From an uncultured Planctomycetales bacterium (GTDB lineage: Bacteria > Omnitrophota > Gorgyraeia > Zapsychrales > JANLHA01), in contig CAYYRJ010000009.1 of the NCBI GenBank assembly GCA_964474085.1, forward strand, positions 13,570 to 77,569: a stretch of DNA of 64,000 nt, in the 5' to 3' direction. Both the position numbers and the translations under genes were made by a program. Positions within the stretch are counted from its first letter, which is position 1, and each line of letters begins with the position of its first letter. Shown piece after piece: positions 1-64,000 of this stretch. The notes beneath the pieces were generated by a model that worked only from the letters and a program-made list of their open reading frames with translations, had not been told where the DNA came from and made no database searches.

Positions 1-144
1 AATGATCCGCTCAAACCCTTGTTGCTTTAAATACCGCAGAATTTTGTTTAAAAACGGCTCATCCCCGACGGTCGCCATTGTTTTTTGCGCCTGACCGATT
101 GTTGAACGCAGTCGTGTGCCCAAGCCACCACAAAGAATAACCAT
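1..144 (-). CDS. Sugar-1-phosphate nucleotidyltransferase, N-terminal fragment (HddC/ManC-like); gene continues past the window start
   Basis: My translation of the minus strand from ATG at 142-144 gives MVILCGGLGTRLRSTIGQAQKTMATVGDEPFLNKILRYLKQQGFERII, the G-x-G-T-R-L pyrophosphorylase loop. Not in the ORF track because it is under 60 aa inside the window. An alternative in-frame ATG at 163-165 lies inside the family-1 repeat. Confidence 0.5.
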   Translation of the reverse strand, partial: MVILCGGLGTRLRSTIGQAQKTMATVGDEPFLNKILRYLKQQGFERII

Positions 145-162
145 GTCCGTTTTTGACAAGTC

Positions 163-360
163 CATTTAACCCAAATTTTGCATTACAACCTAGCGCGCGA
201 CGATCCGTCGCGCACAAAAAGAAAAGTGCAAAATTTGCCTCCGGTTGTCCCACAGGGACAAGGTTAACCCCGCACGTCTCGACGTTGTCGAGACATGCGG
301 CCCTTTGGGCGGATTTTGCTTTGGCCAAGCAGGAGCTTGGCTAATGCAAAATCCGGGTTT
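163..360. repeat. Family-1 structured repeat, copy A (about 198 nt)
   Basis: About 89% identical to the reverse complement of 15462-15690. Carries hairpins gcgcgacg/cgtcgcgc, ttgtccc/gggacaa and cgcacgtctcgac/gtcgagacatgcg, a nested stem cggattttgc...gccaagc-agga-gcttggc...gcaaaatccg, and complementary 5' and 3' ends. Confidence 0.8.
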
Positions 361-1357
361 AAGAAACCAATCCTGTGTTAGGTTGATAAAAAATAATTTG
401 GCTGCCTAAAGTTTCAAATTTAAATGGGATTTCGAGCAGATTTTTAAGCCGCTGACGAATTTTAGGCTGCAGCTCTGGGGCCGCAAATATTAAAACAAAT
501 CCGCCGCCGCCGGCGCCCAAAAGTTTTCCGCCCAAAGCCCCCGCATCTTTTGCTGTATTATAAATCTCGTCGATATGAGGTGTTGAAATTTTCTCCGAAA
601 GACTACGCTTTAATTGCCACGACTCATCAAGCAACTTTCCAAAGTCCAGAATATCGCCGCTTTTAAGGACAGCGAGCGCGTGTGTTGTTAAACCATAAAT
701 TTCATTAAGCTCCTTAACCTTGCTGGGAGTATTTTTAATCTGATGCGCCGCAATCTCGGACGCCGTGCGCGAGAATCCGGTAAAAAACATCATCAAATGC
801 GACTGTAACTCTTTGAGTCTTTCTGACCCGACGGTAACAAGCCGTACCTGAAGATGATTCGGGCCCCCAAACTCAATAAAATTAAACCCTCCGTACGCGG
901 CCAAAGTCTGGTCTTGGCAGCCGACATTCTCTTTGATCAAATCTTGTTCAATATGAATCGCTTCACGGGCCAATTGTTCCTTCGTCGGCATAATTCCTTT
1001 AAGCGCGTAAAGGCCGTTTAAAAGCCCGACGGTAAAAGAAGAACTCGAGCCTAAACCTGTTCGCGCCGGCAAATCCCCGTCATGATGAATTTCAATGCCG
1101 TCGTGAATATTTAAAAATTTCAAGACTTCGCGCACTGAAGGATGATCAATATCTTCGACTTTCTGCACATGTTCGGTCACCGAATAAATAATACGCGATT
1201 TATGCTCAAAAAACGGAGGCAAATAGCGGCAGGTAATATAACAATATTTGTCAATCGTCGTCGCTAAAACAGCGCCTTTGTGTTCTTGATACCACGCCGG
1301 ATAATCCGTTCCGCCGCCAAAAAACGACACGCGAAAGGGTGTACGAGAAATGATCAT
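359..1357 (-). CDS. GHMP-family sugar kinase, probably D-glycero-D-manno-heptose 7-phosphate kinase (HddA-like)
   Basis: PARTGLGSSSS ATP-binding motif and C-terminal GGKLLGAGGGGF glycine loop typical of GHMP kinases. Sits next to the HddC-like fragment. Confidence 0.65.
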   Translation of the reverse strand: MIISRTPFRVSFFGGGTDYPAWYQEHKGAVLATTIDKYCYITCRYLPPFFEHKSRIIYSVTEHVQKVEDIDHPSVREVLKFLNIHDGIEIHHDGDLPARTGLGSSSSFTVGLLNGLYALKGIMPTKEQLAREAIHIEQDLIKENVGCQDQTLAAYGGFNFIEFGGPNHLQVRLVTVGSERLKELQSHLMMFFTGFSRTASEIAAHQIKNTPSKVKELNEIYGLTTHALAVLKSGDILDFGKLLDESWQLKRSLSEKISTPHIDEIYNTAKDAGALGGKLLGAGGGGFVLIFAAPELQPKIRQRLKNLLEIPFKFETLGSQIIFYQPNTGLVS

Positions 1358-2874
1358 ACAAGCACCTTGGGTTCTAAAATCTTTCGTTTGAGTTTGATTT
1401 TTGTCGAGCGCAGCGTTTCTTCAACAGCAAGGTCTCCAAATTTTTTTTCGAGCAAATTTAAAAACTGCGGCGAAGTATGATACTGCATCCAGGCTTTATC
1501 CCTAAATTCCAAAACTTGATCGGCTGTTAAATATTTGGTCGGTAAAGGCTGAGCATTATAAGAATGTTGCGAAAATCCCGAATACGAATCCGGCAATTTC
1601 CATCCCGCCTTGCGCGCCTGTCCGTGCAGAGGACTGCCCGGATAAGCCATCGCCGAATAAAAGTTCGCTTCTTCCGTATTCATTTCAAGAGCTAAATCAA
1701 GCGTCATTTGCATGCTGGGAATATCATCTTCGGGAAGACCAAAGATATAATTGGCAATGACGTTAATATCGTGCGCCCGGATTTTTTTGACGACATCGCG
1801 GATGTCGACGTCTTCAAAACGGCCCTTGGTCACATCTTTACGCACGCGCGTGTTTCCGCTTTCAATGCCTAACGCCAGCCAATTGACACCGGCTTTTTTT
1901 AAAATGTCCAGATACTGTTCCTTGACCGTATCTACCCGCGAATAGCACCAAATATTAAATTTGTACCCTCGCTCAATGATCAGCTCACAAAGCTTCACAA
2001 AATGATTCGCGTTAAGGACAAACAGCTCGTCGGCGATTTTGATATTGGTAATTCCTTCATCAGCAAAGAAATCAAACTGCTTAATAATAAATTCCGGGTC
2101 CCAATAGCGGAAAACAGCGCTGCCGTCGGAGAATTCATTCTCCTGACGATTAATGATATTAATCATACAAAAAGAACATTTCATCGGACACCCTAAACTC
2201 GTATAAAGCGCGACAAAAGGCTGGCGCTTGATATGATTCGAATAGGAATGCCATAATGATGTCCGATAACGTTTCAAGGGCAACCGGTCCCAGGCAATGC
2301 CCGGAAGATCGTGGGGCAAGTTTTCTTTCGGCACAATCGGCGAAGGCGGATTCAAAATAATTTGGCCATCGGCCCGATACCCTAACCCTAAAACTTTATC
2401 GAGATTATCCTCAAGGTTAGTGCGAAGCAAATTTGAAATCGTATAGACCCCTTCGTTCTGGCAAACAAAATCAATATAACTGTGCCGCTCAAGAACTTCC
2501 CGCGGCAAAGCGGCGATATGCCCGCCGACAAAAAGGATTTTTGTTTCGGGAAGGTGCTTCTTGACAAGATCCGCTAAAGCAATCGCACCATCCATATTTT
2601 GAGAGCTCGCCGAAGGCTGCTGACCGTAAACAACAAAGCACGTCACTTTCGGATTAAGATCAGAAATATATTGAGTTGATTCAGCGTCGGAAAAAGAAAG
2701 CGCTTCGCTGTCTAAAATCGCAGCGCGAAAACCTTCTTTTAAACAGTGTGACGTCAACATGCCAGCCCAAATCGGCGGCTCAATGGCCGAATACACTGTA
2801 CTTAAATCCTGATAAACTTTATACGACGCATTCGCTTGGACAAAAAGAATATCGAGCTGTTTAAATGTTGGCAT
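1354..2874 (-). CDS. Class B (cobalamin-binding) radical SAM enzyme
   Basis: N-terminal B12-binding-like domain followed by a CPMKCSFC (CxxxCxxC) radical SAM cluster motif. 506 aa. Embedded in the nucleotide-sugar operon. Confidence 0.7.
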   Translation of the reverse strand: MPTFKQLDILFVQANASYKVYQDLSTVYSAIEPPIWAGMLTSHCLKEGFRAAILDSEALSFSDAESTQYISDLNPKVTCFVVYGQQPSASSQNMDGAIALADLVKKHLPETKILFVGGHIAALPREVLERHSYIDFVCQNEGVYTISNLLRTNLEDNLDKVLGLGYRADGQIILNPPSPIVPKENLPHDLPGIAWDRLPLKRYRTSLWHSYSNHIKRQPFVALYTSLGCPMKCSFCMINIINRQENEFSDGSAVFRYWDPEFIIKQFDFFADEGITNIKIADELFVLNANHFVKLCELIIERGYKFNIWCYSRVDTVKEQYLDILKKAGVNWLALGIESGNTRVRKDVTKGRFEDVDIRDVVKKIRAHDINVIANYIFGLPEDDIPSMQMTLDLALEMNTEEANFYSAMAYPGSPLHGQARKAGWKLPDSYSGFSQHSYNAQPLPTKYLTADQVLEFRDKAWMQYHTSPQFLNLLEKKFGDLAVEETLRSTKIKLKRKILEPKVLV

Positions 2875-3793
2875 ATTGGTTCCTTTTAATGATCTGATAC
2901 GCTTTAACCAACTCTGTAATTCCCGCCGCTAATGATACCTCAGGCTTAAATCCGGTTTTTTCAATCTTGTCATTGCTGACAATATAATCGCGCTTATCCG
3001 GATCTTCACCGATGGTCGCCTCAACGAAATAAAAATCTTTGACCTGCTTTTGGATTTCTTGGCAAAGCCCAAGCTTGCTGATATTCGCATCACTTAATCC
3101 GACGTTGTAAGCCTGATTTTTCATCTTGTCAAAATTGTGAAGGCTATGGCTAAACGCTTTGGCCACGTCGCGCACATGAATAAAGTTGCGATTAAAATGC
3201 GCTTCAAACAAAACAACAAACCGGTCATACACGGCGCGATAGACAAAATCATTGACGAGCAAATCCAAACGCATCCGAGGCGAAACGCCGAAAGCCGTCG
3301 CCAAACGCAAAGTGATCCCGTTTCCGGCCGCAAGAATCGCTTGCTCAGCTTCGACCTTAAGCTTTCCGTAAAGCGAGATTGGCCTAAGCGGCGTTTCTTC
3401 GGTGCAATGCTTACCCTTTTCGCCGATGCCATAACCGCTGTTGGTCGTCGGAAAAATAACCATCTGATCTTTACTGCGCAATTGCAAAATCATGGTGACC
3501 GCATCCAACAAAATCGACTGCGCACCAACCGGGTCCTTGGCGCACAATGGCGCCCCTGTCAAGCACGCCAGCGGAAAAATCGCGTCGGCATCCTTGAGAA
3601 GCCTGGTCATCAAATTTTTGTCGCGCGTATCTCCTCGGACAATTGTCAATTTAGGATGATAACAGACGTCTAAAAGCGACGTTTGGTTATACATAAAATT
3701 ATCGAGCGCAACAACCTCATGGCCTTCTACCAAAAATCGCGGAATCATCACAGAACCCAAGTACCCGGCCGCGCCGGTAATTAAAATTTTCAT
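2861..3793 (-). CDS. NAD-dependent nucleoside-diphosphate-sugar epimerase/dehydratase (SDR family)
   Basis: ITGAAGYLGS Rossmann motif and YGKLK (YxxxK) catalytic motif. Confidence 0.75.
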   Translation of the reverse strand: MKILITGAAGYLGSVMIPRFLVEGHEVVALDNFMYNQTSLLDVCYHPKLTIVRGDTRDKNLMTRLLKDADAIFPLACLTGAPLCAKDPVGAQSILLDAVTMILQLRSKDQMVIFPTTNSGYGIGEKGKHCTEETPLRPISLYGKLKVEAEQAILAAGNGITLRLATAFGVSPRMRLDLLVNDFVYRAVYDRFVVLFEAHFNRNFIHVRDVAKAFSHSLHNFDKMKNQAYNVGLSDANISKLGLCQEIQKQVKDFYFVEATIGEDPDKRDYIVSNDKIEKTGFKPEVSLAAGITELVKAYQIIKRNQYANI

Positions 3794-3842
3794 AAAACAA
3801 TATCCTTTCTTAACATTCTTACTTTAATAATAATTTTATGGT

Positions 3843-3955
3843 TCGCTATAAGCCCTTCGGCTCAAAGGAACGGTCCCTGGTTGATGTCCCGCCTAACGGC
3901 GGGAGAAAATCAGGGCTGCGTTCAATTCGCCTTTAGGCTTATAGCAAACCAAGCA
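3843..3955. repeat. Family-4 structured repeat, copy a
   Basis: Conserved core cgaattgaacgcagccc.gattttctcccgccgttaggcggga..atc.acc.gggaccgttc..ttgagcc, shared with 63901-64000 in reverse complement. Closing stem gctataagcc/ggcttatagc is unique to this copy. Confidence 0.75.
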
Positions 3956-3972
3956 CCCCCAGATCACATCCA

Positions 3973-4878
3973 TTAAATCGTCCGGTTAATTCCTTCTTTT
4001 AATCCCACCTTCGGTTTCCAACCCAACGCTTTGATGCGGCTGCTGTCTAAAAGTTTTCGCATCGCTCCGTTGGGTTTAGAAGAATCAAAAACAATCTTTC
4101 CCTCATACTCAAGGGCAGAAGCAATCAATTTTGCCAAATCTTTTATCGCAATATCTTCGCCAACCCCGACATTGATCAACTCTTGGCTCTCGTAATTTTC
4201 CATCAAAAAAACACACGCACTCGCAAAATCTTCGCTAAACAAAAACTCGCGTTTAGGTTTTCCCGTTCCCCAAAGTGTTACGGACTTTTCATTCTTGGCG
4301 ACGGCCTGCGAAAATTTTCCTATCAGCGCGCCCAAAACATGGCTGTTTTCGGCATCCGTATCTGCCGCCGGCCCATAAAGGGTCGCCGGAACCATGGCAA
4401 TGGCGTTAAACCCGTATTGCCGGCGATACGCGCGGCACATTTCAACACCCGCAATTTTAGCGACCGCATAAGGCTGGCTCGTCGCCTCCAGAGCGCCGGT
4501 CAAAAAATATTCTTCTTTGATCGGTTGGGGAGAATTCTTCGGATAAACGCAGGAGCTGGCGATATACAGAAGTTTTTTTACTTTGGCTTTGTAAGCTGTG
4601 TGAATGATATTGTTTTGACTTTGCAGATTTGCGTAAATAAACTCCGCGCAAAATTCCTGATTGGCCTTAATCCCGCCGGAAAGCGTGGAAGCTAAAAAAA
4701 CATATTGCGGTTTAACTTTTTTAAAAAAACTTTCAACCTGCCGCTGATTAAAAACATCCCACTTCTCAGGCCCGGCGGAAATCACATTTTTAAAGCCTTG
4801 GCTGGTTAAATAATCATAAAGAGAATGTTCAACGATGTCGTTGTGTCCGACGATGAGAATACGCGATTGCTTTTTCAT
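3973..4878 (-). CDS. GDP-L-fucose synthase (Fcl/GMER)-like 3,5-epimerase/4-reductase, probable GDP-(deoxy)heptose reductase
   Basis: Aligns along its full length to Fcl (ASSCVYPK, YAVAK catalytic Ser/Tyr/Lys). The N-terminal dinucleotide loop is VGHNDIVEHSL instead of GHRGMVGSA. Confidence 0.65.
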   Translation of the reverse strand: MKKQSRILIVGHNDIVEHSLYDYLTSQGFKNVISAGPEKWDVFNQRQVESFFKKVKPQYVFLASTLSGGIKANQEFCAEFIYANLQSQNNIIHTAYKAKVKKLLYIASSCVYPKNSPQPIKEEYFLTGALEATSQPYAVAKIAGVEMCRAYRRQYGFNAIAMVPATLYGPAADTDAENSHVLGALIGKFSQAVAKNEKSVTLWGTGKPKREFLFSEDFASACVFLMENYESQELINVGVGEDIAIKDLAKLIASALEYEGKIVFDSSKPNGAMRKLLDSSRIKALGWKPKVGLKEGINRTI

Positions 4879-5411
4879 TTCAAATTATAATAATTCCCGT
4901 GCTCAATAAGCAGTGTCGAGCGGCCATCTTTTCGCTCAAAAGCATATTTATAGGCTGGAAAAATTTCTTCGGGCTCCTCCAGCTCGACAACTTCAATTGT
5001 TGAAAATAATTTTCGAAAAGCATCCGCGTAATTGCCGATATGTTGATGCCCCGGATGAACCGGCGCGTCAGGCCCGGTCGCCACACGAATAAGCGTCTTG
5101 GGCATCAGCGTCCCACCGCTAATCGCTGGAATTTTGTCGAGCATGTTCGTCATATCAGACGTCGCCAAGAGCAAAAAATTCTGGCGCGGATAAACACTGA
5201 TAGGAATATAGCCAGCTAACGCCATACCGATAGTAAACTGCATTTGAAAACTTTCATTAATCGGCATCTCAAGCGTGCGGTCCTTAGGACAATCGCGCAG
5301 CGTCTGGAACATAAACGTCCCCGGACCGGCAACCGTCTGCCCGACGAACATCGCCTTATCTTGTGTGGCCAACCATTCCATCGTCCGTTTTAATTCGTCG
5401 AAATATTTCAT
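4875..5411 (-). CDS. ThDP-dependent enzyme, Pyr-domain subunit (E1-beta / transketolase-C-like, minimal)
   Basis: Start corrected to internal ATG at 5409-5411 (MKYFDELK...), which has an upstream GAGG. Resembles the pyrimidine-binding domain of E1 beta / transketolase. Only 179 aa, with no C-terminal TK_C domain. Confidence 0.5.
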   Translation of the reverse strand: MKYFDELKRTMEWLATQDKAMFVGQTVAGPGTFMFQTLRDCPKDRTLEMPINESFQMQFTIGMALAGYIPISVYPRQNFLLLATSDMTNMLDKIPAISGGTLMPKTLIRVATGPDAPVHPGHQHIGNYADAFRKLFSTIEVVELEEPEEIFPAYKYAFERKDGRSTLLIEHGNYYNLK

Positions 5412-5421
5412 TTCAAAAACC

Positions 5422-6054
5422 TCAAAATTTGATAAGTTTCCCCAACCCCGAATGCGGATAGCCGTTGACGTATTTAAAATAAATAATTTTTGCTTCGTAT
5501 TTAGTGCCTTTAAACCACGGGTCTGGACTGCCCCAAACTTCACGGGTATTAGTCATCACGCTGACCCCATTATCGCAAACGATAAACTTGACCGGCAAAT
5601 CAAAGTTATAGGCATATTTAACCGCTTCGAAGAAAATGCCTGTTTCCGAGGACATTTCTCCGCAAAAAAGAAACGCACAGCCCTTTTTATTCTGGTTTTT
5701 AAGCGCCCAGGCGACTCCCGTGGCTGTTCCCATAAGACTGCCAACGATGCCGGAACACAAAACGTTATACTCCGGGAAACACAGCGAAATACTTTTTCCC
5801 TCGACAATCGCTTGCTTGACCATATCGCGCGGCACACCTTTAAGCAAAGCCAATTCATGCGAATCCCAAAAGCCAAACACATAATCGTCATCGCCAATAT
5901 TTTCTTCACGAAAAATCCGGATCAGCTCATCCTCGCGGCCAGCGCGCAAATGGACCGGAGCACGGATCGCACCGGTCGCAAAAATTTCAGCAATTTCCTG
6001 TTCAAATTTTATAATGTCGTCTTTGGTCAATTGTGTTTTCATGATGGGGGTCAT
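5422..6054 (-). CDS. ThDP-dependent enzyme, PP-domain subunit (E1-alpha / transketolase-N-like, minimal)
   Basis: ThDP-binding region GSLMGTATGVAWAL...CGEMSSETGIFFEA...FIVCDNGVSVMT resembles the E1-alpha GDG...N motif. 210 aa. Confidence 0.55.
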   Translation of the reverse strand: MTPIMKTQLTKDDIIKFEQEIAEIFATGAIRAPVHLRAGREDELIRIFREENIGDDDYVFGFWDSHELALLKGVPRDMVKQAIVEGKSISLCFPEYNVLCSGIVGSLMGTATGVAWALKNQNKKGCAFLFCGEMSSETGIFFEAVKYAYNFDLPVKFIVCDNGVSVMTNTREVWGSPDPWFKGTKYEAKIIYFKYVNGYPHSGLGKLIKF

Positions 6055-6084
6055 TATGAAATACCTTTAGATTTTTGGCAATGT

Positions 6085-7050
6085 TTATCCTGTTTTTCTT
6101 AATTTGCCGCTATAGCCTTCTGCTTTAAACCAATCGAGCGTTTCTTGCAAACCTTGCTCAATATCTACTTTCGGTTGCCAGTTCAAATATTTTTTAGCCA
6201 GCGTAATATCCGGACAACGTTGTTTGGGGTCATCCACCGGAAGCGGACGATAAATCAATTTACTTTTTGCTCCCGAAAGTTTTAGAATCAACTTTGCAAA
6301 TTCAAGAATCGTAAATTCCGCAGGGTTTCCGATATTGACCGGTTCATGGACATCGCTATACAATAATCTCACAATCCCGTCGATCAAATCCGAATAAAAA
6401 CAAAAGGACCGCGTTTGTTTTCCGCTGCCATAAATCGTCAGCGATTGATGATGCAATGCCTGATCAATAAAATTTGGGACAACCCGTCCGTCCTTAACCT
6501 GCATCCGCGGACCGTAAGTATTAAAAATACGAACAATGGCAGTATTGACTTTGTGGGTGCGATGATACGCCATGGTCATCGCTTCCGCAAAACGCTTGGC
6601 TTCATCATAAACCCCGCGCGGACCGATGGTGTTAACATGGCCCCAATACGTTTCTTTTTGCGGATGCTCCAGCGGATCACCATAAATTTCAGAAGTCGAT
6701 GCGACTAAAAAACGCGCCTTTTTTAATTTTGCCAATACCAAACAATTTTCTGTGCCATATGATCCTACCTGCATGGTAGGGATCGGATATTTTAAATAAT
6801 CGACAGGGCTTGCGGGAGACGCAAAGTGCAAAATATAGTCAACGTCTCCGGCAATGGCAAAAGGCCGGCTGACATCTTTTTTGATAAAATCAAAATCCCT
6901 GGTTTTCTTTAAATGCGCGATGTTGCGCAAACGGCCGGTGAGCAAATTATCGACGGCAATAACCTTGCATCCGTCGGCTAAAAGCCGATCGCACAGATGG
7001 CTCCCCAAAAATCCCGCCCCGCCCGTCACAACTGCTACCTTTTTCTTCAT
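6085..7050 (-). CDS. UDP-glucuronate decarboxylase (UDP-xylose synthase)
   Basis: [16 protein letters not shown]...DNLLTGR...KKDV is typical of UXS/ArnA-decarboxylase-like SDRs. Lies immediately downstream of ugd. Confidence 0.8.
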
Positions 7051-7064
7051 AAAAAACCCTTCTA

Positions 7065-7100
7065 AACTCCCCCTCCCCCCTCTTTAGATAAAGAGGGGGA
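7065..7100 (-). terminator. GC-rich hairpin between the dehydrogenase and UXS genes (possible intra-operon attenuator or processing site)
   Basis: Perfect 10-bp stem cccccctcttt/aaagaggggg with a 5-nt loop. The T-run on the minus strand lies about 20 nt further 3', so it is not a textbook intrinsic terminator. Confidence 0.3.
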
Positions 7101-7118
7101 TTAAGGGGGCATTTGAAA

Positions 7119-8438
7119 TCAAAGTTTAATAATTTTCTTACTCTTCACACCATCAAAGACATTGCGCGTATCGAAAATCATTTTTGCCGACTTTAAAATC
7201 AGCTTGTAATTCACGTCGCTGTGATCTGTGGCGATCACAACACAATCAAACCCGGCGATATCCTTTGCTGTCAAAACAATTGACGCCAAATCGATCGTCC
7301 CAATTTTAAGATACGGAATAATCGGGTCAAAATACGAAACCCTAACCCCCTGAGCCTTAAAAAGTTCAATTAACCGAAGCGGCGGAGATTTGCGCAAGTC
7401 CTTCACATCTTTTTTATACGTCACCCCGACGACAAGAATCTTAGAATAAGCGAATTCTTTCTTTTGCTTTTCCAAAAGCTCTTTGATCCGCCCCAGCGCA
7501 TAAGAGGGCATATACGAATTGGTATCCGCCGAAAGCCGGATGTACTTGGAATTAAACCCATACTTCTTAGCTTTCCAATGCAAGTACAGAGGATCGTCGG
7601 GAATACAATGGCCACCGACGCCTAAGCCGGGATAAAAAGGCATAAACCCAAACGGTTTTGTTTTAGCTGCCGCAATGACTTCCCAAATGTCAATATGGAG
7701 CTTATGGCACATCATCGCCAGCTCATTGATCCAGCCGATATTAACAATGCGAAAAGAGTTTTCCAATAACTTGGTCATCTCAGCCGCGTCGGCAGATGAG
7801 ACCAAATGGACTTCTTTAATAATCGTCTGGTACAAAAATTTCGTCAGCTCTCCGCTTTTTTCGTCAATGCCGCCGACGATCTTCGGAATTTGTGTGACGC
7901 TGTATTTTTTGTTGCCCGGATCAATACGTTCCGGAGAAAACGATAAAAACAAATTCTTGCCAACAACAAGACCCGACTTTTCTAAAACCGGTTTGACCAA
8001 CTCGCGTGTGGTTCCCGGATAGGTCGTGCTTTCTAAAATAACGAGCGTATCTTTCTTGATATACTGGCCAACGGTTTTGACGGCATTGACAATAAAAGAA
8101 ACATCCGGCGTATATTTACGACGCAGCGGGGTTGGGACACAAATGATAATCACGTCCGCCATCTTTAAATGCGAAAAGTCGCTCGAGGCTGTCAATCGCC
8201 CATTATCAACAACGCGAACCAGATCCGCCGGTGCGATGTCGGCAATATAATTTTTCTTTGTCTTAACGCGCAGGACACGATCCGTGTCCATGTCAAGGCC
8301 AAAAACCTTAAAACCCGCCTTGGCAAAACTCACCGCCAAAGGCAAACCCACATAGCCAAGACCTAAAACAGCGACGAGTGCTTTTTTATTTAGGATTTTT
8401 TCGCTCAAAACTTTTGACATTCGTTTATCCTCTTTCAC
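7119..8438 (-). CDS. Nucleotide-sugar dehydrogenase, UDP-GlcNAc/ManNAc 6-dehydrogenase family (WecC/WbpA/TviB-like)
   Basis: VLGLGYVGLPLA N-terminal NAD fold and GLGVGGHCIP active-site Cys motif. Confidence 0.75.
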   Translation of the reverse strand: MKEDKRMSKVLSEKILNKKALVAVLGLGYVGLPLAVSFAKAGFKVFGLDMDTDRVLRVKTKKNYIADIAPADLVRVVDNGRLTASSDFSHLKMADVIIICVPTPLRRKYTPDVSFIVNAVKTVGQYIKKDTLVILESTTYPGTTRELVKPVLEKSGLVVGKNLFLSFSPERIDPGNKKYSVTQIPKIVGGIDEKSGELTKFLYQTIIKEVHLVSSADAAEMTKLLENSFRIVNIGWINELAMMCHKLHIDIWEVIAAAKTKPFGFMPFYPGLGVGGHCIPDDPLYLHWKAKKYGFNSKYIRLSADTNSYMPSYALGRIKELLEKQKKEFAYSKILVVGVTYKKDVKDLRKSPPLRLIELFKAQGVRVSYFDPIIPYLKIGTIDLASIVLTAKDIAGFDCVVIATDHSDVNYKLILKSAKMIFDTRNVFDGVKSKKIIKL

Positions 8439-9758
8439 CTAAACTGCGCCGCGGCCGATACCAAAATATTCAAATCCCAAATCAACCAAATTGTCATTTT
8501 TATATAAATTGCGTCCATCAAAAATCATCGGCTGGCGCATCAAGTTTTTCAGACGTTTAAAATCGACCTGACGAAACTCTTCCCATTCCGTTAAAACAAC
8601 CAAACAATCAACACCCTTAGCCGTGGCATAAACATCCTTGCAAAAACTGATGTCTTTAAAAATCTTTTTTGCATTCTCGATAGCCTGTGGATCATAGGCC
8701 TTTATCTTGGCCCCTTCAGCCTGCAGGCGCGCAAGGATATCCACCGATGGAGCATTGCGCATATCATCTGTGTTAGGTTTAAAAGCCAACCCCAAAACAC
8801 CAATTGTTTTGCCTTTGATGATCCACAATTTATCTTCAATCAAGCGCACAAAAGCAGCCTTTTGTTCTTCATTCGTCGTGCGGACTGCTTTTAAAAGATT
8901 AAAGTCATATCCGCTTTTTTCGCTCAAACGGATAAACGCATCAACATCTTTGGGAAAACAGCTGCCGCCAAAACCAATTCCGGCATTAAGAAAACTAGCT
9001 CCAATCCTCTTGTCATACCCCATCCCTTCGGTCACTTTAAGAATATCGGCACCGACCTTGTCACAAATCTGGGACAAAGCATTTGCAAAAGAAATCTTCG
9101 TCGCTAAAAAAGAATTGGACGCATGCTTGATGATTTCGGCAGAGGTGATGTTGGTCACAACAATACGCGTCTTAAGCGGTTTATAAATTTCTTTCAAAAG
9201 CTCTTCAGCTTTTTTGGACTCGACCCCAATGACCACGCGATCCGGGTTCATAAAATCTGCAATCGCCGAACCTTCGCGCAAAAATTCCGGGTTGGAAGCC
9301 ACATCAAAAGAAAATTTGTGTCCACGCTGCTTAAATTGTTTTGGCAAATTCATTTCGATCGTATGCTCAATGCGCTTGCCGGTTTCCGCCGGGACAGTAG
9401 ACTTTTCAACGATCAGTTTATACGAGTCCATGCTGACCGCAATCTGACGGGCGACATTCTCGACATAAGTCAAATCCGCATCCCCGTTTTTTTTCGACGG
9501 CGTTCCAACAGCAATAAAAATCACCTGCGAACGCTTTGTCGCATCTTTGATTGTTGGGCAGAAAAAAAGTTTTTTCTTTTTTATCTGCTTGGTCATCAGC
9601 TCCTGAAGACCCGGCTCGTAAATTGTGGCAATCCCTTTTCGCAATTTTCTTAATTTTTCAAGATCATTGTCAACACAATAAACGGTGTGTCCAATCGCCG
9701 AAAGACATACGCCTGTGACTAACCCAACATACCCTGTCCCGACAATCCCGATATTCAT
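8439..9758 (-). CDS. ugd: UDP-glucose 6-dehydrogenase
   Basis: MNIGIVGTGYVGLVTG..., GFGGSCFPKD catalytic Cys motif, 439 aa. Confidence 0.85.
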   Translation of the reverse strand: MNIGIVGTGYVGLVTGVCLSAIGHTVYCVDNDLEKLRKLRKGIATIYEPGLQELMTKQIKKKKLFFCPTIKDATKRSQVIFIAVGTPSKKNGDADLTYVENVARQIAVSMDSYKLIVEKSTVPAETGKRIEHTIEMNLPKQFKQRGHKFSFDVASNPEFLREGSAIADFMNPDRVVIGVESKKAEELLKEIYKPLKTRIVVTNITSAEIIKHASNSFLATKISFANALSQICDKVGADILKVTEGMGYDKRIGASFLNAGIGFGGSCFPKDVDAFIRLSEKSGYDFNLLKAVRTTNEEQKAAFVRLIEDKLWIIKGKTIGVLGLAFKPNTDDMRNAPSVDILARLQAEGAKIKAYDPQAIENAKKIFKDISFCKDVYATAKGVDCLVVLTEWEEFRQVDFKRLKNLMRQPMIFDGRNLYKNDNLVDLGFEYFGIGRGAV

Positions 9759-9785
9759 ATTTCTTTCCTTTCTAAGAATTGCCGC

Positions 9786-11891
9786 TTATCGCAACCCTGT
9801 CCCGGCTTTGACGCGGTTAAACCCTGAATTAAAATCAATGGCGACATCCGGAAATTCTTTAAGCGTAAAAACAAGCCAGATCGCATCTCCCTCAGTGGCC
9901 TTGTGATTAAAACTTAACTTCATATCCCATTCGTGAAGATCCCGAACAATCGCATACTGCTGCTCCTTATTGTGTCCGCGGTCTTCATCCCAACGCTGAT
10001 AAATTTCGAAATACCACTTTTGATTAATCCGGTAATTTAATTGACTGGTAATCTGATCATCCACCGCACGGTCAAAACGCTTGCCAAAGCTCAAAGACCA
10101 TTTATTCCCGGGATCATTAAAATAAATATCAAAATTCGAAGAACTGATGTGGTCTTTAATTGTGTCATAATTCGTCTCCGCATAAAACGTCACCCATTTA
10201 TTAGGCTTCAAATCCGTCTTAGTCGTCACATTATTAAAGCCGCCTTTGCGCCTATCTTCCTTAAGATAAAAATCCGACGAGACTAACACCCGCGCAAGAT
10301 CAGCGCTTTTGCCGTTGCGCTTTGTCTGCAGCTTGTTTTCAAAGCCAAACGTCATCCCATGACTGCGCGTTAAACTGTCGATGGCATCAAATTGCACCAG
10401 CTTGGAGGATTCAATGCTCGGGTCGTGCGTATAAAAATAAGCCACCGACGGAGTAATCACATGGCGCAAACGATTAATGTCCAAATTCAAGAAATTCGTT
10501 TTTACATCATACACGCGGAAAAATTTTGTGCTGACATTCGCGCCGGTCTTAAAAATCCCGCGCACCGTATTGTTGTCCGTTTTATCAAGCGTCTTTGAAT
10601 AAAACGTTTGCTCTCCGCCGACAAAAGGACGAATCTCAAAGAATTTAATTTTAAACGGATACGAAATCTCATTGTCCGTGTCAAAACGCATTGTTTCATA
10701 ACGATGCGCACTGGGAACAGGCTCAAGTTTGGCAAGATTTGAATAAGTCGTATTATTTTTCCAATAAAAACCGCTCTCCAAAATTTTGCGGCCCGGCAAA
10801 AGATAATTGATTTCCGGCAAACGGTCAATAGCCGACGTAAAACGATTCACACGAACATCAGCTCGCAAACTCATTGTTCCGGCTTTCGAAAAACCACGCG
10901 TCAGAAGAAAATACGTCGGCGGGTTCGTGTCCTGATCATACTCTCTTTTAAAAAAATCTTTTAAAAATTCAGCATCGCTGATTTTGTAATACTGCCAAAT
11001 AGCATGCGTGGATTTGTCAATGTTCCATTTATTGCGCCACTCGCCCTTAAAACGTTCCTTCTCGATGATCGGAGTGCCGTTCTCCTTGTTAAAATCAAAA
11101 AAGAACTTCCTGTCACTCAAACGTTCTTGGGTATAATAAATTTTCATAAACCCGTTTCCAAACCGCGTGTCATTATAGTTAAAATCCGCGCCTTCCCCAA
11201 AACCTCGTCGACTGCGATTGTCAAGATGCAAAACGGTGTTCACATGATCGTTCCAGTAATGGCGCCATTTCGTAAGCACAAAAGCGCCCCAATCCTTCGA
11301 ATACCCCGGCGTAATAATAAACATCGGCTCTTTGTGTTTTAAGTCCTGCGTATAGCGCGGCAGAAAAAAAACCGGGACTTTTCCAAAGACGATTGACAAG
11401 TTGCGCGCGGTCGCTTTGTCGCCCTGAAAAATATCGACCTTCCGCGAACGCAGCTTAAAATGCGGATGGTCCAAATCGCACGTCGTGATATATCCGTCTT
11501 TAAGAATAATATGATTTTCGCCTTCTTTCGAAATTTGTCGGCCGGCGCCATAAAAAGGGTCTGAGGTGACATGTGCCTGGACAAAATCACCTTTCATCGT
11601 CGCAAAATTATAAATCAATTTTTCGCCGGTTAACCGTGAACCATCGCGCAAAAGAACAACATGCCCCTGAGCTATCCCAATATTTTGCGAGCGGTCAAAT
11701 TCCAAAGAGTCACACGACAGCGTCACGCCATCCCGCTTGACAACGACATTGCCGGTTGCGGTTACTTTTGTGTCGGTGACAGAATACTGCATCTGGTCCC
11801 CATTGATTTCGACAGGGGTTGCTTGCTCTTGGGCAAAGCCTGGCATCACAAAGACGAGGGAAAAATAAAAAATTAAAAAAATACGTTTCAT
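9786..11891 (-). CDS. lptD: LPS-assembly outer-membrane protein LptD (OstA family)
   Basis: Signal peptide, N-terminal OstA-like domain (GNVVVKRDGVTLSCDSLEFD...GHVVLLRDGSRLTGEKLIYN) and a long C-terminal beta-barrel-like region. 701 aa. Confidence 0.7.
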   Translation of the reverse strand: MKRIFLIFYFSLVFVMPGFAQEQATPVEINGDQMQYSVTDTKVTATGNVVVKRDGVTLSCDSLEFDRSQNIGIAQGHVVLLRDGSRLTGEKLIYNFATMKGDFVQAHVTSDPFYGAGRQISKEGENHIILKDGYITTCDLDHPHFKLRSRKVDIFQGDKATARNLSIVFGKVPVFFLPRYTQDLKHKEPMFIITPGYSKDWGAFVLTKWRHYWNDHVNTVLHLDNRSRRGFGEGADFNYNDTRFGNGFMKIYYTQERLSDRKFFFDFNKENGTPIIEKERFKGEWRNKWNIDKSTHAIWQYYKISDAEFLKDFFKREYDQDTNPPTYFLLTRGFSKAGTMSLRADVRVNRFTSAIDRLPEINYLLPGRKILESGFYWKNNTTYSNLAKLEPVPSAHRYETMRFDTDNEISYPFKIKFFEIRPFVGGEQTFYSKTLDKTDNNTVRGIFKTGANVSTKFFRVYDVKTNFLNLDINRLRHVITPSVAYFYTHDPSIESSKLVQFDAIDSLTRSHGMTFGFENKLQTKRNGKSADLARVLVSSDFYLKEDRRKGGFNNVTTKTDLKPNKWVTFYAETNYDTIKDHISSSNFDIYFNDPGNKWSLSFGKRFDRAVDDQITSQLNYRINQKWYFEIYQRWDEDRGHNKEQQYAIVRDLHEWDMKLSFNHKATEGDAIWLVFTLKEFPDVAIDFNSGFNRVKAGTGLR

Positions 11892-12823
11892 CTGTTTTTT
11901 TCTACGCCTTGACTTAACAAAACCTGCGCACCGATAATGCCTGCATCATCCCCGAGTTTGGCGCAAACGATTTTGACCATCTTCGCCTGCACTTTCATCG
12001 CCCGTTTTTGTATGACCGCATTGATCGTCGAAAAAAGAAACCGGCGATTATTTGAAACCCCGCCGCCGATAATAATCAAAGGCGGATTCAACAAATTCAC
12101 AACTCCCACCAAACCATTGCCGATATGCGTCGCTGTTTCTTCAAAAAACTTGAGCGCCCTTTTATCTTTCTTCAGAGCCAAAGCATAAACGTCCGGGATC
12201 GTTAAAGTTTTATCGCCAAAAATTGCCGCGATTTTTTCTAAAAGTGGACCATTGCCCACGTAACGTTCAAAACATCCATACCCGCCGCAATTGCAGGAGG
12301 GCCCCTCTTCATTAATCGGCATATGCCCAATTTCGCCGGCCACAAACCCTTCTCCCCGATACATTTTACCGCCTAAAATAAGTCCGCCGCCGACTCCCGT
12401 CCCTAAAGTCATACACAAAAGATCATTTTTTCCGATCCCCGCGCCAAACTTCCATTCGCCTAACGTAATCATGTTGACATCATTTTCCAGAACTGTCGGC
12501 TTATGAAATTCTTTTTCAAAAATTTTGCGCAAATAAATATTTTTCCATCCCGGGACATTCGGCAAAAAAATAACAAGGCCTTTGAAAGGATCGACCGCCC
12601 CGGGAAGGCCGATGCCAATGCCCGAAATTTGAGAGTAAGTTATTTGAGCGTCTTTGAGTAATGTATGGATATAAGTGAAGATGGCCGAAATAAGCTGCTG
12701 TGGATTACGATTGTAAGGCTTTGTGGGCATGACACTTCGCGCTAAAATCTTGCCTCTGGCATCAACGATACCAAGCTTAACGTTTGTTCCGCCAACATCG
12801 ATGCCTAAACTTAAATTTTTCAT
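11888..12823 (-). CDS. ROK-family sugar kinase (glucokinase / N-acetylglucosamine kinase-like)
   Basis: LGIDVGGTNVKLGIV N-terminus and the CNCGGYGCFERY zinc motif of ROK kinases. Confidence 0.75.
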   Translation of the reverse strand: MKNLSLGIDVGGTNVKLGIVDARGKILARSVMPTKPYNRNPQQLISAIFTYIHTLLKDAQITYSQISGIGIGLPGAVDPFKGLVIFLPNVPGWKNIYLRKIFEKEFHKPTVLENDVNMITLGEWKFGAGIGKNDLLCMTLGTGVGGGLILGGKMYRGEGFVAGEIGHMPINEEGPSCNCGGYGCFERYVGNGPLLEKIAAIFGDKTLTIPDVYALALKKDKRALKFFEETATHIGNGLVGVVNLLNPPLIIIGGGVSNNRRFLFSTINAVIQKRAMKVQAKMVKIVCAKLGDDAGIIGAQVLLSQGVEKNR

Positions 12824-12842
12824 GTCCCGTCCTATATTATCA

Positions 12843-12923
12843 GCCGATGCAGTCGTCCTTTTAAGGCGAATAGCGCCATAGAGGCGCCAAGCAATTGAGC
12901 CGAAAAAGGACGATTGCGTCGGC
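12843..12923. repeat. Family-2 structured repeat, copy a
   Basis: Core ttttaaggcgaatagcgccatagaggcgccaagcaattgagccgaaaaa enclosed by a roughly 21-bp stem gccgatgcagtcgtccttttt / aaaaaggacgattgcgtcggc with two G-T mismatches. Confidence 0.8.
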
Positions 12924-12936
12924 TAAACAATCATCT

Positions 12937-13060
12937 AGAGCGGCCCTTTGGGCCCTACGGTTTTGCGTAGGCCAAGCAGAAGCTTGGCTAATGCAAAATC
13001 CGGGTTGATTCTAACCTAAACGACAGGGGCTTTCAAGCTGATTAACCCGGATTTTGCATT
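12937..13060. repeat. Partial family-1 copy (3' module) with its own closing inverted repeat
   Basis: gcggccctttgggc...ggccaagcagaagcttggctaatgcaaaatccgggtt matches the 3' third of family 1. It is followed by aacccggattttgcatta, the exact complement of taatgcaaaatccgggtt. Confidence 0.7.
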
Positions 13061-13094
13061 AAAAAATGAAATACAAAATTTGGGATTAAAGCGA

Positions 13095-14111
13095 TTATTT
13101 GCCATAAACCCCAAAAGCACAAACCCGGTTGCGCCCGCCCTTTTTGGCGCGATACAAAGCCCAATCCGCTTTATCGATAAGTTCATTGACTTTTTTGCCG
13201 TCCTGCGGATAAACCGCAATCCCGATGCTGACGGTTGCCTTAGTCGACGTGTCAAATGCTTTGATCGTTGCCTGTTCAACGGCGAAACGGATACGCTCTG
13301 CAACACTCCCTGCAGAGACAAAATCCGTATCCGGCAACACAACGCAAAATTCCTCTCCGCCAAAGCGGCCGATAATATCAATTTCACGAATATTCGCTTT
13401 AATGATGGAAGCGATTTCCCGCAAAATCTGATCTCCCGTCAAATGCCCGTACTGATCATTAAAATGTTTAAAAAAATCAACGTCCACCATCAAAAACGCC
13501 ATGTGCGTCTTGTAAATCTGCGCTCGATTGCGCTCCTCTTCAAAGCGTTCGAGGACATACCGACGAGTATGAACCTCCGTCAAACTGTCGGTGATCGCAA
13601 GCCGTTCAATGTCTTGATAAAGCCGCACACGCCGAAGCGCCAAAGCAAATTGATTGGCCAAAATCACAACTTTTTCCTGTTGGCTTTCAGCCACATCACT
13701 TAAAGCCAAAACTCCAAGCTTGCGTCGCTGACCGCTCAAAGTCAGAAGCAGATACCCTCCCAGTTCTTTGTCCTTAATTTGCTCTTGCGCCAGCGGGTCG
13801 AGCAAGAGGCAATCGCCAAAATGCACACTTTCTCGGAGCTTGACTTTAAAGGCATAAAAAGTTTTTTCTTCCGAAAAACTTTTGGTCATCTCGCGCGTCA
13901 GATCATAAAGCGTAAAAATTTCTGCAACTTCGGTTTCCAAAACTTTTCGCCGCTCATCCAAACCTTTTTTGATCCGCAACAATTCTTCATGCTGGCTCTT
14001 AAAAAGCACAAGAGCATCCGTTTCTCGCCGTAAGATGTTTGCAATCGCCCAGCGCACGACAAAAATCACCACGGCTGTAAAAACAAAAAGTAAACTCACC
14101 ATAAAAATCAT
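13095..14111 (-). CDS. Diguanylate cyclase (GGDEF domain) with N-terminal TM and coiled-coil region
   Basis: RFGGEEFCVVLPDT GG(D/E)EF active-site motif and RYVLERFEEE upstream motifs. Confidence 0.8.
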   Translation of the reverse strand: MIFMVSLLFVFTAVVIFVVRWAIANILRRETDALVLFKSQHEELLRIKKGLDERRKVLETEVAEIFTLYDLTREMTKSFSEEKTFYAFKVKLRESVHFGDCLLLDPLAQEQIKDKELGGYLLLTLSGQRRKLGVLALSDVAESQQEKVVILANQFALALRRVRLYQDIERLAITDSLTEVHTRRYVLERFEEERNRAQIYKTHMAFLMVDVDFFKHFNDQYGHLTGDQILREIASIIKANIREIDIIGRFGGEEFCVVLPDTDFVSAGSVAERIRFAVEQATIKAFDTSTKATVSIGIAVYPQDGKKVNELIDKADWALYRAKKGGRNRVCAFGVYGK

Positions 14112-14117
14112 TTTATT

Positions 14118-15419
14118 CTATGCCTCTTTGGCAAAAACAACCTGATTGCGGCCGGATGCCTTGGCCTCATAAAGCGCCGCGTCCGCTTTCTGGACAAGAT
14201 CTTCTTTGGTATGCGCATCAACGGGGAAAGACGCAACTCCCAGAGAAACCGTAATGTTCGTTTTTTCGCGGCGCAAAATAATCGTTTGTGCCGCAATTCG
14301 TTTGCGGACCTCTTCAGCCAATTGGCCAGCTCTTCGCTTGGAACAATCCGGCAAAAGCACGCAAAACTCTTCCCCGCCATAACGGCAAACAATTTCTCCC
14401 GGCGCGCTAAACATATCCAAAAGAATAAGCGCAATGGTCTTAAGGACAATGTCCCCGGCGGTATGCCCAAAGCGATCATTGTATTTTTTAAAATAATCCA
14501 AATCGATCATCAGAAAAGACAACTGGCTTTCACTTCGCAAATGCCGGCTGATTTCAGCGTTTAACCGCTCAAGCAAATGCCGGCGCAAATACAAACCCGT
14601 CAAACTATCGCGGATCGCCAAATCCTCAACACGTTCATAAAGCTGCGCATTTTCTAAAGCGACCGCGCCAATGGCCCCGACCGTATTTAAAAAACGCAAA
14701 TCTTCCGTCGAAAAATGATGCTCGCTGTTACTATCGACCCGCAGCAATCCTACCGTCATTTCTCCGACGGACAATGGGACACTCATCAGGGAACGCACGT
14801 CCCGATGGTCCTGCGTTTGGACCTGCTGGGCATCAAAACGAAAATCGGTCTTTGTGTCTTCGATAAAAAGCGGTTTTAAGTTTTTGACCACCCATTGATC
14901 ATAGCTATCGCCTCTTTTGGCCTTGAGATTTAACGGCTCTTGATTGCGCAAGGACGCACCGATAGCCAGCTGGCGGTTGTTATTATTAAAAAAATAGACA
15001 ATAACCGTCATCTGCGGGTGTTTATAAACGCCATTAACTTCACTGGCAATCATTTGAGCGGTATCCGCAAGCGTAAAAGAGGCGCAGAGTTTTTCGGTCA
15101 GATTTTTTAGCAAGGCATAATTCGTAATCTTAATTTGCAAAGCATTATTAGCTTGCCGTTTCTGGACAATGTCCGCCTGCAAAAGATTAAGCCGCTCTTC
15201 GCATTCGCCGCGCTCTAAAGCAACAAGCATTTGACGGTTTGACAGAGAAATATACGAATAGACAAGATACCCGACGATAATCGATAAAGAAAATGCCAGA
15301 AAAATAAAAAACCGGGAGGCAAAATACCCTGCATAAAAAAAGAATCCAACGAGCGAAAACAACAACAGAATTATAAAAAAATGGGGTGATTGAGCGATTC
15401 GGCAAATTAATTTTTTCAT
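14118..15419 (-). CDS. Membrane-anchored GAF-GGDEF diguanylate cyclase
   Basis: Two N-terminal TM helices, a GAF-like middle region, and the RYGGEEFCVLLPDC GGDEF motif. Confidence 0.8.
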   Translation of the reverse strand: MKKLICRIAQSPHFFIILLLFSLVGFFFYAGYFASRFFIFLAFSLSIIVGYLVYSYISLSNRQMLVALERGECEERLNLLQADIVQKRQANNALQIKITNYALLKNLTEKLCASFTLADTAQMIASEVNGVYKHPQMTVIVYFFNNNNRQLAIGASLRNQEPLNLKAKRGDSYDQWVVKNLKPLFIEDTKTDFRFDAQQVQTQDHRDVRSLMSVPLSVGEMTVGLLRVDSNSEHHFSTEDLRFLNTVGAIGAVALENAQLYERVEDLAIRDSLTGLYLRRHLLERLNAEISRHLRSESQLSFLMIDLDYFKKYNDRFGHTAGDIVLKTIALILLDMFSAPGEIVCRYGGEEFCVLLPDCSKRRAGQLAEEVRKRIAAQTIILRREKTNITVSLGVASFPVDAHTKEDLVQKADAALYEAKASGRNQVVFAKEA

Positions 15420-15461
15420 TTTTTTCTCGTTAAATCACAAAAGCATCCCGTGCCTTAAGAA

Positions 15462-15690
15462 ATAAGGTTTAAAAAAAGACCCGTATTTTAACCCGGCTTT
15501 TGCATTAGCCTCGCTCCAACGAGGCCAAGCAAAAGCCGCCCAAAGGGCCGCATGTCTCGACACCGTCGAGACGTGCGGGGTTAACCTTGTCCCTGCGGGA
15601 CAACCAAAGGCAAATTTTGCATTTCCATTTTTGTGCGCGACGGATCGTCGCGCACAAGGTTGTAATGCAAAATTTGGGTTTAAGAGCGAG
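15462..15690. repeat. Family-1 structured repeat, copy B (inverted relative to copy A)
   Basis: Its reverse complement aligns to 163-360 at about 89%. Substitutions in the nested stem are compensatory: cggCttttgc/gcaaaaGccg versus cggAttttgc/gcaaaaTccg, and gcctcg/cgaggc versus gccaagc/gcttggc. Confidence 0.8.
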
Positions 15691-15698
15691 ATTAAAAA

Positions 15699-16802
15699 TC
15701 AGACAATCGTGTTTTCGGTCTTCTTGTCAAAAAAGTGGGCCTTGCTCATGTCCAGGACAAGGTCCATGTCGCGGTTAATTTCAGGACGGTCATGTGCATC
15801 AACGCGGGCAATAAAAGTATGTCGGCCGGTATTTAAATGAACCAGCACCTCAGAACCCATCGGCTCGACAACCTCGCAGGTGGCCACAATCGTATTTTCG
15901 GCCGTCGCCTGGGAAACAAAAAGCTTATCGTAAATATCCTGCGCCCGGATGCCAAAAACAATTTCTTTTCCTTCATAAGCGCTTATCTTTTTATACATAT
16001 CCTCGACGATCTTAACCTGAAACCGGCCTTCGTCAAAATAATATTTCCCGTCTTTGCTAATAATCCGGCCTTCCATAAAATTCATGGGGACTGACCCGAT
16101 AAAGCCCGCAACAAATTTATTCGCCGGCCGATCATAAGTAACAATCGGGTCAGCACATTGCAAAATCCGTCCGTCTTTCATCACCGCAATCCGATCGCCT
16201 AAGGTCATGGCTTCCGTCTGGTCATGCGTGACATAAATAAAAGTTGTTTGCAGCCGCAGACGCAGCTTATGAATCTCACTGCGCATTTGCACGCGCATTT
16301 TAGCGTCAAGATTGCTCAAAGGTTCGTCAAAAAGAAACACGCAAGGTTTTCGTACGATCGCGCGGCCTAAAGCCACCCGCTGATGTTCCCCGCCGGAAAT
16401 CTCACGCGGACGACGGTCCAAATATTTTTTAATTCCAAGGATCTCTGCAACTTCGTTGACCCGTCGGGTAATTTCTGCTTTCGGCAATTTACGAAGCTTA
16501 AGACCAAAAGCCATGTTTTCAAAAACCGTCATGTGCGGATAAAGCGCGTAATTCTGAAAGACCATGGCAATATTACGGTCTTTAGGGGGGACGTGATTAA
16601 CACAGCGATCACCGATCCAAATCTCGCCGGATGTCGCTTGTTCTAAACCGGCAATCATTCGCAAGGTCGTGGACTTGCCGCAACCTGAGGGGCCGACTAA
16701 AACCAAAAATTCTTTTTTTTCAATCGTAAAACTGACATTGTCGACGGCCAGAGATCCGCTGGGATAAAGCTTGCTGACATTCTTTAGACTGATCTGCACC
16801 AT
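15699..16802 (-). CDS. ABC transporter ATP-binding protein, MalK/UgpC/MsmK-like sugar-import ATPase
   Basis: Walker A GPSGCGKST, signature ISGGEHQRVAL, Walker B FLFDEPLSNLD, and a C-terminal TOBE-like domain. No adjacent permease or SBP. Confidence 0.85.
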   Translation of the reverse strand: MVQISLKNVSKLYPSGSLAVDNVSFTIEKKEFLVLVGPSGCGKSTTLRMIAGLEQATSGEIWIGDRCVNHVPPKDRNIAMVFQNYALYPHMTVFENMAFGLKLRKLPKAEITRRVNEVAEILGIKKYLDRRPREISGGEHQRVALGRAIVRKPCVFLFDEPLSNLDAKMRVQMRSEIHKLRLRLQTTFIYVTHDQTEAMTLGDRIAVMKDGRILQCADPIVTYDRPANKFVAGFIGSVPMNFMEGRIISKDGKYYFDEGRFQVKIVEDMYKKISAYEGKEIVFGIRAQDIYDKLFVSQATAENTIVATCEVVEPMGSEVLVHLNTGRHTFIARVDAHDRPEINRDMDLVLDMSKAHFFDKKTENTIV

Positions 16803-16811
16803 AATGTAAGC

Positions 16812-17753
16812 TTATACGCCCAAAAGCGCACGGATCGTGGTTCGGGCCGTATCCATGATGCCCTTTGATTTGGTGTAAAGCTTGTCGTATTCATTACTAA
16901 AAACGATATATTCCTGCTCAAACTCTTTGTCGCTTTGGGTGTCGAGCTTTTTAGGTTCCTTGATCTCCCGCCACAACAAAGAGAGCATCCGCTCAATACG
17001 CTCAATCTGGTCAATGCATCCTCTGTAATGCCGAAAAGATTTGCTGTCAGAAAGCGTCCCTAAAAAAGTTTTGGAAATATCATATCGCCATTTGGCTTCT
17101 TGATAATTCCACGAGCGAATCAAAAAATTCAACGTCTGCTCGTAAGCAAAATTCCTGTTTTTGATAATAAGCTCACGCAAAACCGAAGTCTTGATATTCA
17201 AAAATTCAGATCGCGCCCGATTAAGCGGAAAAGACCGGATACTTTTTGATATCTCGGGAAACCAATTGGCCAAAAGCGAATATGTCCCATACGTATCGAC
17301 AAGACTTTTAGCGCTGTATTGATTACCGGTACGAAAATCCCCGATGACAATGTCCGCGCTTGTCGTTTTGATAAACTCGGTCAAATTGCTATAAAACTCA
17401 ACGTCCTGCTCGACATAATCGATATCGCCGGGGATCTGGACGATCCGATCCGCTTCAGGATAATTATCAAGAATATGTCCCCAGCCGGCTAACCAGCTCT
17501 GACAGGTGTCGACCGACCAAGTTTGCACAACCTCCAAACTCGGATATCTTGGGTCCTTGATAAACGAGACCGCATCCTGCCGAATAATCGTATCCCGCGG
17601 GATAACGACAATCGGTTTAGGATCAATTTCCTTGCAACGATCCACGGTCCACCAAAAATACCACTCGCACTTTTTATTATTCTCATATCCCATATAGGGA
17701 AAAATAATGAGCGGTTTTGAATTTATAGCTTTCGCAACAGGTGGTTTACTCAT
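16812..17753 (-). CDS. Hypothetical protein, 313 aa; no function assignable
   Basis: ORF with no motif I can assign with confidence. Lies between the ABC ATPase and a GPH symporter, suggesting a role in sugar or compatible-solute handling. Confidence 0.4.
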   Translation of the reverse strand: MSKPPVAKAINSKPLIIFPYMGYENNKKCEWYFWWTVDRCKEIDPKPIVVIPRDTIIRQDAVSFIKDPRYPSLEVVQTWSVDTCQSWLAGWGHILDNYPEADRIVQIPGDIDYVEQDVEFYSNLTEFIKTTSADIVIGDFRTGNQYSAKSLVDTYGTYSLLANWFPEISKSIRSFPLNRARSEFLNIKTSVLRELIIKNRNFAYEQTLNFLIRSWNYQEAKWRYDISKTFLGTLSDSKSFRHYRGCIDQIERIERMLSLLWREIKEPKKLDTQSDKEFEQEYIVFSNEYDKLYTKSKGIMDTARTTIRALLGV

Positions 17754-17774
17754 ATTTTAAACCCCAGCAAGTTG

Positions 17775-19280
17775 TTATGTTTTTCCTCGTCGATTTTCTA
17801 ACTGTTTGCGGATATCGTAGGCCTTGTCTTCAGAGATTTCAAAGGTCATAATAACGAAAATCGCAATCAAGGAGGTTACAATCGGAATCCCCACATCACA
17901 GACGCGCATATAAAATAAAGCGTGCGCCGACTGATTGAGCCCTAATTTAACATCAAATCCCGTCGCGTTCATTAAAACGCCGCCTAAAATTGACGCTCCG
18001 GCGATGCCAAGCTTTTGTATCCACCAATAAATCCCGCTAAACATCCCTTCGCGACGCGTACCGGTTTGAAGTTCGTCAAGATCGCACACATCGGCAATCA
18101 TCGAACAAACAATTGTAAAAAGTGATCCCAAATGAAACGCCAAAAATGGCGCGGCAACCAAAAGCAAATACGGATATCTTGGATCATACCCAATCCATTT
18201 TAAAACATATCCAAAAATCGCCAGCGACATCGTAATCAAAAAAGCTTTCTTTTTTCCAAGTTTAGAGGATATCCATGCCGTTAAAGGAATCGCAAGAAAA
18301 GCGGTACAAACCGAACTTAAAGTTCCAAAAGCGCCCAATAAAGCTCCGCCGTTCTGATACATCAAATCCATCGTCGGTTGACCGCCAAAAACATAGAAAA
18401 AAACAACATACGCCGTGAAAGACGAGGCAAGCATAAATCCGTTAAAGATCAAAAACGTCACAATAACCAACTGAACAAACGGCCCGCACTGAAAAGACGT
18501 CACGCAATTGCCCCAAAGATCTTTGATAACACTTGCATAACCCTTTTCTTTAGGCGGTCTGGGCAAATTTCCGTAAATCTCTTTATTAAAAATAGCCGGA
18601 AGCACCCCAAAGGCTGTGATAAATATCCCGACGATAATCGCAATGACACGAACCGCATGCGTAATATCCGCAAAAGGAGAATTAAAATGAACAATCGTCC
18701 AATTCCAGATTTTAAGATCAATGACTTTGGATGTCATGATCAGCGGGATCCAAGGGACTATCATCCACACCGGTTGTGCAAAAAAACTAGCGTAAGCCTG
18801 CAGGCGCGTGCGTTCGTGATAGTCAGGTGTCATTTCATAACCTAAAGCAAGCCACGGAATCGAATAACAGGCAAAAGTCAGAACAAAAAGACACTGAATA
18901 CCTAAAACATACCAAAAATAATAATTTTCACTGCGACCCGGATAAAGCTGAAACATCGCGGCCAACAAAATTCCCGACGTGACTGCCCCAAATAATATCC
19001 AAGGCCGACGTCGTCCATGGCGCGTGCGCGTATTATCCGAACCATACCCGATCAAAGGATCTGAAAAAGCATCGAGAGCACGTGGGATAGCCCCAATAAA
19101 TCCAACCAAAGCAGGATTGACACCCAACCCCAGGTTCAAAACTAGAATCAATTGTCCGGCGGCCGCAGCAGCAAATTGATTGACAAAGGACCCCATGCCA
19201 TAAATGATTTTTTGAAAAAGAGGAACGCGATCCGCAGCGGCTGTCGTATGGTGGGTTGACTGATCTTTCACTTGTGCCAT
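17775..19280 (-). CDS. MFS transporter, glycoside-pentoside-hexuronide (GPH):cation symporter family (MelB-like)
   Basis: 12-TM profile, N-terminal GYGSDNTRTRHGRRRPW motif (the D-x-x-x-R-x-G-R-R-P GPH signature), 501 aa. Confidence 0.8.
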   Translation of the reverse strand: MAQVKDQSTHHTTAAADRVPLFQKIIYGMGSFVNQFAAAAAGQLILVLNLGLGVNPALVGFIGAIPRALDAFSDPLIGYGSDNTRTRHGRRRPWILFGAVTSGILLAAMFQLYPGRSENYYFWYVLGIQCLFVLTFACYSIPWLALGYEMTPDYHERTRLQAYASFFAQPVWMIVPWIPLIMTSKVIDLKIWNWTIVHFNSPFADITHAVRVIAIIVGIFITAFGVLPAIFNKEIYGNLPRPPKEKGYASVIKDLWGNCVTSFQCGPFVQLVIVTFLIFNGFMLASSFTAYVVFFYVFGGQPTMDLMYQNGGALLGAFGTLSSVCTAFLAIPLTAWISSKLGKKKAFLITMSLAIFGYVLKWIGYDPRYPYLLLVAAPFLAFHLGSLFTIVCSMIADVCDLDELQTGTRREGMFSGIYWWIQKLGIAGASILGGVLMNATGFDVKLGLNQSAHALFYMRVCDVGIPIVTSLIAIFVIMTFEISEDKAYDIRKQLENRRGKT

Positions 19281-19457
19281 TAAACTACCTCCAAATTGTT
19301 TATGAATGAAGCTCCAGGGCTTTATGGCCGTGGTCTTTCACGTTTCGAGATTCCGTTTAAGCGAATCCCGCCAGAAGAGCATCCCATCTACGTCTTAACA
19401 GAACGTGGTCTTCTGTTGCGGGATAAAACTCGCCGCCTAATTGTAAAGCAAGGCTGC

Positions 19458-19485
19458 ATTATAACAAAAAAACCACCCTGCACAA
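19458..19485 (-). promoter_or_regulatory. Sigma-70-like promoter for the GPH transporter gene
   Basis: On the minus strand: TTGTGC, a 16-nt spacer, then TATAAT. Followed by a roughly 170-nt leader before the ATG. Confidence 0.35.
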
Positions 19486-19540
19486 GAATTAACGCGGGAA
19501 GACGAATTACAGAAAATTTTAATTTCGACACTTACTGCCA

Positions 19541-19816
19541 TTAGCTTTTTTTCTTATTTGATAGTCGCAAAAGAGTGCTAAGCGCAATCGCACCCCAAAC
19601 GACCTCAAGCGCGAAAGCAGGCCAAGCCTGTTTTACAAAAACACTAAAAGCAACGGCGATCGCGCCACCTAAATTCATCCATTGATAAAGGAGGCTATCG
19701 ACCTTAATTTTCCCAGAGGAAATACCGTAATAGGCAATAACAAAAGTAATCATCCCAGCCCAACCTAAAGCTTCAATAATAAAAGTCATCAAGTGCTCCA
19801 ACAAAATCAGAACCAT
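19541..19816 (-). CDS. Small membrane protein (about 3 TM), unknown function
   Basis: 91 aa, hydrophobic segments. Its start overlaps the upstream 72-aa ORF. Confidence 0.45.
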   Translation of the reverse strand: MVLILLEHLMTFIIEALGWAGMITFVIAYYGISSGKIKVDSLLYQWMNLGGAIAVAFSVFVKQAWPAFALEVVWGAIALSTLLRLSNKKKS

Positions 19817-20034
19817 TATTTTTTAAAATCAAACAAATCCTCTGTGCGATATTGGATATCGCTAAGACAAGAATTAAGGGCAAGCACAATCTTTTGTTGA
19901 ATATTGGAAGTCACAAAACGACCTGCCCGCGCTTTTTGCACCTGCTTAAAGGTCAGCTGCTTTGTCGACGAACGAACAAGATCCTCATTGGTTAATTTGT
20001 GCGCTTTTAAAATTTCATCCAGAAGCTGTGGCAA
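19816..20034 (-). CDS. Small protein with putative helix-turn-helix (TTG start)
   Basis: 72 aa. The segment LTNEDLVRSSTKQLTFKQVQKARAGRFVTSNIQQKIVLAL resembles an XRE-like HTH. Starts 2 nt after the accD stop. Confidence 0.3.
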   Translation of the reverse strand: MPQLLDEILKAHKLTNEDLVRSSTKQLTFKQVQKARAGRFVTSNIQQKIVLALNSCLSDIQYRTEDLFDFKK

Positions 20035-20036
20035 TT

Positions 20037-20903
20037 TTATTTTTCAGCTTTGACAGAGGTAGACGCTTGGGAATAGCTGATCAGCTGGCCGAGAGTGCTT
20101 TTCATCTCTTTGCGCTCGACGATCATGTCGATAAGCCCATGGGCTAAAAGAAATTCGGCGCGCTGAAAACCGCTGGGAAGTTTTTGACGTATGGTCTGTT
20201 CAATAACGCGCGGGCCGGCAAAACCAATCAGCGCCTTGGGCTCTGCCATAATAATATCGCCGACCCCGGCAAAAGAGGCCATAATCCCGCCCATCGTCGG
20301 ATCGGTTAAAACAGAAACGTACAGTAATCCCGCTTGATGGTGTCTGGCCAAGGCTGCGCAGGTTTTGGCCATTTGCATCAAAGAAAACATCCCTTCATAC
20401 ATCCGCGCCCCGCCGCCGGAACCGGAAACAATAATCACAGGAAGCTTTTTTTTAATCGCGTATTCGATCATCCGAGCAATCCGCTCACCGACAACCGAAC
20501 CCATCGAGCCCATGATAAAACGCGAATCCGTAACGGCAATGCCGGTCATTTTTCCGTCGATCTTACCAACACCGGTAATGACAGCATCTTTAAGGCCCGT
20601 GGCTTCTTGATCAGCGGCCAATTTATCTTTATAGGTTTTAAGGCCTTTAAAATCCAGCGGATCTTCCGACGTCAAATCCCCGTCATGCTCTTCGAATGTT
20701 CCTTCATCGATCAAAAGCTCAAGCCGTTGCGGCGCCGTCAATGGAAAATGATACCCGCAGTTAGGGCACACGTTTTTGTTACTTTTTAAACCTTTGACAT
20801 AGGAGGGCGATTCGCATTCTGGGCATTTGGACCAAATTCCTTCGGGAATATTACGTTTGCGCAAACTGACAAGCGTATATTTACTTTTTCCAAAAAGTGA
20901 CAT
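20037..20903 (-). CDS. accD: Acetyl-CoA carboxylase carboxyltransferase subunit beta
   Basis: N-terminal zinc ribbon CPECESPSYVKGLKSNKNVCPNCGYH plus a carboxyltransferase domain. Confidence 0.9.
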   Translation of the reverse strand: MSLFGKSKYTLVSLRKRNIPEGIWSKCPECESPSYVKGLKSNKNVCPNCGYHFPLTAPQRLELLIDEGTFEEHDGDLTSEDPLDFKGLKTYKDKLAADQEATGLKDAVITGVGKIDGKMTGIAVTDSRFIMGSMGSVVGERIARMIEYAIKKKLPVIIVSGSGGGARMYEGMFSLMQMAKTCAALARHHQAGLLYVSVLTDPTMGGIMASFAGVGDIIMAEPKALIGFAGPRVIEQTIRQKLPSGFQRAEFLLAHGLIDMIVERKEMKSTLGQLISYSQASTSVKAEK

Positions 20904-20923
20904 AAAAACTTTTCCTTATGAAA

Positions 20924-22222
20924 TTAAATAATCCGATGCGACGTCAGGCCCGAAAGGACCTTGGGATAAAAATATGTTGTCTTAGGCGGCATTTTTTCTC
21001 CGTTTAAAGCCACCGCCTTAAGTTGCTGGATTTTAACCGGATTCATGATAAAACCGGCCTCTGCCAAGCCCTCATCGACTTTGGTGATCACCTCAATCGC
21101 ATCTTTTGTATACAAAATGTCCTCGGACTTAACGCCCAGCTTGTCAAAAACAAAATATTTGAGAATCGTCGCATCCAGCCGCCGATAATCGCGCGAGCCT
21201 TCGGTAATCGTTTTGTCGATCAAAGCCTTATTTTTGAGCCGCAAAAGCATGTAGCCTTCTTTTGTATAAAGCCCAAACGCATGTTCATTAACGCCAGCTT
21301 TCGTCAGAAGCACCATAAAATCATTTTTGGACTTGATGCGATCCATCCGAAAGAATTCTTCCAAAAACGATAACTCGCCGGGAAGTTTGGTCACAATCCG
21401 ATGCATCGGAAAAATTTTCAAATCTTTCGAATCAATATTCGTAAAATACGTCATCACATAGTTAAACGGCTCATCGCCTGTGGGTTTGGCAATTTGCGTT
21501 AACTTTTGACGGCGGATTTCGCAGGCGACTTCATAGCGATGATGGCCGTCGGCAATAAAAAGCGATTGGCCGCCTAAGGTGGCGACAATTTGGCTGACAA
21601 GCTTTGGATCGTCTAATTTCCAGAACAAATGCTTGACGCCATCATCGTCCGTCACATCAAAAAGCGGTTTGGTCACAGCCAAATGTGTGATAAAAATCTT
21701 TTCAACCTTTCGCTCGCGGTCCGAAAAGCACACAAAAATTGGGCTCAAGTTAGCTCCGACGCTTGTCCAAAGCTTAAACCGGTCTTCTTTGGCGGCGGCG
21801 TGCGTTTTTTCATGCGGAAAAACTTTGGAATCTTTATCATCCGCAATTTTCATCGCCGCAATAAAACCCAACCGACTGTGGCGCTCGCCAGCAATTTTGT
21901 ATTCCTGACGATAATAATAAATGCACGGATTCTCATCCTGCACCAAAACACCGCTTTCTAACCACTGATTTAATATTTCGTGAGCGCGGGTGTACTTATT
22001 TTGGCTGGTATTGTCACCGGGCTTGTCCTTGCCATGCTCCAGACGAATAAAATTATATTCACTGCGGGTATAAAAGCCATCCTGCTGGGTCGCTGAAATA
22101 ACGTCATACGGTGGGCACATCACCTTCGACGGATTGCTGATTTTTTCGGGGTTGTAATGAATCCCTTTAAACGCTTTGATTTCGGTCATATGATAAAAAA
22201 TCTGCTTTGAGCAGATTGGCAT
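20924..22222 (-). CDS. DUF1015-family protein
   Basis: FIADGHHRYE motif and an overall 430-aa architecture characteristic of DUF1015. Confidence 0.7.
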   Translation of the reverse strand: MPICSKQIFYHMTEIKAFKGIHYNPEKISNPSKVMCPPYDVISATQQDGFYTRSEYNFIRLEHGKDKPGDNTSQNKYTRAHEILNQWLESGVLVQDENPCIYYYRQEYKIAGERHSRLGFIAAMKIADDKDSKVFPHEKTHAAAKEDRFKLWTSVGANLSPIFVCFSDRERKVEKIFITHLAVTKPLFDVTDDDGVKHLFWKLDDPKLVSQIVATLGGQSLFIADGHHRYEVACEIRRQKLTQIAKPTGDEPFNYVMTYFTNIDSKDLKIFPMHRIVTKLPGELSFLEEFFRMDRIKSKNDFMVLLTKAGVNEHAFGLYTKEGYMLLRLKNKALIDKTITEGSRDYRRLDATILKYFVFDKLGVKSEDILYTKDAIEVITKVDEGLAEAGFIMNPVKIQQLKAVALNGEKMPPKTTYFYPKVLSGLTSHRII

Positions 22223-22325
22223 CTTTCTTTTTAATTAGTTTTTTACGTTTAACAATGCGCCCATAATAGCAAAAATGAGCCCAAAACGGTACGAAATTCT
22301 TAGGAATCTTTTGTCGCCTGACCTG

Positions 22326-22610
22326 CTACTTTTTACTCTCAGCTTTCGCCGCAGGCGCACTCGCACAGCCGCAACCACCGGAGTGGCAATGCCCGCCGCG
22401 GGTACTTTTAGCCGGAGATGATGACTTATTCTTATAATCGGTTTCGTAAAAGCCGGTTCCTTTAAAAATAATCCCACTGCCTCCGCCGATGTGACGGACC
22501 AAAGACATCTTGGCGCATTTGGGACATTTTTTCAGTTTCTTTTCGGTCATCGACTGCAAAGCATCAAAAACATGCCCGCAGGACTCGCATTCATATTGGT
22601 AGGTTGGCAT
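22326..22610 (-). CDS. FmdB-family zinc-ribbon protein
   Basis: MPTYQYECESCGH...CPKC with a CxxC...CxxC arrangement, and a Gly/Cys-rich C-terminal tail. Confidence 0.7.
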   Translation of the reverse strand: MPTYQYECESCGHVFDALQSMTEKKLKKCPKCAKMSLVRHIGGGSGIIFKGTGFYETDYKNKSSSPAKSTRGGHCHSGGCGCASAPAAKAESKK

Positions 22611-22629
22611 ACTAATCTCCGTTAAAAAA

Positions 22630-22729
22630 TTCTCCTGAACTTGCCGCTTTGGGCATCCCTTTTTCGGCTCAATTGTTTGGCGCCTCTATGGCGCAATTCG
22701 CCTTAAAAGGGCTGCCCAAATCAGCAAGC
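22630..22729. repeat. Family-2 structured repeat, copy b (reverse orientation)
   Basis: Core ggctcaattgtttggcgcctctatggcgcaattcgcctt inside a stem cttgccgctttgggcatccctttt / aaaagggctgcccaaatcagcaag with 3 mismatches. Confidence 0.8.
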
Positions 22730-22742
22730 TTAAATAACAAAT

Positions 22743-23870
22743 TTACTTAAACACATTCTTAAATTTATCCGCCAAAGAATCTGGCGAAACTTTTTCGCCG
22801 GTCAGCTTTGCAAATTCCTCGAGCAATTTGCGCTGCTCGCCCGTCAAATGCTCGGGCACATTGACCATGACCTTCACATATTGCTCACCCTGCCCGCCGC
22901 CGTGCAAATCCGGCATCCCTTTTCCCTTCAAACGAAACGTGCGTCCGCTTTGCGTTCCGGCGGGAATTTTCATCGCGACATTTCCGCTTAAAGTCGGCAC
23001 CGAGAGCTCGCCGCCTAAAGCCGCAACAACAAAACTGACCGGTAATTCAAAATGCAAATCATTACCGTTTCGTTCATAAAGCGAATGCCGACGCACAAGA
23101 ATATAAAGATACAAATCCCCCGGCCCAGCGGCCCCGACTTCCCCTTCGCCTTTGACCCGCAAACGCGTGTCATTGTCTACTCCGGCGGGAATATTCACAT
23201 CAATATTGCGGGTCACTTTCACAACGCCCTGACCGTGGCACTGCGGACAAAACTCGGTAATGATTTTTCCCTCTCCTCGGCAATCGGAACAGGTCTGAGC
23301 CATGCGGAAAAATCCATTAGACATGACCACTTGGCCTTGACCTTTGCAGGTTGTACACGTTTTGGCCTTGCTACCGGGCTTAGCCCCGCTACCGTTACAC
23401 GTCGTACAATGCTCATGACGGGGAACTTTGATTTTTTTCTTCAGTCCGCTGTAAGCCTCTTCGAGGGTGATTTCAACTTCGTATTGGATGTCGCGTCCCC
23501 GACGGGCACGGGTAGAACGGCCGCCGCCGCCACCCATCATACTTTCACCAAAAAGACTGCCTAAAATATCCCCTAGGCCCGACTCGCCAAAAATACTGCT
23601 AAAGTCCGCGCCCTTGAAAATATCTTCAGACGTATAGCGCTGATCAATACCCGAATGCCCGTACTGATCATACATTTGACGTTTTTGCGGGTCAGACAAA
23701 ACCCCGTAAGCTTCGGAAATTTCTTTAAAGCGTTCTTCAGCTTCTTTTTTTTCAGCTTCAGGAACACGATCAGGATGAAATTTCAGCGCCATCGAGCGAT
23801 ACGCTTTTTTAATCTCGGTAGCGTCCGCGCCCTTAGCAACTCCAAGAATTTCGTAGTAGTCTTTTTTCAT
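22743..23870 (-). CDS. dnaJ: Chaperone DnaJ
   Basis: J-domain (YYEILGV...HPDR), G/F region and four CxxCxGxG zinc-finger repeats. Confidence 0.9.
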   Translation of the reverse strand: MKKDYYEILGVAKGADATEIKKAYRSMALKFHPDRVPEAEKKEAEERFKEISEAYGVLSDPQKRQMYDQYGHSGIDQRYTSEDIFKGADFSSIFGESGLGDILGSLFGESMMGGGGGRSTRARRGRDIQYEVEITLEEAYSGLKKKIKVPRHEHCTTCNGSGAKPGSKAKTCTTCKGQGQVVMSNGFFRMAQTCSDCRGEGKIITEFCPQCHGQGVVKVTRNIDVNIPAGVDNDTRLRVKGEGEVGAAGPGDLYLYILVRRHSLYERNGNDLHFELPVSFVVAALGGELSVPTLSGNVAMKIPAGTQSGRTFRLKGKGMPDLHGGGQGEQYVKVMVNVPEHLTGEQRKLLEEFAKLTGEKVSPDSLADKFKNVFK

Positions 23871-25786
23871 TACTTGTCGCTGTCCGCCTTAAAATCCGCG
23901 TCGATGACATCGTCATCTTTACCGGCTGGCTTTTCTGTTGCTTGTTCTTGCTCTGGCGCAGGACCCGCAGCCGATTCTGCCGTCGGACCATGCGAAGCTT
24001 GCTGGCTGGCCGTCGATTTATAAACTTCTTCCGCTAACTTGTGACTCACCTTTTGCAAAGCTTCCATCGCAGACTTGATCTTTGCTTGATCCTTAGCCGT
24101 CACCGCTTCTTTCAAAACAGCTAATTCTTTTTCTATGCTTTCTTTGTCAGAGGCGGAAACTTTGTCGCCGTAATCCTTTAGCGACTTTTCCGTCGAATAA
24201 ACCAAGGTATTGGCGTGATTGATCAGTTCAATTTCTTCGCGCTGTTTTTTGTCGTCTTGCGCAAACTTTTCGGCGTCCTTGATCATTTTGTCAATCTCTT
24301 CTTGCGACAATTTCGTTGGCGCCGTAATTTTGATCGTCTGTTCTTTACCAGTGCCCGTGTCCTTGGCGGTGACGTGAACAATCCCGTTGGTATCGATATC
24401 AAAGGTGACTTCAATCTTAGGGACCCCACGCGGCGCCGGTGGAATACCGACTAAATCAAAACGTCCCAACTCGGTGTTCGCATTGGCCAGTTCGCGCTCG
24501 CCCTGCAAAACACGGATCGTGACCGCCGGCTGATTGTCCGCAGCCGTCGAGTAAACTTGCGATTTCTTTGTTGGAATCGTTGTGTTGCGCTCGATGAGCT
24601 TGTTAAAAAGCCCGCCCTCAACTTCAATCCCTAATGAAAGCGGAGTAACATCTAAAAGCAAAACTTCTTTGGCTTCCCCTTTGATAATCCCCGCCTGGAT
24701 CGCAGCGCCCATAGCAACGCATTCCATCGGGTCAATGCCGCGCTCGATCGCTTGGCCAACTTCTTTTTCGACAAACTTTTGAACAATCGGCATGCGAGTC
24801 GGTCCGCCGACAAGAATAATTTTGTCGACCTTAACTTCACTGCCTAACTTGGTCGTCGCATCTTTCATCGCCTGCAAAATCGGACCCCGGCAGCGATCAA
24901 TCAAAGGCGAAATCAGCTGTTCTAACTTGGCGCGATCCAAAGTCATGGTTAAATGTTTCGGCCCACTGGCATCTGCTGTAATAAAGGGAAGGTTGATTTC
25001 CGTTGAGACAGTACTCGAAAGTTCGACCTTGGCTTTTTCAGCGGCTTCGCGCAACCGTTGAAAGGCCATTTTGTCATTTTTTAGATCAATCCCAGACTCA
25101 GCTTTAAACTGATTGATGATATGGTCAATGAGCGCATTGTCCATGTCCGTTCCGCCTAACTGATTGTCGCCGCTGGTCGACAAAACTTCAAACGTCGCCG
25201 CTTTGTGGTCAGCGTCCCAGCCCATTTCCAAAATCGTAACGTCCAAAGTCCCGCCGCCTAAGTCAAAGACCATGATCTTCTGTTCTTTGCCTGCCTTATC
25301 CAAGCCATACGCTAAACACGCGGCTGTTGGTTCATTGATAATGCGCAGGACTTTAAGCCCCGCAATCTCCCCGGCATCCTTGGTCGCCTGACGCTGATTG
25401 TCATTAAAATACGCCGGAACGGTAATAACCGCCTCATCGACCGTGTCGCCCAAATATTTTTCGGCGTCTGCTTTGATCTTTTGCAAAATAAACGAACTGA
25501 CCTGTTGAGGGCTGTAATCTTTGCCCAAAACAGTAAATTTATGATTCGTTCCCATTTTGCGCTTGGCCGCGTAAATCGTGCCTTGCGAATTAATCGGCGC
25601 CTGACGACGTGCCGGTTCACCAACTAAACGCTGACCATCTTTAGTAAACGCCACAAAAGACGGAAACGCCTTGCCTGACGCGACCCCCGCGCCTTCTGCC
25701 GACGGAATAATAACCGGTCGGCCGCCTTCTAACACCGCCGCGGCGGAATTAGAAGTCCCTAAATCAATCCCTATTGCTTTTGCCAT
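23870..25786 (-). CDS. dnaK: Chaperone DnaK (Hsp70)
   Basis: [23 protein letters not shown] and other canonical Hsp70 motifs. 638 aa. Confidence 0.95.
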
Positions 25787-25877
25787 TTTTGTATCCTCCT
25801 AATTATTTTGGGGTTAGTGGCTCGTGGTTAGTGACTAAAAAATAAAAACTCGCACTAACGACTAATCACTAACATTT

Positions 25878-26423
25878 TTAATTTTCTTTTTTAATGGCGA
25901 CTTTCACCTTTGACGTGCGGACAATGCGCTCGCCTAACAAATACCCTTTTTGTAATTCTTCGATAACTGTGCCTTCTTCTTGTTCCGACGGCTCCTGCAT
26001 CAAAATCTCGTGGCTGTGCGGATCAAACGGTTTACCCAGCGCGTCAATCGGCTTAACATTGTTTTTACGCAAAAGCTCATGAATCCGCGCCATGACCATT
26101 TCAACACCTTTTAAAAAAGCCTGATAATCCTGATGATTCGCATTGGCCGCAATGACAACACGATCCAAATCGTCCATGATCGTCAAAAAATCAGCGATCA
26201 AACTTTCATTGGCGTATTTAACAAATTCGCTGCGCTCGCGGTCTGCGCGCTTGCGGGCATTGTCAAACTCAGCAACCAAGCGCACATATTTTTCCTTCGA
26301 CTCCGCAAGTTCTTTGAGGAGCTTTTCATGTTCCAAAAGGCTTAACGTAACCGTCTGCGCTGTTTCTTGCGGTAAGACCGTTTCGTTGTCACTATTTGCG
26401 TGTTCATCGTTGATTTGCGTCAT
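25878..26423 (-). CDS. grpE: Nucleotide exchange factor GrpE
   Basis: Coiled-coil N-terminus plus a C-terminal GrpE beta-domain. Positioned between hrcA and dnaK. Confidence 0.85.
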   Translation of the reverse strand: MTQINDEHANSDNETVLPQETAQTVTLSLLEHEKLLKELAESKEKYVRLVAEFDNARKRADRERSEFVKYANESLIADFLTIMDDLDRVVIAANANHQDYQAFLKGVEMVMARIHELLRKNNVKPIDALGKPFDPHSHEILMQEPSEQEEGTVIEELQKGYLLGERIVRTSKVKVAIKKEN

Positions 26424-26434
26424 TTTTAAATCCT

Positions 26435-27166
26435 TTAAACAATTTCTTCCATCAGTTTTGTTAAATAATTAAGCGTCGAAACAACCCTCGAATAATCCAT
26501 GCGGGTCGGGCCCAAAACCGCAATGCGCCCACTCGGCCCGCTGTGCATCTTATAAGAGGAAACAGCCAATGAACATTGCTCAATATCCGAGCACGAAAGC
26601 TCATGGCCGATATAAATCTTAATCCGCTGCTCTAGGTTACGGTTAATGACCTGTAGCAAATTTTCCTTTTCTTCAAGCGCGGCAAGAATACAGCCGATTT
26701 TTTTGACATCCTGATAATCCGGATATTCCACGACATAACTGGTGCCGCGGCAAAAAAACTTTCCACTCCAGCCGTCAACGGAAATAATACTCGTATAATG
26801 CGTCAAATCCGAAATGACCTGCGAAGTCTTTTCAAGAGCCGCTTCCAAGTCACGCATTTTTTGCTCATATTCGCGCTTGATCCGGAATTTTTCTTCTTCC
26901 AAAAGCTGGATTTCGTTCATCAGGTTGTCGACGTAATAACGATACCCTTCCTCGGTCGGTAAACGGCCGGCGGATGTGTGCGGGTGCGTCAACAGTCCGT
27001 CCTCTTCTAATTCAGCCAAAATATTTCGAATTGTCGCCGGCGAAAGATCCAAATCATGAACATCGACAATATAACTAGAACTGACCGGAGTAATTGTCTT
27101 GATGTAAGAATTGACAACGATCCCCAGGATTCTGTCTTTTCGTTCTTTGTAAATGGCTTCTTTCAT
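26435..27166 (-). CDS. hrcA: Heat-inducible transcription repressor HrcA
   Basis: Start reset to ATG at 27164-27166, which has an AGGAG RBS (MKEAIYKERKDRIL...). It has the winged-helix N-terminus typical of HrcA. The CIRCE operator lies immediately upstream. Confidence 0.85.
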   Translation of the reverse strand: MKEAIYKERKDRILGIVVNSYIKTITPVSSSYIVDVHDLDLSPATIRNILAELEEDGLLTHPHTSAGRLPTEEGYRYYVDNLMNEIQLLEEEKFRIKREYEQKMRDLEAALEKTSQVISDLTHYTSIISVDGWSGKFFCRGTSYVVEYPDYQDVKKIGCILAALEEKENLLQVINRNLEQRIKIYIGHELSCSDIEQCSLAVSSYKMHSGPSGRIAVLGPTRMDYSRVVSTLNYLTKLMEEIV

Positions 27167-27191
27167 AATGGTTTCGCCTCTCCTTACTGAA

Positions 27192-27218
27192 TTAGCACTC
27201 ATTCCCAACGATTGCTAA
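27192..27218 (-). promoter_or_regulatory. CIRCE operator (HrcA binding site)
   Basis: The minus strand reads TTAGCAATC-GTTGGGAAT-GAGTGCTAA, which is the TTAGCACTC-N9-GAGTGCTAA consensus with one mismatch. Sits 25 nt upstream of the hrcA ATG. Confidence 0.85.
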
Positions 27219-27266
27219 TTTGTGGGACATTATAAACAAGGCCCGGAATCTTGTCAACTTATTGTT

Positions 27267-27959
27267 CTATTGGGATTTTTTACTATCACGCTCAAGCGCC
27301 GAAACGATCACAATGAGCTCTTGAAGATACGACTCGGCGGCGGTGACATTATGTTCCAGTTCCAAAAGCGGCAGCTTTGAATAACCCTGCGAATGAAATT
27401 CTAGTCCTACAACACCTTCATTAATTTGTAAGGACAAAAGCGGATGGCCGCGAACATCGCGACTCTTATATTTTCTAAACATTTTTAAAATTTTAGGATC
27501 ATCAAAAAAACGGTTGGCCCAATCCGGATTATTCGTATAAGCATGAAACTCGGACAACTCCTTGGGCAATCGCACCTGTCCTTGCAAGGTCCCCCAGCGT
27601 GAATTACTCACATCTTCAAGCGATTGAATATTAGAACGAATCTGGGTGCGGACCCGCTCAGAAAAAGTCAGCGTTAATTTTTGATTCGATTTGACCTTCA
27701 GGTACCCTAAATGCGTCGTCGTCTCTGCCCGTAAACCGGCAAGTTCAATATCTTCATAAACGCAATCGTAGCCGCGATATTTAAAATGGATCCGAAAAGA
27801 ATTGTCATTCTCTAAAATAGGCACAAGCTGCCCTTCAAAAAAATGCGCCATGGATTTTAAATACTCGCTTCGCGCAACTTTTGTCGTCGGGACATGATTG
27901 ACTAAATAAACGATAATTCCGACAAAAAGTAAAAACGTAATAATAACAAGCGGCATCAT
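27267..27959 (-). CDS. Hypothetical membrane-anchored protein
   Basis: Single N-terminal TM and no recognisable motifs. Located between clpB and the CIRCE-hrcA junction. Confidence 0.45.
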
Positions 27960-30538
27960 GAACGTTTTGTCACCTCAAATTTCAAAACCCCTTTAAGCGC
28001 TGTCACAACAATATGGTCCTTCTCTTTAACCGATCCGTCCAAAAGCATAAGCGCAATCGGGTCCTGTACCATTTTTTGTATCGCACGATTTAAAGGCCGC
28101 GCGCCATAAACCGGATCATATCCGGCCTGCGCCAAAATTTCTTTCGCCTTCTCATCAAGTTCAATGGATATATTACGATCTGCCAAACGCAAAGCAAGGC
28201 TTTTTATCTGAATATCGACGATCCTGGTAATATCCTCCTGGGAGAGACGATTAAAAATAATCCGCTCGTCGATCCGGTTTAAAAATTCCGGGCGAAAAGA
28301 GCTTTTAAGCGCCTGGTCAATGCGACGGGCGATTTCTTTTTTGTCTTCAATGTCCGCAATCACCTCGGACCCAGTATTCGAGGTCATGATAATAATCGTA
28401 TTTTTGAAATTGACAATCCTCCCCTGCCCGTCGGTCAAACGCCCATCGTCTAAAATTTGCAACAGCGCGTTAAAAACATCACTGTGCGCTTTTTCGATCT
28501 CATCAAACAAAACAACCGCATACGGCCGACGGCGAACCGCTTCAGTCAACTGGCCGCCTTCTTCATACCCGACGTAACCCGGCGGCGCCCCGATCAACCG
28601 CGAGACACTGTGTTTTTCCATATATTCGCTCATATCGATGCGGATAACCGCCTGCTCATTGTCAAACAAAAACCACGCCAAAGATTTGGCCAGTTCAGTT
28701 TTTCCAACTCCCGTGGGGCCAACAAACAAAAAAGTCCCGATAGGACGATTGGGATTGCTTAAACCTGTGCGGCTGCGGCGAATCGCAGAAGCTATCAACT
28801 CAATGGCCTGATCCTGACCAACGACGCGGCCTTTGAGGACTTTTTCGATCGTGACGAGCTTTTCGGTTTCCCCTTGCATAAGCTTTGTGATCGGGATTTG
28901 AGTCCACTTTGAAACGATTTGCGCGATATCCTCCTCGTCGACTTCTTCCTTTAAGAGCAATCCTGTTTTTTGCAATCGCGAGAGCTCTTTATTTTGGACG
29001 ACAAGATCTTTTTCCAAATTAACCAAAAGCCCGTAGCGGATTTCCGCCACGCGGTCTAAATTACCGACCTTCTCAGCCTTGGCCTCTTCTAATTTTAAAG
29101 ACTCAATTTGCGACTTGATCGCGCGGATTTTATTGATGACATCCTTTTCCCCTTGCCAGCGCAGGCGCAATTTTTTGTTTTCATTCTTGAGCTCTTCTAA
29201 TTCACTTTCCAATTTTTTTAAACGCTCGACAGAAAGCTCGTCTTTTTCTTTTTTTAACGCCTGTCGCTCAATCTCCAGCTGGCGGATGCGCCGCTCATTA
29301 ACGTCGAGCTCTTGGGGCATGCTGTCGATTTCAATACGCAAACGGGACGCGGCTTCGTCAATCAAATCAATGGCCTTATCCGGCAAAAAACGTTCCGTAA
29401 TATAACGGTTGGACATCGTTGCCGCCGCAATCAAGGCCGAGTCCTGAATCCGTACGCCGTGATGCACTTCGTAACGTTCCTTAAGCCCGCGCAAAATCGC
29501 AATCGTGTCCTCCACGCTTGGTTCATTGACCATGACCGGTTGAAAACGCCTCTCGAGGGCCGAATCTTTTTCAATATATTTACGATATTCTTTAAGCGTT
29601 GTTGCTCCGATACAACGCAGCGCCCCGCGGGCTAAAGCCGGTTTGAGAAGATTCGAGGCGTCCATCGAGCCTTCGGAAGCGCCAGCGCCGACAATGGTGT
29701 GAAGCTCATCGATAAAAAGAATGACCTCGCCGCTTTTGGATTCAATTTCTTTAAGGACCGCCTTTAGACGCTCCTCGAACTCACCGCGGAATTTGGCTCC
29801 CGCCACCAATGCCCCCATATCCAGAGACATCACTTTTTTATTTTTAAGGCCTTCTGGCACGTCCTCCGAAAAAATCCGAAGGGCCAAACCTTCAGCAATG
29901 GCTGTTTTTCCGACACCCGGTTCGCCAATTAAAACCGGATTGTTCTTTGTCCGACGGGAAAGTACTTGAATCACGCGACGGATTTCTTCGTCGCGACCGA
30001 TCACGGGATCCAATTTTCCTTTGCTGGCTAAATCCGTCAAATCCCGCGCGTACTTTTGCAGGGCCTGATATTTTCCTTCGGCGTTAGCATCCGTCACGTT
30101 TTGTCCGCCGCGGATATTTTTTAGAATCTTCAAAAGGCCCTCTTCGTCAATGCCGTGACGATGTAATTCCTGGCTTACAGTTGTCTCCCGGTCCCGATAA
30201 AGAGCCAGCAAGATATGTTCCTGCGAGGTAAAATCGTCCTTCATTTGAGCGGCAATTTTTTGCGAGTCGGTTAGAATTTTATTTAAACGATTGGAAATAA
30301 ACGGGGCTTGACCTTCAACTTGCGGGAATTTTCGCATTTCACCGTCGAGAATATTTAACAGCCCCTTGGAGGAAATCCCGACCTGTTCTAAAATCGGGAC
30401 AACCAAGCCCTGCTCATCTTTTAACAGAGCGTAAGAAAGATGCCCCGGTTCAATCTGCTGATGATTGCGCTCTTGGGCAATTTGCAAAGCCGTCTGGATC
30501 GCTTCCTGGCTTTTGACCGTAAATTTATCAAACTGCAT
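27956..30538 (-). CDS. clpB: Chaperone ClpB (AAA+ disaggregase)
   Basis: Two AAA+ modules (GEPGVGKT and GPTGVGKT Walker A), a long middle coiled coil, 860 aa. Confidence 0.95.
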
Positions 30539-30550
30539 AAAATTCTCCCT

Positions 30551-31831
30551 TCAAACTTTTAGACTAAATTTTTGCAATAGTCCTGCAAATTTTTTGGGCA
30601 ATGAAGCCGACAATCGCACCGCATCAGCGTCGTAGGCGATCGCATGGACATGCCCTTCTTTATGCGCAAGATTAACCAAGTCCATACGATCAAGCGGCAG
30701 CGCAACTTCTATGGTTTCCATCAAAGAAGCAAGCTGAAATTCAATTTCAGCTAACAAACCAGAAATATTTTCTGCGCTTAAGGCCGAAATTGCAACTGGA
30801 TTTTTAAACGACTGTTTGATTTGTGAAACAACGCTTCTGTCGCTTAACTGGTCGATCTTGTTTAAAACAGTAATCATTGGCTTGTCATGCGCGTCAAGCT
30901 CACGCAAGACCGCCATGACGGAATCATAAAGATTACGAAATTTTGGGTGGCTGACATCTAAAACATGAACAAGCAAATCCGCGCTGGCCGTTTCTTCCAG
31001 AGTTGCTTTAAACGATTCGATCAAATGGTGCGGCAATTCGTGCAAAAACCCGACGGTATCCGAAAGAATAATTTTTTGGTGATTGGGCAAAACCAATTGG
31101 CGCGACAAAGAATCCAGCGTTGTAAAAAGTCCATTGTGCGTCACCTGCCCGGCATGAGTCAGGGTGTTTAAAAGAGTGGATTTGCCTGCATTCGTGTAGC
31201 CTACAAGCGAAACAAGCGGCACCCCGTCGTCCTGGCGTTTTTTCCGCCGCAACAAACGGTCCTCACTCACATCTTTTAAATCGTGACGTAAACGATCCAC
31301 CCGTTCACGGATTTTGCGCCGGTCCATCTCAAGTTTTGTTTCGCCCGGGCCCATCGTGCCGATGCCGCCGCCTAAACGGGACATTTCAATTCCATGACCG
31401 ACTAAACGCGGCAAAAGGTATTCCAACTGCGCAAGCTCAACCTGCATTTTGCCTTCCTGGCTTTTGGCCCGTCGGGCAAAAATGTCTAAAATCAACTGCG
31501 TGCGGTCAATGACCTTTTTGCCAATCGCTTCTTCAAGATTACGCAATTGATTACCCTTTAAATCATGATTAATAATCACCGTGTTAATATCTTTGGCGAC
31601 GCACAGATCGGTAATTTCCTTGACCTTGCCTTCGCCTAAAAACAAACTCGGAGTAATCTGGTCAAGCCGGGTCAAAACTTTGTCGACGACAACGCCGTAA
31701 CAGGCGGTGACTAATTCTTCCATCTCAAGGGCCAAATCGTCAAACGTCCAATTGCTGCGCTCTGTTTTAAGCTGGACGACGACCAACAAAACTTTTTCGA
31801 GTGATTTCATATTTTCCTTAATATCCGCCAT
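30551..31831 (-). CDS. hflX: GTPase HflX
   Basis: GGIGTMGPGETKLE motif and G-domain GYTNAGKSTL. Start reset to ATG at 31829-31831; the ORF track used an upstream TTG. Confidence 0.9.
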   Translation of the reverse strand: MADIKENMKSLEKVLLVVVQLKTERSNWTFDDLALEMEELVTACYGVVVDKVLTRLDQITPSLFLGEGKVKEITDLCVAKDINTVIINHDLKGNQLRNLEEAIGKKVIDRTQLILDIFARRAKSQEGKMQVELAQLEYLLPRLVGHGIEMSRLGGGIGTMGPGETKLEMDRRKIRERVDRLRHDLKDVSEDRLLRRKKRQDDGVPLVSLVGYTNAGKSTLLNTLTHAGQVTHNGLFTTLDSLSRQLVLPNHQKIILSDTVGFLHELPHHLIESFKATLEETASADLLVHVLDVSHPKFRNLYDSVMAVLRELDAHDKPMITVLNKIDQLSDRSVVSQIKQSFKNPVAISALSAENISGLLAEIEFQLASLMETIEVALPLDRMDLVNLAHKEGHVHAIAYDADAVRLSASLPKKFAGLLQKFSLKV

Positions 31832-31940
31832 GTGCAAATTTTATTTACTGACTTGAGAAGTCCTTTTAAGGCGAATGGCGCCATAGAGGCGCAAAACAAT
31901 TGAGCCTAAAAGGACTTCCCAAGTCGGCTTAACTTGCACA
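31831..31940. repeat. Family-2 structured repeat, copy c
   Basis: Core ttttaaggcgaatggcgccatagaggcgcaaaacaattgagcctaaaa inside stem gacttgagaagtcctttt / aaaaggacttcccaagtc, extended by tgtgcaa...ttgcaca. Spans from the hflX ATG (31831) to the miaA stop. Confidence 0.8.
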
Positions 31941-32861
31941 TCGCGTTAATATATTTAATATTGGTCCGGCGAGATCTTCGGCGTTGTCTTTATCATCAGC
32001 CTCTAGCCAGTTAATCCGTTTATCCTTACGAAACCACGTCAATTGCCGTTTGGCCAAATTACGCGTATTTTTCTTTATCAATTCTTTTGCGGCCGCAAGA
32101 TCGTATTGACCGTTTAAATAGGCCAGAATTTCGCCCACGCCAATCATCCGGCTGGCGGTCAAACTCAATTTCCGGCCCCGGATTGCCTTAACTTCGTCAA
32201 CCAAACCGTCAGAAAACATTTTTTCGACACGCCTGTTGATCCGCTCATAGAGCTTTTCACGTTCCCGATCAAGTCCAAAAATCACGACGGGACAATGCCC
32301 CCAAAGTCCACAGCGTTTTTTTTGCAACTCTGATATCGGGATTTTTGTCGACTCAAAAACTTCCAAAGCCCGGACAATGCGCCGGCTGTCATTAGCATGA
32401 ATCTTGGATGCGGCCTGAGAGTCAATATTTTTTAACTGCTGATACAAAACGCCGGGGCCCTGTGTTGAGGCGATCTTTTGCAGCTTTTGGCGCAAATCCA
32501 TATCCACCCCTTGAGTTTCAAAAATCCCGTCGAGCAAAACCTGCACATACATCCCGCTACCTCCGACGACAAGAGGATGTTTTCCTTTTGCCATAATCGT
32601 GTCGATAGCCAAACGCGCCGCCTTATTAAACATCGCCACATCAAATTTTTCCTCAACACAAACAACATCCAACAAATGATGGGCAACACTTTTACGTTCA
32701 TCTAAGGAAGGCTTGCTCGTCGCAATCGAAATTTCTCGATAAACCTGCATCGAATCGCACGAAACAATTTCGCAAGGCAAATGACGCGCCAGCGCCAGGG
32801 CAACATCCGTTTTTCCGACCGCTGTTGCTCCGACTAAAAAAATTATGGTTTGGGGATTCAC
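31929..32861 (-). CDS. miaA: tRNA dimethylallyltransferase
   Basis: P-loop GATAVGKT and DSMQVY motif. Confidence 0.9.
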   Translation of the reverse strand: MNPQTIIFLVGATAVGKTDVALALARHLPCEIVSCDSMQVYREISIATSKPSLDERKSVAHHLLDVVCVEEKFDVAMFNKAARLAIDTIMAKGKHPLVVGGSGMYVQVLLDGIFETQGVDMDLRQKLQKIASTQGPGVLYQQLKNIDSQAASKIHANDSRRIVRALEVFESTKIPISELQKKRCGLWGHCPVVIFGLDREREKLYERINRRVEKMFSDGLVDEVKAIRGRKLSLTASRMIGVGEILAYLNGQYDLAAAKELIKKNTRNLAKRQLTWFRKDKRINWLEADDKDNAEDLAGPILNILTRCAS

Positions 32862-32867
32862 GCGTTG

Positions 32868-33641
32868 TTAAGGATAAATATGGGTAGGGTAACCCTGGTT
32901 GCTCAAATGCTCTTGCATACGGTTGGCTTCATTCAAACTTTTTAACTCTCCGACACGCACACGATAAAACACACGGCCCTCGTTGTCCTGTGTTTCGACA
33001 AGATAAGCGTACTCGCCTTTTTGCTTTAGCTCGTCGGCCAAAGCCATCGCCCGGTTTTGGTCAAGAAAAGAACCGACCTGAATAGCAAAATACCGCTTTT
33101 CTTCCAAGAGCTGACGCGCGCTGTGCGCTTCAAAACTTTTTGGAAAATCACGAATAATCTTTTTAAGATACCCTTGCGCTTTGTCCCAGCGAGAAAGTTT
33201 AAAATTAGCGCGGGCCAGCTTCAAATAAATGACGCTCAAAAATTCCGAATGCGGCCTCTTGGATAAAAACTGTTCGGACTGCCGCAGGTCCTCTTCAAAA
33301 TTTTGTTCCATCCCCAAAGAATCGATAATACCAAGCCATGCTTTGTCATACAGATTATCCGTCGGGGAAGAATGCAAAACATTCTCGAATTCGCTTCTGG
33401 CTTGTTGATAATGCGCCAATCCCAGCTGGCTAATTCCTAAATAATAGCGGACTTGTGCGATCTGAGGACTGGCAGGATTTTCGGCAATAAAGCTTTCGGC
33501 CAAAGTTTTTGCTTTTTCAAAATCTTTGTTCATGATCGCGGTTTCAATATCACTTTGCGCGGTAAAGCCGCACAACAAACAAAAACTCAGAAGCAAAAAG
33601 ACACTTAAAAGGGTGTGAGAATATAAAAACGATTTTCGCAT
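32868..33641 (-). CDS. TPR-repeat / SPOR-domain protein (septal peptidoglycan binding)
   Basis: Signal/TM N-terminus, TPR-like repeats, and a C-terminal SPOR domain (YAIQVGSF...YRVRVG). Confidence 0.65.
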   Translation of the reverse strand: MRKSFLYSHTLLSVFLLLSFCLLCGFTAQSDIETAIMNKDFEKAKTLAESFIAENPASPQIAQVRYYLGISQLGLAHYQQARSEFENVLHSSPTDNLYDKAWLGIIDSLGMEQNFEEDLRQSEQFLSKRPHSEFLSVIYLKLARANFKLSRWDKAQGYLKKIIRDFPKSFEAHSARQLLEEKRYFAIQVGSFLDQNRAMALADELKQKGEYAYLVETQDNEGRVFYRVRVGELKSLNEANRMQEHLSNQGYPTHIYP

Positions 33642-33717
33642 GCAGACATGATAACAAAAACAGGAGGGTTTATCTATGGGAATTTCATTAGAAAAAATCT
33701 TAAGCTTGTCGGGAACG

Positions 33718-33749
33718 TTTAAATTCAGGCCGCGCGGCCTGAATTTAAA
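33718..33749. terminator. Palindromic hairpin downstream of the metB-like gene
   Basis: tttaaattcaggccgcg/cgcggcctgaatttaaa forms a perfect 16-bp palindrome between convergently terminating transcription units. Confidence 0.45.
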
Positions 33750-33758
33750 GCAGAAAGA

Positions 33759-34901
33759 CTACTTTCCCTTAAGCCCGCTGGCAAGATCGTCAATCAGGTC
33801 TTTATAGTCTTCGATGCCGACTGAGACGCGAATCGTTTCACGCGTAATCCCCGAAGCTTTAAGCCCAGCCTCGCCCATCGAGGAGTGGCTCATCGACCAG
33901 GGATGTTCGATCAAAGACTCGACCCCGCCTAACGATTCGGCGAGAGAAAAAATTTTTAATTTCTTAAAAAACTTGTTGAGCTCAACTTTCTTCGTGTCCA
34001 GCTCAAAGGCGAGCATGCCACCAAAACCTTTCATCTGTTTGCGAATCAAGTCTTGCTGAGGATGGCTGATCAAACCAGGATAATAAACTTTCTTGACATT
34101 TTTGTGGCCTTCCAGGAATTTGGCAATGCTAAGTGCATTGGCCTGATGCGCTTGCATGCGGTAACTGATCGTTTTGACCCCGCGCAAAACCAGCCACGCG
34201 TCAAACGGCGATTCTGCCACACCCAAAGCATTAACCAAATAACGGATCCGCTCCCCAAGCGCCTTATCATTATAAACAATTGCGCCACCAACGACATCGC
34301 TATGGCCGTTAATATATTTTGTCGTCGAGTGCACAATCAAATCCGCGCCAAAATCAAATGGGCGCTGAAAATACGGCGACAAAAAAGTATTATCCACTGC
34401 CGTTAAAATCTTTTTGGACTTCGCAAGTTTAATCACAGCGTCAAGATCAACAATATTAAGCAAAGGATTCGACGGCGTTTCGATCCAGATCATTTTGGTC
34501 TTCGGTAAAATCGCTGACTTCACTTTAGCCAAATCGCGCATATTAACGAAAGAAAACGACAAGCCCATCTGCGGCAACACTTGGTTAAAAAGCCGATAGG
34601 TGCCGCCGTAAATATCGTCCCCCGTCACAATATGATCGCCGGCTTTGCACAGAAACAATGCGGCCGTGATCGCAGCCATCCCCGTTGCCGTCGCCGAACA
34701 ACCGATGCCGCCTTCCAAGCTGGCAATATTCTCTTCAAGCGCGCTGCGGGTGGGGTTGCCGCTTCGAGTATAATCGTAGCCTTTGTTTTTTCCCAAAGCG
34801 TCAAAATAAAAAGTTGAAGTCGGATAAATCGGGGTCGTGACCGAATTATAACTATTATCTTTATAAACGCCTGTATGAACAGATTGTGTGCGTATATCCA
34901 T
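33759..34901 (-). CDS. PLP-dependent transsulfuration enzyme (cystathionine gamma-synthase/lyase, MetB/MetC family)
   Basis: Cys/Met-metabolism PLP fold with the lysine motif HSTTKYINGHSDVVGG. Confidence 0.8.
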   Translation of the reverse strand: MDIRTQSVHTGVYKDNSYNSVTTPIYPTSTFYFDALGKNKGYDYTRSGNPTRSALEENIASLEGGIGCSATATGMAAITAALFLCKAGDHIVTGDDIYGGTYRLFNQVLPQMGLSFSFVNMRDLAKVKSAILPKTKMIWIETPSNPLLNIVDLDAVIKLAKSKKILTAVDNTFLSPYFQRPFDFGADLIVHSTTKYINGHSDVVGGAIVYNDKALGERIRYLVNALGVAESPFDAWLVLRGVKTISYRMQAHQANALSIAKFLEGHKNVKKVYYPGLISHPQQDLIRKQMKGFGGMLAFELDTKKVELNKFFKKLKIFSLAESLGGVESLIEHPWSMSHSSMGEAGLKASGITRETIRVSVGIEDYKDLIDDLASGLKGK

Positions 34902-34980
34902 GGTTTAGGATTCTCCTTGATTATTTTCTAACGCTAAAACTGTTAGACACGATAAACTGCTGACGAGGATTTGTCAATTG

Positions 34981-35114
34981 TGATCTTTTGTCGGTTGTTA
35001 ACAAAGCCTTCGTCGCTCGAACAGTCCTCGCTCTAGTCGCTTACTCTTATTGAAAACTTTAGGTAAGCGCCTAGGCTGCGGAACTCGCTTTGGAAGGCAT
35101 TGTTAACAACCGAC
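34981..35114. repeat. Family-3 long-hairpin repeat, copy a (subfamily 1)
   Basis: Arms ccttcgtcgctcgaacagtcctcgc and ggctgcggaactcgctttggaagg flank an inner stem gtcgcttac/gtaagcgcc. Outer stem tcggttgttaacaa/ttgttaacaaccga is unique to this copy. Confidence 0.8.
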
Positions 35115-35119
35115 CAGAT

Positions 35120-35794
35120 CTATTTATTTGCCACAAAAACAAAACCATTCGCCTTGCCGCTTAAAGGGTCTACTGCCCTAGACGTCATTTTTTCTTTTTC
35201 TTCGGGCAAGCATTCCTCTTCACATTTAGCCACCAATTTCCACGTCGGTTTTGAACGATGATGCACCTTGGCCAGCGGCTCCTGGCCTAAAAAACAGCCC
35301 TTGGCAAAAGAGACAAAATCGGTTTCGCTGACATTAAGAAGCATTTCATCTTTATAATCAACGCCCAAAAGGGCCATATTATTTTTCAGACGAAAACGGG
35401 TAAATTCCTCGTCGCTAACCGAAGCTGGCAAGTCGTCGGCTGTCAAAACAAGCTGACCGCACTTTTGCGCAATGACAAACTCCGTCGGACTTGGGCGATA
35501 CGAGCCTTCCAAATCAAAATAGACAAACAAATTCTCCTGGCTGAGCACTGTCTTGCTTAAACGGGCAAAACGTTCCAAATGCAAAAGAACTGCAGGCAAA
35601 AATGCCTCTTCGATAACCAGCAAAAACTTTTCATCGCTGACGCGGACTTGGTCAAAAGTGGCAATGATACGGCCATGAATATTAACAAAAGCGTTTTGCG
35701 GTTTATCGAGCGAATTTGTCGTTAACCCGTTTAAAAATGCTTGCGGGCAAGGCGCGACACTTAATACTTTTTTTGTTGTTTTATAAAGACGCAT
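35120..35794 (-). CDS. YgfZ/GcvT-like folate-binding Fe-S cluster assembly/repair protein
   Basis: C-terminal KGCFLGQE matches the K-G-C-[FY]-x-G-Q-E signature of the YgfZ (COG0354) family. Confidence 0.6.
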   Translation of the reverse strand: MRLYKTTKKVLSVAPCPQAFLNGLTTNSLDKPQNAFVNIHGRIIATFDQVRVSDEKFLLVIEEAFLPAVLLHLERFARLSKTVLSQENLFVYFDLEGSYRPSPTEFVIAQKCGQLVLTADDLPASVSDEEFTRFRLKNNMALLGVDYKDEMLLNVSETDFVSFAKGCFLGQEPLAKVHHRSKPTWKLVAKCEEECLPEEKEKMTSRAVDPLSGKANGFVFVANK

Positions 35795-36572
35795 TTATTT
35801 GACCACAGGCTTTTAGATAATCGCGAATAATCTGTTTATGGTCAAAAGCAAAGTTGTACTTTAAAATTTTATCCGCGCTGATAATCTGCGCGCCCTTAGC
35901 ATCATCGCCGGATCGCAGCGTGCCTTTTCCCTGTGCCACAAAAACGGTCGCAATCGTCTGAAAGCGCGGATCCCGGCAAGGGTCGGAATAGGTGTGAAAT
36001 TGTTTTAAATTTTTTAACTCTAAATTTGTTTCTTCTTTCGTCTCGCGCACTGCGGCATGTTCAAGCGATTCACCGTTATCGACAAACCCGCCGGGCAAAG
36101 CAAACCCAAACGGCGGATTGGTCCGTTCAATGACAACGAGGCCGCCTTTATAATGGATAATAATGTCCACCGTCGAGTAGGGGCCGCAGCTTAAATCTTC
36201 CTGTACATGGCGAATATACCCATAAACTTGGCTTTCAAATAAAAGCAAAGTCTGTTTGTCTTCAACGGCCAAAACCATTGTCTTGATCGCCCCCGGATAA
36301 GCACGGCAAAAACGCAAAATTTCCTGTGCCAAAATTTTAGCCACTGCGATAGGCGGAAATTCTTCCTTTATCCCTACAGCGGGAAAAACAACTTTTGTTT
36401 TTTTCTCTCTCTTAGCTTTAATAAAAATATTTCGAAACGCCCGGCGCAGCGAAAGCTCCGTTGGCTTTCCTTTTATTAATGTCGAAATAAAAGATGGGTC
36501 TTTTGGAAACTTGAGGGCATCAGCTAAAACAATCTTAAACTCCGTGGCTTTGACTAACACTTTTCTCTCCAA
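35781..36572 (-). CDS. NUDIX hydrolase with an N-terminal domain of unknown function
   Basis: Nudix box GGFVDNGESLEHAAVRETKEETNLEL in the C-terminal half. Confidence 0.7.
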   Translation of the reverse strand: MERKVLVKATEFKIVLADALKFPKDPSFISTLIKGKPTELSLRRAFRNIFIKAKREKKTKVVFPAVGIKEEFPPIAVAKILAQEILRFCRAYPGAIKTMVLAVEDKQTLLLFESQVYGYIRHVQEDLSCGPYSTVDIIIHYKGGLVVIERTNPPFGFALPGGFVDNGESLEHAAVRETKEETNLELKNLKQFHTYSDPCRDPRFQTIATVFVAQGKGTLRSGDDAKGAQIISADKILKYNFAFDHKQIIRDYLKACGQINASL

Positions 36573-37992
36573 TCTCCCGCGCTAAGGCCAACGCCTGCTC
36601 TTTGGTTTTTACTTTTCCTGTCGCTTGCGCTTCTTCGACGGCTTTGAGAATTTTCCCAAACAAAGCCGAAGGTTTAAGCTTTAACTTTTTGATCAAGTCG
36701 TTTCCGTCGATCAAACGGACAAACGGTTTTTCTTTTTTGGCCGCAAAAAAACGACGGATAATTTCCAGACAAATTTTTTGATGATGTTCTTCATCCTCTT
36801 TCGTCGACAAAACTCCGCGCGTCGAACGCTGGTCAGCCATGGACAAAAGCGCAATCGACGCGGCTTCTTCTTTGGTGTCCCTCAAATAACGAAACCACGC
36901 TTTGTCACTGGGATTTTTAAAATTCGACAAGTAGCCCGGACGCAAATGCCAAAGGACCATATCTTCTAAAATGATCCGCTCCTTAGTCGAAAGTTTAAGG
37001 AGCTTGGCAACAGAGCGCACGATACCTTTACCGACATGTTCGTGCCCATGAAAAGACATGCGGTCTTTTTCTTTTTTGCGTGTCGCGGGCTTTCCGATAT
37101 CATGCAAAAGTGCGGCAAGCTTTAGAATTCCCCGTCGAGTACGGGTCCCGGCTAAAGGCTCATTGAGATACTCAATAATTTCCAAATTATTTTTATGTTC
37201 TTCCAAAACCTTTTCTAATTGCACGACGGTTTCCAAAGAATGCGGCCAGACGTCAAGATGATGATACCCACCTTGGGTTATGCCATACATCACAGTGATC
37301 TGCGGAATCACTTTTTTTAAAAGCCCGATCTTATCTAAAAGCGCCAGATTTTCGGCAGCAGAAGGCGATTGCAAAACTTTAAAAAGTTCATCTAAAATCC
37401 GCTCCCGGGCAACTTGACCAAGCAAGTCAGCGTCTTTTTTAATTTGCCCTAAAGTTTTCGTTTCAACATTAAACCCCAACTGCGCACGCAAACTAAACGC
37501 GCGCAAAAGCCGCAAAGGGTCTTCCACAAATATTTTGTTCCCAACCATGCGAATCCGTCGGGCTTTAAGATCTTTGAGAGCTCCGCAAAAATCTCGGACA
37601 ACTTCCGTAAAATTCTCTAAAAGGTCAAGGTCGTTGAGTTTAACGGTTAATGTATTGAGCGTAAAATCGCGGTGCAAAATGTCGGCTTTAAGGGTTGGCG
37701 CACGAAAATCCGCAAAATCATAGGTGGAAATTTTGCCCTGTTGTTTTTTGACAACACGCCCGCAGCCGCGCTCTTTGTCGAGCAGAACAAACGCGCCCTT
37801 GATCTGTTTGGCAAAAGTTTTCGAAAACGAAACCGCATTTTTTGCTAGGGCAAAGTCAAAGTCTTGGCCAGTTTTACCGACGAGCGCATCGCGCAAAAAG
37901 CCGCCGACCAAAAAAAGATCAACATTCTTTTGGCGGGCGAGTTTTTGCAAAATTACCAAATGAGGATATTCGGCCAAAGTTGGCATAGGCAA
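36535..37992 (-). CDS. cca: CCA-adding tRNA nucleotidyltransferase / poly(A) polymerase family with HD domain
   Basis: Pol-beta head LFLVGGFLRDALVGK...DFDFAL and an HD motif HDIGK. Confidence 0.8.
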   Translation of the reverse strand: MPMPTLAEYPHLVILQKLARQKNVDLFLVGGFLRDALVGKTGQDFDFALAKNAVSFSKTFAKQIKGAFVLLDKERGCGRVVKKQQGKISTYDFADFRAPTLKADILHRDFTLNTLTVKLNDLDLLENFTEVVRDFCGALKDLKARRIRMVGNKIFVEDPLRLLRAFSLRAQLGFNVETKTLGQIKKDADLLGQVARERILDELFKVLQSPSAAENLALLDKIGLLKKVIPQITVMYGITQGGYHHLDVWPHSLETVVQLEKVLEEHKNNLEIIEYLNEPLAGTRTRRGILKLAALLHDIGKPATRKKEKDRMSFHGHEHVGKGIVRSVAKLLKLSTKERIILEDMVLWHLRPGYLSNFKNPSDKAWFRYLRDTKEEAASIALLSMADQRSTRGVLSTKEDEEHHQKICLEIIRRFFAAKKEKPFVRLIDGNDLIKKLKLKPSALFGKILKAVEEAQATGKVKTKEQALALAREIGEKSVSQSHGV

Positions 37993-37997
37993 GAAAA

Positions 37998-38408
37998 TTA
38001 TTCGGTAGCGCTAAAAATAGAAGCTTTCTTTAAAACTTCCTCGTCGACAAAAATCGGCGCTTTGGCACGCACGGCAAGGGCAACGCCATCGGAAGGACGG
38101 GCGTCCACGGTTTTTATCTTGCCGTCTTTGTCTTTTAAAAGGATCTTGGCATGAAAAGTGCTGTTAACTAATTTATCAATAACCAGCGAATCAACTTTTG
38201 CGCCCAAACTGTCGATCGACAAAAACAATAGATCATGCGTCATCGGACGGGGCGTTTCGACGTTGGAGAGTTTCATCTTGATGCTGGAGGCCTCCAAAAA
38301 ACCTATGACAATAGGAAATTGCCGCTCGCCGTCTTTTTCCTTAAGGACAATGATCTGGTCCTGTCGTTTTTCATCAATAATAATTTTGCTTAATTCGACT
38401 TGTATCAT
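37998..38408 (-). CDS. Bifunctional nuclease (BFN/DUF151) domain protein
   Basis: RPSDGVALAVRAKAPIFV motif typical of the DUF151 family. 136 aa. Confidence 0.6.
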   Translation of the reverse strand: MIQVELSKIIIDEKRQDQIIVLKEKDGERQFPIVIGFLEASSIKMKLSNVETPRPMTHDLLFLSIDSLGAKVDSLVIDKLVNSTFHAKILLKDKDGKIKTVDARPSDGVALAVRAKAPIFVDEEVLKKASIFSATE

Positions 38409-38412
38409 ATCT

Positions 38413-38895
38413 TTAAACTCCTTTTTTCTTTAAGGAGGATTTTTCACGCTCCAAAATAACCTTAAGTTCATTCATAAACTGATTGACGTCGCGAAACTGC
38501 CGATAGACAGAAGCAAAACGCACATAAGCAACTTCGTCGAGCGAAGCAAGCTTTTCCATAATAATTTCGCCGATGGCCGTCGCGCTGACTTCACGCTCGT
38601 ATTTTTTTTGTATCGTTCTTTCAATCTCAGCTGTGATTTGTTCAATCTTATCGACGCTAATCGGGCGCTTTTCGCAAGCCTTGACCAAACCGGCAATGAT
38701 TTTTGTCCGGTCAAACGCCTGTCTGCGGTTATCGCGTTTGATCACCATCAGCGGCACTTGCTCGATGTATTCGTAGGTCGTAAAACGCTTCTGGCATTTG
38801 AGGCATTCCCGACGCCGGCGGATAGATTTTCCTTCCGCGCACAAACGCGAATCAACGACCTTGGTTTCCTTATAATGACAGGCGGGACATTTCAT
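38413..38895 (-). CDS. nrdR: Transcriptional repressor NrdR
   Basis: N-terminal zinc ribbon MKCPACHYKETKVVDSR...CLKC plus an ATP-cone. Confidence 0.9.
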   Translation of the reverse strand: MKCPACHYKETKVVDSRLCAEGKSIRRRRECLKCQKRFTTYEYIEQVPLMVIKRDNRRQAFDRTKIIAGLVKACEKRPISVDKIEQITAEIERTIQKKYEREVSATAIGEIIMEKLASLDEVAYVRFASVYRQFRDVNQFMNELKVILEREKSSLKKKGV

Positions 38896-38914
38896 TGCTG
38901 TTCTCGTTTCTAAT

Positions 38915-39030
38915 AATGGCGGTTAGGGATGAGCTTCCAAAGCGAGTTCCGCAGCCTAGGCGCTTACCTAAAGCTCTCAATAAGGGTAAGCGACTAGTGC
39001 GAGGACTGTTTGAGCGACGAAGGTCACTCC
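38915..39030. repeat. Family-3 long-hairpin repeat, copy b (subfamily 1, reverse orientation)
   Basis: Core nearly identical to copy a in reverse complement. Unique outer stem aatggcggttagg/cctaaccgccat. Confidence 0.8.
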
Positions 39031-39045
39031 TAACCGCCATCGCAA

Positions 39046-40284
39046 TCATAAATTCGGATACAACACAAATTCCTTGGTCAATTTTAAAACATCTGCCTTA
39101 ACTTGAGCCAGTTTCACTTCATCGCTATGATTGACGATTGCCGCATCAATCAAGTCTGCGACCTGCTGCATTTGTTTTTCTCGCATCCCGCGTGTCGTTA
39201 GGGCGGGTGTGCCGATACGAATTCCGCTGGTCACCATAGGACTGGCTGTATCAAAGGGAATCAAGTTTTTGTTAACCGTAATATTGACCTTATCCAAAAT
39301 TTCAGACGCTTCTTTGCCGGTGACATTTTTAGGACGCAGATCCACCATAAAAAGATGATTATCGGTCCCTCCGGCGACAATTCGAAAACCCAAGCTACCC
39401 AGCGCCAAAGACAAAGCTTTACTATTTTTGATCACCTGGGCCTGATATGTTTTAAACTCCGGCTCAAGCGCTTCCTTAAAAGCCACCGCCTTGGCTGCAA
39501 TAACATGCATCAAGGGCCCGCCTTGAATGCCAGGAAAAATTGCCGAGTCAATGCGTTTGGCAAATTGTTCCCTGCATAGAATCATCCCGCCCCGAGGTCC
39601 GCGCAATGTTTTGTGCGTTGTCGTCGTGACAAACTCGGCATACGGCACAGGATTCGGGTGAAGCCCGGCAGCGACAAGACCGGCGATATGCGCCATGTCC
39701 ACAAAAAGACAAGCGCCGACACTATCACAAATTTCTCTAAACTTCTTAAAATCCAGCGTCCGCGAATACGCGGATGCGCCGGCAATAATCATCTTCGGTT
39801 TGTGTTCCTTGGCCAAAGCGGTCACGTCATTCATATCGATCATTTCCGTCGACGGATTGACTTTGTAAGTGACCACATTATAGGTTCGTCCCGAAAAATT
39901 CATTTTATGCCCATGCGTCAAGTGTCCGCCACAAGCCAAATCCAGCGCTAAGACCGTGTCTCCGGGATTGATAGCAACATTGTACACAGCATTATTGGCT
40001 TGAGAACCGGAATGCGGCTGGACATTGACATGCTCTGCGCCAAAAAGTTTCTTTGCCCGGTCAATGGCCAATTGCTCAACGACGTCAACATGCTCGCAAC
40101 CGCCGTACCAGCGTTTGGAAGGATAGCCTTCCGCATATTTATTGGTCATGACCGACCCTTGCGCTTGCAATACCGCCTGAGAAACAATATTTTCCGACGC
40201 AATTAATTCTAAATTATCCCGCTGACGAGCTAATTCATTTTTAATCGCCTGAAAAACTTCAGGGTCAACATTTTTTAAATCCAT
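39046..40284 (-). CDS. glyA: Serine hydroxymethyltransferase
   Basis: Canonical SHMT sequence. Start reset to ATG at 40282-40284 ([11 protein letters not shown]...) with an AAGAGG RBS. The longer ORF-track start would lie inside repeat 2d. Confidence 0.95.
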
Positions 40285-40307
40285 GCTCTGCCTCTTTCTA
40301 AAATTAT

Positions 40308-40390
40308 TCCGTAAATTACTGATTAAGGAAGTCCTTTTTAGGCTCAATTGTTTCGCGCCTCTATGGCGCTATTCGCCTTAAAAGGACTTC
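40308..40390. repeat. Family-2 structured repeat, copy d (reverse orientation)
   Basis: Core ggctcaattgtttcgcgcctctatggcgctattcgcctt inside a perfect 20-bp stem ctgattaaggaagtccttttt / aaaaggacttccttaatcag. Confidence 0.85.
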
Positions 40391-40434
40391 CTTAATCAGC
40401 TTAAACCTTACCTTATCAATTCATCGTTTTAAAT

Positions 40435-40899
40435 TTATATTTTTTTCCCTAATGACTTTCGTTCAATCGCTTTGATCTGCTTAACACGGCGCAAATGACG
40501 GCCACCTTCAAATTCGGTATTGAGCCACACCTTGATAATGCCCTCAAGCTCGTCGGGATTGACAAACTTTGCGCCTAAAACCAAAACATTAGCATTATTA
40601 TGCGCACGCGAAAGCACGGCAGCTTCTTTCGTATAACAAAGCGCCGCATAAGACCCAACGACTTTATTGGCTGCAATCGAATGCCCAATACCCGTCATGC
40701 ACGCCAAAATTCCGCGACTGCCCTTTGTCTTTGCCACATTCATAGCTACTTTGCAAGAGATCGGCGGATAATCACAGATCTCACCGACCTCATAAGAACC
40801 TACATCGACAATCGTGTGCCCCAGCGTTTTCAAATAAGAAATGATCCGCTCTTTAAGGTCAAACCCGCGATGATCCGCGCCGATAAAAATTTTCATCAA
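40435..40899 (-). CDS. rpiB: Ribose-5-phosphate isomerase B
   Basis: MKIFIGADHRGFDLK..., active-site C (GICD), 154 aa, LacAB/RpiB fold. Confidence 0.85.
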   Translation of the reverse strand: MMKIFIGADHRGFDLKERIISYLKTLGHTIVDVGSYEVGEICDYPPISCKVAMNVAKTKGSRGILACMTGIGHSIAANKVVGSYAALCYTKEAAVLSRAHNNANVLVLGAKFVNPDELEGIIKVWLNTEFEGGRHLRRVKQIKAIERKSLGKKI

Positions 40900-40905
40900 T
40901 TTTTC

Positions 40906-41988
40906 CTATAGTAATTTTACAAGTTTAGCGACAGCGCTTTTGATCATCACCGCGCACTCTTCATACGTCTCAAAAGATTTTCCCATCGGGTCGGGAATAT
41001 CCAAATCCCCGTCGTAACCGGGCCTCTCCTGCAAAAATTCGCGCAGCTGATACACTCTTTTTTCAACCGCCGGCACGCGCTCTAAAACTTGCTGGCGATG
41101 ACTGCGGGTCATAACCAAAATCAAGTCCGACTTGCGAAGCAAAATACTGCCAATCGGTTGCGACTGATGTTTGGAAGCATCAATCCCTTCTTTGCGCAAA
41201 ACGTTTAACGTTTCCGTGCTCGCCGAGGTATGAAAATAAACAGCTGTTCCGGCAGAAACAACTTCAACATCGTCTTTGCCTTTTAACATATCTTTGAGCA
41301 AATATTCGGCCATCACTGACCGGCAGCTATTACCCGTACAAACAAAAAGAACACGTTTTTTTTGCGTAATCCGGTCGACATCCTCTTGTGTAATCGGACC
41401 CTGCCGCAAAACAACCGGCGCCTCTTTTGTAAAATCCACAACCGATGAAGCCAGACCAAATTTGGCTTCACCTCCATCGATAGCCAAATCAACTAACCCG
41501 TCAAGATCCTTAAGCGCCGCCTCACACGTCGAAGGCGGCGGGTTGCCAGCAAAATTAGCCGATGGAGCTGCAACCGTACATTGCGATTCTTCAACAAGAC
41601 TTAAAGCGATTTTATTCTGAGGAATACGAACGCCAATCGTGCGTCCCTCTTCAAACGAGGGGACAACAACCGTCAAAGGGCCCGGCCAGCACTCATCAAT
41701 CAACTTATAAACTTCCGGCGACTTAATCGGCGTATAGTTGGGCAATAGACTTTTTTGAGAAATATGGATCGAAAACGGCTTGTCCCCGTCACGGCGCTTG
41801 ACGTCCCGCAAGCGGGCCATTGCTTTAGGGTTATTAAAATCCGCGGCAATCCCATACACCGTTTCCGTCGGAAAAACAACCAACCCGCCCTGACGGATGA
41901 CTCCCGCACAATGAGCGATGCGGTCTGTTTCAGGTGTTTCGGGATTGATTTTTATAATTTGCGTTTTCACAATTTTTATCAAGATCAT
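40906..41988 (-). CDS. Fusion protein: L-threonylcarbamoyladenylate synthase (TsaC/Sua5/YwlC domain) + low-molecular-weight protein phosphatase (YwlE-like)
   Basis: N-terminal GGLVVFPTETVYGIAAD (YrdC fold). C-terminal LFVCTGNSCRSVMAEY is the CX5R(S/T) LMW-PTP P-loop. Start taken as ATG at 41986-41988, because the longer ORF start lies inside repeat 3c. Confidence 0.7.
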   Translation of the reverse strand: MILIKIVKTQIIKINPETPETDRIAHCAGVIRQGGLVVFPTETVYGIAADFNNPKAMARLRDVKRRDGDKPFSIHISQKSLLPNYTPIKSPEVYKLIDECWPGPLTVVVPSFEEGRTIGVRIPQNKIALSLVEESQCTVAAPSANFAGNPPPSTCEAALKDLDGLVDLAIDGGEAKFGLASSVVDFTKEAPVVLRQGPITQEDVDRITQKKRVLFVCTGNSCRSVMAEYLLKDMLKGKDDVEVVSAGTAVYFHTSASTETLNVLRKEGIDASKHQSQPIGSILLRKSDLILVMTRSHRQQVLERVPAVEKRVYQLREFLQERPGYDGDLDIPDPMGKSFETYEECAVMIKSAVAKLVKLL

Positions 41989-41995
41989 CTTTAAC

Positions 41996-42123
41996 GAGGC
42001 TATTGCGGTAACCTTCGTCGCTCGAACAGTCCTCGCGCACACCGCTTACTCTAAATTTAAAAGACAAACAGGTAAGCGGCGTGGCTGCGGAACTCGCTTG
42101 GGAAGGTCACCGCAACAGCCTCG
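41996..42123. repeat. Family-3 long-hairpin repeat, copy c (subfamily 2)
   Basis: Same conserved arms. Inner stem is cacaccgcttac/gtaagcggcgtg. Unique outer stem gaggctattgcggtaacc/ggtcaccgcaacagcctc. Confidence 0.8.
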
Positions 42124-42138
42124 CAATTAAAAATTCCC

Positions 42139-42612
42139 TTAATTCTCCAAAACCCGCTTGCGCTGATCGTCGGAAAAGTCCTCAAGCTTTTTGGCTAGCC
42201 CTTGATCAGCCAAAGCCAAAATCCGTATCGCCAAAAGCGCCGCATTCTTAGCCCCGTTTTTTCCGATGGCAACAGCGCCGACCGGCACTCCGGGAGGCAT
42301 TTGCACCGTCGAAAGAAGTGAATCCAAACCATTTAAAACAGATTCAATCGGAACACCTAAAACCGGCAGGTTCGTATGCGCCGCGACAACGCCAGCCAAG
42401 GCCGCTGCACCGCCGGCACCGCAAATAATAACCTGTATCCCTTTTGACTTTGCGTTTTCGGCATATGCGGCTGTCTCACGCGGAGTCCGATGCGCAGACA
42501 AAACCTTGATTTCATAGCCGACTCCAAAATCTTTCAAAATCTTAGCCGCCTCTTCCATCGTCGGAAGATCTGACTTGCTGCCCATCATGAGTGCAACCTG
42601 AATTTTTTGCAT
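42139..42612 (-). CDS. purE: N5-carboxyaminoimidazole ribonucleotide mutase
   Basis: Start reset to ATG at 42610-42612 with an AAGGAGG RBS ([16 protein letters not shown]...). Confidence 0.9.
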
Positions 42613-42625
42613 CTGATATCCTCCT

Positions 42626-43945
42626 TTACCGGCCGATTGCATCTGCGGATCTTAACGAATCTCTTTTTACCGCTTTGGCGGCAATATCTCGGCGGAAAAA
42701 CATGTGGTCAAACTTTATTTTTTCAACGGCTATATAAACTTTTTTGATCGCTTCCTTAATATTAGTGCCTAAACTAACAACGCCCAAAACCCGCCCCCCT
42801 GCTGTAACAATCTTATCCCCATCTTTTTTGGTCCCAGCGTGAAAAACAAAAGTATCTTTTTCTTCTGTCGCTGCGGGCAAACCTTTAATCTCGTAACCTG
42901 TTTGATATTTCCCAGGATAACCGCCAGAGCTCATCACAACGCAAACACAAGGACGCTTGTCCCATGCAAGTTCAATTTCATTGAGTCGACCTTCGCAGCT
43001 GGCAAGAATCAGTTCGATAAGATCGTTTTTTAGGCGCGGCAAAACCGCCTGCGTTTCCGGATCGCCAAAACGGACATTGTACTCCAAAACCTGCGGCCCC
43101 TGCGAGGTTATCATAAGTCCCGCGTAAAGGACCCCGCGAAACGGCATGCCCTCACGGGCCATCCCGCGCACCGTCGGCTCAATGACGCGCGCTTCAATTT
43201 TTCGCAAAAGCGTGTCAGTCACAACCGGTGCCGGACAGTAGGCGCCCATGCCGCCGGTGTTAGGCCCCAAATCATCGTCAAAAATTCTTTTATGATCTTG
43301 CGCAGATTCCAAAATCAGATAATCTTCGCCGTCACAAATCGCCAGAATTGAAACCTCTTCGCCCACCAAAAAGTCTTCAATAACAATCTTTGTCCCCGCC
43401 TGTGCAAAAATTTTATCTTTCATCATCTGTTCAACGGCGACCAACGCCTCCTGCAAAGTATTACAAATGACAACGCCTTTCCCAGCGGCCAACCCGTCGG
43501 CTTTAACAACGAGCGGAAATTGCGCGTGATTTAAAAACGCGCAAGCATCTTCAATACGATCAAAATTCATAAATGTTGCCGTCGGGATATTGCAGCGGAG
43601 CATAAATTCTTTAGAAAAAGTCTTGCTGCCCTCCAGCTGTGCGGCCATCTGGCTTGGGCCAAAAATCTTGAGTTTCGCTTTTTCGAACTGATCGACAATC
43701 CCCGCCGTCAAAGGCGCTTCAGGGCCCACCACCGTCAAATCAATCTTTTCTTTTTTTGCAAATTTTAAAAGACCGGCGATATCATCGCTGTTAATGTCAA
43801 CGCACAAAGCGCAGGATGCGATCCCCGCATTGCCCGGAGCACAATACAACTTTTCAAGCCGCGGACTCTGAGCAAGCTTCCAAGCTAAAGCATGCTCGCG
43901 AGCACCAGAACCGATGAGCAGAACTTTTAATTTTTTTTCCATCAT
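42626..43945 (-). CDS. purD: Phosphoribosylamine--glycine ligase
   Basis: ATP-grasp fold. N-terminus [17 protein letters not shown]. Confidence 0.9.
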
Positions 43946-44943
43946 ACAAACCGTATTTTTTGTGAAGGATCTTTAACGACTTGGCCGATTTCGAAATTTT
44001 CAACGCCCTGTTTTTTTAATAGAGCGCGTATTTTTGCTGCATTTTTTGCCGGCACAACTAAAACCATTCCGACACCCATGTTAAATGTACGAAACATTTC
44101 CACCTCAGCAACACGGCCTTTTTCCTGGATTTTTTTAAATATCGCCGGAACCGGCCAACTGCCGCGGACAATTTGAAAACATTTTCCCTGCGGTAAAATC
44201 TTCGTCATCTTTTCATAAAACGCACCCCCGGTCACATGCGCAATCCCATGAACCGTGTGTTTAGCCAAAACAGCCAAAACTGGCTTAACATAAATTCTCG
44301 TCGGCACAAGCAGCTCTTTAGCTAAAACTTTTTGTTCTTCAGCCGAAAAAACTTTGCGCGCCAGGCTAAAGCCGTTAGAATGCAAACCGCTGGACGCCAA
44401 ACCAATCACAACATCCCCAATCCGAATCTTAGAACCGTCAATAATATTTTTCTTTTCAACAACCCCGACGGTAAAACCAGCTAAGTCGTACTCATCTTGC
44501 CTGTAAAGCCCGGGCATTTCCGCTGTCTCGCCGCCCACCAAAGCACAGCCAGCCTGCCGACAACCTTCGGTAATTCCTTTCACGACTTCGATTAAAAGCT
44601 TAGGATGCACCTTGCCGCAAGCAATATAATCCAAAAAGAAAAGCGGTTTAGCGCCGACACAAAGCACATCATTGACATTCATGGCAACAAGGTCAATGCC
44701 AACCGTGTCGTGGATATTGGCACTTTTAGCGATCAGAAGTTTTGTCCCCACACCATCCGTCGAGGAAACCAGAACGGGATTTTTATATTTGCCGCCTAAC
44801 TCAAAAAGTCCGCCAAAAGACCCTTTGCGCGACAAAGCCCCCTTAACCATTGTCGACTTGACCAAAGCGCCAATGCCATCGACGAAACGATTTGCTTCGT
44901 CGATATCCACACCGCTGTCTTTATACGTTAATCCGTTTTTCAT
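43942..44943 (-). CDS. purM: Phosphoribosylformylglycinamidine cyclo-ligase (AIR synthetase)
   Basis: YKDSGVDIDEAN N-terminus and the PurM fold. Confidence 0.9.
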   Translation of the reverse strand: MKNGLTYKDSGVDIDEANRFVDGIGALVKSTMVKGALSRKGSFGGLFELGGKYKNPVLVSSTDGVGTKLLIAKSANIHDTVGIDLVAMNVNDVLCVGAKPLFFLDYIACGKVHPKLLIEVVKGITEGCRQAGCALVGGETAEMPGLYRQDEYDLAGFTVGVVEKKNIIDGSKIRIGDVVIGLASSGLHSNGFSLARKVFSAEEQKVLAKELLVPTRIYVKPVLAVLAKHTVHGIAHVTGGAFYEKMTKILPQGKCFQIVRGSWPVPAIFKKIQEKGRVAEVEMFRTFNMGVGMVLVVPAKNAAKIRALLKKQGVENFEIGQVVKDPSQKIRFV

Positions 44944-44952
44944 ATTAATTTC

Positions 44953-45084
44953 GAGTGGTTGTTAAAGTATCCTTCCTAAGCGAGTTCCGCAGCCACGCCG
45001 CTTACCTGTATGCCTTTAAAATTCAGAGCAAGTGGCGTGCGCGAGGACTGTTTGAGCTAAGGAAGGATGCTTTAACAGCCACTC
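44953..45084. repeat. Family-3 long-hairpin repeat, copy d (subfamily 2, reverse orientation)
   Basis: Conserved arms in reverse complement. Unique outer stem gtggttgttaaagtatccttcc/ggaaggatgctttaacagccac, about 22 bp with two T/C differences. Confidence 0.8.
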
Positions 45085-45093
45085 ATAAACATT

Positions 45094-45996
45094 CTAAATC
45101 AAATTCTTCTTTATATACTCTACCCCGTTTTCAAAAATCTTAGCCCCTTGGCCAAACTTTTCGCGCGACGCCAATCGCGTCCACGACGGATGTTGAAGCG
45201 AAAGAAAATGTCTTTCCGGATGCGGCATCAGCCCCAAAATCCGTCCTGTCGCATCCGTAATCCCGGCGATATTATCAATCGCACCATTGGGATTCGCAGG
45301 ATAAACCGGAGTATCCCCATTTTCATCACAATAGCGAAAAATAACTTGCCCGCTGTCTTTTAAACGACTCAAAACATTTTCATCTAAAGCAACAAATTTC
45401 CCCTCCGCATGCGCCACCGGTAAATAGATCACTTCATTTAAGCCTTGCGTCCAAACACAATGTCCGTCGGGCTTTAAGTAAATCCAACGGTCTTCAAATT
45501 TTCCGGAATCATTATGCGTCAGCGTTACAGTTTGCGAAAAGACTATCTGCTCGACAGCGGGTGACGCGAAGGGGAGTTCCCTTGCCTTTCCGAAAGAATT
45601 AAGGAAGGCAGGATCCCGCAACGGCAGCGCAAGTCCCGCAACGCGGGGGACCCGCTGAAAAAACGTCCCAGGCAAAATTCCTGCTCGCACCAAAACCTGA
45701 AACCCATTGCAAATCCCGATAATAAGTTTTCCGTCGGCAATAAAACGCTTTATTTCTTCTCCCAGACGCAGACGAAGTTCATTGGCCAAAATGCGTCCCG
45801 AGATAATATCATCCCCATAACTAAACCCGCCGGCAAGCGCGAGGATCTGATAATTCTCTAATTTCTTTTCACCGCTGACAAGCCGATTAATGTGGACTCG
45901 CTCAACGTGAGCACCAGAACTTTCAAAAGCGAAAGCTGTCTCCACATCGCAATTGGTTCCTGCGGTACGCAAAACTAGGACTTTGGGGTGAACCAT
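45094..45996 (-). CDS. purQ: FGAM synthase glutamine amidotransferase subunit (PurQ-like, long form)
   Basis: Class-I GATase with GICNGFQ catalytic Cys. 300 aa, which is longer than typical PurQ. Confidence 0.8.
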   Translation of the reverse strand: MVHPKVLVLRTAGTNCDVETAFAFESSGAHVERVHINRLVSGEKKLENYQILALAGGFSYGDDIISGRILANELRLRLGEEIKRFIADGKLIIGICNGFQVLVRAGILPGTFFQRVPRVAGLALPLRDPAFLNSFGKARELPFASPAVEQIVFSQTVTLTHNDSGKFEDRWIYLKPDGHCVWTQGLNEVIYLPVAHAEGKFVALDENVLSRLKDSGQVIFRYCDENGDTPVYPANPNGAIDNIAGITDATGRILGLMPHPERHFLSLQHPSWTRLASREKFGQGAKIFENGVEYIKKNLI

Positions 45997-46688
45997 TTTT
46001 TGGGATTAATCAGGTTATCAAAATCTTGTTTAATATAAAAATCCTTAATTTCTTTGGCAACATCCTCGGCGGTATCGACTACTTTAAACATATCCAGATC
46101 GGCAAGGTCAATATTTTTTTCGGCGGCCATGGTATTTTTTAACCACTCCAACAAACCTTTCCAGTATTCTTTTCCGACGAGAATAACGGGAAATCGCTCA
46201 ATGCGCTGCGTCTGGATCAAAGTCAAACTTTCAAAAAGCTCATCCATCGTCCCAAACCCGCCGGGAAAAATCACGAACGCTTTGGCATATTTGACAAACA
46301 TGACCTTGCGGCAAAAAAAGTAATGAAAATTGATAAGCGTTTTGGCAAACGGATTGGGCTTCTGTTCAAAGGGAAGGTCAATGTTAAGCCCGACGGATTC
46401 GCCTTCAGCTTCCGCAGCTCCTTTGTTGCCGGCTTCCATGATCCCAGGACCCCCGCCGGTAATCACAGCAAATCCTTCTTTGACCAGCAACGACGCCGTT
46501 TGCTCAGCAAGCTTGTAAAAATGGTCTGTTTTTTTAGTGCGGGCAGAACCAAAAATACTAACTGCGTCTCCGACTTTGGACATTTCATCAAATCCCTCGA
46601 CAAATTCGGCCATAATCCGAAAAACGCGCCAAGGGTCTTCCATTTTGGTCAATTCATTATCTGTTCTTCTACGCCTTTTATTTACCAT
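45975..46688 (-). CDS. LOG-family (TIGR00730) nucleotide phosphoribohydrolase-like protein
   Basis: GGGPGIMEA and PGGFGTMDEL motifs of the LOG/YvdD family. Overlaps purQ by 22 nt. Confidence 0.8.
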   Translation of the reverse strand: MVNKRRRRTDNELTKMEDPWRVFRIMAEFVEGFDEMSKVGDAVSIFGSARTKKTDHFYKLAEQTASLLVKEGFAVITGGGPGIMEAGNKGAAEAEGESVGLNIDLPFEQKPNPFAKTLINFHYFFCRKVMFVKYAKAFVIFPGGFGTMDELFESLTLIQTQRIERFPVILVGKEYWKGLLEWLKNTMAAEKNIDLADLDMFKVVDTAEDVAKEIKDFYIKQDFDNLINPKKWFTPKS

Positions 46689-46718
46689 ACGGAAAATCTC
46701 CTTAATTTGCCGCTAAAA

Positions 46719-49616
46719 TTACCAGCACAGCGGTTTTTGCCAGGCTTCTTTCAAATCGTCGATATGGGCATTAACGCAAACTTTTTTGTCCAGTCCATAA
46801 ATTAAAAATTCACTCGTTTCTTCAACGCGCCCAATGCAGGCACACGGCAAACCTTTCAATGCTTTTTCAAACAGCTTTTGCTTCCCCGGCTCAATCTCGA
46901 CGACAAAACGCGAATGCGATTCGGAAAATAAAACAAAATCATTGCGAGTCATTTTTCCTTTAAGCGGCACTTGATCCAAACGCACCGTTACACCAAACCC
47001 ACCGCTAAAAGCCATTTCAGCTAAAGCAACGGCTAACCCGCCCTCCGAACAATCATGAATCGAAGAAACCAAACGGGCCCCAACGGCCGCCGACAAAGTT
47101 TCAAAAGTTTTTAAAGCGCTCGAAAAATTGACTTGCGGGACAGTGTTGCCGATCGCATGGTGATTGTCAAAATAAATCGAACCACCTAATTCCGGCAAGG
47201 TGTTTCCGACGACATAAATAAGATTGCCGCTCTTTTTAAAATCCATCGTCAGACAGCGGTTGACATCGTCCACAATACCGATTGCAGAAATTAAAATTGT
47301 GCCCGGGATCGCAATTGTTTCTTTTCCGACGGCAAATTCATTATACAAACTGTCCTTACCTGAAATAAACGGCGTCCCGAAGGCCATTGCTGCTTTATAA
47401 CAACCTTCTGCACAACGAACAAGTCCACCTAAACGATCCGGTTTATCGGGGTTCCCCCAACAAAAATTATCCAAAAGCGCCAGCTCTTTGAGGTCTCCTC
47501 CGACGCTGATAATCTGGCGTATCGCTTCATCGATACAACCGGCCGCCATCCAAAACGGATCAATTTTTCCATAACGAAAATTGACCCCATTGGAAATTGC
47601 GACCGCTTTTTTACCGCCGAGTTTTGGCAAAATGACTGCAGCATCAGACGGTCCGTCGGCATGTTTTCCGACTAAAGGTTTAATAATGCTGCCCCCCTGA
47701 ACCTCATGATCGTACTGACGGATGATCCACTCTTTCGAACAAACGTTCAAATGCGACAGCGCTTCAAAAAGCGACTCATTCAAATCTTTGGGGCAAGCAA
47801 ATTTGGGCTCTTGATGTTTAGGTATTTCCCAGAGCGCTTCTTTGGTAATGTCCGGTATCCCGTCGTGCAAAAACGCCATGTCCATATCGCAAACACAGAC
47901 GTCCTGAAAGAAAAGCTTGAGTTTTTGATCATTGTCAAACGCGCCGATAACAGTCGCCTCCACATTTTCGTCGCTAAAAATCTTTAAAAGTTTTTGTGCA
48001 TTCTTCGGCGGCACTGACATGACCATGCGTTCCTGCGATTCAGAAATCCAGATTTCCGAATAGGACAAGCCCTGATATTTTAACGGGACCTTTTCCAGAT
48101 AAACGCTCGCGCCTAAATGCTGGGCCATTTCTCCGACGGCACTTGAAAGTCCGCCAGCCCCGCAATCAGTGATAGCCGAATAAAGTCCTGCGTCACGCGC
48201 TTTCAAAAGAACATCGAGCACTTTTTTCTCTTGAATAGGATGCCCAATCTGAACGGCACCGCTGGAGACAACCTCGCTTTCATCAGTAAGCTCTCCAGAG
48301 GAAAACGTCGCGCCATGAATCCCGTCGCGGCCGGTTCGCCCGCCGGCAACAACAATCAAATCGCCTGTATGGGTTTTCTTTTTTTCCATGCCCTTAGGGA
48401 TCACGCCGACCGTGCCGCAAAAAACAAGCGGATTACCCACAAACCCCTGATCAAACAAAACCGCTCCATTGACCGTCGGAATCCCCATTTTGTTGCCATA
48501 ATCGCGCACCCCGCTGACGACCCCTTTCATAACACGTTTAGGGTGCAAAGTTCCAGCGGGCAAATCTTTTAAATCCGTGTCCGGCGGAGCAAAACAAAAA
48601 ACATCCGTATTGCAAATCGGTTTGGCGCCCAGACCGGTTCCCAAAATATCACGGATGACCCCGCCGATACCGGTGTTAGCTCCGCCAAAAGGCTCCAAAG
48701 CGCTAGGATGATTATGCGTTTCGACTTTGAAACACACATGATCGTCTTTATCAAACTTGATCACCCCGGCGTTGTCATGAAAAACCGAAACACACCAAGA
48801 CTTATTAAGAGAATGCGTCGCTTTGGCAATCGTCGATTTAAGCAAATTGCGAATGATCGTCGTCTTAAACTTTGTACCTTGTTTAACGCGATAACGGATA
48901 TTGCCGCGAAATGTTTTGTGATGGCAATGCTCACTCCAAGTTTGCGCAACAGTTTCTAATTCACAATCCGTTGGATTTCGCCCCAACTTTTTAAAATGAT
49001 TTTGTATCGCCTGCATCTCGTGCAAATTTAAAAACAACTGTCCTTGTTTACTGATTTGCAAAAGTTTGTTTTGATCGGCAGCCAAAATCTCAACACAAGC
49101 GACATTGACCTGCTTTGAAACGCTCGTCTCGACTTTAAGAGGCGCAACAAAACCTTTAACAACATGCTGGATGAGTTTATTGGAAAGGACTTTTTCAACG
49201 ATCGTTTTAAGTTCGGCTTCGGAAAGTTTGCCTTTAAAGTGATACTGACGGGCCGTGCGGACACTTTGTGCTGTTTCGATGCCAAGATCACGAATACCTT
49301 TAAGCGTCGATTCCTCGACAGGATCCATGACCCCAGCATTATGCGCAATTTCAACGACATGATCGCTTTCCTGAAAACCAATGGCGTATTCATGCGCTGG
49401 ACAAAAATAATATTCCTGGGTCACTTTGTCGGTCAACAGTTCAGCGGCGATGAGTTCAACCTGTAAAGCGCTTAACTCTCCGCTTAAAATATACACCTGC
49501 ACAATGCGGACTTCCTGAAGGGGACGCAAAACAATATCCGCGACATCTTTTTTAATGCCTTCTGCCGCAGGATCAAAAATTCCCGCTTTATCTTTGATTT
49601 GTACACGCCAAAGCAT
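46719..49616 (-). CDS. purL: FGAM synthase PurL fused to two N-terminal PurS-like domains
   Basis: 965 aa. Two PurS-like roughly 80-aa repeats (WRVQIKDKAGIFDP... and HVVEIAHNAGVMDP...) precede a small-type PurL body. Confidence 0.85.
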   Translation of the reverse strand: MLWRVQIKDKAGIFDPAAEGIKKDVADIVLRPLQEVRIVQVYILSGELSALQVELIAAELLTDKVTQEYYFCPAHEYAIGFQESDHVVEIAHNAGVMDPVEESTLKGIRDLGIETAQSVRTARQYHFKGKLSEAELKTIVEKVLSNKLIQHVVKGFVAPLKVETSVSKQVNVACVEILAADQNKLLQISKQGQLFLNLHEMQAIQNHFKKLGRNPTDCELETVAQTWSEHCHHKTFRGNIRYRVKQGTKFKTTIIRNLLKSTIAKATHSLNKSWCVSVFHDNAGVIKFDKDDHVCFKVETHNHPSALEPFGGANTGIGGVIRDILGTGLGAKPICNTDVFCFAPPDTDLKDLPAGTLHPKRVMKGVVSGVRDYGNKMGIPTVNGAVLFDQGFVGNPLVFCGTVGVIPKGMEKKKTHTGDLIVVAGGRTGRDGIHGATFSSGELTDESEVVSSGAVQIGHPIQEKKVLDVLLKARDAGLYSAITDCGAGGLSSAVGEMAQHLGASVYLEKVPLKYQGLSYSEIWISESQERMVMSVPPKNAQKLLKIFSDENVEATVIGAFDNDQKLKLFFQDVCVCDMDMAFLHDGIPDITKEALWEIPKHQEPKFACPKDLNESLFEALSHLNVCSKEWIIRQYDHEVQGGSIIKPLVGKHADGPSDAAVILPKLGGKKAVAISNGVNFRYGKIDPFWMAAGCIDEAIRQIISVGGDLKELALLDNFCWGNPDKPDRLGGLVRCAEGCYKAAMAFGTPFISGKDSLYNEFAVGKETIAIPGTILISAIGIVDDVNRCLTMDFKKSGNLIYVVGNTLPELGGSIYFDNHHAIGNTVPQVNFSSALKTFETLSAAVGARLVSSIHDCSEGGLAVALAEMAFSGGFGVTVRLDQVPLKGKMTRNDFVLFSESHSRFVVEIEPGKQKLFEKALKGLPCACIGRVEETSEFLIYGLDKKVCVNAHIDDLKEAWQKPLCW

Positions 49617-49723
49617 ACTGTGGGGGGACGACTGCGCTGTTACATTAATCTTTATAATGCTTACTTTCGAAAAAGCGCAGTGCTGTACTGTGTTCCACTA
49701 TAAATAATTTAGGTAACACAGTG

Positions 49724-50428
49724 CTACCGGCTGACTCTACTTAGAACCTCTTGGTAGGCTTCTTCGATATTACCTAAATCCCGACGGAAACGATCTTTAT
49801 CAAGTTTCTGCCCGGTCTTGGCATCCCAAAGCCGGCACGTGTCCGGCGATATTTCATCGGCCAAAATGACCTTGCCCTTGTAGCGGCCAAATTCTAATTT
49901 AAAATCAACGAGTTTAATATTTAACAGAGAAAAGAACGTGAGCATAAGCTCATTGATTTTTAACGTATATTTTTTGATCTGCTCAACTTCCTCGTCGGTA
50001 GCAAGTTTAAGCGCCCGGATATGCGTTTCATTGATCATCGGATCATTGAGTTTGTCTTCTTTATAGCAGAATTCAAGAACCGGACAGGCTAAAGGTGTTC
50101 CCTCTTCAAGCCCCAAAATGCGCGACAAAGAACCGGCCGCGACATTGCGGACAATGACCTCCAAAGGGACAATCGACACACGCTTGACTAACATCTCGCG
50201 ATCACTTAATGTTTTTTCAAAATGCGTCGGGATTCCTTGAGTAATCAAATATTCAAAAATTCTCGTCGAGATTTTGTTATTGATAATGCCCTTGTCCTGA
50301 ATCGATCCCTTTTTGGCCGCGTTAAAAGCGGTCGCGTCATCCTTAAAATACTGGATCAACAGGTCAGGATTGTCCGTTGTATACAGAATTTTTGCCTTGC
50401 CTTCGTATATTTTTTCACGTTTTTCCAT
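49724..50428 (-). CDS. purC: SAICAR synthetase
   Basis: MEKREKIYEGKAKILY N-terminus and SAICAR_synt fold. 234 aa. Confidence 0.9.
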   Translation of the reverse strand: MEKREKIYEGKAKILYTTDNPDLLIQYFKDDATAFNAAKKGSIQDKGIINNKISTRIFEYLITQGIPTHFEKTLSDREMLVKRVSIVPLEVIVRNVAAGSLSRILGLEEGTPLACPVLEFCYKEDKLNDPMINETHIRALKLATDEEVEQIKKYTLKINELMLTFFSLLNIKLVDFKLEFGRYKGKVILADEISPDTCRLWDAKTGQKLDKDRFRRDLGNIEEAYQEVLSRVSR

Positions 50429-50448
50429 AAATTCCCCTCACAAAAATA

Positions 50449-51744
50449 CTATTTGAGTCCCACACGCTTGAAGATAAAGTCCCGATGGCGGGTATAATAC
50501 TTAATGTCAAAACAAGCATCAATTTCACTGGGCTTAAGGAACTTGCGCACCTTGCGGTCGCGATAAAGCACTTCCTTAAAATCAGAAGTATCTTGCCAAA
50601 CCTGCATCGCGCAATGTTGAATAATTTCATACGCTTCTTCGCGGGTAATGCCTTTTTTCATGAGTTCCAAAAGCACACGCTGCGAATAAATCAACCCATT
50701 GGTCTTTGTTAAACTGGCGATCATGTTCTTTGGATACACCAAAAGCCCGTCGATAATCGGAATAAATTTGTTAAGCATATAATTGAGAATCGCAGTACTA
50801 TCAGGCAAAATAATCCGTTCAACCGACGAATGGCTGATATCGCGCTCATGCCAAAGCGCAATGTTTTCAAAGGCAGCCATCGCATTGGAACGCAAAAGAC
50901 GAGACAACCCGGAAATGCGCTCGCAGGTCACCGGATTGCGTTTATGCGGCATCGCCGAGGAACCGATTTGCCCTTTAAAAAATGGCTCTTCAACTTCCAA
51001 AACTTCGGTCTTTTGCAATAAACGGATTTCCGTCGCAAATTTATTTAACGACGCTCCGATCAAAGCCAAGGTGGTTACAAATTGACAATGAATATCCCGC
51101 TGAATAATCTGGGTGGCGATATTCGCCGGCTTTAAGCCTAACTGCTCGCAGACAAATTCCTCGACGTGCGGATCAATGTTTGCATATGTCCCAACCGCAC
51201 CAGAAAGTTTTCCGACGCGCATATTTTCGCGGGCTTGCTCCATGCGCTCCAAATTTCTTTTCATCTCGTCGTACCAAACAGCAAGCTTTAGACCAAAGGT
51301 CATAGGTTCCGCATGAACCCCGTGCGTGCGGGCGATGCAATTGGTGTCCTTATATTTTTTGGCTTTAATTTTTAAAACCATCAGAAGCTTACGAATATCG
51401 GCAATCAAAATATCGCTGGCCTCAACACATTGGACAGACAGTGTTGTGTCCAATAAATCCGACGAGGTTAATCCCATGTGCAGGTAACGAGCTTCGGGCC
51501 CCAGATACGAACCGACATTATTGATAAAAGCAACGATATCGTGCTTAGTTCTTTCTTCTAGTTTTTGAATTTCTTCGATATTAAATTTGGCGCTCTTTTT
51601 GATTTTTTCAAGCGACTTTTTAGGAATGTTGCCTAGCTTGCACATCGCCTCGCAGGCTAAGATTTCAATGTTCAACATAATCTGGAATTTATGTTCATCC
51701 GTCCAAATGCTGCCCATTTTGGATAAAGTATAACGTTCAATCAT
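50449..51744 (-). CDS. purB: Adenylosuccinate lyase
   Basis: Start reset to ATG at 51742-51744 (MIERYTLSKMGSIW...) with an AAGGAG RBS. Fumarate lyase signature GSSAMPHKRNP. Confidence 0.9.
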   Translation of the reverse strand: MIERYTLSKMGSIWTDEHKFQIMLNIEILACEAMCKLGNIPKKSLEKIKKSAKFNIEEIQKLEERTKHDIVAFINNVGSYLGPEARYLHMGLTSSDLLDTTLSVQCVEASDILIADIRKLLMVLKIKAKKYKDTNCIARTHGVHAEPMTFGLKLAVWYDEMKRNLERMEQARENMRVGKLSGAVGTYANIDPHVEEFVCEQLGLKPANIATQIIQRDIHCQFVTTLALIGASLNKFATEIRLLQKTEVLEVEEPFFKGQIGSSAMPHKRNPVTCERISGLSRLLRSNAMAAFENIALWHERDISHSSVERIILPDSTAILNYMLNKFIPIIDGLLVYPKNMIASLTKTNGLIYSQRVLLELMKKGITREEAYEIIQHCAMQVWQDTSDFKEVLYRDRKVRKFLKPSEIDACFDIKYYTRHRDFIFKRVGLK

Positions 51745-51903
51745 CGCGTTTTCTCCTTTTTTTCTTGATAAAACGCAAGTAATATACCAGAAGAAAAATT
51801 TGAAATCAATTGAAAAGAAAAAACAACCCCTGCAATTCGTCCGTAAAGCCAATAATTATATATATTTAGATAAAATATCAACACGCAGAAAAACCCACAA
51901 AAT

Positions 51904-52332
51904 TTACTTTGTTTTGGCTGGCTTTTCTAGTTTTTTGACATTATCTTCAAAATATTTTTGCGAAACCTGCATAACCTCTGTCATCAATTGCGGGGTTAAG
52001 GCCAAATTTTTGACACCCACAGGACTTTTGTAAAAAGCGATCAGCTCTGTCAACTCGGCTGGGGTAAAATGTTTGGCATAAACAGGGACTATATTATCAA
52101 TAATGACATCCGGTTTTAAAAGATCGCGCAACTCTTGCTGCGAATCAGCGGGGGCACGGCTGATAATGTCCTCAAAAATGCGAATCAAACTCGTTCGCAT
52201 CCCGTTGGCCTCCAAAAGCCGACGGACCAATTCCTTGGTTTCAGAAGTAACAGGCACGGCTGGAACCTGCGCAAAAGCAATCGATGAAACACAAACAAAA
52301 ACCAACAGGCTGATCCAAAGAATTTTTTTCAT
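51904..52332 (-). CDS. Secreted DUF2059-like protein
   Basis: Start at MKKILWISLL with a signal peptide. Carries a TPAELTELIAFYKSPVG motif resembling DUF2059. Confidence 0.45.
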   Translation of the reverse strand: MKKILWISLLVFVCVSSIAFAQVPAVPVTSETKELVRRLLEANGMRTSLIRIFEDIISRAPADSQQELRDLLKPDVIIDNIVPVYAKHFTPAELTELIAFYKSPVGVKNLALTPQLMTEVMQVSQKYFEDNVKKLEKPAKTK

Positions 52333-52411
52333 AATTTCCTCCTTATGACGACTTATTTTTTTTGTATCATAGCACAGAATAAAAAAATCCCACATCTAAG
52401 CCGCATTTTGA

Positions 52412-53551
52412 TTGCGCCAGTTTTGCCTATATGTTACGATGTTGCCCATGTTAAACAAGATCAAAAAACAAATCGACCGAAGCCTTGAACGCTTTTTAGA
52501 CAAAATCAAAATTGACTACAAACTACATTTAGTCGATCCTATCCTCTATGAAAGTATCCGCGAATTTTCACTGCGCGACGGCAAACGGATCCGTCCGATT
52601 CTTTTAGCCTTAAGCTACAAAGGTTACCGCACAGACACAGCGCCTATGTCACCGTCGATTTATTATGCTTCGACGTGCATTGAGCTTTTGCATAACTTTA
52701 TGCTTATCCACGATGACATCATTGACCGCTCGGACCTTCGCCGTGGAAAACCGACACTGCACCGACTTTTAGAAAAAGCGGCGGATATCCCCGAGCACAA
52801 ACGCTTAGGCTGCGATTTGAGCATCGTTGCCGGAGACATCGTTTATGCTTTGGCGATCGATGCCTTTTTATCAATCAACGAGGATCTTAAGCGCAAAGAA
52901 CGGGCGCTCAAATATTTTATCCAAACTGCTGTTTTTACCGCAATGGGCGAGTTTGCCGATACGCTTCACGGTGTAAGAGGACTTAACAGAGTCAGCGAAA
53001 AAGATGTATTTTTAAATTACACCCTAAAAACCGCACGCTACACGTTTGACTGCCCTCTTGTCGTCGGAGCTATTTTAGCCGGCGCAGACAACAAAGACAT
53101 TAAAGCGCTCTCGAAACTGGGGCTTTTGATCGGCCAGGCTTTTCAAATCCAGGATGATGTGATCGGAATTTTTGACACCGAAAAAAATATCGGCAAATCA
53201 ATTTTAAGCGACCTAACAGAATCTAAAAAAACGATTTTAGTCTGCCATGCCTACCGCGTTCTCAAAGGAAAAGCCCGGGAGAAATTCCTGAAAATCTTTT
53301 TGAAGAATAAAAAAACCTACGCTGATCTCATCGCCGTGCGTCAAATTTTTGTTGAAGCAAAAAGTCTAAGTTATAGCTTAGAACAAATCAATATTCGCTT
53401 AGATCAAGCGCTTAAAATTTTGCGCAATTTAAAAATGGCGCCCAAATACAAAAACCTTATCGAAAAATGCCTTTTCCAACTTTTTAAACACAGCGAAAAT
53501 TTAAACCAGCAGTATCAACAACCCAACACAGCTGCATCCGCAAAAAAATAA
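52412..53551 (+). CDS. Polyprenyl diphosphate synthase (trans-isoprenyl diphosphate synthase family)
   Basis: First Asp-rich motif LIHDDIIDRSDLRRGKPT and second motif FQIQDDVIG. The true start may be ATG at 52439. Confidence 0.8.
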   Translation: MRQFCLYVTMLPMLNKIKKQIDRSLERFLDKIKIDYKLHLVDPILYESIREFSLRDGKRIRPILLALSYKGYRTDTAPMSPSIYYASTCIELLHNFMLIHDDIIDRSDLRRGKPTLHRLLEKAADIPEHKRLGCDLSIVAGDIVYALAIDAFLSINEDLKRKERALKYFIQTAVFTAMGEFADTLHGVRGLNRVSEKDVFLNYTLKTARYTFDCPLVVGAILAGADNKDIKALSKLGLLIGQAFQIQDDVIGIFDTEKNIGKSILSDLTESKKTILVCHAYRVLKGKAREKFLKIFLKNKKTYADLIAVRQIFVEAKSLSYSLEQINIRLDQALKILRNLKMAPKYKNLIEKCLFQLFKHSENLNQQYQQPNTAASAKK

Positions 53552-53552
53552 C

Positions 53553-55532
53553 CTATTGTTTGTTAAGCTTTTTTGCTTGTTCGATCAAATCAAGCAACAG
53601 CGGATCCCGAGGATAAAACCGCAGTCCCATTTGCCAGACTTCAATGGCTGCTTGAAATTTTTCGTAATTCCCCAATAGCTTGCCTAATTCTTCATAAGCA
53701 AATTTGTAACGCGGATTGATTTTTATAGCCCTCTGGTAACAACCGCGGGCCCTTTGCGGATCATTTGCTGAATAGAAAAACCCTCCCAACTGCACCATCA
53801 GCTCCGGGGAAACAGCATCACGAATCATCTTATCCGCAAGAAGCTTGGCTTTTTGCTCGTCTTTTAAATGAAAATAAAGATTGATCAGTTCAAATCGTGT
53901 TTTGTCATCACTTGGATCAATCGCCAAATTTTGAAGGTATAATTTTTCGGCCTGCGCCTTTTGATCCTGCGCGATCAAAATCTCAGACAAATTCAAGCGG
54001 GCTTCAAGAGTTCGCGGGTCAAGTTCAATCGCTTTCTTAAATGCGTCGGCCGCGTTCGACAAATTTCCGCTATCTTTCAACGCAACACCCAAATTGTTAT
54101 ATATGATTGAATCAAAAAGAGGGTTGACATTAATCACACTCTGAAAACTGGAAACAGCTTTAGAAAAATCTTTTTTTGCAAGATACACAAGGCCGATATT
54201 ATTAAAACTCACACAGCTTTTGGGATCAAGGATGGCAGACTTTTTTAATTGACTCAAGGCCATATCGAGTTGACCACTGCGTAAATACGCAGCCCCAAGA
54301 TTATCGTAAGCGCGTGCTTCCTGAGGAGTTTTTTTGATCTGATAATTCCAAACCGAAAAAGCGTCCTGCCAAACTTTGCACTGGTAAAATGTTTTTGCAG
54401 CCAGTCCAACGCTTAACGCCACACAAAGAATCACAAAAGGCATCCGCCAGCGGGAATTTTGGACTTTCAAAAAATTCAAACGATGTTCAAGGACATTTCC
54501 CAAAAGAAAACAAAAACCCAGACACGGCAAATACATAAACCGGTCGGCGACAATACTGACATCGACTTTCCCGTCGAAACGCAAAATAAAAAACACGGAA
54601 CAGACATAAAACAAAATCGAAAAAACAAACCATTTTTGTTTTCGCAAAAAGAAAAGAAGGGTAATAATCACAACAAACGCCAAAAAAGAAATCGAATATT
54701 GAGGGTTCTGCAATGTTGCCGGAAGGGGCAATTGATAAAGCGGCAAAAGCTCGACAGGAAAGAAAAACTTTCCAATATAAAAAACGAAAGTCCAAATCCA
54801 AATAAACAATGTCTCAACCGAAGCCGTGTGAGGCACCCTGGCATTCAAAAGAAATGTAATCGCAGCGACAGGAACAACAACCAAAAAAAACGGGATCTTG
54901 TTAAGTAAGGAGTGCAGACTTATCTTTTTTCCTTTGACCCATTCACAGGCTAAAAGGACTAACGGCAAACTTAACGCCATGGCCTTTGAAAGGATGCTTG
55001 CCGTTGCCAAAAAAACGGCAAGCCAATAAAATCGCCGCTTATGTTCATCAACATATTTTAAATACGCACACAGCGCTGCCAAATAAAAGAACGCATAAAG
55101 TACATCTTTCCGCTCAACAATCCAAGCCACCGACTCGACGTGAATAGGATGAATCGCAAAAATCAATGTCGACAAAATACACGCTAAAAACCCAAGCCCC
55201 AGACGCAAGCCCAGCACATATACAAAAAACACAACCCACAGATGCAGACACAAATTTGTCACGTGATAAACAACAGGATTGTATTGAAAAAAATGATATT
55301 CGCAGGCAAAAGACAACACGGTTAATGGGCTATACGTCGCAAAAACAGTCGAAGAAAATATTCGCTTGATCCCTTCAAAACTTAAAAATCTAACATCCAG
55401 ATTCCGCAACAAATACTGTTCCTCATCCCAATAGGTAAAACCATTATTTATGCTGGGCGCATAAGCTACCACAGCCATAAAAAAGACCGCTGCCAATATC
55501 CAAAACTTTTTTGTCCCCTGGGAAAGATTCAT
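53553..55532 (-). CDS. TMTC-like polytopic membrane protein with C-terminal TPR repeats (putative PMT-type glycosyltransferase)
   Basis: About 11 N-terminal TM helices followed by about 8 TPR repeats. 659 aa. Confidence 0.6.
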   Translation of the reverse strand: MNLSQGTKKFWILAAVFFMAVVAYAPSINNGFTYWDEEQYLLRNLDVRFLSFEGIKRIFSSTVFATYSPLTVLSFACEYHFFQYNPVVYHVTNLCLHLWVVFFVYVLGLRLGLGFLACILSTLIFAIHPIHVESVAWIVERKDVLYAFFYLAALCAYLKYVDEHKRRFYWLAVFLATASILSKAMALSLPLVLLACEWVKGKKISLHSLLNKIPFFLVVVPVAAITFLLNARVPHTASVETLFIWIWTFVFYIGKFFFPVELLPLYQLPLPATLQNPQYSISFLAFVVIITLLFFLRKQKWFVFSILFYVCSVFFILRFDGKVDVSIVADRFMYLPCLGFCFLLGNVLEHRLNFLKVQNSRWRMPFVILCVALSVGLAAKTFYQCKVWQDAFSVWNYQIKKTPQEARAYDNLGAAYLRSGQLDMALSQLKKSAILDPKSCVSFNNIGLVYLAKKDFSKAVSSFQSVINVNPLFDSIIYNNLGVALKDSGNLSNAADAFKKAIELDPRTLEARLNLSEILIAQDQKAQAEKLYLQNLAIDPSDDKTRFELINLYFHLKDEQKAKLLADKMIRDAVSPELMVQLGGFFYSANDPQRARGCYQRAIKINPRYKFAYEELGKLLGNYEKFQAAIEVWQMGLRFYPRDPLLLDLIEQAKKLNKQ

Positions 55533-55546
55533 TTAAAACGCCTCCG

Positions 55547-56650
55547 TCAAATTAATTTTACAGAGATTTCATCAAGCAACAAACGTCCGCGTCCGGTGGC
55601 TTGCAAATGATTCTTTTGCATCACTAAGAGTTCTTGTTCGACTAATACTTGAATCTGCTGGCAAACATCTTGCGGCAACAGACAATTAAACTGCCTTTCT
55701 AGCGACGAAAGTTCAACACCGCGATTCATCCGCAACCCAAAAACAAGAGCTTCCCTCAAGCGCTTTTCGCCCGATAAAATTTCCTGACCGTCTTGAGGAC
55801 TTTGGTTAGACTCGACATTTTTTAAATATTGCGCAAGGCGATCCGTATTCCAACTCCGTCGGCCGTCGTGATGGCTATGAGCGCTCATCCCTAAACCGAT
55901 GTAATTTCCGCTTTCCCAATAATTTATATTATGCTTTGACTCAAATCCCTTTCGGCTAAAATTGCTCACCTCATACTGCAACAAGCCGGATTCTTCCAAA
56001 AGCGATGTGACCAGTTGGTACTGCGCAGCTTGATTTTCATTGTCCTGCTCAAGGATTTTTTGCACATAAAATTTGCTGTTTGGCTCGACGGTCAATGTAT
56101 AAATCGAAACATGTTCGCTGCCTAATCCCAAAAGTGTTTGAACATCTTGTTTGATTTCTTCCAATGTCTGGTTAGGGAAAGAATACATCAAGTCCACATT
56201 GATATTTTTAAATCCTGCGCGGCGCAAATCATTAAACGCACTTAAAGCTTTAAACGAGTCATGCGCACGCCCTAAAGACTTTAAATACCCATCATTAAAT
56301 GTTTGTATCCCTAAACTCACACGGCTGACGCCTAAATCAAACAATGCTTTGGATTTTTCTAAATCAAGGTTCTCCGGATTTGCTTCTATCGTAATCTCAC
56401 AATCTTCGACGAGAAAAAAATTTCGCCGAAGAAACGAAAACAACTTGTGCAATTGCGACACAGTCAAAAGACTTGGTGTCCCGCCGCCTAAATAGATTGT
56501 CTTGATCATTTGCCCCTGATAAACAGCCGCCTCTTTGGTCAAGGCCTGCACGTAGTCATCCATCCGGTTTTCTTGTCCAATAGAAACAGCAAAAGAACAA
56601 TAAAAACATTTGCGCTGACAAAACGGAATGTGAAGATAAATAGAGGTCAT
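55547..56650 (-). CDS. hemW: Radical SAM heme chaperone / coproporphyrinogen III oxidase-like (HemW/HemN family)
   Basis: HIPFCQRKCFYCSF CxxxCxxC motif near the N-terminus and a HemN_C-like tail. Confidence 0.8.
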   Translation of the reverse strand: MTSIYLHIPFCQRKCFYCSFAVSIGQENRMDDYVQALTKEAAVYQGQMIKTIYLGGGTPSLLTVSQLHKLFSFLRRNFFLVEDCEITIEANPENLDLEKSKALFDLGVSRVSLGIQTFNDGYLKSLGRAHDSFKALSAFNDLRRAGFKNINVDLMYSFPNQTLEEIKQDVQTLLGLGSEHVSIYTLTVEPNSKFYVQKILEQDNENQAAQYQLVTSLLEESGLLQYEVSNFSRKGFESKHNINYWESGNYIGLGMSAHSHHDGRRSWNTDRLAQYLKNVESNQSPQDGQEILSGEKRLREALVFGLRMNRGVELSSLERQFNCLLPQDVCQQIQVLVEQELLVMQKNHLQATGRGRLLLDEISVKLI

Positions 56651-56773
56651 AAAAAATTTAAAAAATATTGTTTCGCGCGTAATTTAGAAATATTTTCGCA
56701 GGTGTTTATAATTATTACTAGGATAATTTCTTTCAATAAATATTTATCAATTTTCTCGTCGAGAAATAATTCA

Positions 56774-56805
56774 TTTTGATTTTTTTATTTCTAAAAAAAT
56801 CAAAA
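56774..56805. promoter_or_regulatory. 13-bp A/T-rich inverted repeat (putative operator or bent-DNA element)
   Basis: ttttgattttttt-atttct-aaaaaaatcaaaa in the AT-rich divergent region upstream of the leader ORF promoter. Confidence 0.3.
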
Positions 56806-56818
56806 AAATATCTTAAAA

Positions 56819-56846
56819 TTGTTAAGAAAATTTTTGCATCTATTAT
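56819..56846 (+). promoter_or_regulatory. Sigma-70-like promoter
   Basis: TTGTTA, a 16-nt spacer, then TATTAT. Lies about 65 nt upstream of the tiny ORF. Confidence 0.35.
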
Positions 56847-56911
56847 GTGCTGTGTTAATATTAAACCATAAATACAAATCAACATCTTTATCTCTGAGAA
56901 AGGAGAAAACG

Positions 56912-56962
56912 ATGGCAACAAAGAAAAAAGCAGCCAAGAAAAAGACAGCAAAGAGAAAGTAA
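56912..56962 (+). CDS. 16-aa lysine-rich leader-type peptide MATKKKAAKKKTAKRK
   Basis: Strong RBS AAAGGAGAAAAC 5 nt before the ATG. A terminator-like hairpin follows about 30 nt downstream. The next gene's ATG is at 57131. Confidence 0.35.
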   Translation: MATKKKAAKKKTAKRK

Positions 56963-56991
56963 ATTTCTCAAAGCTAAGATTTACCAGTAAA

Positions 56992-57024
56992 CCCCTCGGC
57001 GTTAAACCCGGGGGGTTTTGGTTT
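56992..57024 (+). terminator. Intrinsic-terminator-like hairpin with U-tract (candidate attenuator)
   Basis: ccccucgg-cguuaaac-ccggggg, a 7-bp GC stem with one bulge, followed by GUUUUGGUUU. Confidence 0.4.
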
Positions 57025-57130
57025 ATGACTTTAAGGGCCGCTAACGTGAGGCCCCAAAGAATGTCAAAGCCCTCCATAGCGAGGCGAAATGTTTCTTGTC
57101 CCAAAATCCTCTTGCCTTTATACTAAACGC

Positions 57131-59452
57131 ATGCCTAAATCCGGTTCAAAAAATAGCCTTATAAAAATATTTTTTTTCTTGGGTCTTTTGTTATGCGCGG
57201 CTTTTTATGATGTTGTTTTCCTAAACAAAACATTAAAAGTCACGACGGCCAATTCGCAAGCTCTGCCAAATGGTGTTTACGGTCAAGAGCACAACAAGCC
57301 CCGCTTTATTCCGGCCAATGGCACCGATGCGCCTGTTTCAGAAGAGCCGATTTATGAATTTATAAAGCAAAATCTCCGACGAGGAATCTTGCCTTTATGG
57401 AATCCCCATCAAGCCTGCGGCTACTCTTTGATCGGAATGCTTGAGGTGGGGATTTTTTATCCGCTGACTCTAATCGTCTATTTACTGCCTAATATCGTGT
57501 CCATTGACATTTTGATTTTAAGCCGTCTTCTGCTCGCCGGTTTGTTTACGTTTTGGTTTATGCGCCGTATCGGCTTTAAAGATCCGCCCGCTTTTTGCAG
57601 TGCACTCGTTTTCATGTTAAGCGGGCCGATGGTTTTGTTGCAATACTGGACAGCCAACGTGGATCTTTTACTTCCTTTGCTGCTTATCGCGCTTAACCGC
57701 CTTATTATTAGAGAAGCCAGCCGTCATTCTCTTGCAACATTAGCACTGGTCATCAGCTTAACGATTTTTGCCGGCCATCCGGAACACGTTTTTTTTGTCA
57801 ATGTTGTTGGTTTTGTTTTTTTTGTTTTTCAAACATTTTCCCTAAGTTCAAAAAATAATTACAAAAAATTATTTCTCTCTTATACAGGCGCTTACCTGCT
57901 AGGAGCGGCACTTGCATCAATCGTCCTTTTTCCTTTCTTGAGAAATCTCGTCGGAGAATTCTGGAGCGGCCATCCTGCGGGCACAGGCCTTTTGATGGAA
58001 GAACAAAGGGACCGTGCTTTAAGCTTAGCTTTGCCACATTTTTTCCAAAAAGAAAACCTTACCTTTGATTTTACGTTTGCCGGCTGGTGGGGCGGATATT
58101 TAGGGACGCTGCCTTTGGCTTTGACTTTTTTAAGTCTTTTTAATAACCACAAAAAAGGGCTCAATTATTTTTTTATGCTCCTTTTACTGCTGATTCTCAG
58201 CAAAGCTTATGGCCTGCCATTTATTAACTGGATCGGCCACCTGCCAATATTTGATACATGCCGCTATGCGATTCATACGCCACCCTTAGCAGCGTTTTGC
58301 GTCGCTGTTTTAAGCGGGATGGGCTTTCGTTCGATAACCAGTTCTAAAAAGTTATTCTTTAAAGCACTTATTTTTACTCTCGGCCTTTTAATAATCGTCG
58401 GCACTCATCTTTATATTCTTCGCCATGCCACGCATTTTCATATTTCACTAGCTGCAAGCGTCTTTGCTTTTTTTCTGCTTCTGATATTCCAAATTATCCT
58501 AGTACTTAAGGACCGACGCCTCTTAAAAAGGAAATCTTTAAGCATTGTCCTTTTGGTCCTTATCTTTTTAGAATTATTTCTCTACATTCACCGCGAACAT
58601 CCCAAACGGTTTGACTCTTTTGCCAAAGTGCCTTACATCGAATTTTTAAAATCACGCAATGAACCTGCGCGCAGCTACGGCATCTTTTGGGCATTTTACC
58701 CAAATACAGCAACTGGTTTTGGCGTTGATGACTTAGGTTATTTTTTAGGACTTGTCCCGACGAGATTTGTAGACTTTGTCAACGCTCTGGTCATCGAAAA
58801 CCATTTCCAAAAAGATTTGCGGCCTCCCGCCTTGCGTGCGATGCCCATTGAAAACAAGCGCCATTACATACTCGATCTGCTGGGCGTTCGTTACATTGTC
58901 GCACCACCAAAAATGAATTTAGAAAATCTGCTTAAACTGACAGCTGTCTATCAAAAAGAAGTTGTTATTTTTGAACGTCCAACCGCATTCCCGCGCGCTT
59001 ACGTTGTACACCGCGCAATTTTCGAACCCGACAAAACAAAATCTCTGAATTTAATCGGACGTCTTAGTACCGCCGGCCGACAAGGCATTATTATCAGCGA
59101 TCCTGACAACCAAAACCTTTCGGCACAGCTTAACAACACACCCATCGAAGATGCTTCAATCGTCAAAATGAACCACGAAAACCCTAACGAAATTTTTCTG
59201 ACCGCGCGAATGGAACATCCCGGTTTTGTTGTCCTCACGCAATCGTATCACCCCGATTGGAAAGTTACGATCGACGGGAAGAATGCAAAAGTTTTTCAAA
59301 CAAATTATCTTATGCGTAGCGTCTTTGTCCCCGAAGGAATACACGAAATCCAATTTAAATTTATACCGTTGTCGTTCTATGCAGGAGTGATGGTAAGTTT
59401 TATCTCATTGTTTTTTCTTGTCGGCCTATTAACCTTCCCTGAAAAAAAATAA
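57131..59452 (+). CDS. Large polytopic membrane protein, YfhO/ArnT-like putative glycosyltransferase
   Basis: Start taken at ATG 57131 (MPKSGSKNSLIKIFFFLGLL). About 13 TM helices with a WNPHQACGYSLIG motif and a roughly 250-aa C-terminal soluble domain. 773 aa. Confidence 0.5.
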   Translation: MPKSGSKNSLIKIFFFLGLLLCAAFYDVVFLNKTLKVTTANSQALPNGVYGQEHNKPRFIPANGTDAPVSEEPIYEFIKQNLRRGILPLWNPHQACGYSLIGMLEVGIFYPLTLIVYLLPNIVSIDILILSRLLLAGLFTFWFMRRIGFKDPPAFCSALVFMLSGPMVLLQYWTANVDLLLPLLLIALNRLIIREASRHSLATLALVISLTIFAGHPEHVFFVNVVGFVFFVFQTFSLSSKNNYKKLFLSYTGAYLLGAALASIVLFPFLRNLVGEFWSGHPAGTGLLMEEQRDRALSLALPHFFQKENLTFDFTFAGWWGGYLGTLPLALTFLSLFNNHKKGLNYFFMLLLLLILSKAYGLPFINWIGHLPIFDTCRYAIHTPPLAAFCVAVLSGMGFRSITSSKKLFFKALIFTLGLLIIVGTHLYILRHATHFHISLAASVFAFFLLLIFQIILVLKDRRLLKRKSLSIVLLVLIFLELFLYIHREHPKRFDSFAKVPYIEFLKSRNEPARSYGIFWAFYPNTATGFGVDDLGYFLGLVPTRFVDFVNALVIENHFQKDLRPPALRAMPIENKRHYILDLLGVRYIVAPPKMNLENLLKLTAVYQKEVVIFERPTAFPRAYVVHRAIFEPDKTKSLNLIGRLSTAGRQGIIISDPDNQNLSAQLNNTPIEDASIVKMNHENPNEIFLTARMEHPGFVVLTQSYHPDWKVTIDGKNAKVFQTNYLMRSVFVPEGIHEIQFKFIPLSFYAGVMVSFISLFFLVGLLTFPEKK

Positions 59453-59489
59453 ACCCCCGCTTGCTTTCGCAAACAGGGGTTTAAAAAAT
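59451..59489. terminator. Bidirectional intrinsic terminator
   Basis: aaaccccc-gcttgc-tttc-gcaaac-a-ggggttt hairpin, flanked by T-runs on both strands. Lies between convergent genes. Confidence 0.5.
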
Positions 59490-59495
59490 AATCTT

Positions 59496-59765
59496 TTATT
59501 TCTTATTGCGATTAGCTAACTTTTTTGTTTTCTCGTCACGTTTAGTGCGTTCTTGGCCTTTACGCTTCTTAGCTTGAACAGCCGAATACTTTTCAGGAAG
59601 ATGATACTTCATCCAACCTTCCGCATAAAGTCTTAGCCACTCATCGGTTGCACGTTCAATACCGATTGAATAACCCGCTTTTTGACTCTCAATCCACAAA
59701 TGCCGGTTGATCTCCTCAATCACGCGCTTGTCTTTGAGCAAATCACGAAGTTCATCAATTTTCAT
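59496..59765 (-). CDS. Small hypothetical protein with a basic C-terminal tail
   Basis: 89 aa. The C-terminus AKKRKGQERTKRDEKTKKLANRNKK is Lys/Arg-rich. Confidence 0.45.
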   Translation of the reverse strand: MKIDELRDLLKDKRVIEEINRHLWIESQKAGYSIGIERATDEWLRLYAEGWMKYHLPEKYSAVQAKKRKGQERTKRDEKTKKLANRNKK

Positions 59766-59850
59766 AAAGCCCTCCCTAAAAGAACGTTGCCTGCAAACTC
59801 AGAAATATGAAAGTCAGTATACCGTACTTATTTTGGAACATAAATAAAAA

Positions 59851-60564
59851 TTATAACAATCTGCGATTAGCCACAGCCCAATGCGAAAAAACTATTCCTA
59901 ATTCATATAAGGCCAAAAGCGGAATTGTCAAAATAATTTGGCTGACAACATCCGGAGGAGTCAATATTGCGGCAACGATCAGAATAATCACGATCGCATA
60001 ACGACGTTTTTCGCGCAAGAATTGCGGTGTTGCAATGCCCAAGCGTGTCAAAAATGCCAGAATAAGCGGCAATTCAAACGTAACACCCGACGAGATTATT
60101 ATCGTCCCAACGAAAGAAATGTAATTATCCACCGTAATCATCGGAACCATCCAGGGTGAAGAAAAACTCATTAAAAATTTAAGCGAAATCGGCAAAATCA
60201 CAAAATAACCAAACCCGATGCCGGCAAAAAAGAACACAAGCGACAAGGGGCCAAATACATAAACATACTTTTTTTCTTGGTCTGTTAAGCCCAAAGAAAC
60301 AAATTTCCAAATTTGGTAAAGAATAACCGGCAACGATAAAAGAAAGCCGCCAATCATCGAAAGGGTCATGCGGGCATTAAAAGCTTCAGCAGGAGAGGTA
60401 AAAACAATTTTTCCGACAGGAGAAACGATAAGTCCAATCAGAGGATCAATAAAATTCCAGACTAAAATCGTCGCCAGCACGAAAGCGCCGATCGCTTTAA
60501 GCAAACGATCGCGCAATTCCTGCAAATGACTAAAGAATGAAACAAAAATTTCAGGTTGGGACAT
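59851..60564 (-). CDS. tatC: Sec-independent protein translocase subunit TatC
   Basis: Start reset to ATG at 60562-60564 (MSQPEIFVSFFSHLQELRDRL...). Six TM helices. The ORF-track N-terminal extension runs through tatA. Confidence 0.85.
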   Translation of the reverse strand: MSQPEIFVSFFSHLQELRDRLLKAIGAFVLATILVWNFIDPLIGLIVSPVGKIVFTSPAEAFNARMTLSMIGGFLLSLPVILYQIWKFVSLGLTDQEKKYVYVFGPLSLVFFFAGIGFGYFVILPISLKFLMSFSSPWMVPMITVDNYISFVGTIIISSGVTFELPLILAFLTRLGIATPQFLREKRRYAIVIILIVAAILTPPDVVSQIILTIPLLALYELGIVFSHWAVANRRLL

Positions 60565-60580
60565 CAGCGCAGCACGTGTT

Positions 60581-60754
60581 TTATGACTTTTTTTCGTCGG
60601 AATCTTTTTTTTCGTCCTCGCCTTTAAGGGCTTTCTGAAATTCACGAATCGCTTTGCCTAATGAACTGCCGATTTCAGGAAGACGCTTAGAGCCGAAAAG
60701 AAACAGGATCACAACCAAGATCAAAAGTATTTCTAAAAACCCTAAATTGCCCAT
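60581..60754 (-). CDS. tatA: Twin-arginine translocase subunit TatA/E
   Basis: My translation: MGNLGFLEILLILVVILFLFGSKRLPEIGSSLGKAIREFQKALKGEDEKKDSDEKKS. Canonical TatA (TM, FG.KLP, amphipathic helix). Absent from the ORF track because it is under 60 aa. Confidence 0.8.
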   Translation of the reverse strand: MGNLGFLEILLILVVILFLFGSKRLPEIGSSLGKAIREFQKALKGEDEKKDSDEKKS

Positions 60755-60784
60755 AACGATAACTCCCTTAAAAAAATTTTTATA

Positions 60785-61384
60785 TTAATCCGGTTTGACC
60801 TGATAGTAATCACGGCTAAACTCCGTGAGTTTTTTGTCAACTGGCTCAACGTAAGAAACAACATCCAGCGCCGATGTCACCTTCACGGTTCCGACTCTTT
60901 TATCTGCCTCAAAAACCCCTAAGCGGACTCCTTTCGTCACGCCGTTTAAAACACCCAGCGTAACCATCGCATTCCCAGACTTGCGGTTGATCCATAAGGA
61001 ACCTTCTTTGCGGTCAGCCTCGCTTTCTCCGTGAACTTTTTCGGAAGCACGGACAACTTTTTCTAAATCAAGAACCCGGCCGACCTGCTGCTGCAATTCT
61101 TCTTTTTGGCTTGTAGCCGCTTGTTTTTCGGTACTTACCAGCAGAAGTTTTTCATTTAGGTCTTTGACTTCAACTTCCTTTGCGCTTTGTGCATTGACGG
61201 TCAAGTACAATAAAAAAACCGCCCCTAAAAATGAAACAAAAATAAAAACAAGACCCGTAAAAATTTGTTTTTTCCCGTCGGGAAAAGCCGGCGGTTTAGA
61301 CGCCAAAACAGCGGCCTTTGGCGCCCCTTTAGGTGCCGGCACAATAGGTTGCGCATCTTTTTTCCCAAAAGAAGGAAATTTCAT
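60785..61384 (-). CDS. Hypothetical membrane-anchored protein with coiled-coil region
   Basis: Pro/Ala-rich N-terminus, one TM helix and a coiled coil. No assignable domain. Confidence 0.45.
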   Translation of the reverse strand: MKFPSFGKKDAQPIVPAPKGAPKAAVLASKPPAFPDGKKQIFTGLVFIFVSFLGAVFLLYLTVNAQSAKEVEVKDLNEKLLLVSTEKQAATSQKEELQQQVGRVLDLEKVVRASEKVHGESEADRKEGSLWINRKSGNAMVTLGVLNGVTKGVRLGVFEADKRVGTVKVTSALDVVSYVEPVDKKLTEFSRDYYQVKPD

Positions 61385-61480
61385 AGCGTTATCTTATCAC
61401 AACTTTAAACTGCGGCTGACAACAAAAATACCGTTTATCCTAGCAACAGAAAACCCTATCTATAGAGATGGGGTGGCGCT

Positions 61481-62755
61481 TCACTTTCTGCCCAGCAAGG
61501 CAAACATCTTGGTTTTGTAGGCCTCCACTCCAGGCTGATTAAACGGATTGACCCCCATCAGATAACCGGTCAGGGCGACGGATTTTTCATAAAAATAAAA
61601 TAACTGGCCTAAAGTATACGCGTCAAATTTAGGCAGAGTGATTGTCATGTTCGGGACCCCGCCCTCGAAATGCGCCATAGCCGTGGCCTTGTAGGCCTGC
61701 TCATTGACCCAATCTAAATTTTTTCCGGCGACACAATTAAAATTGTCCTGATTCTTTTTGTCTTTAGGAACAAGTATTTTGCATCCGGTGTCTTTCACAA
61801 CGAGAAACGTCTCAAAAAGATTTCGTTCCCCTTCCTGAATCAACTGGCCCATCGAGTGCAGATCGGCCGTAAAATTAACCGACGCAGGAAAAATCCCTTT
61901 GCCCTCTTTGCCTTCGCTTTCGCCAAAAAGCTGTTTCCACCACTCGCCGATAAAATCCATCTCTTCATAAAAAAACGCCTTTATTTCAATGACCTTCTTT
62001 TGCTTATACAAAAGATAGCGGCTGGCTGCATATTGCCAAGCCATATTTTTTTCCAAGTCCGCTTGCCCAAGTTCTTTTTCGGCATCAGCGGCACCCTTAA
62101 TTAGAGAAGCTATGTCAATACCGGCCATAGCCAGCGGCACTAAGCCTACCGGAGCCAGAACAGAAAACCGCCCGCCGATATCATCGGCAATCGGATACGT
62201 GCGGTAGCCCTCATCATTAGCTATCGAGCGCAATGCGCCTTTTTTCTCGTCGGTAATGCAGATGATTCTTTGTTTTAACTGGGCGGCGGAATATTTGCTT
62301 TCCATAAATTTTTTGACGAGCCGAAACCCTAAAGCTGGCTCAGTCGTCGTGCCCGACTTAGAAATCACAAGCACGGCCACGCGCTTGTTTTTTAATTTCG
62401 CAAAGAGATTCTGAAAATACCCAGAGCTTAGGTTGTGCCCGGCGTAATAAACGGGAATCTTTTGCTCACGAGACAAAAAATCCAAGGCCGCGCGAATACC
62501 GATATAGGAACCGCCAATACCAATTGAAATAATGCAATCTGAATTCTTACGAACTTTTTCACCCAAAACTTTCAGTTGGGCTAAAAGTTTTTTGTCGGTT
62601 TGGCTTGGCAGATTCAGCCAGCCGGTAAACTCGCTTCCCTTGCCTTGGCGAGAATGCAAATCCTCGTGGGCTTTTTGCAATTGAGGGACAAGCGCCTGCA
62701 AATCTTTTTTTTCAACAAAACCTTTTAAATTTGCCAAATCTAAACTGATCTTCAT
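61481..62755 (-). CDS. pgi: Glucose-6-phosphate isomerase (short bacterial/archaeal type)
   Basis: SIGIGGSYIG and GGRFSVLAPVGL PGI motifs. 424 aa. Confidence 0.85.
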   Translation of the reverse strand: MKISLDLANLKGFVEKKDLQALVPQLQKAHEDLHSRQGKGSEFTGWLNLPSQTDKKLLAQLKVLGEKVRKNSDCIISIGIGGSYIGIRAALDFLSREQKIPVYYAGHNLSSGYFQNLFAKLKNKRVAVLVISKSGTTTEPALGFRLVKKFMESKYSAAQLKQRIICITDEKKGALRSIANDEGYRTYPIADDIGGRFSVLAPVGLVPLAMAGIDIASLIKGAADAEKELGQADLEKNMAWQYAASRYLLYKQKKVIEIKAFFYEEMDFIGEWWKQLFGESEGKEGKGIFPASVNFTADLHSMGQLIQEGERNLFETFLVVKDTGCKILVPKDKKNQDNFNCVAGKNLDWVNEQAYKATAMAHFEGGVPNMTITLPKFDAYTLGQLFYFYEKSVALTGYLMGVNPFNQPGVEAYKTKMFALLGRK

Positions 62756-62767
62756 ATCAATCCTTTC

Positions 62768-63883
62768 TTAGCTTTCACATTTGATCGGCTCTTCTATTGT
62801 GGCTCCACCTAAGACCACGTCCCCGTCATAAAAAACGACCGACTGACCCGGCGTCACCGATTTTTGCGGTTCATAAAAATCCAAACGAACTGAATCTTGA
62901 CCTAAATACGTCAACCGCGCTTTGACAAGTTCTGCATTATAACGAATACGGGCCGCAACCTCAATTGTCGTTTGAGGAATATCCATACTGACAGGATTAA
63001 AATTGCTGGCCAACAGTCCCGCAGAATACAACATCGACAAAGGCCCGACATAAACCGTGTTCGTTTCTTTTTCAATTTTATAAACATACACCGGCACGCC
63101 TAAAGCAATCCCTAACTTATCGCGCTGTCCGATCGTATAATTGGCAATTCCCTGATGCTGCCCGACAATTTCGCCATGCTCATTTTTAAATGGCCCAGGG
63201 ACAAAGACAGCGTTACCGACGCGCTGACGGATAAATTCTTTATACCCGCCGTCGGGGACAAAACAGATATCCTGACTCTCAGCTTTCTCGGCGGTGTTTA
63301 ACTGATATTTTCGTGCTAATTCGCGGACTTGGGCCTTATTCAAATCGCCTAAAGGAAACAGCACTTTGGGCAATGTTTCTTTGGCCATACTATAGAGAAA
63401 ATAGCTTTGGTCTTTGCGCTCGTCAACAGCTTTATAAAGTTCATACCGATTCTTTTGCGCATTAAAAACAATTTTTCCATAATGACCCGTCGCCAAAAAT
63501 TCGCCCCCCATCGCCATGACTTTCTTATAAAGCGAACCGAATTTCAAATGCTGATTGCAGCGCACACACGGATTAGGCGTGCGCCCGTTTAAATATTCAT
63601 TGGTAAAGTCCTCAATGATAAAATCATTGATGTCCGCCGCAAAATCCAAAACATAATGCGGGATATCCAAAATCTGCGCCGCCCGACGAGCATCCGTAAT
63701 GCCGTCGACCCCGCAGCAAGAAGGCTTTTTGCTGTTGGGATGCGATATGCTAAAGCACATCGTAACGCCCACAACATCATGCCCAGCCTCTTTCATAAGG
63801 CCGGCAACGACCGAGGAATCTACCCCACCGCTCATCGCGACAAAAACTTTTTTAGAATTCTTCTTATTCATATTAAGACTCAT
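62768..63883 (-). CDS. mnmA: tRNA-specific 2-thiouridylase MnmA
   Basis: PP-loop VFVAMSGGVDSSV plus catalytic Cys residues. Confidence 0.9.
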   Translation of the reverse strand: MSLNMNKKNSKKVFVAMSGGVDSSVVAGLMKEAGHDVVGVTMCFSISHPNSKKPSCCGVDGITDARRAAQILDIPHYVLDFAADINDFIIEDFTNEYLNGRTPNPCVRCNQHLKFGSLYKKVMAMGGEFLATGHYGKIVFNAQKNRYELYKAVDERKDQSYFLYSMAKETLPKVLFPLGDLNKAQVRELARKYQLNTAEKAESQDICFVPDGGYKEFIRQRVGNAVFVPGPFKNEHGEIVGQHQGIANYTIGQRDKLGIALGVPVYVYKIEKETNTVYVGPLSMLYSAGLLASNFNPVSMDIPQTTIEVAARIRYNAELVKARLTYLGQDSVRLDFYEPQKSVTPGQSVVFYDGDVVLGGATIEEPIKCES

Positions 63884-63900
63884 GTCTTCTTGAGAATTTA

Positions 63901-64000
63901 GGGTAAGTCCGAACGGCGAATTGAACGCAGCCCCGATTTTCTCCCGCCGTTAGGCGGGAATCTACCGGGGACCGTTCATTGAGCCGGCAGGACTTGCCCT
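63901..64000. repeat. Family-4 structured repeat, copy b (reverse orientation relative to copy a; reaches the window edge)
   Basis: Core matches the reverse complement of 3843-3955. Closing stem gggtaagtcc/ggacttgccc. The internal stem ccccg/cgggg replaces ccctg/caggg of copy a, a compensatory change. Confidence 0.75.

Follow-up and report, generated by a model that had tools for sequence, protein, structure and literature searches.

The window, that is, the whole 64,000-nt stretch of DNA that was analysed on one strand, is attributed here to an uncultured bacterium of the Omnitrophota, a group of uncultured, small-celled organisms with compact genomes. Scans of its open reading frames against Pfam and NCBIfam returned housekeeping genes only, and the intergenic spacers house all copies of four repeat families, A to D, each of which is found in both orientations:

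170..357, + strand: A1, full family A element of 188 nt, with several hairpins inside, TTAA-type flanks and, at its ends, the 16-nt inverted repeats CCCAAATTTTGCATTA / TAATGCAAAATCCGGG
3839..3951, - strand: D1, family D hairpin of 113 nt, with variable outer arms GCTATAAGCC / GGCTTATAGC around a conserved core
12842..12924, + strand: B1, family B hairpin of 83 nt, with the ROK kinase start codon 18 nt downstream
12940..13004, + strand: partial family A element, a right-end hairpin module of ~65 nt
13046..13084, - strand: family A mini-derivative, two terminal inverted repeats and a ~10-nt joint
15492..15678, - strand: A3, full family A element of 187 nt, 89-92% identical to A1 and opposite to it in orientation
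22640..22728, - strand: B2, family B, between the stop codon of dnaJ and the start codon of a Zn-ribbon gene
31850..31925, + strand: B3, family B ('B-long' subfamily), starting right behind the stop codon of miaA and lying ahead of the hflX start codon
34990..35114, - strand: C1, family C hairpin of 125 nt, 5 nt past the stop codon of the preceding gene, with 88 nt separating it from a metB-like start codon
38916..39040, + strand: C2, family C, between the stop codon of glyA and the start codon of nrdR
40319..40399, - strand: B4, family B, between the stop codon of rpiB and the true start codon of glyA (40284)
41996..42122, - strand: C3, family C, between the stop codon of purE and the start codon of a sua5 fusion (41988)
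44953..45084, + strand: C4, family C, between the purQ stop and purM start codons, 9 nt from each
63900..64000, + strand: D2, family D, 101 nt, 16 nt 5' of the mnmA start codon and ending at the window edge

Together, these 13-14 copies make up 2.4% of the window (~1535 nt), and each folds far better than its shuffles (z of -5 to -9.6). The original prediction, made on this sequence alone, had described 13 copies of four intergenic families with mixed orientation in each, and both its count and its orientations are reproduced here. Its further observation that the gaps to neighbouring codons are often below 20 nt also holds, with distances of 5-20 nt being frequent. As it had also recognized, the maximal open reading frames of glyA, the sua5 fusion and hflX enter the elements, and these spurious N-terminal extensions are a hazard for annotation. 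The statement that no copy lies in coding sequence is correct for the location of the copies themselves, yet it needs qualification at B3, where the extended outer helix (31829-31943) takes in the start codon of hflX as well as the final four codons of miaA. The elements can also provide stop or start codons to their neighbors, as at miaA and hflX.

The placement of every copy between co-directional genes, to which the original prediction had attached meaning, proved uninformative because 53 of the 57 junctions in the window are co-directional to begin with (P = 0.41 for the 11 occupied junctions). Furthermore, in related genomes, 4 of 34 family B copies lie in spacers that are not co-directional (two convergent, two divergent). 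Co-directional placement is a by-product of the gene-strand bias of the genome.

The architecture of the hairpins is best seen in family B, for which 45 copies from six genomes were aligned. Each has an asymmetric core of ~47 nt, which is nearly invariant, although its conservation outside the window is inflated by the selection of related loci through exact core matches. The core lies between arms of ~21 bp that vary from copy to copy yet stay complementary, with 97.3% of cells paired; shuffles reach 75.8% and slid controls 32-51%. The covarying stems noted in the original prediction are therefore amply confirmed, as all outer-stem pairs of family B (21/21) show changes on both sides. It is the sequence-invariant central core, part of which is common to B and D, that is the conserved feature, and the ~21-bp arms need only pair. 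Within the B core is the dyad GCGCC-N5-GGCGC. A diverged copy (L035, 7888-7987) has undergone a fully compensated swap of the inner hairpin from GCGCC/GGCGC to GTCCC/GGGAC.

Families C and D share this layout of variable ends and a conserved center. The core of C2 is 94% identical to that of C1 while their arms are unrelated, the inner stem of C3 carries a compensated change relative to both, and D1, whose core contains an inner hairpin (TCCCGCC-GTTA-GGCGGGA), folds better on the - strand. Conserved terminal repeats are absent from B, C and D, whose sole recurrent features at this level are a GC at the ends and flanks rich in A/T, and beyond the arms the copies are unrelated, with no conserved promoter or terminator. 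As to the suggestion that the families are related, B and D do have in common a basal internal-loop module, GGCGAAUUG / CAAUUGAGCC. A common origin of C with these two was not supported, as local alignment scores stayed inside the range of shuffles, and no relatedness of A to B or D could be demonstrated.

The mismatches in the family B arms are strongly asymmetric. On the element strand there are 49 G.T against 6 A.C mismatches, and a covariance-model alignment gives 61 against 13, with 37 copies favoring G.T and three favoring A.C. Copies that are sense (18:2) and antisense (15:2) to the flanking genes show this bias alike, and when recounted on the mRNA strand, wobble and A.C mismatches are nearly balanced (~20:17). 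The asymmetry therefore tracks the element strand and not the mRNA strand.

A bias of G.U over A.C is a classic mark of RNA helices, and together with the compensated swap in L035 and the module conserved between B and D, it raises the possibility that the hairpins are a dispersed multicopy family of small RNAs, each copy being a gene for, or a processed form of, an RNA of the element strand whose core binds a protein. Yet the copies carry no conserved promoter or terminator alongside them, about half oppose the only evident transcription, and their density is high, with four B copies in 64 kb. The absence of any Rfam match, and the contig-end enrichment, truncations and filled and empty sites described below, which suit mobile DNA, likewise speak against such a family, and we regard it as quite improbable.

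The original prediction had instead favored a role in mRNA stability, processing or termination. On this view the elements would act in cis on operon mRNAs as stems for RNase III or against exonucleases, as processing sites or as terminators, and would be kept because they tune the expression of their neighbors. All copies do lie inside transcribed gene arrays, 5-35 nt from stop or start codons; their long stems are stable on either strand; at B3, the start codon of hflX is sequestered in the predicted outer helix; and some orthologous sites remain filled across deep divergence. However, orientation is random with respect to transcription (16 sense and 14 antisense copies in family B), 10 of 21 orthologous B pairs are flipped while 11 keep the same orientation, and the mismatch bias is tied to the element strand. 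Moreover, intrinsic terminators have a short-looped stem rich in G+C with a T-run behind it on the transcribed strand, and none of the six elements at 30-46 kb was flagged as terminator-like, nor are their flanks T-runs. A simple stem role leaves the invariant asymmetric core unexplained, orthologous sites show deleted, truncated or decayed copies, and the same operons in distant relatives manage with spacers of 18-40 nt. This explanation is consequently unlikely. Since stems of 25-30 bp stand between the cistrons of core operons (the dnaK-dnaJ region, the pur genes and glyA), effects on expression are nonetheless plausible.

Comparison across genomes reveals both gain and loss. In L024, a family A element of 189 nt has a terminator-like hairpin immediately on one side and a start codon immediately on the other, and it is missing from the window and from L018, where the empty site is an A-run; the flanks in L024 are TAA/TTAA-like, albeit not an unambiguous direct repeat. 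Similarly, a B hairpin with both arms is present in L012 where the orthologous site of L004 is empty, with ~20 extra nt that differ. L012 also holds a truncated B copy and L013 a decayed one, and one genome has B-long copies at four different loci, their arms nearly identical. Gain, loss and copying all act on the hairpin as a whole, together with its arms. Two other origins were rejected, namely insertion into existing palindromes or terminators and generation of the arms as inverted duplications of target DNA, as the empty L004 site has neither arm and the B-long arms move with the core. The TA/TTAA-like flanks of B, C and D are inseparable from extension of the stem, and yield no clean target-site signature.

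The abundance of the elements is also uneven. Of 43 loci with the B core, 22 come from one metagenome-assembled genome (MAG) and three from another whose three matching contigs total ~490 kb; C and D are almost restricted to the window; and distant syntenic relatives, in which gene order is preserved, have spacers of 18-40 nt and lack the elements. Contig ends hold 11 of 50 B copies, and the repeats break MAG assemblies.

Other sites have been retained. The site of B2, downstream of dnaJ, is filled in L018, L024 (flipped) and L009, and family B copies with an intact core occur there in four genomes that share 35-71% identity at 4-fold degenerate sites. The orthologous trio L001, L013 and L038 likewise retains a site-specific junction signature. 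In L014 and L029, on the other hand, the flanking genes are ~99% identical and the 127-nt B spacer differs in orientation, arms and core variant. This difference is not one clean inversion of the entire spacer, which was rejected because flipping raises identity inside the hairpin only and not near its flanks.

Persistence that is indifferent to orientation could also be expected of DNA-level host sites, bound or cleaved by a nucleoid, gyrase-like or replication/repair protein, a role previously proposed for REP and BIME sequences. The dyad of the B core would fit such a site, as would a core that is uniform across neutrally saturated genomes while the arms drift and stay complementary; core uniformity would then come from gene conversion, and arm complementarity from arm-to-arm template switching. 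Neither a double-stranded site nor neutral template switching, however, gives an excess of G.T over A.C on one strand. In addition, the copies are dispensable at orthologous sites, and family abundance varies widely between close relatives, making host sites very improbable.

The elements have no Rfam family and no description in the literature searched, in line with the original suggestion that they are undescribed. Rfam 15 gave no match at gathering scores, and the best hit of a permissive E-value search was the rhtB sRNA on B4 (28.5 bits against a threshold of 55, E = 0.72). The B, C and D cores had no match in the viral contigs searched, and literature searches found no relevant published account of repeats in Omnitrophota. 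A metagenome search with GlyA, a protein too conserved to single out the close relatives in which filled and empty sites were sought, gave a best match of 74% identity and distant syntenic outgroups with elements at no locus, and an exact-protein look-up of the DnaK from the window returned no record. The original prediction had proposed a search for a cognate RAYT-like protein; a crude HUH motif screen and a multicopy-ORF screen of the window and 43 related loci, together with the Pfam and NCBIfam scans of the window ORFs, disclosed neither a multicopy ORF nor an HUH-type or other transposase gene, whether in the window or across related loci totalling ~260 kb. Any mobilizing enzyme is thus hypothetical.

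Mobile DNA is indicated jointly by the sites that are filled in one genome and empty in another, the truncated or decayed copies, the enrichment at contig ends, the copy numbers that differ between lineages and the short spacers of distant relatives. We therefore favor, with a probability of roughly 0.6, the reading that families B, C and D consist of mobile, non-autonomous hairpins, 80-130 nt in size and of the broad REP/REPIN and MITE kind, and that A is a conventional MITE of ~188 nt, all residing in short housekeeping spacers of one Omnitrophota lineage. The core would be the module that is recognized by an enzyme acting in trans, with its gene in another part of the genome. The substrate is probably one particular strand in folded, single-stranded form. 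It could be ssDNA, in the manner of IS200/IS605 TnpA, RAYTs or integron integrases; an RNA copy is less likely. Arm mismatches would be tolerated only as G.T(U) on that strand. The wobble pairs of each copy would then record the strand that is read, and the enzyme would need to read the folded strand from the top of the hairpin and not from its ends; an invariant tip on freely varying stems is a little-studied architecture. Copies may also invert in place or be replaced at the same site, which would randomize their orientation relative to transcription and replication. Effects on host mRNA, such as those of a 25-30 bp stem between cistrons, would be a side effect and not the cause of persistence.

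Several points weigh against this mobile-repeat reading, among them the lack of a transposase gene in the sequence covered and of a clean target-site signature for B, C and D. Transposons of the IS200/IS605 type are usually biased to one replication strand, yet the preferred strand of ten B, C and D copies within one replichore is divided 5:5, so flipping would have to erase the bias. Furthermore, the retention downstream of dnaJ and the signature in L001, L013 and L038 look like long maintenance in situ, an outcome not expected of a purely selfish element. A more tentative alternative, for which we see a lesser but real chance, is that B, C and D are an unrecognized class of dispersed hairpins, turned inside out when set against REPINs, MITEs and attC sites, with a strand-specific recognition module at the tip, a freely evolving stem and flipping of the element in place; some copies may have been kept in situ since before the species split, and could then be retained by the host, or even be invertible (phase-variable), and be more than decaying parasites.

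The likeness to interspersed palindromic repeats such as REP, BIME, ERIC and Correia elements, already pointed out in the original prediction, is upheld by the hairpin fold, intergenic location and mixed orientation. REPINs are REP doublets that form hairpins and are mobilized by RAYT transposases, and their two ends (inverted 16-mers, or REPs) are highly conserved while the middle is variable (Bertels and Rainey 2011, PMC3116915). The present elements resemble them as extragenic hairpins of ~80-120 nt with many copies per genome, with compensated stem changes, a presumed action as a single-stranded hairpin, and a population of variants that evolves and leaves defunct remnants. A long compensated hairpin confined to extragenic space was accordingly found, but the conservation is reversed, in that B varies at its ends (21/21 outer pairs) and is invariant in its central 47 nt. 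The elements also have no conserved GTAG-type terminal motif. A REPIN genome has a cognate RAYT gene (for an HUH/Y1 transposase), usually with the repeats on either side of it; the sequence available here yielded none.

Classical bacterial MITEs (Correia/NEMIS, ERIC and Nezha-type) combine terminal inverted repeats with a TA or TTAA duplication. Family A fits this type. Its terminal inverted repeats are 16 nt long, its flanks are of the TTAA type, and it has one filled/empty pair, a derivative shortened by deletion and intergenic copies in both orientations. The sequence CCC[AG][AG]ATTTTGCATTA marks the two ends of the L024 copy, of A1 and A3, and of the short derivatives. In size range, intergenic location and co-transcription with neighboring genes, B, C and D are MITE-like; unlike A, however, they have no conserved terminal repeats, and their conserved part is internal, asymmetric and strand-specific.

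Integron attC sites, such as the 120-nt VCRs, are imperfect hairpins of 60-140 nt recognized as a folded single strand, and here, too, structure outweighs sequence and the location is between co-directional genes. Yet in attC sites the outer R and L boxes are conserved and the center varies, orientation is uniform within an array, and the cassettes are promoterless and adjoin an integrase gene. The present elements have a variable hairpin base in place of conserved R''/R' core sites, are of mixed orientation, and lie beside core housekeeping genes (dnaK/J, clpB, glyA and pur genes) with neither an integrase nor a cassette context by intI. Finally, chloroplast spacers undergo small hairpin-loop inversions ('flip-flop'), and quasi-palindromes undergo template switching. 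The asymmetric center, the inverted arms and the occurrence of both orientations at orthologous sites recall these inversions; the known cases are, however, unique local hairpins, whereas those described here are scattered over many sites in copies that share an invariant core.

The window has a G+C content of 44.7% and a GC skew that is negative throughout, constant at about -0.12, and it therefore lies within a single replichore. Gene orientation is extremely biased, with nearly all genes on the - strand; the only two sizeable + strand genes are at 52412-53551 and 57089-59452. The genes are of the housekeeping type (sugar-nucleotide enzymes, two GGDEF proteins, ugpC, an accD-like gene, DUF1015, a Zn-ribbon protein, dnaJ, dnaK, grpE, clpB, hflX, miaA, a metB-like gene, nrdR, glyA, rpiB, a sua5-phosphatase fusion, purE, purM, purQ, tatC and mnmA), and they include neither a transposase nor any other gene of a mobile element. 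Repeat finding and BLAST delimited four families of small hairpin-forming repeats in the spacers:

Family A: 170-357; 12940-13004 (partial); 13046-13084 (mini); 15492-15678
Family B (B1-B4): 12842-12924; 22640-22728; 31850-31925; 40319-40399
Family C (C1-C4): 34990-35114; 38916-39040; 41996-42122; 44953-45084
Family D (D1-D2): 3839-3951; 63900-64000

Spread over 11 spacers, these repeats add up to approximately 1535 nt (2.4% of the window), and the number of families and the count, coordinates and density of elements in the original prediction were correct. Every copy forms a long hairpin, with z-scores of -5 to -9.6 relative to shuffled sequence. One 271-nt spacer (12824-13094) holds a nest of repeats, comprising B1, the partial A copy and the 39-nt A mini-element, and is 100% identical to a related locus (L003) within an 8-kb syntenic region that averages 88%. 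The 117-nt spacer that precedes the metB-like gene cluster contains a solitary perfect 32-nt palindrome, TTTAAATTCAGGCCGCGCGGCCTGAATTTAAA (33718-33749), which falls outside all four families. The top promoter-like match within 30-46 kb, TTGACA-17-TATCGT (10/12 positions; 34949-34977, - strand), falls within unique spacer sequence that separates C1 from the start codon of the metB-like gene.

All window copies are intergenic, and the predicted short distances to the neighboring codons were borne out: C4 lies 9 nt from both the purQ stop and the purM start codon, C3 is flanked by gaps of 16 and 7 nt, and B3 starts directly 3' of the miaA stop codon. The maximal ORFs of glyA, the sua5 fusion and hflX do extend into elements, as had been noted, by 21, 18 and 2 extra codons, and homology places the true starts downstream of these extensions. 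The claim that no element enters coding sequence holds for the repeats themselves but not for the extra outer helix (31829-31943) of B3, the window member of a subfamily termed B-long. The end of miaA, from the fourth-last codon through the stop codon, is made up by this helix, with arms ..ATGTGCAAGTT / AACTTGCACAT.., and its other arm holds the hflX ATG. Further B-long copies were found in one related MAG:

L004, ~320-415
L005, ~1850-1946
L042, ~7044-7139
L043, ~577-672

Placement exclusively between co-directional genes, which had been considered a rule, is trivial. Co-directional junctions make up 53 of the 57 in the window, so that 11 random junctions would all be of this kind with P = 0.41, and exceptions occur among relatives: by crude ORF calls, B copies in related genomes occupy 30 co-directional, 2 convergent and 2 divergent spacers, while a further 5 overlap no more than the tip of a maximal ORF and 11 lie at contig ends. 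Four occupied spacers within 6 kb each measure exactly 150 nt from stop to start codon, a length that depends on the chosen start codons; their elements differ in family, size and offset:

glyA-nrdR, 38896-39045
rpiB-glyA, 40285-40434
purE-sua5, 41989-42138
purQ-purM, 44944-45093

The B element is composed of a nearly invariant, asymmetric core of ~47 nt, AAGGCGAATnGCGCCATAGAGGCGCnAAACAATTGAGCC, with arms of ~21 bp on both sides. The core comprises a 5-bp hairpin, an asymmetric internal loop and a GGC/GCC stem. In an alignment of 45 copies, which was itself fitted to a covariance model, standard pairs fill 97.3% of cells versus 75.8% in shuffles (0/500 reach the observed value) and 32-51% in slid controls. 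All 21 outer-stem pairs have changed on both sides, and compensatory changes number 267 cells versus 67.5 expected. Independent arm-against-arm alignment gave Watson-Crick pairs at 898/986 aligned positions, and the predicted covariation of the stems is thus confirmed. In a diverged variant (L035, 7888-7987), the inner hairpin GCGCC-ATAGA-GGCGC has become GTCCC-TTAGTTA-GGGAC, fully compensated, with retention of the flanking module GGCGAATT...CAAACAATTGAGCC. Families C (n = 5 copies) and D (n = 2) share the layout of variable complementary arms around a conserved irregular core, and an inner-stem change in C is compensated. Two exact blocks, of 11 nt (AAGGCGAATTG) and 10 nt (TTGAGCCGAA), are common to B and D and lie on either side of the base of the core; C and D resemble each other no more than expected by chance. 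Family A differs in kind from B-D: its copies end in inverted repeats of 16 nt and have TTAA-type flanks, and both internal hairpins and short derivatives occur.

The original prediction considered the hairpins to be signals in host mRNA, with functions that included termination. The arm mismatches argue otherwise. On the element strand, that is, the strand defined by the repeat itself, the B arms contain 49 G.T versus 6 A.C mismatches; the model alignment gives 61 versus 13, with a G.T excess in 37 copies and the reverse in 3, and counting only distinct column-and-type combinations leaves 22 versus 9. The ratio is 18:2 in copies sense to the flanking genes and 15:2 in antisense copies, whereas on the mRNA strand the bias vanishes (about 20:17). 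The better-folding strand is likewise family-specific in C (4/4 copies) and D (2/2), and of the ten copies of B, C and D in this one replichore, five have + as the preferred strand and five have -. The element-strand bias and the even split together imply that pairing is selected on a single, element-defined strand, and neither on the host transcript nor with a tie to one replication strand. An identity as intrinsic terminators was tested and rejected, as the six elements in 30-46 kb possess no terminator features. The covariation is genuine, but points to strand-specific mobile hairpins rather than host mRNA signals.

The invariant 24-nt core of B is present at 43 loci, with 46 occurrences in all. 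The loci come from five species-representative MAGs, all Candidatus Omnitrophota, and several of the loci are syntenic with the window at 76-100% nucleotide identity. Three of the five MAGs are titled 'uncultured Planctomycetales', yet are syntenic with the window at 83-100% DNA identity and carry the same B repeat as the two titled Candidatus Omnitrophota (one of which, JACKFI, is syntenic with the window at 76-82%), which suggests a labeling discrepancy. Identity to the window at 4-fold degenerate sites of dnaJ is 71% for L018, 47% for L024 and 35% for L009, so that the deeper comparisons are near saturation.

Comparison of related loci reveals both gain and loss. In L024, a 189-nt A element that is absent from the window and L018 lies between a terminator-like hairpin with a T-run and the DUF1015 start. 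A complete B hairpin in L012 has no counterpart at the L004 site, from which both arms are missing; the arms are therefore part of the inserted unit, and insertion of B into a pre-existing palindrome is ruled out. Another copy in L012 is truncated mid-core and one in L013 has decayed, at sites where other genomes hold intact copies. One MAG carries four B-long copies with near-identical arms at different loci, copy numbers vary strongly among genomes, and C and D are almost restricted to the window. Five distant relatives with conserved gene order (L044-L047 and L054) have none of the elements, and their spacers at rpiB-glyA, glyA-nrdR, purE-sua5 and purQ-purM measure 18-40 nt versus 150 nt each in the window.

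Orientation also varies: where both genomes of an orthologous pair carry a copy (21 pairs), the two copies point the same way in 11 cases and opposite ways in 10. At the dnaJ site in L024 the entire hairpin is inverted, idiosyncratic arm mismatches included, and a site-specific junction signature is retained in both orientations among L001, L013 and L038, which points to flipping in place and suggests descent in situ. Between L014 (5899-6025) and L029 (5566-5691), which belong to two MAGs, the flanking genes are ~99% identical and the 127-nt B spacer is hypervariable, differing in element orientation, five compensated arm positions, the core variant and, to the left and right of the element, ~20 nt of near flank. 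A B element with intact core occupies the same dnaJ-downstream site in four genomes near neutral-site saturation. With the descent of the trio, this makes some copies look maintained, contrary to a purely selfish reading, though core conservation among these loci is inflated by their retrieval through exact core matches; at the four sites scorable free of that bias, the orthologue is decayed, diverged, truncated or absent.

The best-supported reading is that the elements are non-autonomous mobile hairpins, with the whole stem-loop as the unit of movement. A trans-acting enzyme would recognize the asymmetric core in one particular strand, folded while single-stranded, which would explain why the core sequence is fixed while the arms need only to pair, and why only G.T(U) defects survive on that strand. 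Recognition of ssDNA, as by IS200/IS605 TnpA, RAYTs or integron integrases, would be the first guess, and an RNA intermediate a less likely alternative; frequent flipping or re-insertion would then randomize orientation. In either orientation, the stems of 25-30 bp will be part of operon transcripts and may affect processing or translation, and the outer helix of B3 covers the hflX start codon.

No Rfam family matches A-D, the viral contigs hold no copy of the B, C or D core and the literature search returned no description of these repeats, in keeping with the earlier suggestion that the set is undescribed for Omnitrophota. An identity as attC sites was tested and rejected. The spacer after purM in L054 holds a different 96-nt hairpin (7059-7154) with perfect, REP-like 26-bp arms starting GTAG; the corresponding junction in the window has no spacer. 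Interspersed palindromic repeats are well known as a general phenomenon, and the proposed resemblance to REP-type repeats is upheld: REPINs (PMC3116915) are extragenic hairpins whose stem changes are compensated and which occur as populations of variants, with defunct remnants, and all of this applies here. MITE-type terminal repeats are present in family A and absent from B-D. The defining feature of REPINs is missing, however, as here it is the center that is conserved and the ends that vary. This inside-out architecture is unusual, as are the wobble bias tied to one strand and the flip-flop behavior.

Follow-up and report, generated by a model that had tools for sequence, protein, structure and literature searches.

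A conserved Omnitrophota sugar-nucleotide operon that may make and tailor a GDP-linked 3-deoxy-heptose

Which sugars are made by the gene cluster beside lptD, and do a radical SAM (rSAM) enzyme and a ThDP-dependent enzyme take part in making them? An earlier note on the window (the whole 64,000-nt stretch of DNA analysed here) had read the cluster as a nucleotide-sugar island with a UDP-xylose pathway and a modified-heptose pathway, an interpretation that stood in part. The cluster itself exists, with its genes in the places and order first given. There are 11 complete open reading frames and a truncated twelfth on the minus strand, and all family assignments were upheld at the level of Pfam, NCBIfam or PDB. 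The features are as follows.

1-165, minus strand: HddC-like sugar-1-phosphate nucleotidyltransferase, N-terminal 55 aa, cut by the window edge (direct reading)
166-358, no strand: intergenic repeat element ('family-1' of the earlier note), with an inverted copy, 90% identical, at 15491-15680
359-1357, minus strand: GHMP sugar kinase, HddA-like (Pfam GHMP_kinases_N and GHMP_kinases_C)
1354-2874, minus strand: rSAM enzyme with B12-binding domain (Pfam B12-binding 41.7 bits, Radical_SAM 62 bits)
2861-3793, minus strand: Cj1427-like extended SDR, predicted GDP-heptose C4-dehydrogenase
3794-3972, no strand: intergenic repeat element ('family-4'), with a 64-nt partial copy, 94% identical, at 63915-63977
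3973-4878, minus strand: Fcl/GMER-like epimerase-reductase (NF047922 GDP-L-fucose synthase, 373 bits; cut-off 500)
4875-5411, minus strand: beta subunit of the miniature ThDP enzyme, 178 aa with just a Pyr domain (Transket_pyr 23.5 bits; Pfam cut-off 27)
5422-6054, minus strand: alpha subunit of the miniature ThDP enzyme, 210 aa with just a PP domain (E1_dh 45 bits)
6085-7050, minus strand: UDP-glucuronate decarboxylase, UXS (human UXS1, PDB 2b69/4gll, 344 bits)
7119-8438, minus strand: second NDP-sugar 6-dehydrogenase, WecC/TviB-like (TIGR03026 421 bits, above cut-off)
8439-9758, minus strand: UDP-glucose 6-dehydrogenase, Ugd (TuaD 550 bits, TIGR03026 472 bits)
9786-11891, minus strand: LptD-like outer-membrane LPS-assembly protein (Pfam LptD 46.9 and LptD_N 26.5 bits, both above cut-off)
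11888-12823, minus strand: sugar kinase of the ROK family, opening the co-directional block (ROK_glcA_fam 216 bits; cut-off 260)

The stop of the ROK kinase gene and the start of lptD overlap by 4 nt, and the LptD-like protein carries a signal-like sequence at its N terminus. Intergenic distances within the block range from −14 to 68 nt, apart from two longer ones (179 and 193 nt) that the repeated elements occupy; judged by gene spacing only, the block would be co-transcribed. The window truncates the operon, which continues past its left end. In identical or related contigs the first gene beyond the edge codes for a DegT-family enzyme and is followed by genes for glycosyltransferases (GT4, GT2 and GT9), another aminotransferase and a phosphatase resembling GmhB.

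The label 'island' was abandoned, as the GC content of the locus (0.445) is that of the remaining window (0.448) and the locus is a conserved core locus throughout the phylum. The order ROK kinase, lptD, ugd, second dehydrogenase, UXS, ThDP alpha and beta, Fcl-like, Cj1427-like, rSAM, GHMP kinase, nucleotidyltransferase and DegT was found in most of 80 species-level Omnitrophota genomes, in which the core enzymes of the operon are more conserved than LptD (median identity of the rSAM enzyme 75% over 80 loci). The order from lptD to the cassette described below persists where LptD is only 38–50% and the cassette enzymes are 70–80% identical. The proposed linkage to lptD is conserved: 24 of the 39 species-level loci that could be assessed have it. 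GT9 heptosyltransferase-like and GmhB-like genes lie downstream. The locus is a genuine sugar-nucleotide operon of an Omnitrophota bacterium.

From the observed gene content, homologies, active-site histidine, synteny and co-occurrence we infer, with about an even chance of being right, a conserved envelope-glycan operon with two arms, the second of which makes and tailors a GDP-linked 3-deoxy-heptose that is then further modified. The first arm (Ugd, the second NDP-sugar dehydrogenase and UXS) would provide UDP-glucuronate and UDP-xylose. The step from UDP-glucuronate to UDP-xylose, already suspected, is real according to the Ugd and UXS matches; UDP-ManNAc dehydrogenase models score below their own cut-offs with the second dehydrogenase. 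The second arm is an eight-gene cassette (ThDP alpha, ThDP beta, Fcl-like, Cj1427-like, B12-rSAM, HddA-like, HddC-like and DegT), in which the substrates, the sequence of reactions and the parts played by the ThDP and rSAM enzymes are all predictions. GDP-heptose would be converted to the 4-keto and then the 3-deoxy-4-keto sugar, followed by addition of a C2 branch by the ThDP enzyme and a radical step. The downstream GT4, GT2 and GT9 enzymes would transfer the sugars onto a lipid-linked or lipid A-core acceptor exported by LptD.

The SDR matches PDB 6vo6/6vo8, the former of which we take to be Cj1427, over 308 aa with 57% identity (386 bits), whereas the second-ranked PDB match reaches just 73 bits. 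It is a stronger pointer to heptose than the evidence on which the earlier note relied. A 4,6-dehydratase was considered for this protein and ruled out by the same match in favour of a Cj1427-type C4-dehydrogenase. The '6-deoxy' heptose of the earlier note is therefore without support, and 6-hydroxy (D-glycero) heptoses are indicated instead. The SDR would oxidise C4, its bound NADH probably being recycled with 2-oxoglutarate. For Cj1427 the reaction has been described, with L-2-hydroxyglutarate as by-product, and GDP-3-deoxy-4-keto-heptose was obtained in vitro from Cj1427 together with a C3-dehydratase (PMC10680097). At one locus (L090) the gene immediately upstream of the Cj1427-like gene codes for a protein like L-2-hydroxyglutarate oxidase.

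In the DegT protein encoded just outside the window, His stands in place of the catalytic Lys (aligned with the Schiff-base Lys of perosamine synthetase), which is the signature of ColD/E1-type 3-dehydratases; its nearest relatives are GDP-perosamine synthase and ColD. This His is present in all 66 genome or metagenome loci with a readable motif, among them two (L065 and L066) whose DegT protein is only 27% identical, and in all 47 readable viral copies. Because a gene for a ColD-like 3-dehydratase sits just past the window edge, 3-deoxygenation is taken as the key tailoring step; the PLP enzyme would remove the 3-OH, yielding GDP-3-deoxy-4-keto-heptose. Lying outside the window, this gene was not visible to the earlier note.

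The Fcl-like enzyme would carry out epimerisation and/or reduction. In the PDB it matches Campylobacter jejuni DdahC (7anh, 267 bits) and E. coli GMER (253 bits), and its SSC, YxxAK and NSH motifs, corresponding to GMER Ser107/Cys109, Tyr136/Lys140 and His179, are kept in at least 97% of 55 sequences. The gene is absent from 12 of 64 assessable loci. With all epimerase and reductase residues of GMER in place, the enzyme would be better suited to reducing the 4-keto group than to acting on a sugar branched at C4; C4 branching and Fcl action may therefore serve alternative products.

The miniature ThDP enzyme resembles the E1 component of pyruvate dehydrogenase. The alpha subunit matches E1_dh from profile position 8 to 185 of 300 and the PDH E1 alpha model TIGR03182 with 61 bits, and its G-x-M-S...DNG motif is conserved. 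The beta subunit most likely starts at the ATG at 5411, not at the GTG at 5543; its PDH E1 beta matches are weak, and 59 sequences share a conserved 'PxNES' motif, whose Glu is the putative cofactor activator. PDB matches of the subunits are weak (~27 bits). The heterodimer would transfer a two-carbon acyl group, of which pyruvate is the probable donor, onto the 4-keto group, the chemistry of yersiniose, paulomycose and eurekanate. The natural acceptors of ThDP branching enzymes are 3-deoxy-4-keto sugar nucleotides (PMC9306805), and in paulomycin and avilamycin biosynthesis branching is done by PDH-E1 alpha/beta-like pairs (PMC4802897). Branching of a 3-deoxy-4-keto sugar by a ThDP enzyme, in line with the branched sugar suggested earlier, is the best analogy. 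As the earlier note had also stated, none of the described heptose pathways contains an rSAM or a ThDP enzyme (PMC10680097; literature searches).

The rSAM enzyme has an invariant CxxxCxxC motif (C229/C233/C236). Its top NCBIfam matches are HpnJ (142 bits; cut-off 578) and BchE (109 bits); neither it nor the ThDP enzyme attains any curated family cut-off. By sequence, its best PDB match is the diol dehydratase AprD4 (63.5 bits, 19% identity), which also tops the fold ranking of an AF2 model (pLDDT 93.9; TM 0.68/0.75), with the class B methylases MgmA, TsrM, TokK and CysS close behind. The enzyme would perform one more step on the same intermediate, be it C-methylation, radical dehydration of the C6-C7 diol or C-C bond formation.

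The rank of AprD4, a sugar 1,2-diol dehydratase with a partner reductase, in both searches also accords with chain extension instead of branching, a reading we hold to be unlikely. Here, the rSAM enzyme would dehydrate the C6-C7 diol of GDP-heptose, available since the Cj1427 route retains the 6-OH, to a 6-deoxy-7-aldehyde or 7-deoxy-6-ketone, to which the ThDP enzyme would ligate a C2 unit, giving a C9 3-deoxy sugar; further C-C closure could make it carbocyclic. In 78 of 80 viral loci the rSAM gene directly adjoins the ThDP genes, and in seven of eight remote bacterial contexts a ThDP gene is near it, a proximity that fits one enzyme making a carbonyl and the other using it, and the ThDP partner can be of the transketolase type, normally attacking aldehydes. 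However, identity to AprD4 is low, the methylases are close in fold, and the B12-binding Pfam domain scores above its cut-off, whereas AprD4 is not known to use cobalamin. A sugar pathway of such kind is not described.

The GHMP kinase has HddA as top NCBIfam match (138 bits; cut-off 600), with 93 bits for the fucokinase model, and PDB entries of the HddA/WcbL type (3k85, 4usk, 4n3o) at ~116–126 bits versus 67 for fucokinase. The complete nucleotidyltransferase (244 aa) was taken from contig L001, which encodes the same GHMP kinase protein as the window; its top matches are HddC (165 bits; cut-off 300) and, in the PDB, Yersinia HddC (5xhw/6jq8, 149 bits). Both proteins are hence nearest to HddA and HddC, as proposed, and not to fucokinase or RmlA. 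Both nevertheless score far below the equivalog cut-offs. In relatives, a GmhB-like gene (155 bits to PRK08942) and a GT9 gene (117 bits to heptosyltransferase II) do lie downstream, the former in only 16 of 44 assessable loci, but gmhA was found neither anywhere in the 64-kb window nor, at 80 genome loci, closer than 10 kb to the rSAM gene, so that heptose is probable and not proven. No gmhA, GmhB or HddC-like gene was detected in 80 viral loci.

The missing gmhA and the low HddA and HddC scores would also suit a colitose-like route without heptose, in which mannose or another hexose is activated and turned into a GDP-3-deoxy or 3,6-dideoxy hexose derivative. The mannose-1-phosphate guanylyltransferase model, at 155 bits, comes near to HddC, and the closest relatives of the DegT and Fcl-like enzymes (GDP-perosamine synthase/ColD and GMER) all belong to GDP-mannose-derived chemistry. 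We nevertheless consider such a route distinctly improbable. The SDR resembles the 6vo6 protein over its full length, similarity of the kinase to HddA/WcbL is roughly double its similarity to any kinase of hexoses or fucose, GmhB-like and GT9 genes occur downstream, and the cassette is without a Gmd-type 4,6-dehydratase; in one remote locus (L089) the SDR-rSAM pair has a GmhA-like gene immediately upstream.

The company kept by the rSAM and ThDP genes was followed across genomes. The SDR gene adjoins the rSAM gene in 67 of 71 assessable Omnitrophota loci, and adjacency among rSAM, ThDP and SDR genes is seen in 53–67 of 59–71. The three are linked in seven of the eight remote contexts, with a ThDP partner that varies (mini-E1, full E1, split or whole transketolase types), and in 78 of the 80 sampled viral loci; the same enzyme set is present in hundreds of uncultured phage contigs. 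This linkage, outlasting non-orthologous replacement of the ThDP enzyme, argues for functional coupling of the three. That the rSAM and ThDP enzymes are merely co-located and belong to an unrelated process, cofactor or lipid metabolism for instance, as their sub-threshold scores and the hopanoid (HpnJ) and bacteriochlorophyll (BchE) matches might suggest, is highly improbable given this persistence, the overlap of the rSAM gene with those of the SDR (14 nt) and the kinase (4 nt), and the association with the Cj1427-like SDR, ColD-type DegT and GHMP kinase in Omnitrophota, other bacteria and T4-like phage contigs.

As to the repeats, partial copies of the element at 166-358 also occur at 12961-13005 and 13045-13061. 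The equivalent gap measures only 29 nt in a relative of 92% identity (L004), and the element is therefore read as a recent insertion.

On the minus strand, the open reading frames at positions 1-12823 of the window form a tight co-directional block. The gene families were checked by Pfam, NCBIfam and PDB sequence searches, which bore out the gene-by-gene description of the earlier note. Listed in the direction of transcription, the genes are:

11888-12823, minus: ROK kinase
9786-11891, minus: LptD-like protein
8439-9758, minus: Ugd
7119-8438, minus: second NDP-sugar dehydrogenase
6085-7050, minus: UXS
5422-6054, minus: alpha subunit of a miniature thiamine (ThDP) enzyme
4875-5411, minus: beta subunit of the ThDP enzyme (start most likely the ATG at 5411, end 4875)
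3973-4878, minus: Fcl-like SDR
2861-3793, minus: second SDR (Cj1427-like, 310 aa)
1354-2874, minus: B12-binding radical SAM enzyme (rSAM)
359-1357, minus: GHMP kinase
165-1, minus: nucleotidyltransferase, first 55 codons only

Intergenic gaps range from -14 to 68 nt, with two exceptions of 179 and 193 nt. The operon is truncated at the left end of the window and its continuation was read from two loci on other contigs, L001, whose GHMP kinase is identical to that of the window, and L004, whose rSAM is 92% identical. There, the full nucleotidyltransferase (244 aa) is followed by a DegT-family protein, DegT(His), and then by genes for GT4, GT2 and GT9 glycosyltransferases, a second DegT aminotransferase retaining the catalytic Lys, a GmhB-like HAD phosphatase and an MGDG-synthase-like glycosyltransferase. 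The eight genes from ThDP alpha to DegT(His) are referred to as the cassette.

Promoter and terminator scans gave no clear operon boundaries, terminators being found at chance level (17 versus 18.5 expected). The 68-nt gap between the second dehydrogenase and UXS genes (7051-7118) contains a G/C-rich inverted repeat on the minus strand (CCCCCTCTTTA..TAAAGAGGGGG) with a T run at its end. It was not listed by the generic terminator scan and might act as an attenuator or weak terminator inside the operon. Two consecutive GGDEF diguanylate cyclase genes (13095-15419) immediately precede the operon in the same orientation, separated from it by a 271-nt gap with partial copies of the family-1 repeat (see below). 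In L004, two insertions, an NTP_transf_2 gene and an IS110-family transposase, separate the ThDP alpha gene from the beta gene (L004:5589-7081).

The UDP-xylose arm and LptD are ordinary. With 344 bits to human UXS1 over residues 4-311, and with the Ugd gene two genes upstream, UXS is by similarity a predicted UDP-glucuronate decarboxylase (UDP-xylose synthase). The LptD-like protein exceeds the Pfam cut-offs (LptD 46.9 bits, cut-off 22.4; LptD_N 26.5 bits, cut-off 20.4) and lies below the NCBIfam equivalog cut-offs. The gene for the second, Lys-retaining DegT aminotransferase (L004:17543-18661) adjoins the GT9 gene (L004:16441-17517), and many loci share this arrangement. This aminotransferase, Ugd and UXS might make up an amino-pentose branch of the Ara4N kind.

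More than 100 cluster representatives of the rSAM were found at 73-96% identity, the named ones being labelled Omnitrophota or Omnitrophica. Scanning one genome per species with an alignment of 11 closer sequences yielded 489 stretches with an rSAM relative. The best 80 of these are nearly all from Omnitrophota MAGs, of which many carry the wrong label 'Planctomycetales', and in most of these 80 loci the gene order is the same, as judged by tblastn with all operon proteins.

Occurrence and conservation of the operon genes. Counts are given relative to the loci with enough flanking sequence to judge that gene; median identities were measured against the window or L004 proteins.
Cj1427-like SDR: present in 67/71; median identity 80%
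GHMP kinase: present in 67/70; median identity 73%
Nucleotidyltransferase: present in 59/62; median identity 47%
DegT(His): present in 57/59; median identity 70%
ThDP beta: present in 57/63; median identity 79%
ThDP alpha: present in 53/59; median identity 79%
Fcl-like: present in 52/64; median identity 57%
UXS: present in 47/55
Second dehydrogenase: present in 37/48
Ugd: present in 33/45
LptD: present in 24/39; median identity 48%
GT9: present in 36/47
rSAM: median identity 75%

GC content is 0.445 within the block and 0.448 outside. Because of this uniformity and the phylum-wide synteny, a horizontally acquired island was rejected; the earlier note had called the block a nucleotide-sugar island. 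The linkage to lptD, also claimed there, is real (24 of the 39 assessable loci) but not universal, the cassette standing behind a carbamoyltransferase gene instead in two loci (L006, L038). The sugar pathway is better conserved than LptD, which is the opposite of what a variable O-antigen island would show and suggests that the cassette product is a core envelope component. The Omnitrophota form a large phylum with very small cells, all uncultured, and we know of nothing on their envelope chemistry; no paper on Omnitrophota LPS was found in the literature searched. The retention of the operon next to lptD, with core enzymes more conserved than LptD, points to a sugar that matters for the outer membrane throughout the phylum.

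The 310-aa SDR matches PDB entries 6vo6/6vo8 with 385.7 bits and 57% identity over residues 2-309, while its second-best PDB match scores 73 bits. The PDB molecule name of 6VO6 is only 'putative sugar-nucleotide epimerase/dehydratase'; we take it to be Cj1427 of Campylobacter jejuni (Huddleston et al., Biochemistry 2020). By this similarity, the SDR is of the Cj1427 type, a predicted GDP-heptose C4-dehydrogenase. Enzymes of this type use 2-oxoglutarate in a ping-pong manner, with tightly bound NADH. Cj1427 converts 2-oxoglutarate into L-2-hydroxyglutarate (PMC10680097). In the remote locus L090, an FAD enzyme resembling L-2-hydroxyglutarate oxidase (273 bits; cut-off 299) is encoded directly upstream of the Cj1427-like SDR (L090:7973-9064), and such a gene is also present in five viral loci (L111, L112, L118, L124, L141). 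L-2-hydroxyglutarate being the product of Cj1427, the neighbouring oxidase-like gene could serve to recycle the co-substrate.

Neither SDR of the cassette is a GDP-sugar 4,6-dehydratase of the Gmd type: the only strong match of the 310-aa SDR is 6vo6, with no match to gmd (TIGR01472), and the Fcl-like protein is a GMER homologue. The analogy drawn previously with 6-deoxy-heptose synthesis, which proceeds through a 4,6-dehydratase, therefore fails, the SDR being of the C4-dehydrogenase type. The Fcl-like protein scores similarly against DdahC, a heptose C4-reductase of C. jejuni (7ANH; 267 bits), and E. coli GMER (253 bits). It retains the catalytic and epimerase residues of GMER and may reduce and epimerise a ring ketone or a side-chain ketone.

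In DegT(His), read outside the window from L001 and L004, the motif 'SLYAAHIITTIEGG' carries a His at the position of the Schiff-base Lys of perosamine synthetase ('FFGNKIITTGEGG'). This His was found in all 66 loci with a readable motif, including the version in L065/L066 (MAGs labelled Elusimicrobia) that is only 27% identical, and in 47 out of 47 readable viral copies. The exchange is a hallmark of ColD- and E1-type 3-dehydratases and, by its His, DegT(His) fits these PLP/PMP-dependent sugar 3-dehydratases. Its length (391 aa) is like that of ColD and unlike that of E1 (437 aa), and no E3-type reductase gene was seen in the cassette. The tailoring step with sequence support is a predicted 3-deoxygenation. 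In vitro, Cj1427 combined with the HS:5 C3-dehydratase yields GDP-D-glycero-3-deoxy-4-keto-heptose, reported at m/z 616.08 (Raushel laboratory, PMC10680097).

Neither the rSAM nor the ThDP enzymes rise above any curated family threshold. The best NCBIfam matches of the rSAM are HpnJ (142 bits; cut-off 578) and BchE (109 bits), and its only sequence matches in the PDB are AprD4, MgmA (9ccb) and TokK. The fold closest to its AlphaFold model (pLDDT 93.9) is that of AprD4 (TM 0.68/0.75), followed by the class B methylases MgmA, TsrM and TokK, and by OxsB. The CxxxCxxC cysteines (C229/C233/C236) are invariant and the Pfam B12-binding domain is matched with 41.7 bits (cut-off 32.1). By this class B motif and the N-terminal B12-binding domain, the rSAM is a putative cobalamin binder. 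This architecture, B12-binding domain first and CxxxCxxC core second, is that of the class B enzymes HpnJ, BchE, TokK, TsrM, CysS and MgmA; the rSAM forms a separate family of about 550 clusters at 50% identity (E <= 1e-30). ThDP alpha (210 aa) consists of a PP domain only (E1_dh 45 bits, cut-off 22; profile positions 8-185 of 300), and ThDP beta (178 aa) of a Pyr domain without Transketolase_C, its Transket_pyr score of 23.5 bits lying below the cut-off of 27. Both cofactor-related motifs are conserved: 'PxNES', with its putative cofactor-activating Glu, and G-x-M-S...DNG. From its domain content the ThDP enzyme is a putative miniature E1. A YerE-type enzyme, with TPP_enzyme_N/M/C in one polypeptide, is ruled out, matches being found only to E1_dh and Transket_pyr.

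The best-supported reading combines known chemistry, and we give the overall scheme an even chance. A GDP-heptose would be formed, the Cj1427-like SDR would convert it into the 4-keto sugar and the ColD-like enzyme would produce the 3-deoxy-4-keto sugar, to which the ThDP enzyme would add a branch at C4. A 3-deoxy-4-keto sugar nucleotide is the acceptor of the ThDP enzymes that form C4-branched sugars, such as YerE and ErwE (PMC9306805), and E1 alpha/beta-like pairs serve likewise in paulomycin and avilamycin biosynthesis (PMC4802897). Candidate roles for the rSAM would be C-methylation, radical dehydration of the C6-C7 diol, or C-C bond formation of the HpnJ/BchE kind. C-methylation is typical of class B radical SAM enzymes. 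Alternatively, an AprD4-like dehydration of the C6-C7 diol might create a carbonyl at which the ThDP enzyme extends the chain. Of the PDB entries, AprD4, which together with AprD3 carries out the C3'-deoxygenation in apramycin synthesis (1,2-diol dehydratase and reductase), matches the rSAM best in both sequence and fold; it acts on a sugar and has a partner dehydrogenase/reductase. However, the identity is only 19% and a nucleotide sugar would take the place of the aminoglycoside as substrate. We consider such a chain extension unlikely and prefer branching at C4. Erwiniose and caryophyllose were dropped as direct analogues, because YerE-type enzymes that take longer keto-acid donors already account for their formation, without a radical SAM enzyme (PMC9306805).

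The sugar entering the C4-branching scheme is probably GDP-heptose, for which we see a clearly better than even chance; the strongest support is the 57% identity of the SDR to 6vo6. The kinase and transferase had been called HddA-like and HddC-like. HddA and HddC are indeed the closest families, but both scores are far below the cut-offs. The GHMP kinase has 137.9 bits to HddA (NF049969; cut-off 600) and is hence only HddA-like, orthology to HddA not being established. Its distinction from fucokinase holds, with about 116-126 bits to HddA/WcbL entries in the PDB versus 67 to fucokinase. The full-length transferase from L001 has 165.4 bits to HddC (NF049965; cut-off 300), 154.6 bits to the mannose-1-P guanylyltransferase model and, as its best PDB match, Yersinia HddC (149 bits). 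Also consistent with a heptose are the GmhB-like gene and a GT9 heptosyltransferase-like gene downstream of the cassette, a GmhA-like gene that adjoins the SDR-rSAM pair of remote locus L089, the L-2-hydroxyglutarate-oxidase-like gene in L090 and the scores of the Fcl-like protein. The GmhB-like protein, a HAD protein of 212 aa in L004, passes TIGR01656 but has only 155 bits to PRK08942, below the cut-off of 178; its gene lies outside the window and is found downstream in 16 of 44 assessable loci. The failure to find gmhA nearby counts against a heptose: searching the window and L001-L087 with an E. coli GmhA sequence and the GmhA-like protein of L089, tblastn gave no match in the 64-kb window, nor within 10 kb of the rSAM in 80 genome loci. 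Weighed against the SDR identity, a hexose-based variant of the pathway seems to us quite improbable.

That the rSAM, the ThDP enzyme and the Cj1427-like SDR belong together can be shown from more distant genomes. Remote rSAM relatives (32-58% identity) were drawn from 1.84 billion cluster representatives. A ThDP enzyme lies within a few genes in 7 of 8 such contexts, and an extended SDR is near the rSAM in every one. The ThDP type varies, being a mini-E1 (L090), full or near-full E1 alpha/beta (L088, L095), a split transketolase (L093, L097) or a whole transketolase (L092). In L065/L066, the rSAM (73% identical) faces an operon encoding full-length E1 alpha/beta, which take the ThDP role in L065, DegT(His), the Fcl-like, Cj1427-like (62%) and GHMP (60%) proteins and the transferase. 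In IMG/VR, at least 314 viral contigs encode an rSAM relative at 43-48% identity. Among 80 of these viral loci examined, 78 have ThDP PP and Pyr genes beside the rSAM, usually immediately downstream; DegT occurs in 50, the Cj1427-like SDR in 47 and the GHMP kinase in 43. One such module (L134:9995-15714) is carried by a T4-like myovirus with portal, protease, scaffold, gp23-like capsid, helicase and gp46/47-like nuclease genes, its capsid being 65% identical to that of cyanophage P-TIM40. None of the phages in GenBank carries the rSAM. The association is kept while the ThDP component is swapped non-orthologously, which is strong evidence for one shared pathway and makes a merely co-located rSAM-ThDP pair of unrelated function highly improbable.

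More tentatively, the rSAM and ThDP enzyme may form a new two-enzyme sugar-tailoring unit converting GDP-3-deoxy-4-keto-heptose into a C-C extended, branched-and-methylated, or carbocyclic sugar of a new kind, a conserved constituent of the inner envelope (LPS core) of Omnitrophota whose sugar nucleotide uncultured T4-like phages make too; we regard this proposal as possible though doubtful. If true, phages might use the sugar nucleotide for instance in host-surface remodelling or in virion or DNA glycosylation. Caryose, a 4,8-cyclo-3,9-dideoxy-nonose, is a speculative analogy for the product.

In its upstream half, the pathway brings known GDP-heptose enzymology together in a new way. The kinase, transferase, SDR (57%) and Fcl-like reductase all have their best homologues in the GDP-heptose pathways of C. 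jejuni, which comprise HddA/GmhB/HddC, Cj1427, the HS:5 PLP C3-dehydratase and the C4-reductases Cj1428/DdahC/MlghC. While Cj1427 and the C3-dehydratase were mixed there from different serotypes (PMC10680097), they are encoded together here. In further contrast to C. jejuni, there is no cupin C3/C5 epimerase and the Fcl-like enzyme retains the epimerase residues of GMER; the pathway has radical SAM and ThDP enzymes in addition; and the genes form a conserved core locus by lptD, not a variable capsule locus. A His-for-Lys PLP enzyme combined with an Fcl-family epimerase/reductase on a GDP-4-keto sugar resembles GDP-colitose synthesis (ColD, ColC). However, the sugar here is probably a heptose, its 4-keto group would be made by a dehydrogenase, not by Gmd, and DegT(His) scores higher with perosamine synthase (220 bits) than with ColD (177 bits).

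ThDP genes beside enzymes for 3-deoxy-4-keto sugar nucleotides are known from YerE/YerF (yersiniose), ErwE (erwiniose), Plm8/Plm9 (paulomycose) and AviB1/AviB2 (eurekanate), the last two pairs providing precedent for the E1 alpha/beta-like two-subunit form (PMC9306805, PMC4802897). Unlike in these systems, the subunits here are miniature (210 and 178 aa) and lack Transketolase_C, and a B12-type radical SAM enzyme is their constant partner. They do not belong to the acetolactate-synthase type of YerE, and GDP, instead of CDP or dTDP, is the probable nucleotide. In the literature searched, no paper ties heptose pathways to ThDP or radical SAM enzymes, and no counterpart is described in which rSAM and ThDP enzyme are coupled to a Cj1427/ColD-type pair. 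The operon stands a realistic chance of encoding new chemistry. For a ThDP enzyme paired with a cobalamin-type radical SAM enzyme to act on a nucleotide sugar, there is no characterised precedent. As this pairing is met again in distant bacteria and hundreds of phage contigs, it probably represents widespread, unexplored carbohydrate chemistry; given its spread through an entire phylum and into phages, it is more than a curiosity. Since the upstream steps have well-studied Campylobacter counterparts and the substrates are enzymatically accessible, the remaining steps are testable in vitro.

Several rSAM relatives are 650-940 aa long owing to a large insertion, located near residue 233-236 in P0124, P0126, P0131 and P0133 and near residue 338 in P0137. 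In P0126 it lies inside CxxxCxxC, begins with Cys and ends with 'SHN' followed by Cys, and thus reads as a putative intein with a homing-endonuclease-like middle part.

Two intergenic repeat families with copies elsewhere in the window interrupt the operon. The second repeat (3794-3972) has a further, partial copy at 63915-63977. The 193-nt family-1 element between the kinase and transferase genes (166-358) is repeated in inverted orientation, with 90% identity, at a distance of 15 kb (15491-15680) and has partial copies within 12961-13061. In the relative L004 the kinase/transferase gap measures 29 nt and is free of the family-1 element, the copy at 166-358 therefore being read as a recent insertion.

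Follow-up and report, generated by a model that had tools for sequence, protein, structure and literature searches.

MITEs are non-coding, non-autonomous DNA transposons, and several have been described in bacteria, such as the Correia elements of Neisseria, RUP of Streptococcus pneumoniae, ERIC, and Nezha. They are 100 to 400 bp long, carry terminal inverted repeats, and are flanked by a short target duplication. Their many intergenic copies fold strongly, vary in presence between strains, and often lie just downstream of genes. The REP/BIME sequences of enterobacteria and pseudomonads are also intergenic mosaics of palindromic modules, single or arrayed, whose stems are conserved by compensatory changes, but they make no target duplications and are linked to the Y1 transposase RAYT. 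Among insertion sequences, the IS1380 family (IS1380, IS942, and ISEcp1) is described in ISfinder as producing duplications of 4 to 5 bp and having ends that start with CC. The piggyBac transposons have CCC...GGG ends and a TTAA target. IS1380 transposases are regarded in the literature as distant prokaryotic relatives of piggyBac (PMC10140906, PMC10813416).

Here, we analyze a repeat family, Family-1, in a 64-kb stretch of DNA from a Candidatus Omnitrophota bacterium (the window, meaning the whole stretch that was analyzed). This assignment follows the source names given for close homologs of two of the flanking proteins. We conclude with high confidence that Family-1 is a MITE of 187 to 189 bp that shares its ends with insertion sequences of the IS1380 family. 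It resembles the bacterial MITEs in each of the respects given above, and its length is below about 500 bp, it has no transposase gene, and it shows terminal repeats, a duplication of fixed length, a cognate autonomous element, and empty sites. It differs from them in that its repeats belong to an IS1380-family clade, its target is the 5-bp TTNAA rather than TA, its interior consists of five separate hairpins plus fold-back ends rather than one long palindrome, and its host is Candidatus Omnitrophota. The elements that share its ends, hereafter the partner elements, have 5-bp direct repeats and CCC...GGG ends, as is usual in the IS1380 family, and encode proteins that score above the NCBIfam IS1380 cutoff and match Pfam DDE_Tnp_1_4; unlike these insertion sequences, the window element carries no transposase. 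The likeness to piggyBac comprises the CCC...GGG ends, the TT(N)AA target, and the match of a partner transposase model to the piggyBac structure 6x67, whereas the duplication is 5 bp and not 4 bp, the host is prokaryotic, and the best structural match of the model is the Tn5 transposase. A literature search for this terminal repeat, for IS1380-derived MITEs, and for MITEs in Omnitrophota returned nothing specific.

Copies of Family-1 in the window

The window contains Family-1 in two full copies, a truncated one, and a mini version, and the terminal-repeat pattern matches at six places (0.22 expected). A preliminary description of this DNA had placed copy A at 163 to 360 and copy B at 15462 to 15690, with an identity of about 89%. 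Both copies exist, and their boundaries are refined here to 170 to 357 on the plus strand and 15492 to 15678 on the minus strand, the earlier limits of copy B being wrong; the identity holds up, with 169 of 187 positions (90.4%) and one indel. The third copy announced at that time is present as well, but as a mere 3' fragment (12940 to 13004), which is followed by a 39-bp mini-element (13046 to 13084). The features, named according to the MITE reading that we regard as very probable, are as follows.

146 (minus strand): start of the NTP-transferase gene, a neighbor of copy A; the other neighbor, a heptose-phosphate-type GHMP kinase gene, lies at 359 to 1357 (minus strand)
165 to 169 (no strand): left target-site duplication of copy A, TTTAA; the same pentamer stands at 358 to 362, and loci L245 and L240 have a single pentamer
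170 to 357 (plus strand): copy A, very probably a MITE, 188 bp, with terminal repeats, target duplication, and an empty site
170 to 185 (plus strand): left terminal inverted repeat, CCCAAATTTTGCATTA, matching the IS1380-family insertion-sequence ends CCCGGATTTTGCATTAG or CCCAAATTTTGCAATAG
195 to 213 (plus strand): GC hairpin, GCGCGACG-ATC-CGTCGCGC, deleted in copy L017
227 to 237 (plus strand): internal inverted copy of the left terminal repeat, TGCAAAATTTG, pairing with 172 to 182
245 to 261 (plus strand): hairpin, TTGTCCC-aca-GGGACAA, replaced by TTGCGG-ttta-CCGCAA in copies L106 and L096
271 to 299 (plus strand): 13-pair hairpin, CGCACGTCTCGAC-gtt-GTCGAGACATGCG, with an invariant C.A mismatch that is G.U on the other strand
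300 to 310 (plus strand): small hairpin, GCCC-ttt-GGGC, kept in distant relatives as GCGGCCCTTYGGGC
311 to 319 (plus strand): internal inverted copy of the right terminal repeat, GGATTTTGC, pairing with 346 to 354
324 to 341 (plus strand): inner hairpin, GCCAAGC-agga-GCTTGGC, with double changes at three positions, enclosed by the pairing of 311 to 319 with 346 to 354
342 to 357 (plus strand): right terminal inverted repeat, TAATGCAAAATCCGGG
358 to 362 (no strand): right target-site duplication of copy A, TTTAA, which includes the kinase stop codon (TTA at 359 to 361, minus strand)
12940 to 13004 (plus strand): truncated copy C, with the 3' modules only (small hairpin, internal repeat, inner hairpin, and right terminal repeat)
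13046 to 13084 (minus strand): very probably a mini-MITE, 39 bp, with two terminal repeats and a 10-nt spacer; ATTAA stands at 13041 to 13045 and at 13085 to 13089
15487 to 15491 (no strand): target-site duplication of copy B, TTTAA on the plus strand
15492 to 15678 (minus strand): copy B, very probably a MITE, 187 bp; its neighbors are an ABC-transporter ATPase gene at 15699 to 16802 (minus strand) and a GAF-GGDEF gene at 14118 to 15419 (minus strand)
15679 to 15683 (no strand): target-site duplication of copy B, TTTAA on the plus strand, present as a single TTAAA at the L253 empty site

Copies A and B are recent insertions at intergenic operon junctions. Each sits within a string of minus-strand genes, A in one orientation and B in the other, and is therefore probably cotranscribed with its operon. 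Within the window, the hairpins at 195 to 213, 245 to 261, and 271 to 299 occur only in these two copies, and the small hairpin (300 to 310) and the inner hairpin (324 to 341) recur only in truncated copy C; no internal module was found in the window outside the Family-1 copies. No transposase was detected in the 64 kb by tblastn with three cognate transposases. A CRISPR array was considered for these repeats and rejected on account of their irregular spacing.

Shared ends, target duplications, and empty sites

Copies A and B are bounded by the 16-nt repeats CCCAAATTTTGCATTA...TAATGCAAAATCCGGG. The pairing of the 5' end with the 3' end that had been proposed earlier is indeed seen, the two ends being the terminal inverted repeats of a transposon. 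When species-representative genomes and JGI metagenomes were searched with this repeat, more than 230 loci were found among the matches listed, and in at least 26 of these listed loci the repeat bounds or adjoins a gene for a protein of 436 to 447 amino acids. Complete units of 1.39 to 1.49 kb, with the repeat at both ends, are present at L169, L186, L206, L223, L248, L251, and about 20 more loci. The encoded proteins score 240 to 261 bits against NCBIfam NF033539, "IS1380 family transposase" (cutoff, 180), and 167 to 184 bits against Pfam PF13701, DDE_Tnp_1_4 (cutoff, 34.7), and they are about 29% identical to ISEcp1 and ISEnca1. The full-length element L248 comes from an Omnitrophota MAG, and locus L034, of a second Omnitrophota MAG, opens with a transposase C terminus and then has the repeat. 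The plasmid pACIB of Aliarcobacter cibarius has seven matches to the transposase; the pACIB element examined is 1,470 bp long and has the ends CCCGCATTATGCAATAG.

Short elements of 100 to 400 bp with the same ends occur, among the matches listed, in Campylobacterota, Bacteroidota, Verrucomicrobiota, and Omnitrophota, and six full copies of Family-1 itself lie beyond the window, in two other MAGs. A scan of viral contigs gave no match to the terminal repeat. The central-hairpin pattern found no match in the metagenome scan, indicating that only a narrow lineage carries the internal modules. The sequence that the window element has in common with the full-length elements amounts to the 16- to 17-nt ends only, and the derivation of Family-1 from an insertion sequence by internal deletion was rejected on this ground. 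A model of the partner transposase P0160 (pLDDT, 79; pTM, 0.81) was compared with known folds, and its best match was the Tn5 transposase (E = 6e-10), with the piggyBac strand-transfer complex 6x67 also recovered (E = 2e-6). Searching the PDB by sequence, using the partner transposase as the query, yielded nothing meaningful, and the likeness to piggyBac comes from the fold search only.

On the plus strand of the window, the 5-bp TTTAA stands on both sides of copy A and of copy B, reading TTAAA in the orientation of copy B, and other copies have duplications of their own (CTAAA in L105, TTCAT in L106, and TTTAT in L001). Among the matches listed, we collected 67 distinct short elements of at most 450 bp that are bounded by these repeats. 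A perfect 5-bp duplication was present in 38 of the 67 and one with a single mismatch in 19, the consensus being TTNAA (T37 T39 N A39 A36); control pentamers taken at a 7-nt offset matched in 2 of 93 cases. In well-assembled records, the full-length elements also have perfect duplications, ATAAT/ATAAT in both L251 and pACIB, and TTCAA/TTCAA flanks L169. Full-length copies on short metagenome contigs had matching flanking pentamers in just 1 of 22 cases, which we attribute to the collapsed assembly of multicopy 1.4-kb repeats.

The sites of both insertions can be read in their empty state in very close relatives. At L245 (MAG CAZWOH01), where the kinase is 98% identical, the copy A site reads GTTTCC-TAAAT-GGACTTG, while the junction in the window reads GTTTCT-TAAA(188-bp MITE)TTAAA-TGGACTTG. 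L240, with a kinase that is 100% identical, has the same gap-free junction as L245, and in both the kinase stop codon directly abuts the NTP-transferase start codon. The element is also missing at this site from the more distant relatives L246 and L247, and contigs L241 and L242 have the insertion as in the window. Similarly, the copy B site in L253 (MAG CAYNSM01; ATPase 98% identical) reads CTCGCTT-TTAAA-ATACGGG, and its counterpart in the window reads CTCGCTC-TTAAA(187-bp MITE)TTAAA-ATACGGG. Each of the empty sites in L245, L240, and L253 contains one pentamer and no other change. Such precise insertions, polymorphic among very close relatives, indicate that Family-1 was mobile recently.

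A probable pathway for this mobility would start with a full-length IS1380-family insertion sequence, located at another place in the genome or in the population, that provides a DDE transposase in trans; the 16-nt terminal repeats would serve this enzyme as binding and cleavage sites. The transposase would cut an A/T-rich TTNAA target with a 5-bp stagger and join the CCC...GGG ends there, and gap repair would then duplicate the target pentamer. Sequences from other Omnitrophota MAGs suggest that such a trans-acting partner may be available to the window organism, and the Tn5/piggyBac-like fold predicted for the partner transposase is consistent with DDE-catalyzed cut-and-paste chemistry and mobilization in trans. 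The interior of the element is a chain of palindromes, with two mini-MITE-like ends, their inner ends decayed, placed around three GC-rich hairpins. For transposon biology, these data point to MITEs and insertion sequences that are very widespread, occurring in at least four phyla with 17-nt ends that are nearly the same. Their CCC...GGG termini and TTNAA target resemble those of the eukaryotic piggyBac elements, which may be of interest to work on how that superfamily arose.

Anatomy, fold, and covariation of the hairpin array

The element contains four segments that resemble its end repeats, two terminal and two internal, which explains both the motif tgcaaaat, noted earlier as recurring three times, and the mutually exclusive folds proposed at the same time, in which the ends pair either with each other or internally. 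Each internal copy resembles its neighboring end, being AA-type on the left and GG-type on the right, and its outermost triplet has decayed (GGG to GCC and CCC to GGC); GGG is still found at the end of the left internal copy in two relatives, L177 and L116. The right module also exists alone, in L088 (50 bp) and L001. We infer that Family-1 originated from two mini-MITEs flanking captured hairpins and is today mobilized via its outer ends alone. Fold-back ends are present in 24 of 66 related short elements across phyla (among the matches listed), and the internal copy covaries with the terminal-repeat variant, which has GG, AA, AG, or GA at positions 4 and 5.

Pairing was followed in an alignment of eight full-length copies from three genomes, namely, A and B of the window; L085, L105, and L106 of one MAG; and L024, L096, and L017 of another. 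Both this alignment and the comparison of A with B bear out the earlier proposal that pairing is maintained, since stems are kept and substitutions are compensatory. The substitutions between A and B are, as had been argued, not random: none of the 18 breaks a pair. Nine fall in unpaired columns, six form three compensatory pairs (columns 150/189, 164/175, and 165/174), two create a Watson-Crick pair where there was a mismatch or wobble, and one makes U.G of a C-G pair. The change from cggAttttgc/gcaaaaTccg to cggCttttgc/gcaaaaGccg had been read correctly, and so had the confinement of the A/B differences in three other hairpins to loops or closing positions. Three covarying pairs had been counted between A and B in the inner hairpin; double changes are found at two of them, and the third is a single wobble.

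The fold is very stable on either strand (z = −10.3 on the plus strand and −9.9 on the minus strand), and none of 200 shuffles was as stable. Standard pairs make up 96.3% of the pair cells in the eight copies, a number of sequences that gives limited statistical power. Double changes affect six pairs, or eight once the register of the hairpin at 245 to 261 is corrected in L106 and L096. The observed covariation score was reached by none of 500 column shuffles, and slid registers were only 24 to 44% paired. Moreover, variable columns are fewer among paired positions (26 of 124) than among unpaired ones (24 of 65; Fisher p = 0.024). Two of the double changes, in copy B and L105, fall in the right terminal repeat and its internal partner, indicating that pairing is tracked even where the putative transposase-binding sequence changes. 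The hairpins at 245 to 261 and 324 to 341 each have two variants, and all four combinations exist among the copies, a pattern that suggests either that copies have recombined or that the changes arose repeatedly.

Sources of constraint on the hairpins

The maintenance of the stems has several candidate explanations. Selection may act on the element itself, through its own transposition or through host tolerance, or the stems may be kept by RNA-level effects after insertion. A further candidate is palindrome-templated correction during replication, a process established in E. coli genetics. An additional constraint may act on the structure of Family-1. It is conceivable, if rather unlikely in our judgment, that the hairpin array is no passenger, either because this Tn5/piggyBac-like IS1380 clade needs the fold-back ends for transposition or because co-option has made the element an RNA structure just past stop codons whose effect depends on orientation. 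Either of these readings, if true, would account for the compensatory changes as well as for the 10:2 bias in orientation described below, and would imply a MITE lineage selected for structure beyond its ends.

The preliminary description had deduced a functional folded nucleic acid. This stands insofar as a DNA or RNA fold may well matter, but paralogous genes for a structured noncoding RNA (ncRNA) are unsupported in view of the transposon evidence. A new ncRNA whose five-hairpin fold is under selection would account for the compensatory changes, and it would fit the great stability of the fold (z of about −10), the double changes at eight stem positions with no pairs broken between A and B, the lower variability of paired columns, and possibly the bias in orientation with respect to upstream genes (10 of 12). 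We nevertheless consider it highly improbable, since the terminal repeats shared with IS1380 elements, the 5-bp duplications, and the precise empty sites reveal an origin by transposition. Furthermore, an Rfam search returned no match in the window at the gathering score and none at E ≤ 1 for positions 100 to 420, in line with the earlier failure to recognize a known RNA class; no promoter-like or terminator-like site was found within the element; and the two strands fold equally well. G.T/A.C mismatches are wobbles on the plus strand at six positions and on the minus strand at three, and these counts do not amount to a strand asymmetry. In addition, A and B are oppositely oriented within codirectional gene strings. 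Family-1 is therefore an ordinary kind of element and no new RNA gene, although its hairpin pairing is truly kept by compensatory changes.

Co-option of a MITE by its host would be compatible with such an origin. In this scenario, the array past stop codons acts as RNA in one orientation and selection keeps its stems, for example, because it stabilizes 3' ends, is a site of processing, or spaces genes that are translationally coupled. The stop codon of the gene upstream is often abutted or duplicated by a copy, and in a hand tally of the flanking open reading frames, 10 of 12 codirectional contexts had the GG-type end turned toward it. In this transcribed orientation, the C.A that is invariant in the 13-pair hairpin becomes G.U, and so does the AA/GG that distinguishes the terminal repeats; the compensatory changes, which conserve the stems, would also be expected. 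However, the sample consists of just 12 hand-tallied contexts, several of them with partial elements, and insertion beside stop codons needs no selection, because the TTNAA target contains TAA or TGA. The presence or absence of the element among near-identical strains argues for recent and probably neutral insertions, there is no terminator-like site within it, and copy B is oriented opposite to copy A. Overall, most tests for a strand-specific constraint at the RNA level gave no sign of it, the orientation tally being the sole weak hint, and we hold host co-option to be decidedly unlikely.

As for a mosaic of REP/BIME-type palindromes, spread by a RAYT tyrosine transposase that acts on single-stranded hairpins, we give this reading next to no credence. 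Family-1 does recall such sequences as an intergenic mosaic of short palindromes whose modules occur singly or combined, and the four combinations of the two hairpin variants suggest a cassette-like exchange. REPs, however, have neither target duplications nor terminal repeats shared with DDE elements, whereas Family-1 has both, as verified at the empty sites, and the elements that share its ends encode IS1380-family DDE proteins and no Y1 transposases. REP/RAYT elements were rejected as a candidate on the basis of the 5-bp duplications and the DDE partner.

Family-1, which we very probably identify as a MITE, is of modest interest for its fold-back architecture, its maintained stems, its cross-phylum 17-nt ends, and its piggyBac-like end and target features. 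For annotation, it illustrates that apparently covarying multihairpin repeats of uncultured lineages, Omnitrophota among them, can be copies of a transposon, and that terminal repeats, target duplications, and empty sites should be checked before such repeats are called ncRNAs.

A plain selfish MITE predicts neither eight compensatory stem positions nor the apparent orientation bias.

Because it is present in one strain and absent from another whose flanking proteins are 98 to 100% identical, Family-1 is also a handy marker of recent mobility. It is likely to cause contig breaks in MAGs, and contig L243 indeed stops inside the element.

Copy A and the genes around it

In relatives that lack copy A, a Family-1 MITE of the window, the stop codon of the kinase gene and the start codon of the NTP-transferase gene are adjacent and read TAA-ATG (locus L245, 3490-3510). 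The insertion (within window 144-362) duplicated the pentamer that holds the kinase stop codon, and the two genes now lie 193 bp further apart with a very stable structure between them, which may affect how the downstream gene is translated.

Family-1 copies end in one GG-type and one AA-type terminal repeat. By a hand tally of a small sample, the GG-type end lies toward the upstream gene's stop codon in 10 of the 12 contexts with co-directional flanking genes (L001, L024, L085, L096, L105, L106, L120, L146/L159, and copies A and C of the window), the opposite orientation being found for copy B of the window and L233. The adjoining strand at L085 has an open reading frame that seems, when read by eye, to enter the terminal repeat, perhaps ending at the TAG of CATTAG.

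Terminal repeats of IS1380-family elements

A near-identical 17-nt terminal repeat encloses many unrelated MITE interiors in Campylobacterota, Bacteroidota, Verrucomicrobiota, and Omnitrophota (L007, L010, L021, L025, L039, L047, L058, L061, L068, L113, and others). The transposases associated with this repeat share only about 50% identity, so the ends are better conserved than the protein.

In many full-length IS1380-family copies, conservation continues just outside the ends as GGGTT-NN-AACGG(T/C)TT (L186, L223, L136, L151, L175, L202, and other soil-metagenome loci), and at L186 the conserved outer flanks of the two sides form an inverted repeat. Such flanks could mean that the terminal repeat is longer in this subgroup or that the elements inserted into a repeated palindromic target; collapsed assemblies could also produce them.

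Further repeats in the window

Two repeat families separate from Family-1 are each represented by four copies in the window. The second family has a conserved core of ~50 nt (CCTTTTAAGGCGAATnGCGCCATAGAGGCGC..CAATTGAGCCnAAAAAGG) and the core of the third spans about 90-100 nt (CCTTCGTCGCTCGAACAGTCCTCGC...GGCTGCGGAACTCGCTTnGGAAGG). One second-family copy lies in an intergenic region (12824-13094) packed with repeats of several kinds.

Repeats in the window (coordinates, strand where given, description)
12855-12911, +, second family, within the repeat nest 12824-13094
12940-13004, truncated Family-1 copy, within the nest
13046-13084, 39-bp mini-MITE with ATTAA duplications, within the nest
22655-22727, -, second family
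31845-31915, +, second family
40328-40400, -, second family
34995-35115, +, third family
38920-39040, -, third family
42000-42125, +, third family
44950-45070, -, third family

At least three of the second family's four copies have the core bordered by mutually complementary arms of 6-17 nt that differ between copies (for example, GATTAAGGAAGTCC...GGACTTCCTTAATC). These variable arms are unlike the usual pattern of terminal repeats plus duplication; they could result from insertion into hairpin loops or belong to a structured RNA whose closing stem varies. An Rfam search of this family at E<=5 gave only sub-threshold hairpin-like matches. Like the second family, the third carries complementary outer arms specific to each copy in at least three of four copies (for example, GGTTGTTAACAA/TTGTTAACAACC), and its members form inverted pairs that enclose two blocks of genes, one of 3.8 kb and one of 2.8 kb.

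The same nest arrangement, 100% identical to window 12824-13094, occurs on the MAG contig CAYNSM010000032 (L095), yet copy B is absent from that MAG. A ~51-nt repeat, with one member toward each end of the window, forms an inverted pair (3887-3937 and 63909-63959) that is 94% complementary, extends to about 75 nt, and contains the hairpin CCCGCCTAACGGCGGG.

Follow-up and report, generated by a model that had tools for sequence, protein, structure and literature searches.

Two genes of a sugar operon, encoding a homologue of GDP-L-fucose synthase (Fcl) and an NAD-dependent epimerase/dehydratase, are found on the minus strand of the 64-kb stretch of DNA analysed here (hereafter the window). The minus-strand genes of this region otherwise overlap or sit a few bases apart, but these two are separated by a gap of 179 nt that is filled by a palindromic element of ~113 bp, copy A, as had been claimed in an earlier note on this DNA, which described the element as splitting an Fcl-like reductase from an epimerase inside a packed operon. 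The ribosome-binding region preceding the epimerase gene (AAGAAAGGA, ~3803-3811) is kept in all relatives and is untouched by the insertion. A second copy, copy B, is located between mnmA and a gene fusion of bioD and bioA (bioDA), the latter being the upstream neighbour of copy B beyond the window end. The closest named relatives of the flanking proteins are encountered in Omnitrophota. Members of this group are uncultured, nearly all knowledge of them comes from metagenome bins, and we know of no description of their non-coding DNA. The features of the two loci are the following:

2861..3793, minus strand: gene of the NAD-dependent epimerase/dehydratase (310 aa), downstream of copy A
3839..3951, sense strand minus: copy A, whole palindromic element of ~113 bp (covariance-model match 3836-3954, 131 bits)
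3839..3854: copy A, first arm of the closing stem P1, tggttcgctataagcc, pairing with 3936-3951
3936..3951: copy A, second arm of P1, ggcttatagcaaacca; the two arms are 81 nt apart
3859..3931, minus strand: copy A, conserved core of 73 nt with stems P2-P5
3859-3861 / 3929-3931: copy A, stem P2, ggc/gcc
3868-3872 / 3919-3923: copy A, stem P3, gaacg/cgttc
3875-3879 / 3911-3915: copy A, stem P4, ccctg/caggg, which encloses P5
3887-3904: copy A, apical hairpin P5, TCCCGCC-loop-GGCGGGA
3973..4878, minus strand: gene of the Fcl homologue (301 aa), with its stop codon 21 nt upstream, in the mRNA sense, of the closing stem
62768..63868, minus strand: mnmA, with copy B directly upstream
63892..64000, sense strand plus, antisense to mnmA: copy B (covariance-model match of 107.5 bits, cut at its 3' end)
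63892-63910 and 63990-64000: copy B, arms of the closing stem, the second cut by the window end
63915-63985, plus strand: copy B, core
63931-63935 / 63966-63970: copy B, stem P4, ccccg/cgggg

The sense orientation of copy A (GGCGAATTG...GAGCC) corresponds to the minus strand, which is also the mRNA strand of the operon. On this strand P2 is flanked by an internal loop GA...GA, and the sole non-Watson-Crick position of P1 is a G.U, read as C.A on the plus strand. The element recurs in inverted form near the window end, as had been noticed previously (3839-3951 and 63892-64000): the cores of the two copies (71-73 nt) are identical at 67 of 73 positions (92%), and the window contains exactly two occurrences of the 24-mer CCCGCCTAACGGCGGGAGAAAATC, at 3888-3911 on the plus strand and at 63935-63958 on the minus strand, against none in 100 shuffles. 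Each strand of each copy is predicted to fold into a single rod-like hairpin, with a folding energy between -57 and -62 kcal/mol and z between -6.8 and -7.6. The swap from T-A to C-G reported for the inner stem is a true double change, copy A having the P4 arms ccctg/caggg and copy B the arms ccccg/cgggg. The closing stems are likewise copy-specific (tggttcgctataagcc/ggcttatagcaaacca versus agggtaagtcc/ggacttgccct), and neither of them recurs elsewhere in the window. The apical hairpin, described in the earlier note as a perfect stem of 9 bp retained in both copies, is indeed identical in the two, but its perfect stem measures 7 bp (TCCCGCC-GTTA-GGCGGGA), the longer figure being due to the merging of two strands.

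Copies A and B are members of a larger superfamily of imperfect-palindrome repeats, of which the 64 kb hold 10 copies, five in each orientation, or a structured insert roughly every 6 kb of the window; nearly all genes in the window are on the minus strand. By family, the copies are located as follows:

12842-12924; 22640-22728; 31850-31925; 40319-40399: family 2
34990-35114; 38916-39040; 42006-42126; 44953-45084: family 3
3839-3951; 63892-64000: family 4 (copies A and B)

Every copy combines a conserved core with a closing stem of its own, and the architecture comprises three layers, namely conserved end modules, a variable inner hairpin and a closing stem of 16-23 bp unique to each copy. Alignment of families 3 and 4, and comparison with family 2, revealed that the end modules are common to the three families, with GGCGAATTGAACGCAGCC on the 5' side and GGACCGTTCATTGAGCC followed by GAAG on the 3' side (consensus GCGA(A/G)TT..CGCAGCC and GGAC(C/T)GTT..GAGC, then GAAG). 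A common origin with family 2 had been suggested from a shared 11-mer, AAGGCGAATTG, which we recovered in the family-2 copy at ~22702; with both end modules shared by families 2, 3 and 4, the relationship had been understated. The covariance model of family 4 also matches a family-2 copy (E about 1e-4), and two GA dinucleotides beside GGC/GCC are kept across these two families. Orientation differs between neighbouring copies in seven of nine cases along the window, an alternation that is not significant (p about 0.09).

The element was compared with known classes of structured and repeated sequences. A search of the whole window against Rfam at gathering thresholds gave no match, and a permissive search of 3780-3990 returned as best hit DUF3800-V with 17.7 bits, against a threshold of 37.4 (E = 0.45). 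ARAGORN predicted neither tRNA nor tmRNA genes in the window. An intrinsic (Rho-independent) terminator consists of a G+C-rich stem-loop directly followed by a T-run. Here, the sequence after the closing stem is ATAAAATT in copy A and AAATTCTC in copy B, with no T-run, and a scan for promoters and terminators revealed no terminator-like site overlapping 3839-3951 on either strand. Neither a consistent orientation nor a promoter of its own, as looked for in a structured RNA, was found, the superfamily being oriented 5:5 and the scan showing no promoter-like site in or near copy A.

Among mobile repeats, the assignment to MITEs by terminal inverted repeats was rejected, since the conserved inverted modules (GGCGAATTGAACG / CGTTCATTGAGCC) are internal and each copy has outermost 16-23 bp of its own. 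The same holds for an assignment by direct target duplication, since none of the nine copies has a shared direct repeat beside the palindrome and the flank duplicated at bioDA|mnmA is inverted. A parent insertion sequence, with a gene between two end modules, was found neither in the 64-kb window nor in the windows of up to 20 kb from relatives, and no transposase was found in the 64 kb of the source genome. A REP unit measures 20-40 nt and carries a GTAG or CGTC tag at one end. Identity with REP / REPIN was discarded, the unit here being of ~113 nt and GTAG being present solely in copy B, L003 and L029 (three of nine copies), where it is part of an internal loop; the other copies have GTTG, GTCG, GTGG, GTAA or GCGG at this position. 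The search for a RAYT gave no Y1 transposase domain among the annotated genes of the syntenic loci. In integron attC sites, the R''/R' boxes (RYYYAAC ... GTTRRRY) are found at the stem base, around a variable centre, and the sites form cassette arrays beside an integrase. The layout of the element is the reverse, with a conserved centre and a variable base, and its neighbours are housekeeping genes; GCCTAAC/GTTAGGC is not conserved, and those copies that have it carry it solely in their apical loop (loops GTTA, GAAA, TTTA, TGAG). Finally, GGC-GA...GA-GCC could be read as a kink-turn, but inspection showed that in family 4 the GAs face each other across a symmetric 5+5 loop and not a 3-nt bulge.

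The search was extended beyond the 64 kb of the source genome to windows of up to 20 kb from relatives, and family-4 copies were found in five Omnitrophota-type assemblies. A 19-mer scan of one genome per species gave 13 matches, the true copies being solely L003-L006, which correspond to three Candidatus Omnitrophota bins and one bin labelled Planctomycetales. Syntenic contigs fetched through the Fcl and MnmA homologues provided more copies in L021, L026, L027/L028, L029 and L056/L057, as well as short variants of the element in L022 and L004. Six matches to GAACGGTCCC-N25-45-GGGCTGCGTTC in JGI metagenome contigs were attributed to chance, as they lie in unrelated G+C-rich DNA devoid of the element architecture. 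The 21 matches to a 17-mer in viral contigs, none with the left-half motif, were also treated as chance. Literature searches on Omnitrophota repeats and on core sequence strings returned nothing relevant. The best explanation, which we consider probable as a whole, is that of a dispersed, non-coding element that is specific to one lineage within Candidatus Omnitrophota.

Two orthologous sites were followed among relatives. Between fcl and the epimerase gene, the element of L026 (99% Fcl identity to the window) is identical to copy A, which is therefore no assembly artefact. L027 (87% Fcl identity), L021 and L005 (both 80%) carry the element in the same orientation as in the window, with homologous flanks and with closing stems that are homologous but diverged. 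At the same junction, L029 (82%) has a family-4 copy that is flipped and has different closing stems, L025 (88%) and L022 (78%) have other palindromes, and the element is absent from L020 (83%; 20-nt spacer with no dyad) and from L030 (74%; 50-nt spacer). Between bioDA and mnmA, L056, whose MnmA is 88% identical to that of the window, has the element in the same orientation as the window, and L006 (95%) and L004 (86%, truncated copy) have the opposite one; L054/L055 (93%) are empty, with a 3-nt spacer, and L053 (99%) contains a different palindrome, rich in G. The polymorphism of presence and absence between orthologous sites that characterises mobile repeats is thus found, with filled sites in the window, L026, L027, L021, L005, L029, L006 and L056, and empty ones in L020, L030 and L054/L055. 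It follows from this turnover that the element is dispensable, strain-polymorphic and not tied to the sugar operon, and copy A is a lineage-specific, dispensable insertion. The earlier proposal of an internal processing or termination signal integral to the sugar operon is contradicted by these results: the element is found at unrelated loci and in both orientations, with neither a U-tract terminator nor a promoter-like site, and the comparison with the operons of relatives, which had been suggested as a check, revealed the same operon without the element (L020, L030), with a flipped one (L029) or with another palindrome (L022, L025).

The bioDA|mnmA site also informs on the origin of the closing stems. 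At the empty site, BioDA ends with ...(A/S)IEKLEQE*, coded by ATTGAAAAATTAGAACAAGAGTGA, and the ATG of mnmA follows 3 nt later; at filled sites, BioDA reads ...AIEKLGQ (L006) or ...IENLGQ and then continues into the element. The left closing arm of L006, AAGTTAGGACAAT, is the native 3' coding sequence of bioDA, and its right arm, ATTGTCCTAACTT, is the reverse complement of this sequence, located beyond the core, where the empty site has nothing; no inverted copy is present at the empty site. L056 (AGAATTTAGGACAAA / TTTGTCCTAAATTCT) and copy B (GGACTTACCCTAAATTCTC opposite AGGGCAAGTCC, at the window edge) show the same layout, each with its own lineage-specific bases. The sequence of the closing-stem hairpin at this junction is AAGTTAGGACAA/TTGTCCTAACTT. 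The closing stem at bioDA|mnmA duplicates the target flank in inverted form, as observed at this one site in three lineages that may descend from a single event, and the hairpin was possibly already present in the ancestral sequence from which the filled sites derive. Neither closing arm at the fcl site could be recognised as native. Comparison with L021/L022 hinted at a native origin for the arms of the family-2 copy located at 12842-12924, but the similarity spans 8-9 nt only and was not relied on.

Rearrangements are also visible inside the element. The core of L006 is 73-78% identical to those of L056 and copy B when reversed and 57% when compared directly, with the arms staying in place, and the L021 copy harbours a nested hairpin of 25 nt in which the GGCGAA end of the element itself is repeated in inverted and direct form. 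Template switching at inverted repeats is reported to make reverse-complement repeats and perfect stems, to fix mismatches by multi-base 'compensatory' changes, and also to expand arms and to invert spacers reversibly (PMC8794818, PMC8604942, PMC13100816, PMC7202029). These signatures, that is stem creation, mismatch repair, arm expansion and spacer inversion, are all present here.

To assess the conservation of the stems, a covariance model was built from eight copies and used to align nine. Standard pairs occupy 98.2% of the 280 cells and 21 of the 32 pairs change on both sides, counts of cells that overstate the independent events, several aligned copies being orthologous. None of 500 shuffles reached these values, and sliding the partners by 1-3 columns left 30-55% paired. 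The compensatory pairing thus exceeds that of the shuffled and slid controls, as generically expected for a structured RNA, and the covariation claimed in the earlier note, which had asked for a covariance-model search, is confirmed by the further copies. The pair affected by the P4 swap (69/110 in the alignment) is UA in six sequences and CG in three. The C-G form is found in copy B, L029, L056 and the L004 fragment, and the T-A form in copy A, L027, L005/L021, L003 and L006, a split that may represent one ancestral double change separating two subfamilies. Covariation is also observed in P2 (GGC/GCC to AGC/GCT in L029), in P3 (GAACG/CGTTC to GGACG/CGTCC in L022) and in P5, with four different stems among the copies.

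The sequence of P2-P4 and of the internal loops is nearly invariant, whereas P1 and P5 vary freely. The cores of copy A and L021 are 93% identical, compared with 52% at the third codon positions of fcl, and the orthologous fcl-site copies in L027 and L021 are 93% conserved. Compensatory change alone is no proof of RNA-level selection, because template switching also yields such changes in palindromic DNA (PMC8794818, PMC8604942), and the excess of compensatory pairing over controls does not separate selection on an RNA from the maintenance of a palindrome at the DNA level. The non-Watson-Crick positions, read on the GGCGAAT strand, are distributed as 11 G.U versus 2 A.C in the alignment, or 13 versus 2 with two that were counted by hand in L056. 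The excess of G.U on the sense strand holds in copy B, L003 and L056, which are antisense to their flanking genes. One-sided G.U, with the antisense copies included, suggests that one folded strand matters independently of host transcription.

In its behaviour, the element works most like ERIC, REP and YPAL, and it belongs to the bacterial interspersed palindromic repeats, with new features. With ERIC/IRU, the 127-bp imperfect palindromes of enterobacteria, it shares a similar size, a rod-like hairpin when transcribed, a location in transcribed intra-operon spacers, insertion in either orientation, variants with internal insertions and a sequence conserved across species, and in both cases no mobilising enzyme has been identified. 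The inverted repeats of ERIC are terminal, with TA ends, and its target is duplicated directly (PMC2229807, Table 1), whereas the conserved inverted modules of the element lie inside it, no copy showed a direct duplication, each copy has an outermost stem of its own, and the two have no sequence similarity. According to the account in PMC2229807, which cites De Gregorio 2005, ERIC alters mRNA stability in Yersinia depending on its orientation.

Like the RAYT-mobilised REP/REPIN, the element is intergenic and palindromic, tolerates G.T in its stems and shows long-term, largely vertical persistence, and recognition of one strand as a hairpin is presumed (PMC3733652, PMC3116915). Some REP families are embedded in larger palindromes (PMC3733652, PMC3116915), but palindromes that enclose REPs follow a consensus and the enclosing stems of the element are unique to each copy. 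The YPAL/RU-2 repeats of Yersinia resemble it by their internal inverted repeats, by not being A+T-rich, by targets located in or beside dyad symmetry, and by filled and empty sites differing between close relatives (PMC2229807); however, YPAL makes direct target duplications of 3-26 bp, and the duplicated flank of the element is inverted. Template-switch (quasipalindrome) mutagenesis explains the homogenisation of arms with 'compensatory' changes, the creation and expansion of stems and the inversion of the spacer, all seen here. Nevertheless, it is a mutational mechanism and not an element family, and it leaves unexplained both the spread of the core to new sites and its conservation.

We propose that the element is probably a dispersed REP/MITE-like palindrome, with a core under selection for recognition by a partner and an outer stem that fold-back or template-switch synthesis builds and maintains locally. 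Such DNA synthesis, with the palindromic core as its primer, would copy the flank in inverted form, giving rise to the closing stem. Template switching would also repair mismatches between the arms, yielding 'compensatory' changes without selection, and could invert the core between its arms. The sequence of the core would be kept by selection, a mobilising enzyme or a host protein recognising one strand folded as a hairpin. Some observations count against this proposal. The strand bias of G.U is predicted neither by simple mRNA-level selection nor by strand-neutral template switching, and selfish DNA accounts less well than a host-level function for how strongly the cores of resident orthologous copies are conserved. 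In the sugar operon, the element would be co-transcribed as a hairpin of ~-62 kcal/mol between the fcl stop codon and the intact ribosome-binding site. REP elements are known to stabilise mRNA. By analogy with the REP, ERIC and Correia elements (PMC2229807, PMC2649163), copy A in the mRNA would most likely act as a passive decay barrier or as a substrate of a double-strand RNase, rather than as a dedicated regulator.

Other readings account for part of these data. A dedicated cis-regulatory RNA of the sugar operon, which would terminate, process or stabilise the fcl-epimerase transcript through stems under RNA-level selection, agrees with the mRNA-sense orientation of copy A in a packed operon with an intact downstream ribosome-binding site, with its very stable fold (-62 kcal/mol, z = -6.8), with the covariation of the stems and with the 93% conservation of the orthologous L027 and L021 copies. 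We nonetheless consider this very unlikely, as the element is also found, oppositely oriented, upstream of mnmA, the 64 kb contain nine related copies dispersed beside unrelated genes and in both orientations, relatives have the identical operon without the element, with a flipped one or with another palindrome, and there is neither a U-tract nor a terminator-like site. The conservation of P2-P4 and of the internal loops beyond what pairing requires, with P1 and P5 free to vary, would instead be expected of a structured small RNA or a single-stranded DNA hairpin with a dedicated protein partner, for which P2-P4 and the GA/GA loop would form the recognition surface and P1 and P5 would need only to pair. 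The core conservation far above neutral in resident orthologous copies, the strand polarity (13 G.U versus 2 A.C, including copies antisense to flanking genes) and the GA dinucleotides kept beside GGC/GCC in families 2 and 4 point in the same direction. On the other hand, the flanks are unique to each copy, so that a conserved upstream promoter is impossible, and none that is promoter-like is found at copy A; Rfam gave no match, no partner protein was identified, and strains that are 99% identical differ by the loss or replacement of copies, hence no single copy is essential. On balance, this module appears unlikely.

It is doubtful, but conceivable, that the core is a self-propagating palindrome module devoid of a cut-and-paste transposase, in which fold-back would build the closing stem from the target flank and a dedicated protein would read the strand-specific hairpin as ssDNA or RNA. 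The closing stems, perfect or near-perfect and unique to each copy, could also be older host hairpins if a mobile core inserted into the loops of pre-existing ones, and precedents exist in REPs found inside larger palindromes (PMC3733652), in YPAL targets that span or adjoin dyad symmetry (PMC2229807) and in insertion sequences targeting REP loops. This origin is nevertheless improbable. The empty bioDA|mnmA site (L054/L055) is a 3-nt spacer without a hairpin, where the native sequence gives one arm only, and the empty fcl site of L020 is a 20-nt spacer with no dyad. In the window, just one core-less long intergenic palindrome with GC-rich arms is found (33718-33749), plus an A/T-only hairpin (56774-56805), versus 10 palindromes with cores, and such a low number makes insertion into ready-made hairpins unlikely as a general route.

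The inserts of this superfamily have consequences for the genomes that carry them. They break translational coupling, the 3-nt bioDA-mnmA junction becoming one of roughly 115-140 nt with a strong hairpin, and they provide proteins with new C-terminal tails. Inserts differ between 99%-identical strains and are therefore a main source of micro-diversity. The element is also a caution for RNA discovery, since it combines textbook-quality covariation with a conserved core and yet behaves as a dispersed DNA palindrome, where 'compensatory' changes can stem from errors of replication. If the origin of closing stems from the flank proves general, the growth of palindromes by inverted target duplication would be documented in natural bacterial populations, and, if the core is a self-propagating module, 'inverted target duplication' would represent a way of forming and maintaining repeats that has not been reported for bacterial interspersed repeats.

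The end modules of the family-4 element recur in eight more palindromic elements of the window, the modules common to families 2, 3 and 4 being GCGARTT..CGCAGCC and GGACYGTT..GAGC, followed by GAAG. Each of these eight copies has its own closing stem (the outermost one) of 19–29 bp, and orientation alternates along the window inside each family. The gene blocks at 35120–38895 and 42139–44943 are each flanked by an inverted family-3 pair. The copies are:

12842–12924, 22640–22728, 31850–31925 and 40319–40399: family 2, four copies
34990–35114, 38916–39040, 42006–42126 and 44953–45084: family 3, four copies

In two relatives, the ORF of the bioD-bioA fusion gene (bioDA) continues past its native end into the family-4 element (contigs L006:7350–7389 and L056:9880–9928), which supplies a new BioDA C-terminal tail, SLNGELNAALN in L006 and TSRLKGTVPGGSST in L056, with the stop falling within the element core. 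Another relative's copy carries a 25-nt nested hairpin, TAGATTCGCCTTCGGCGAACTATTC, inserted within the core (L021:10945–10969), in which the GGCGAA end of the element itself is copied in both inverted and direct orientation; the near-identical copy of L005 is devoid of this hairpin.

Palindromes of other kinds are also found in the window and in the sugar operon spacers of relatives:

7051–7118: G-rich palindrome CCCCCTC...GAGGGGG in the UDP-glucose dehydrogenase/epimerase spacer
33718–33749: perfect 36-nt palindrome TTTAAATTCAGGCCGCGC/GCGCGGCCTGAATTTAAA inside a 117-nt spacer
L022:4813–4939, L022:9914–10000 and L030:2259–2354: another repeat type, CATTGCGAGG...GACGAAGCAATC palindromes, in relatives' spacers

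The TTTAAATTCAGGCCGCGC/GCGCGGCCTGAATTTAAA palindrome is the only long GC-containing hairpin of the window that lacks a repeat core. The same kind of G-rich palindrome stands upstream of mnmA at L053:6322–6436, in place of the window's family-4 copy; the MnmA of this relative is 99% identical to that of the window, and the MnmA N-terminus and the BioDA C-terminus both differ.

A further repeat family is more conventionally MITE-like, with AACCCGGATTTTGCATTA as terminal inverted repeats:

165–362, 12958–13064 and 15487–15687: MITE-like copies in the window
L027:1789–1880: MITE-like copy in a relative, inserted adjoining a family-4 element

Two inverted copies (165–321 and 15527–15683, 92% complementary) bracket the entire 15-kb sugar/LPS gene block. 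The sugar operon of three relatives contains a nucleotidyltransferase/HepT-like toxin-antitoxin pair, missing from the window, L022 and L030:

L020:7836–8461, L021:8715–9334 and L025:2150–2769: the pair, at the position equivalent to about 5540–5560 of the window

Upstream of the ROK-family gene, a sigma-70-like promoter (TTGAAA, 17 nt, TAGAAT) is kept in the window and two relatives; in the window, the 5′ untranslated region downstream of it holds a fragment of family 1 as well as a family-2 element:

12823–13095, L021:1141–1275 and L022:1679–1777: ROK-gene promoter regions

The minus strand encodes all but a few of the ~59 ORFs in 1–64000, and GC skew stays negative across the whole window (cumulative −4.0). 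Taken together, gene orientation and GC skew place the window on a single replichore, its genes running in the direction of replication.
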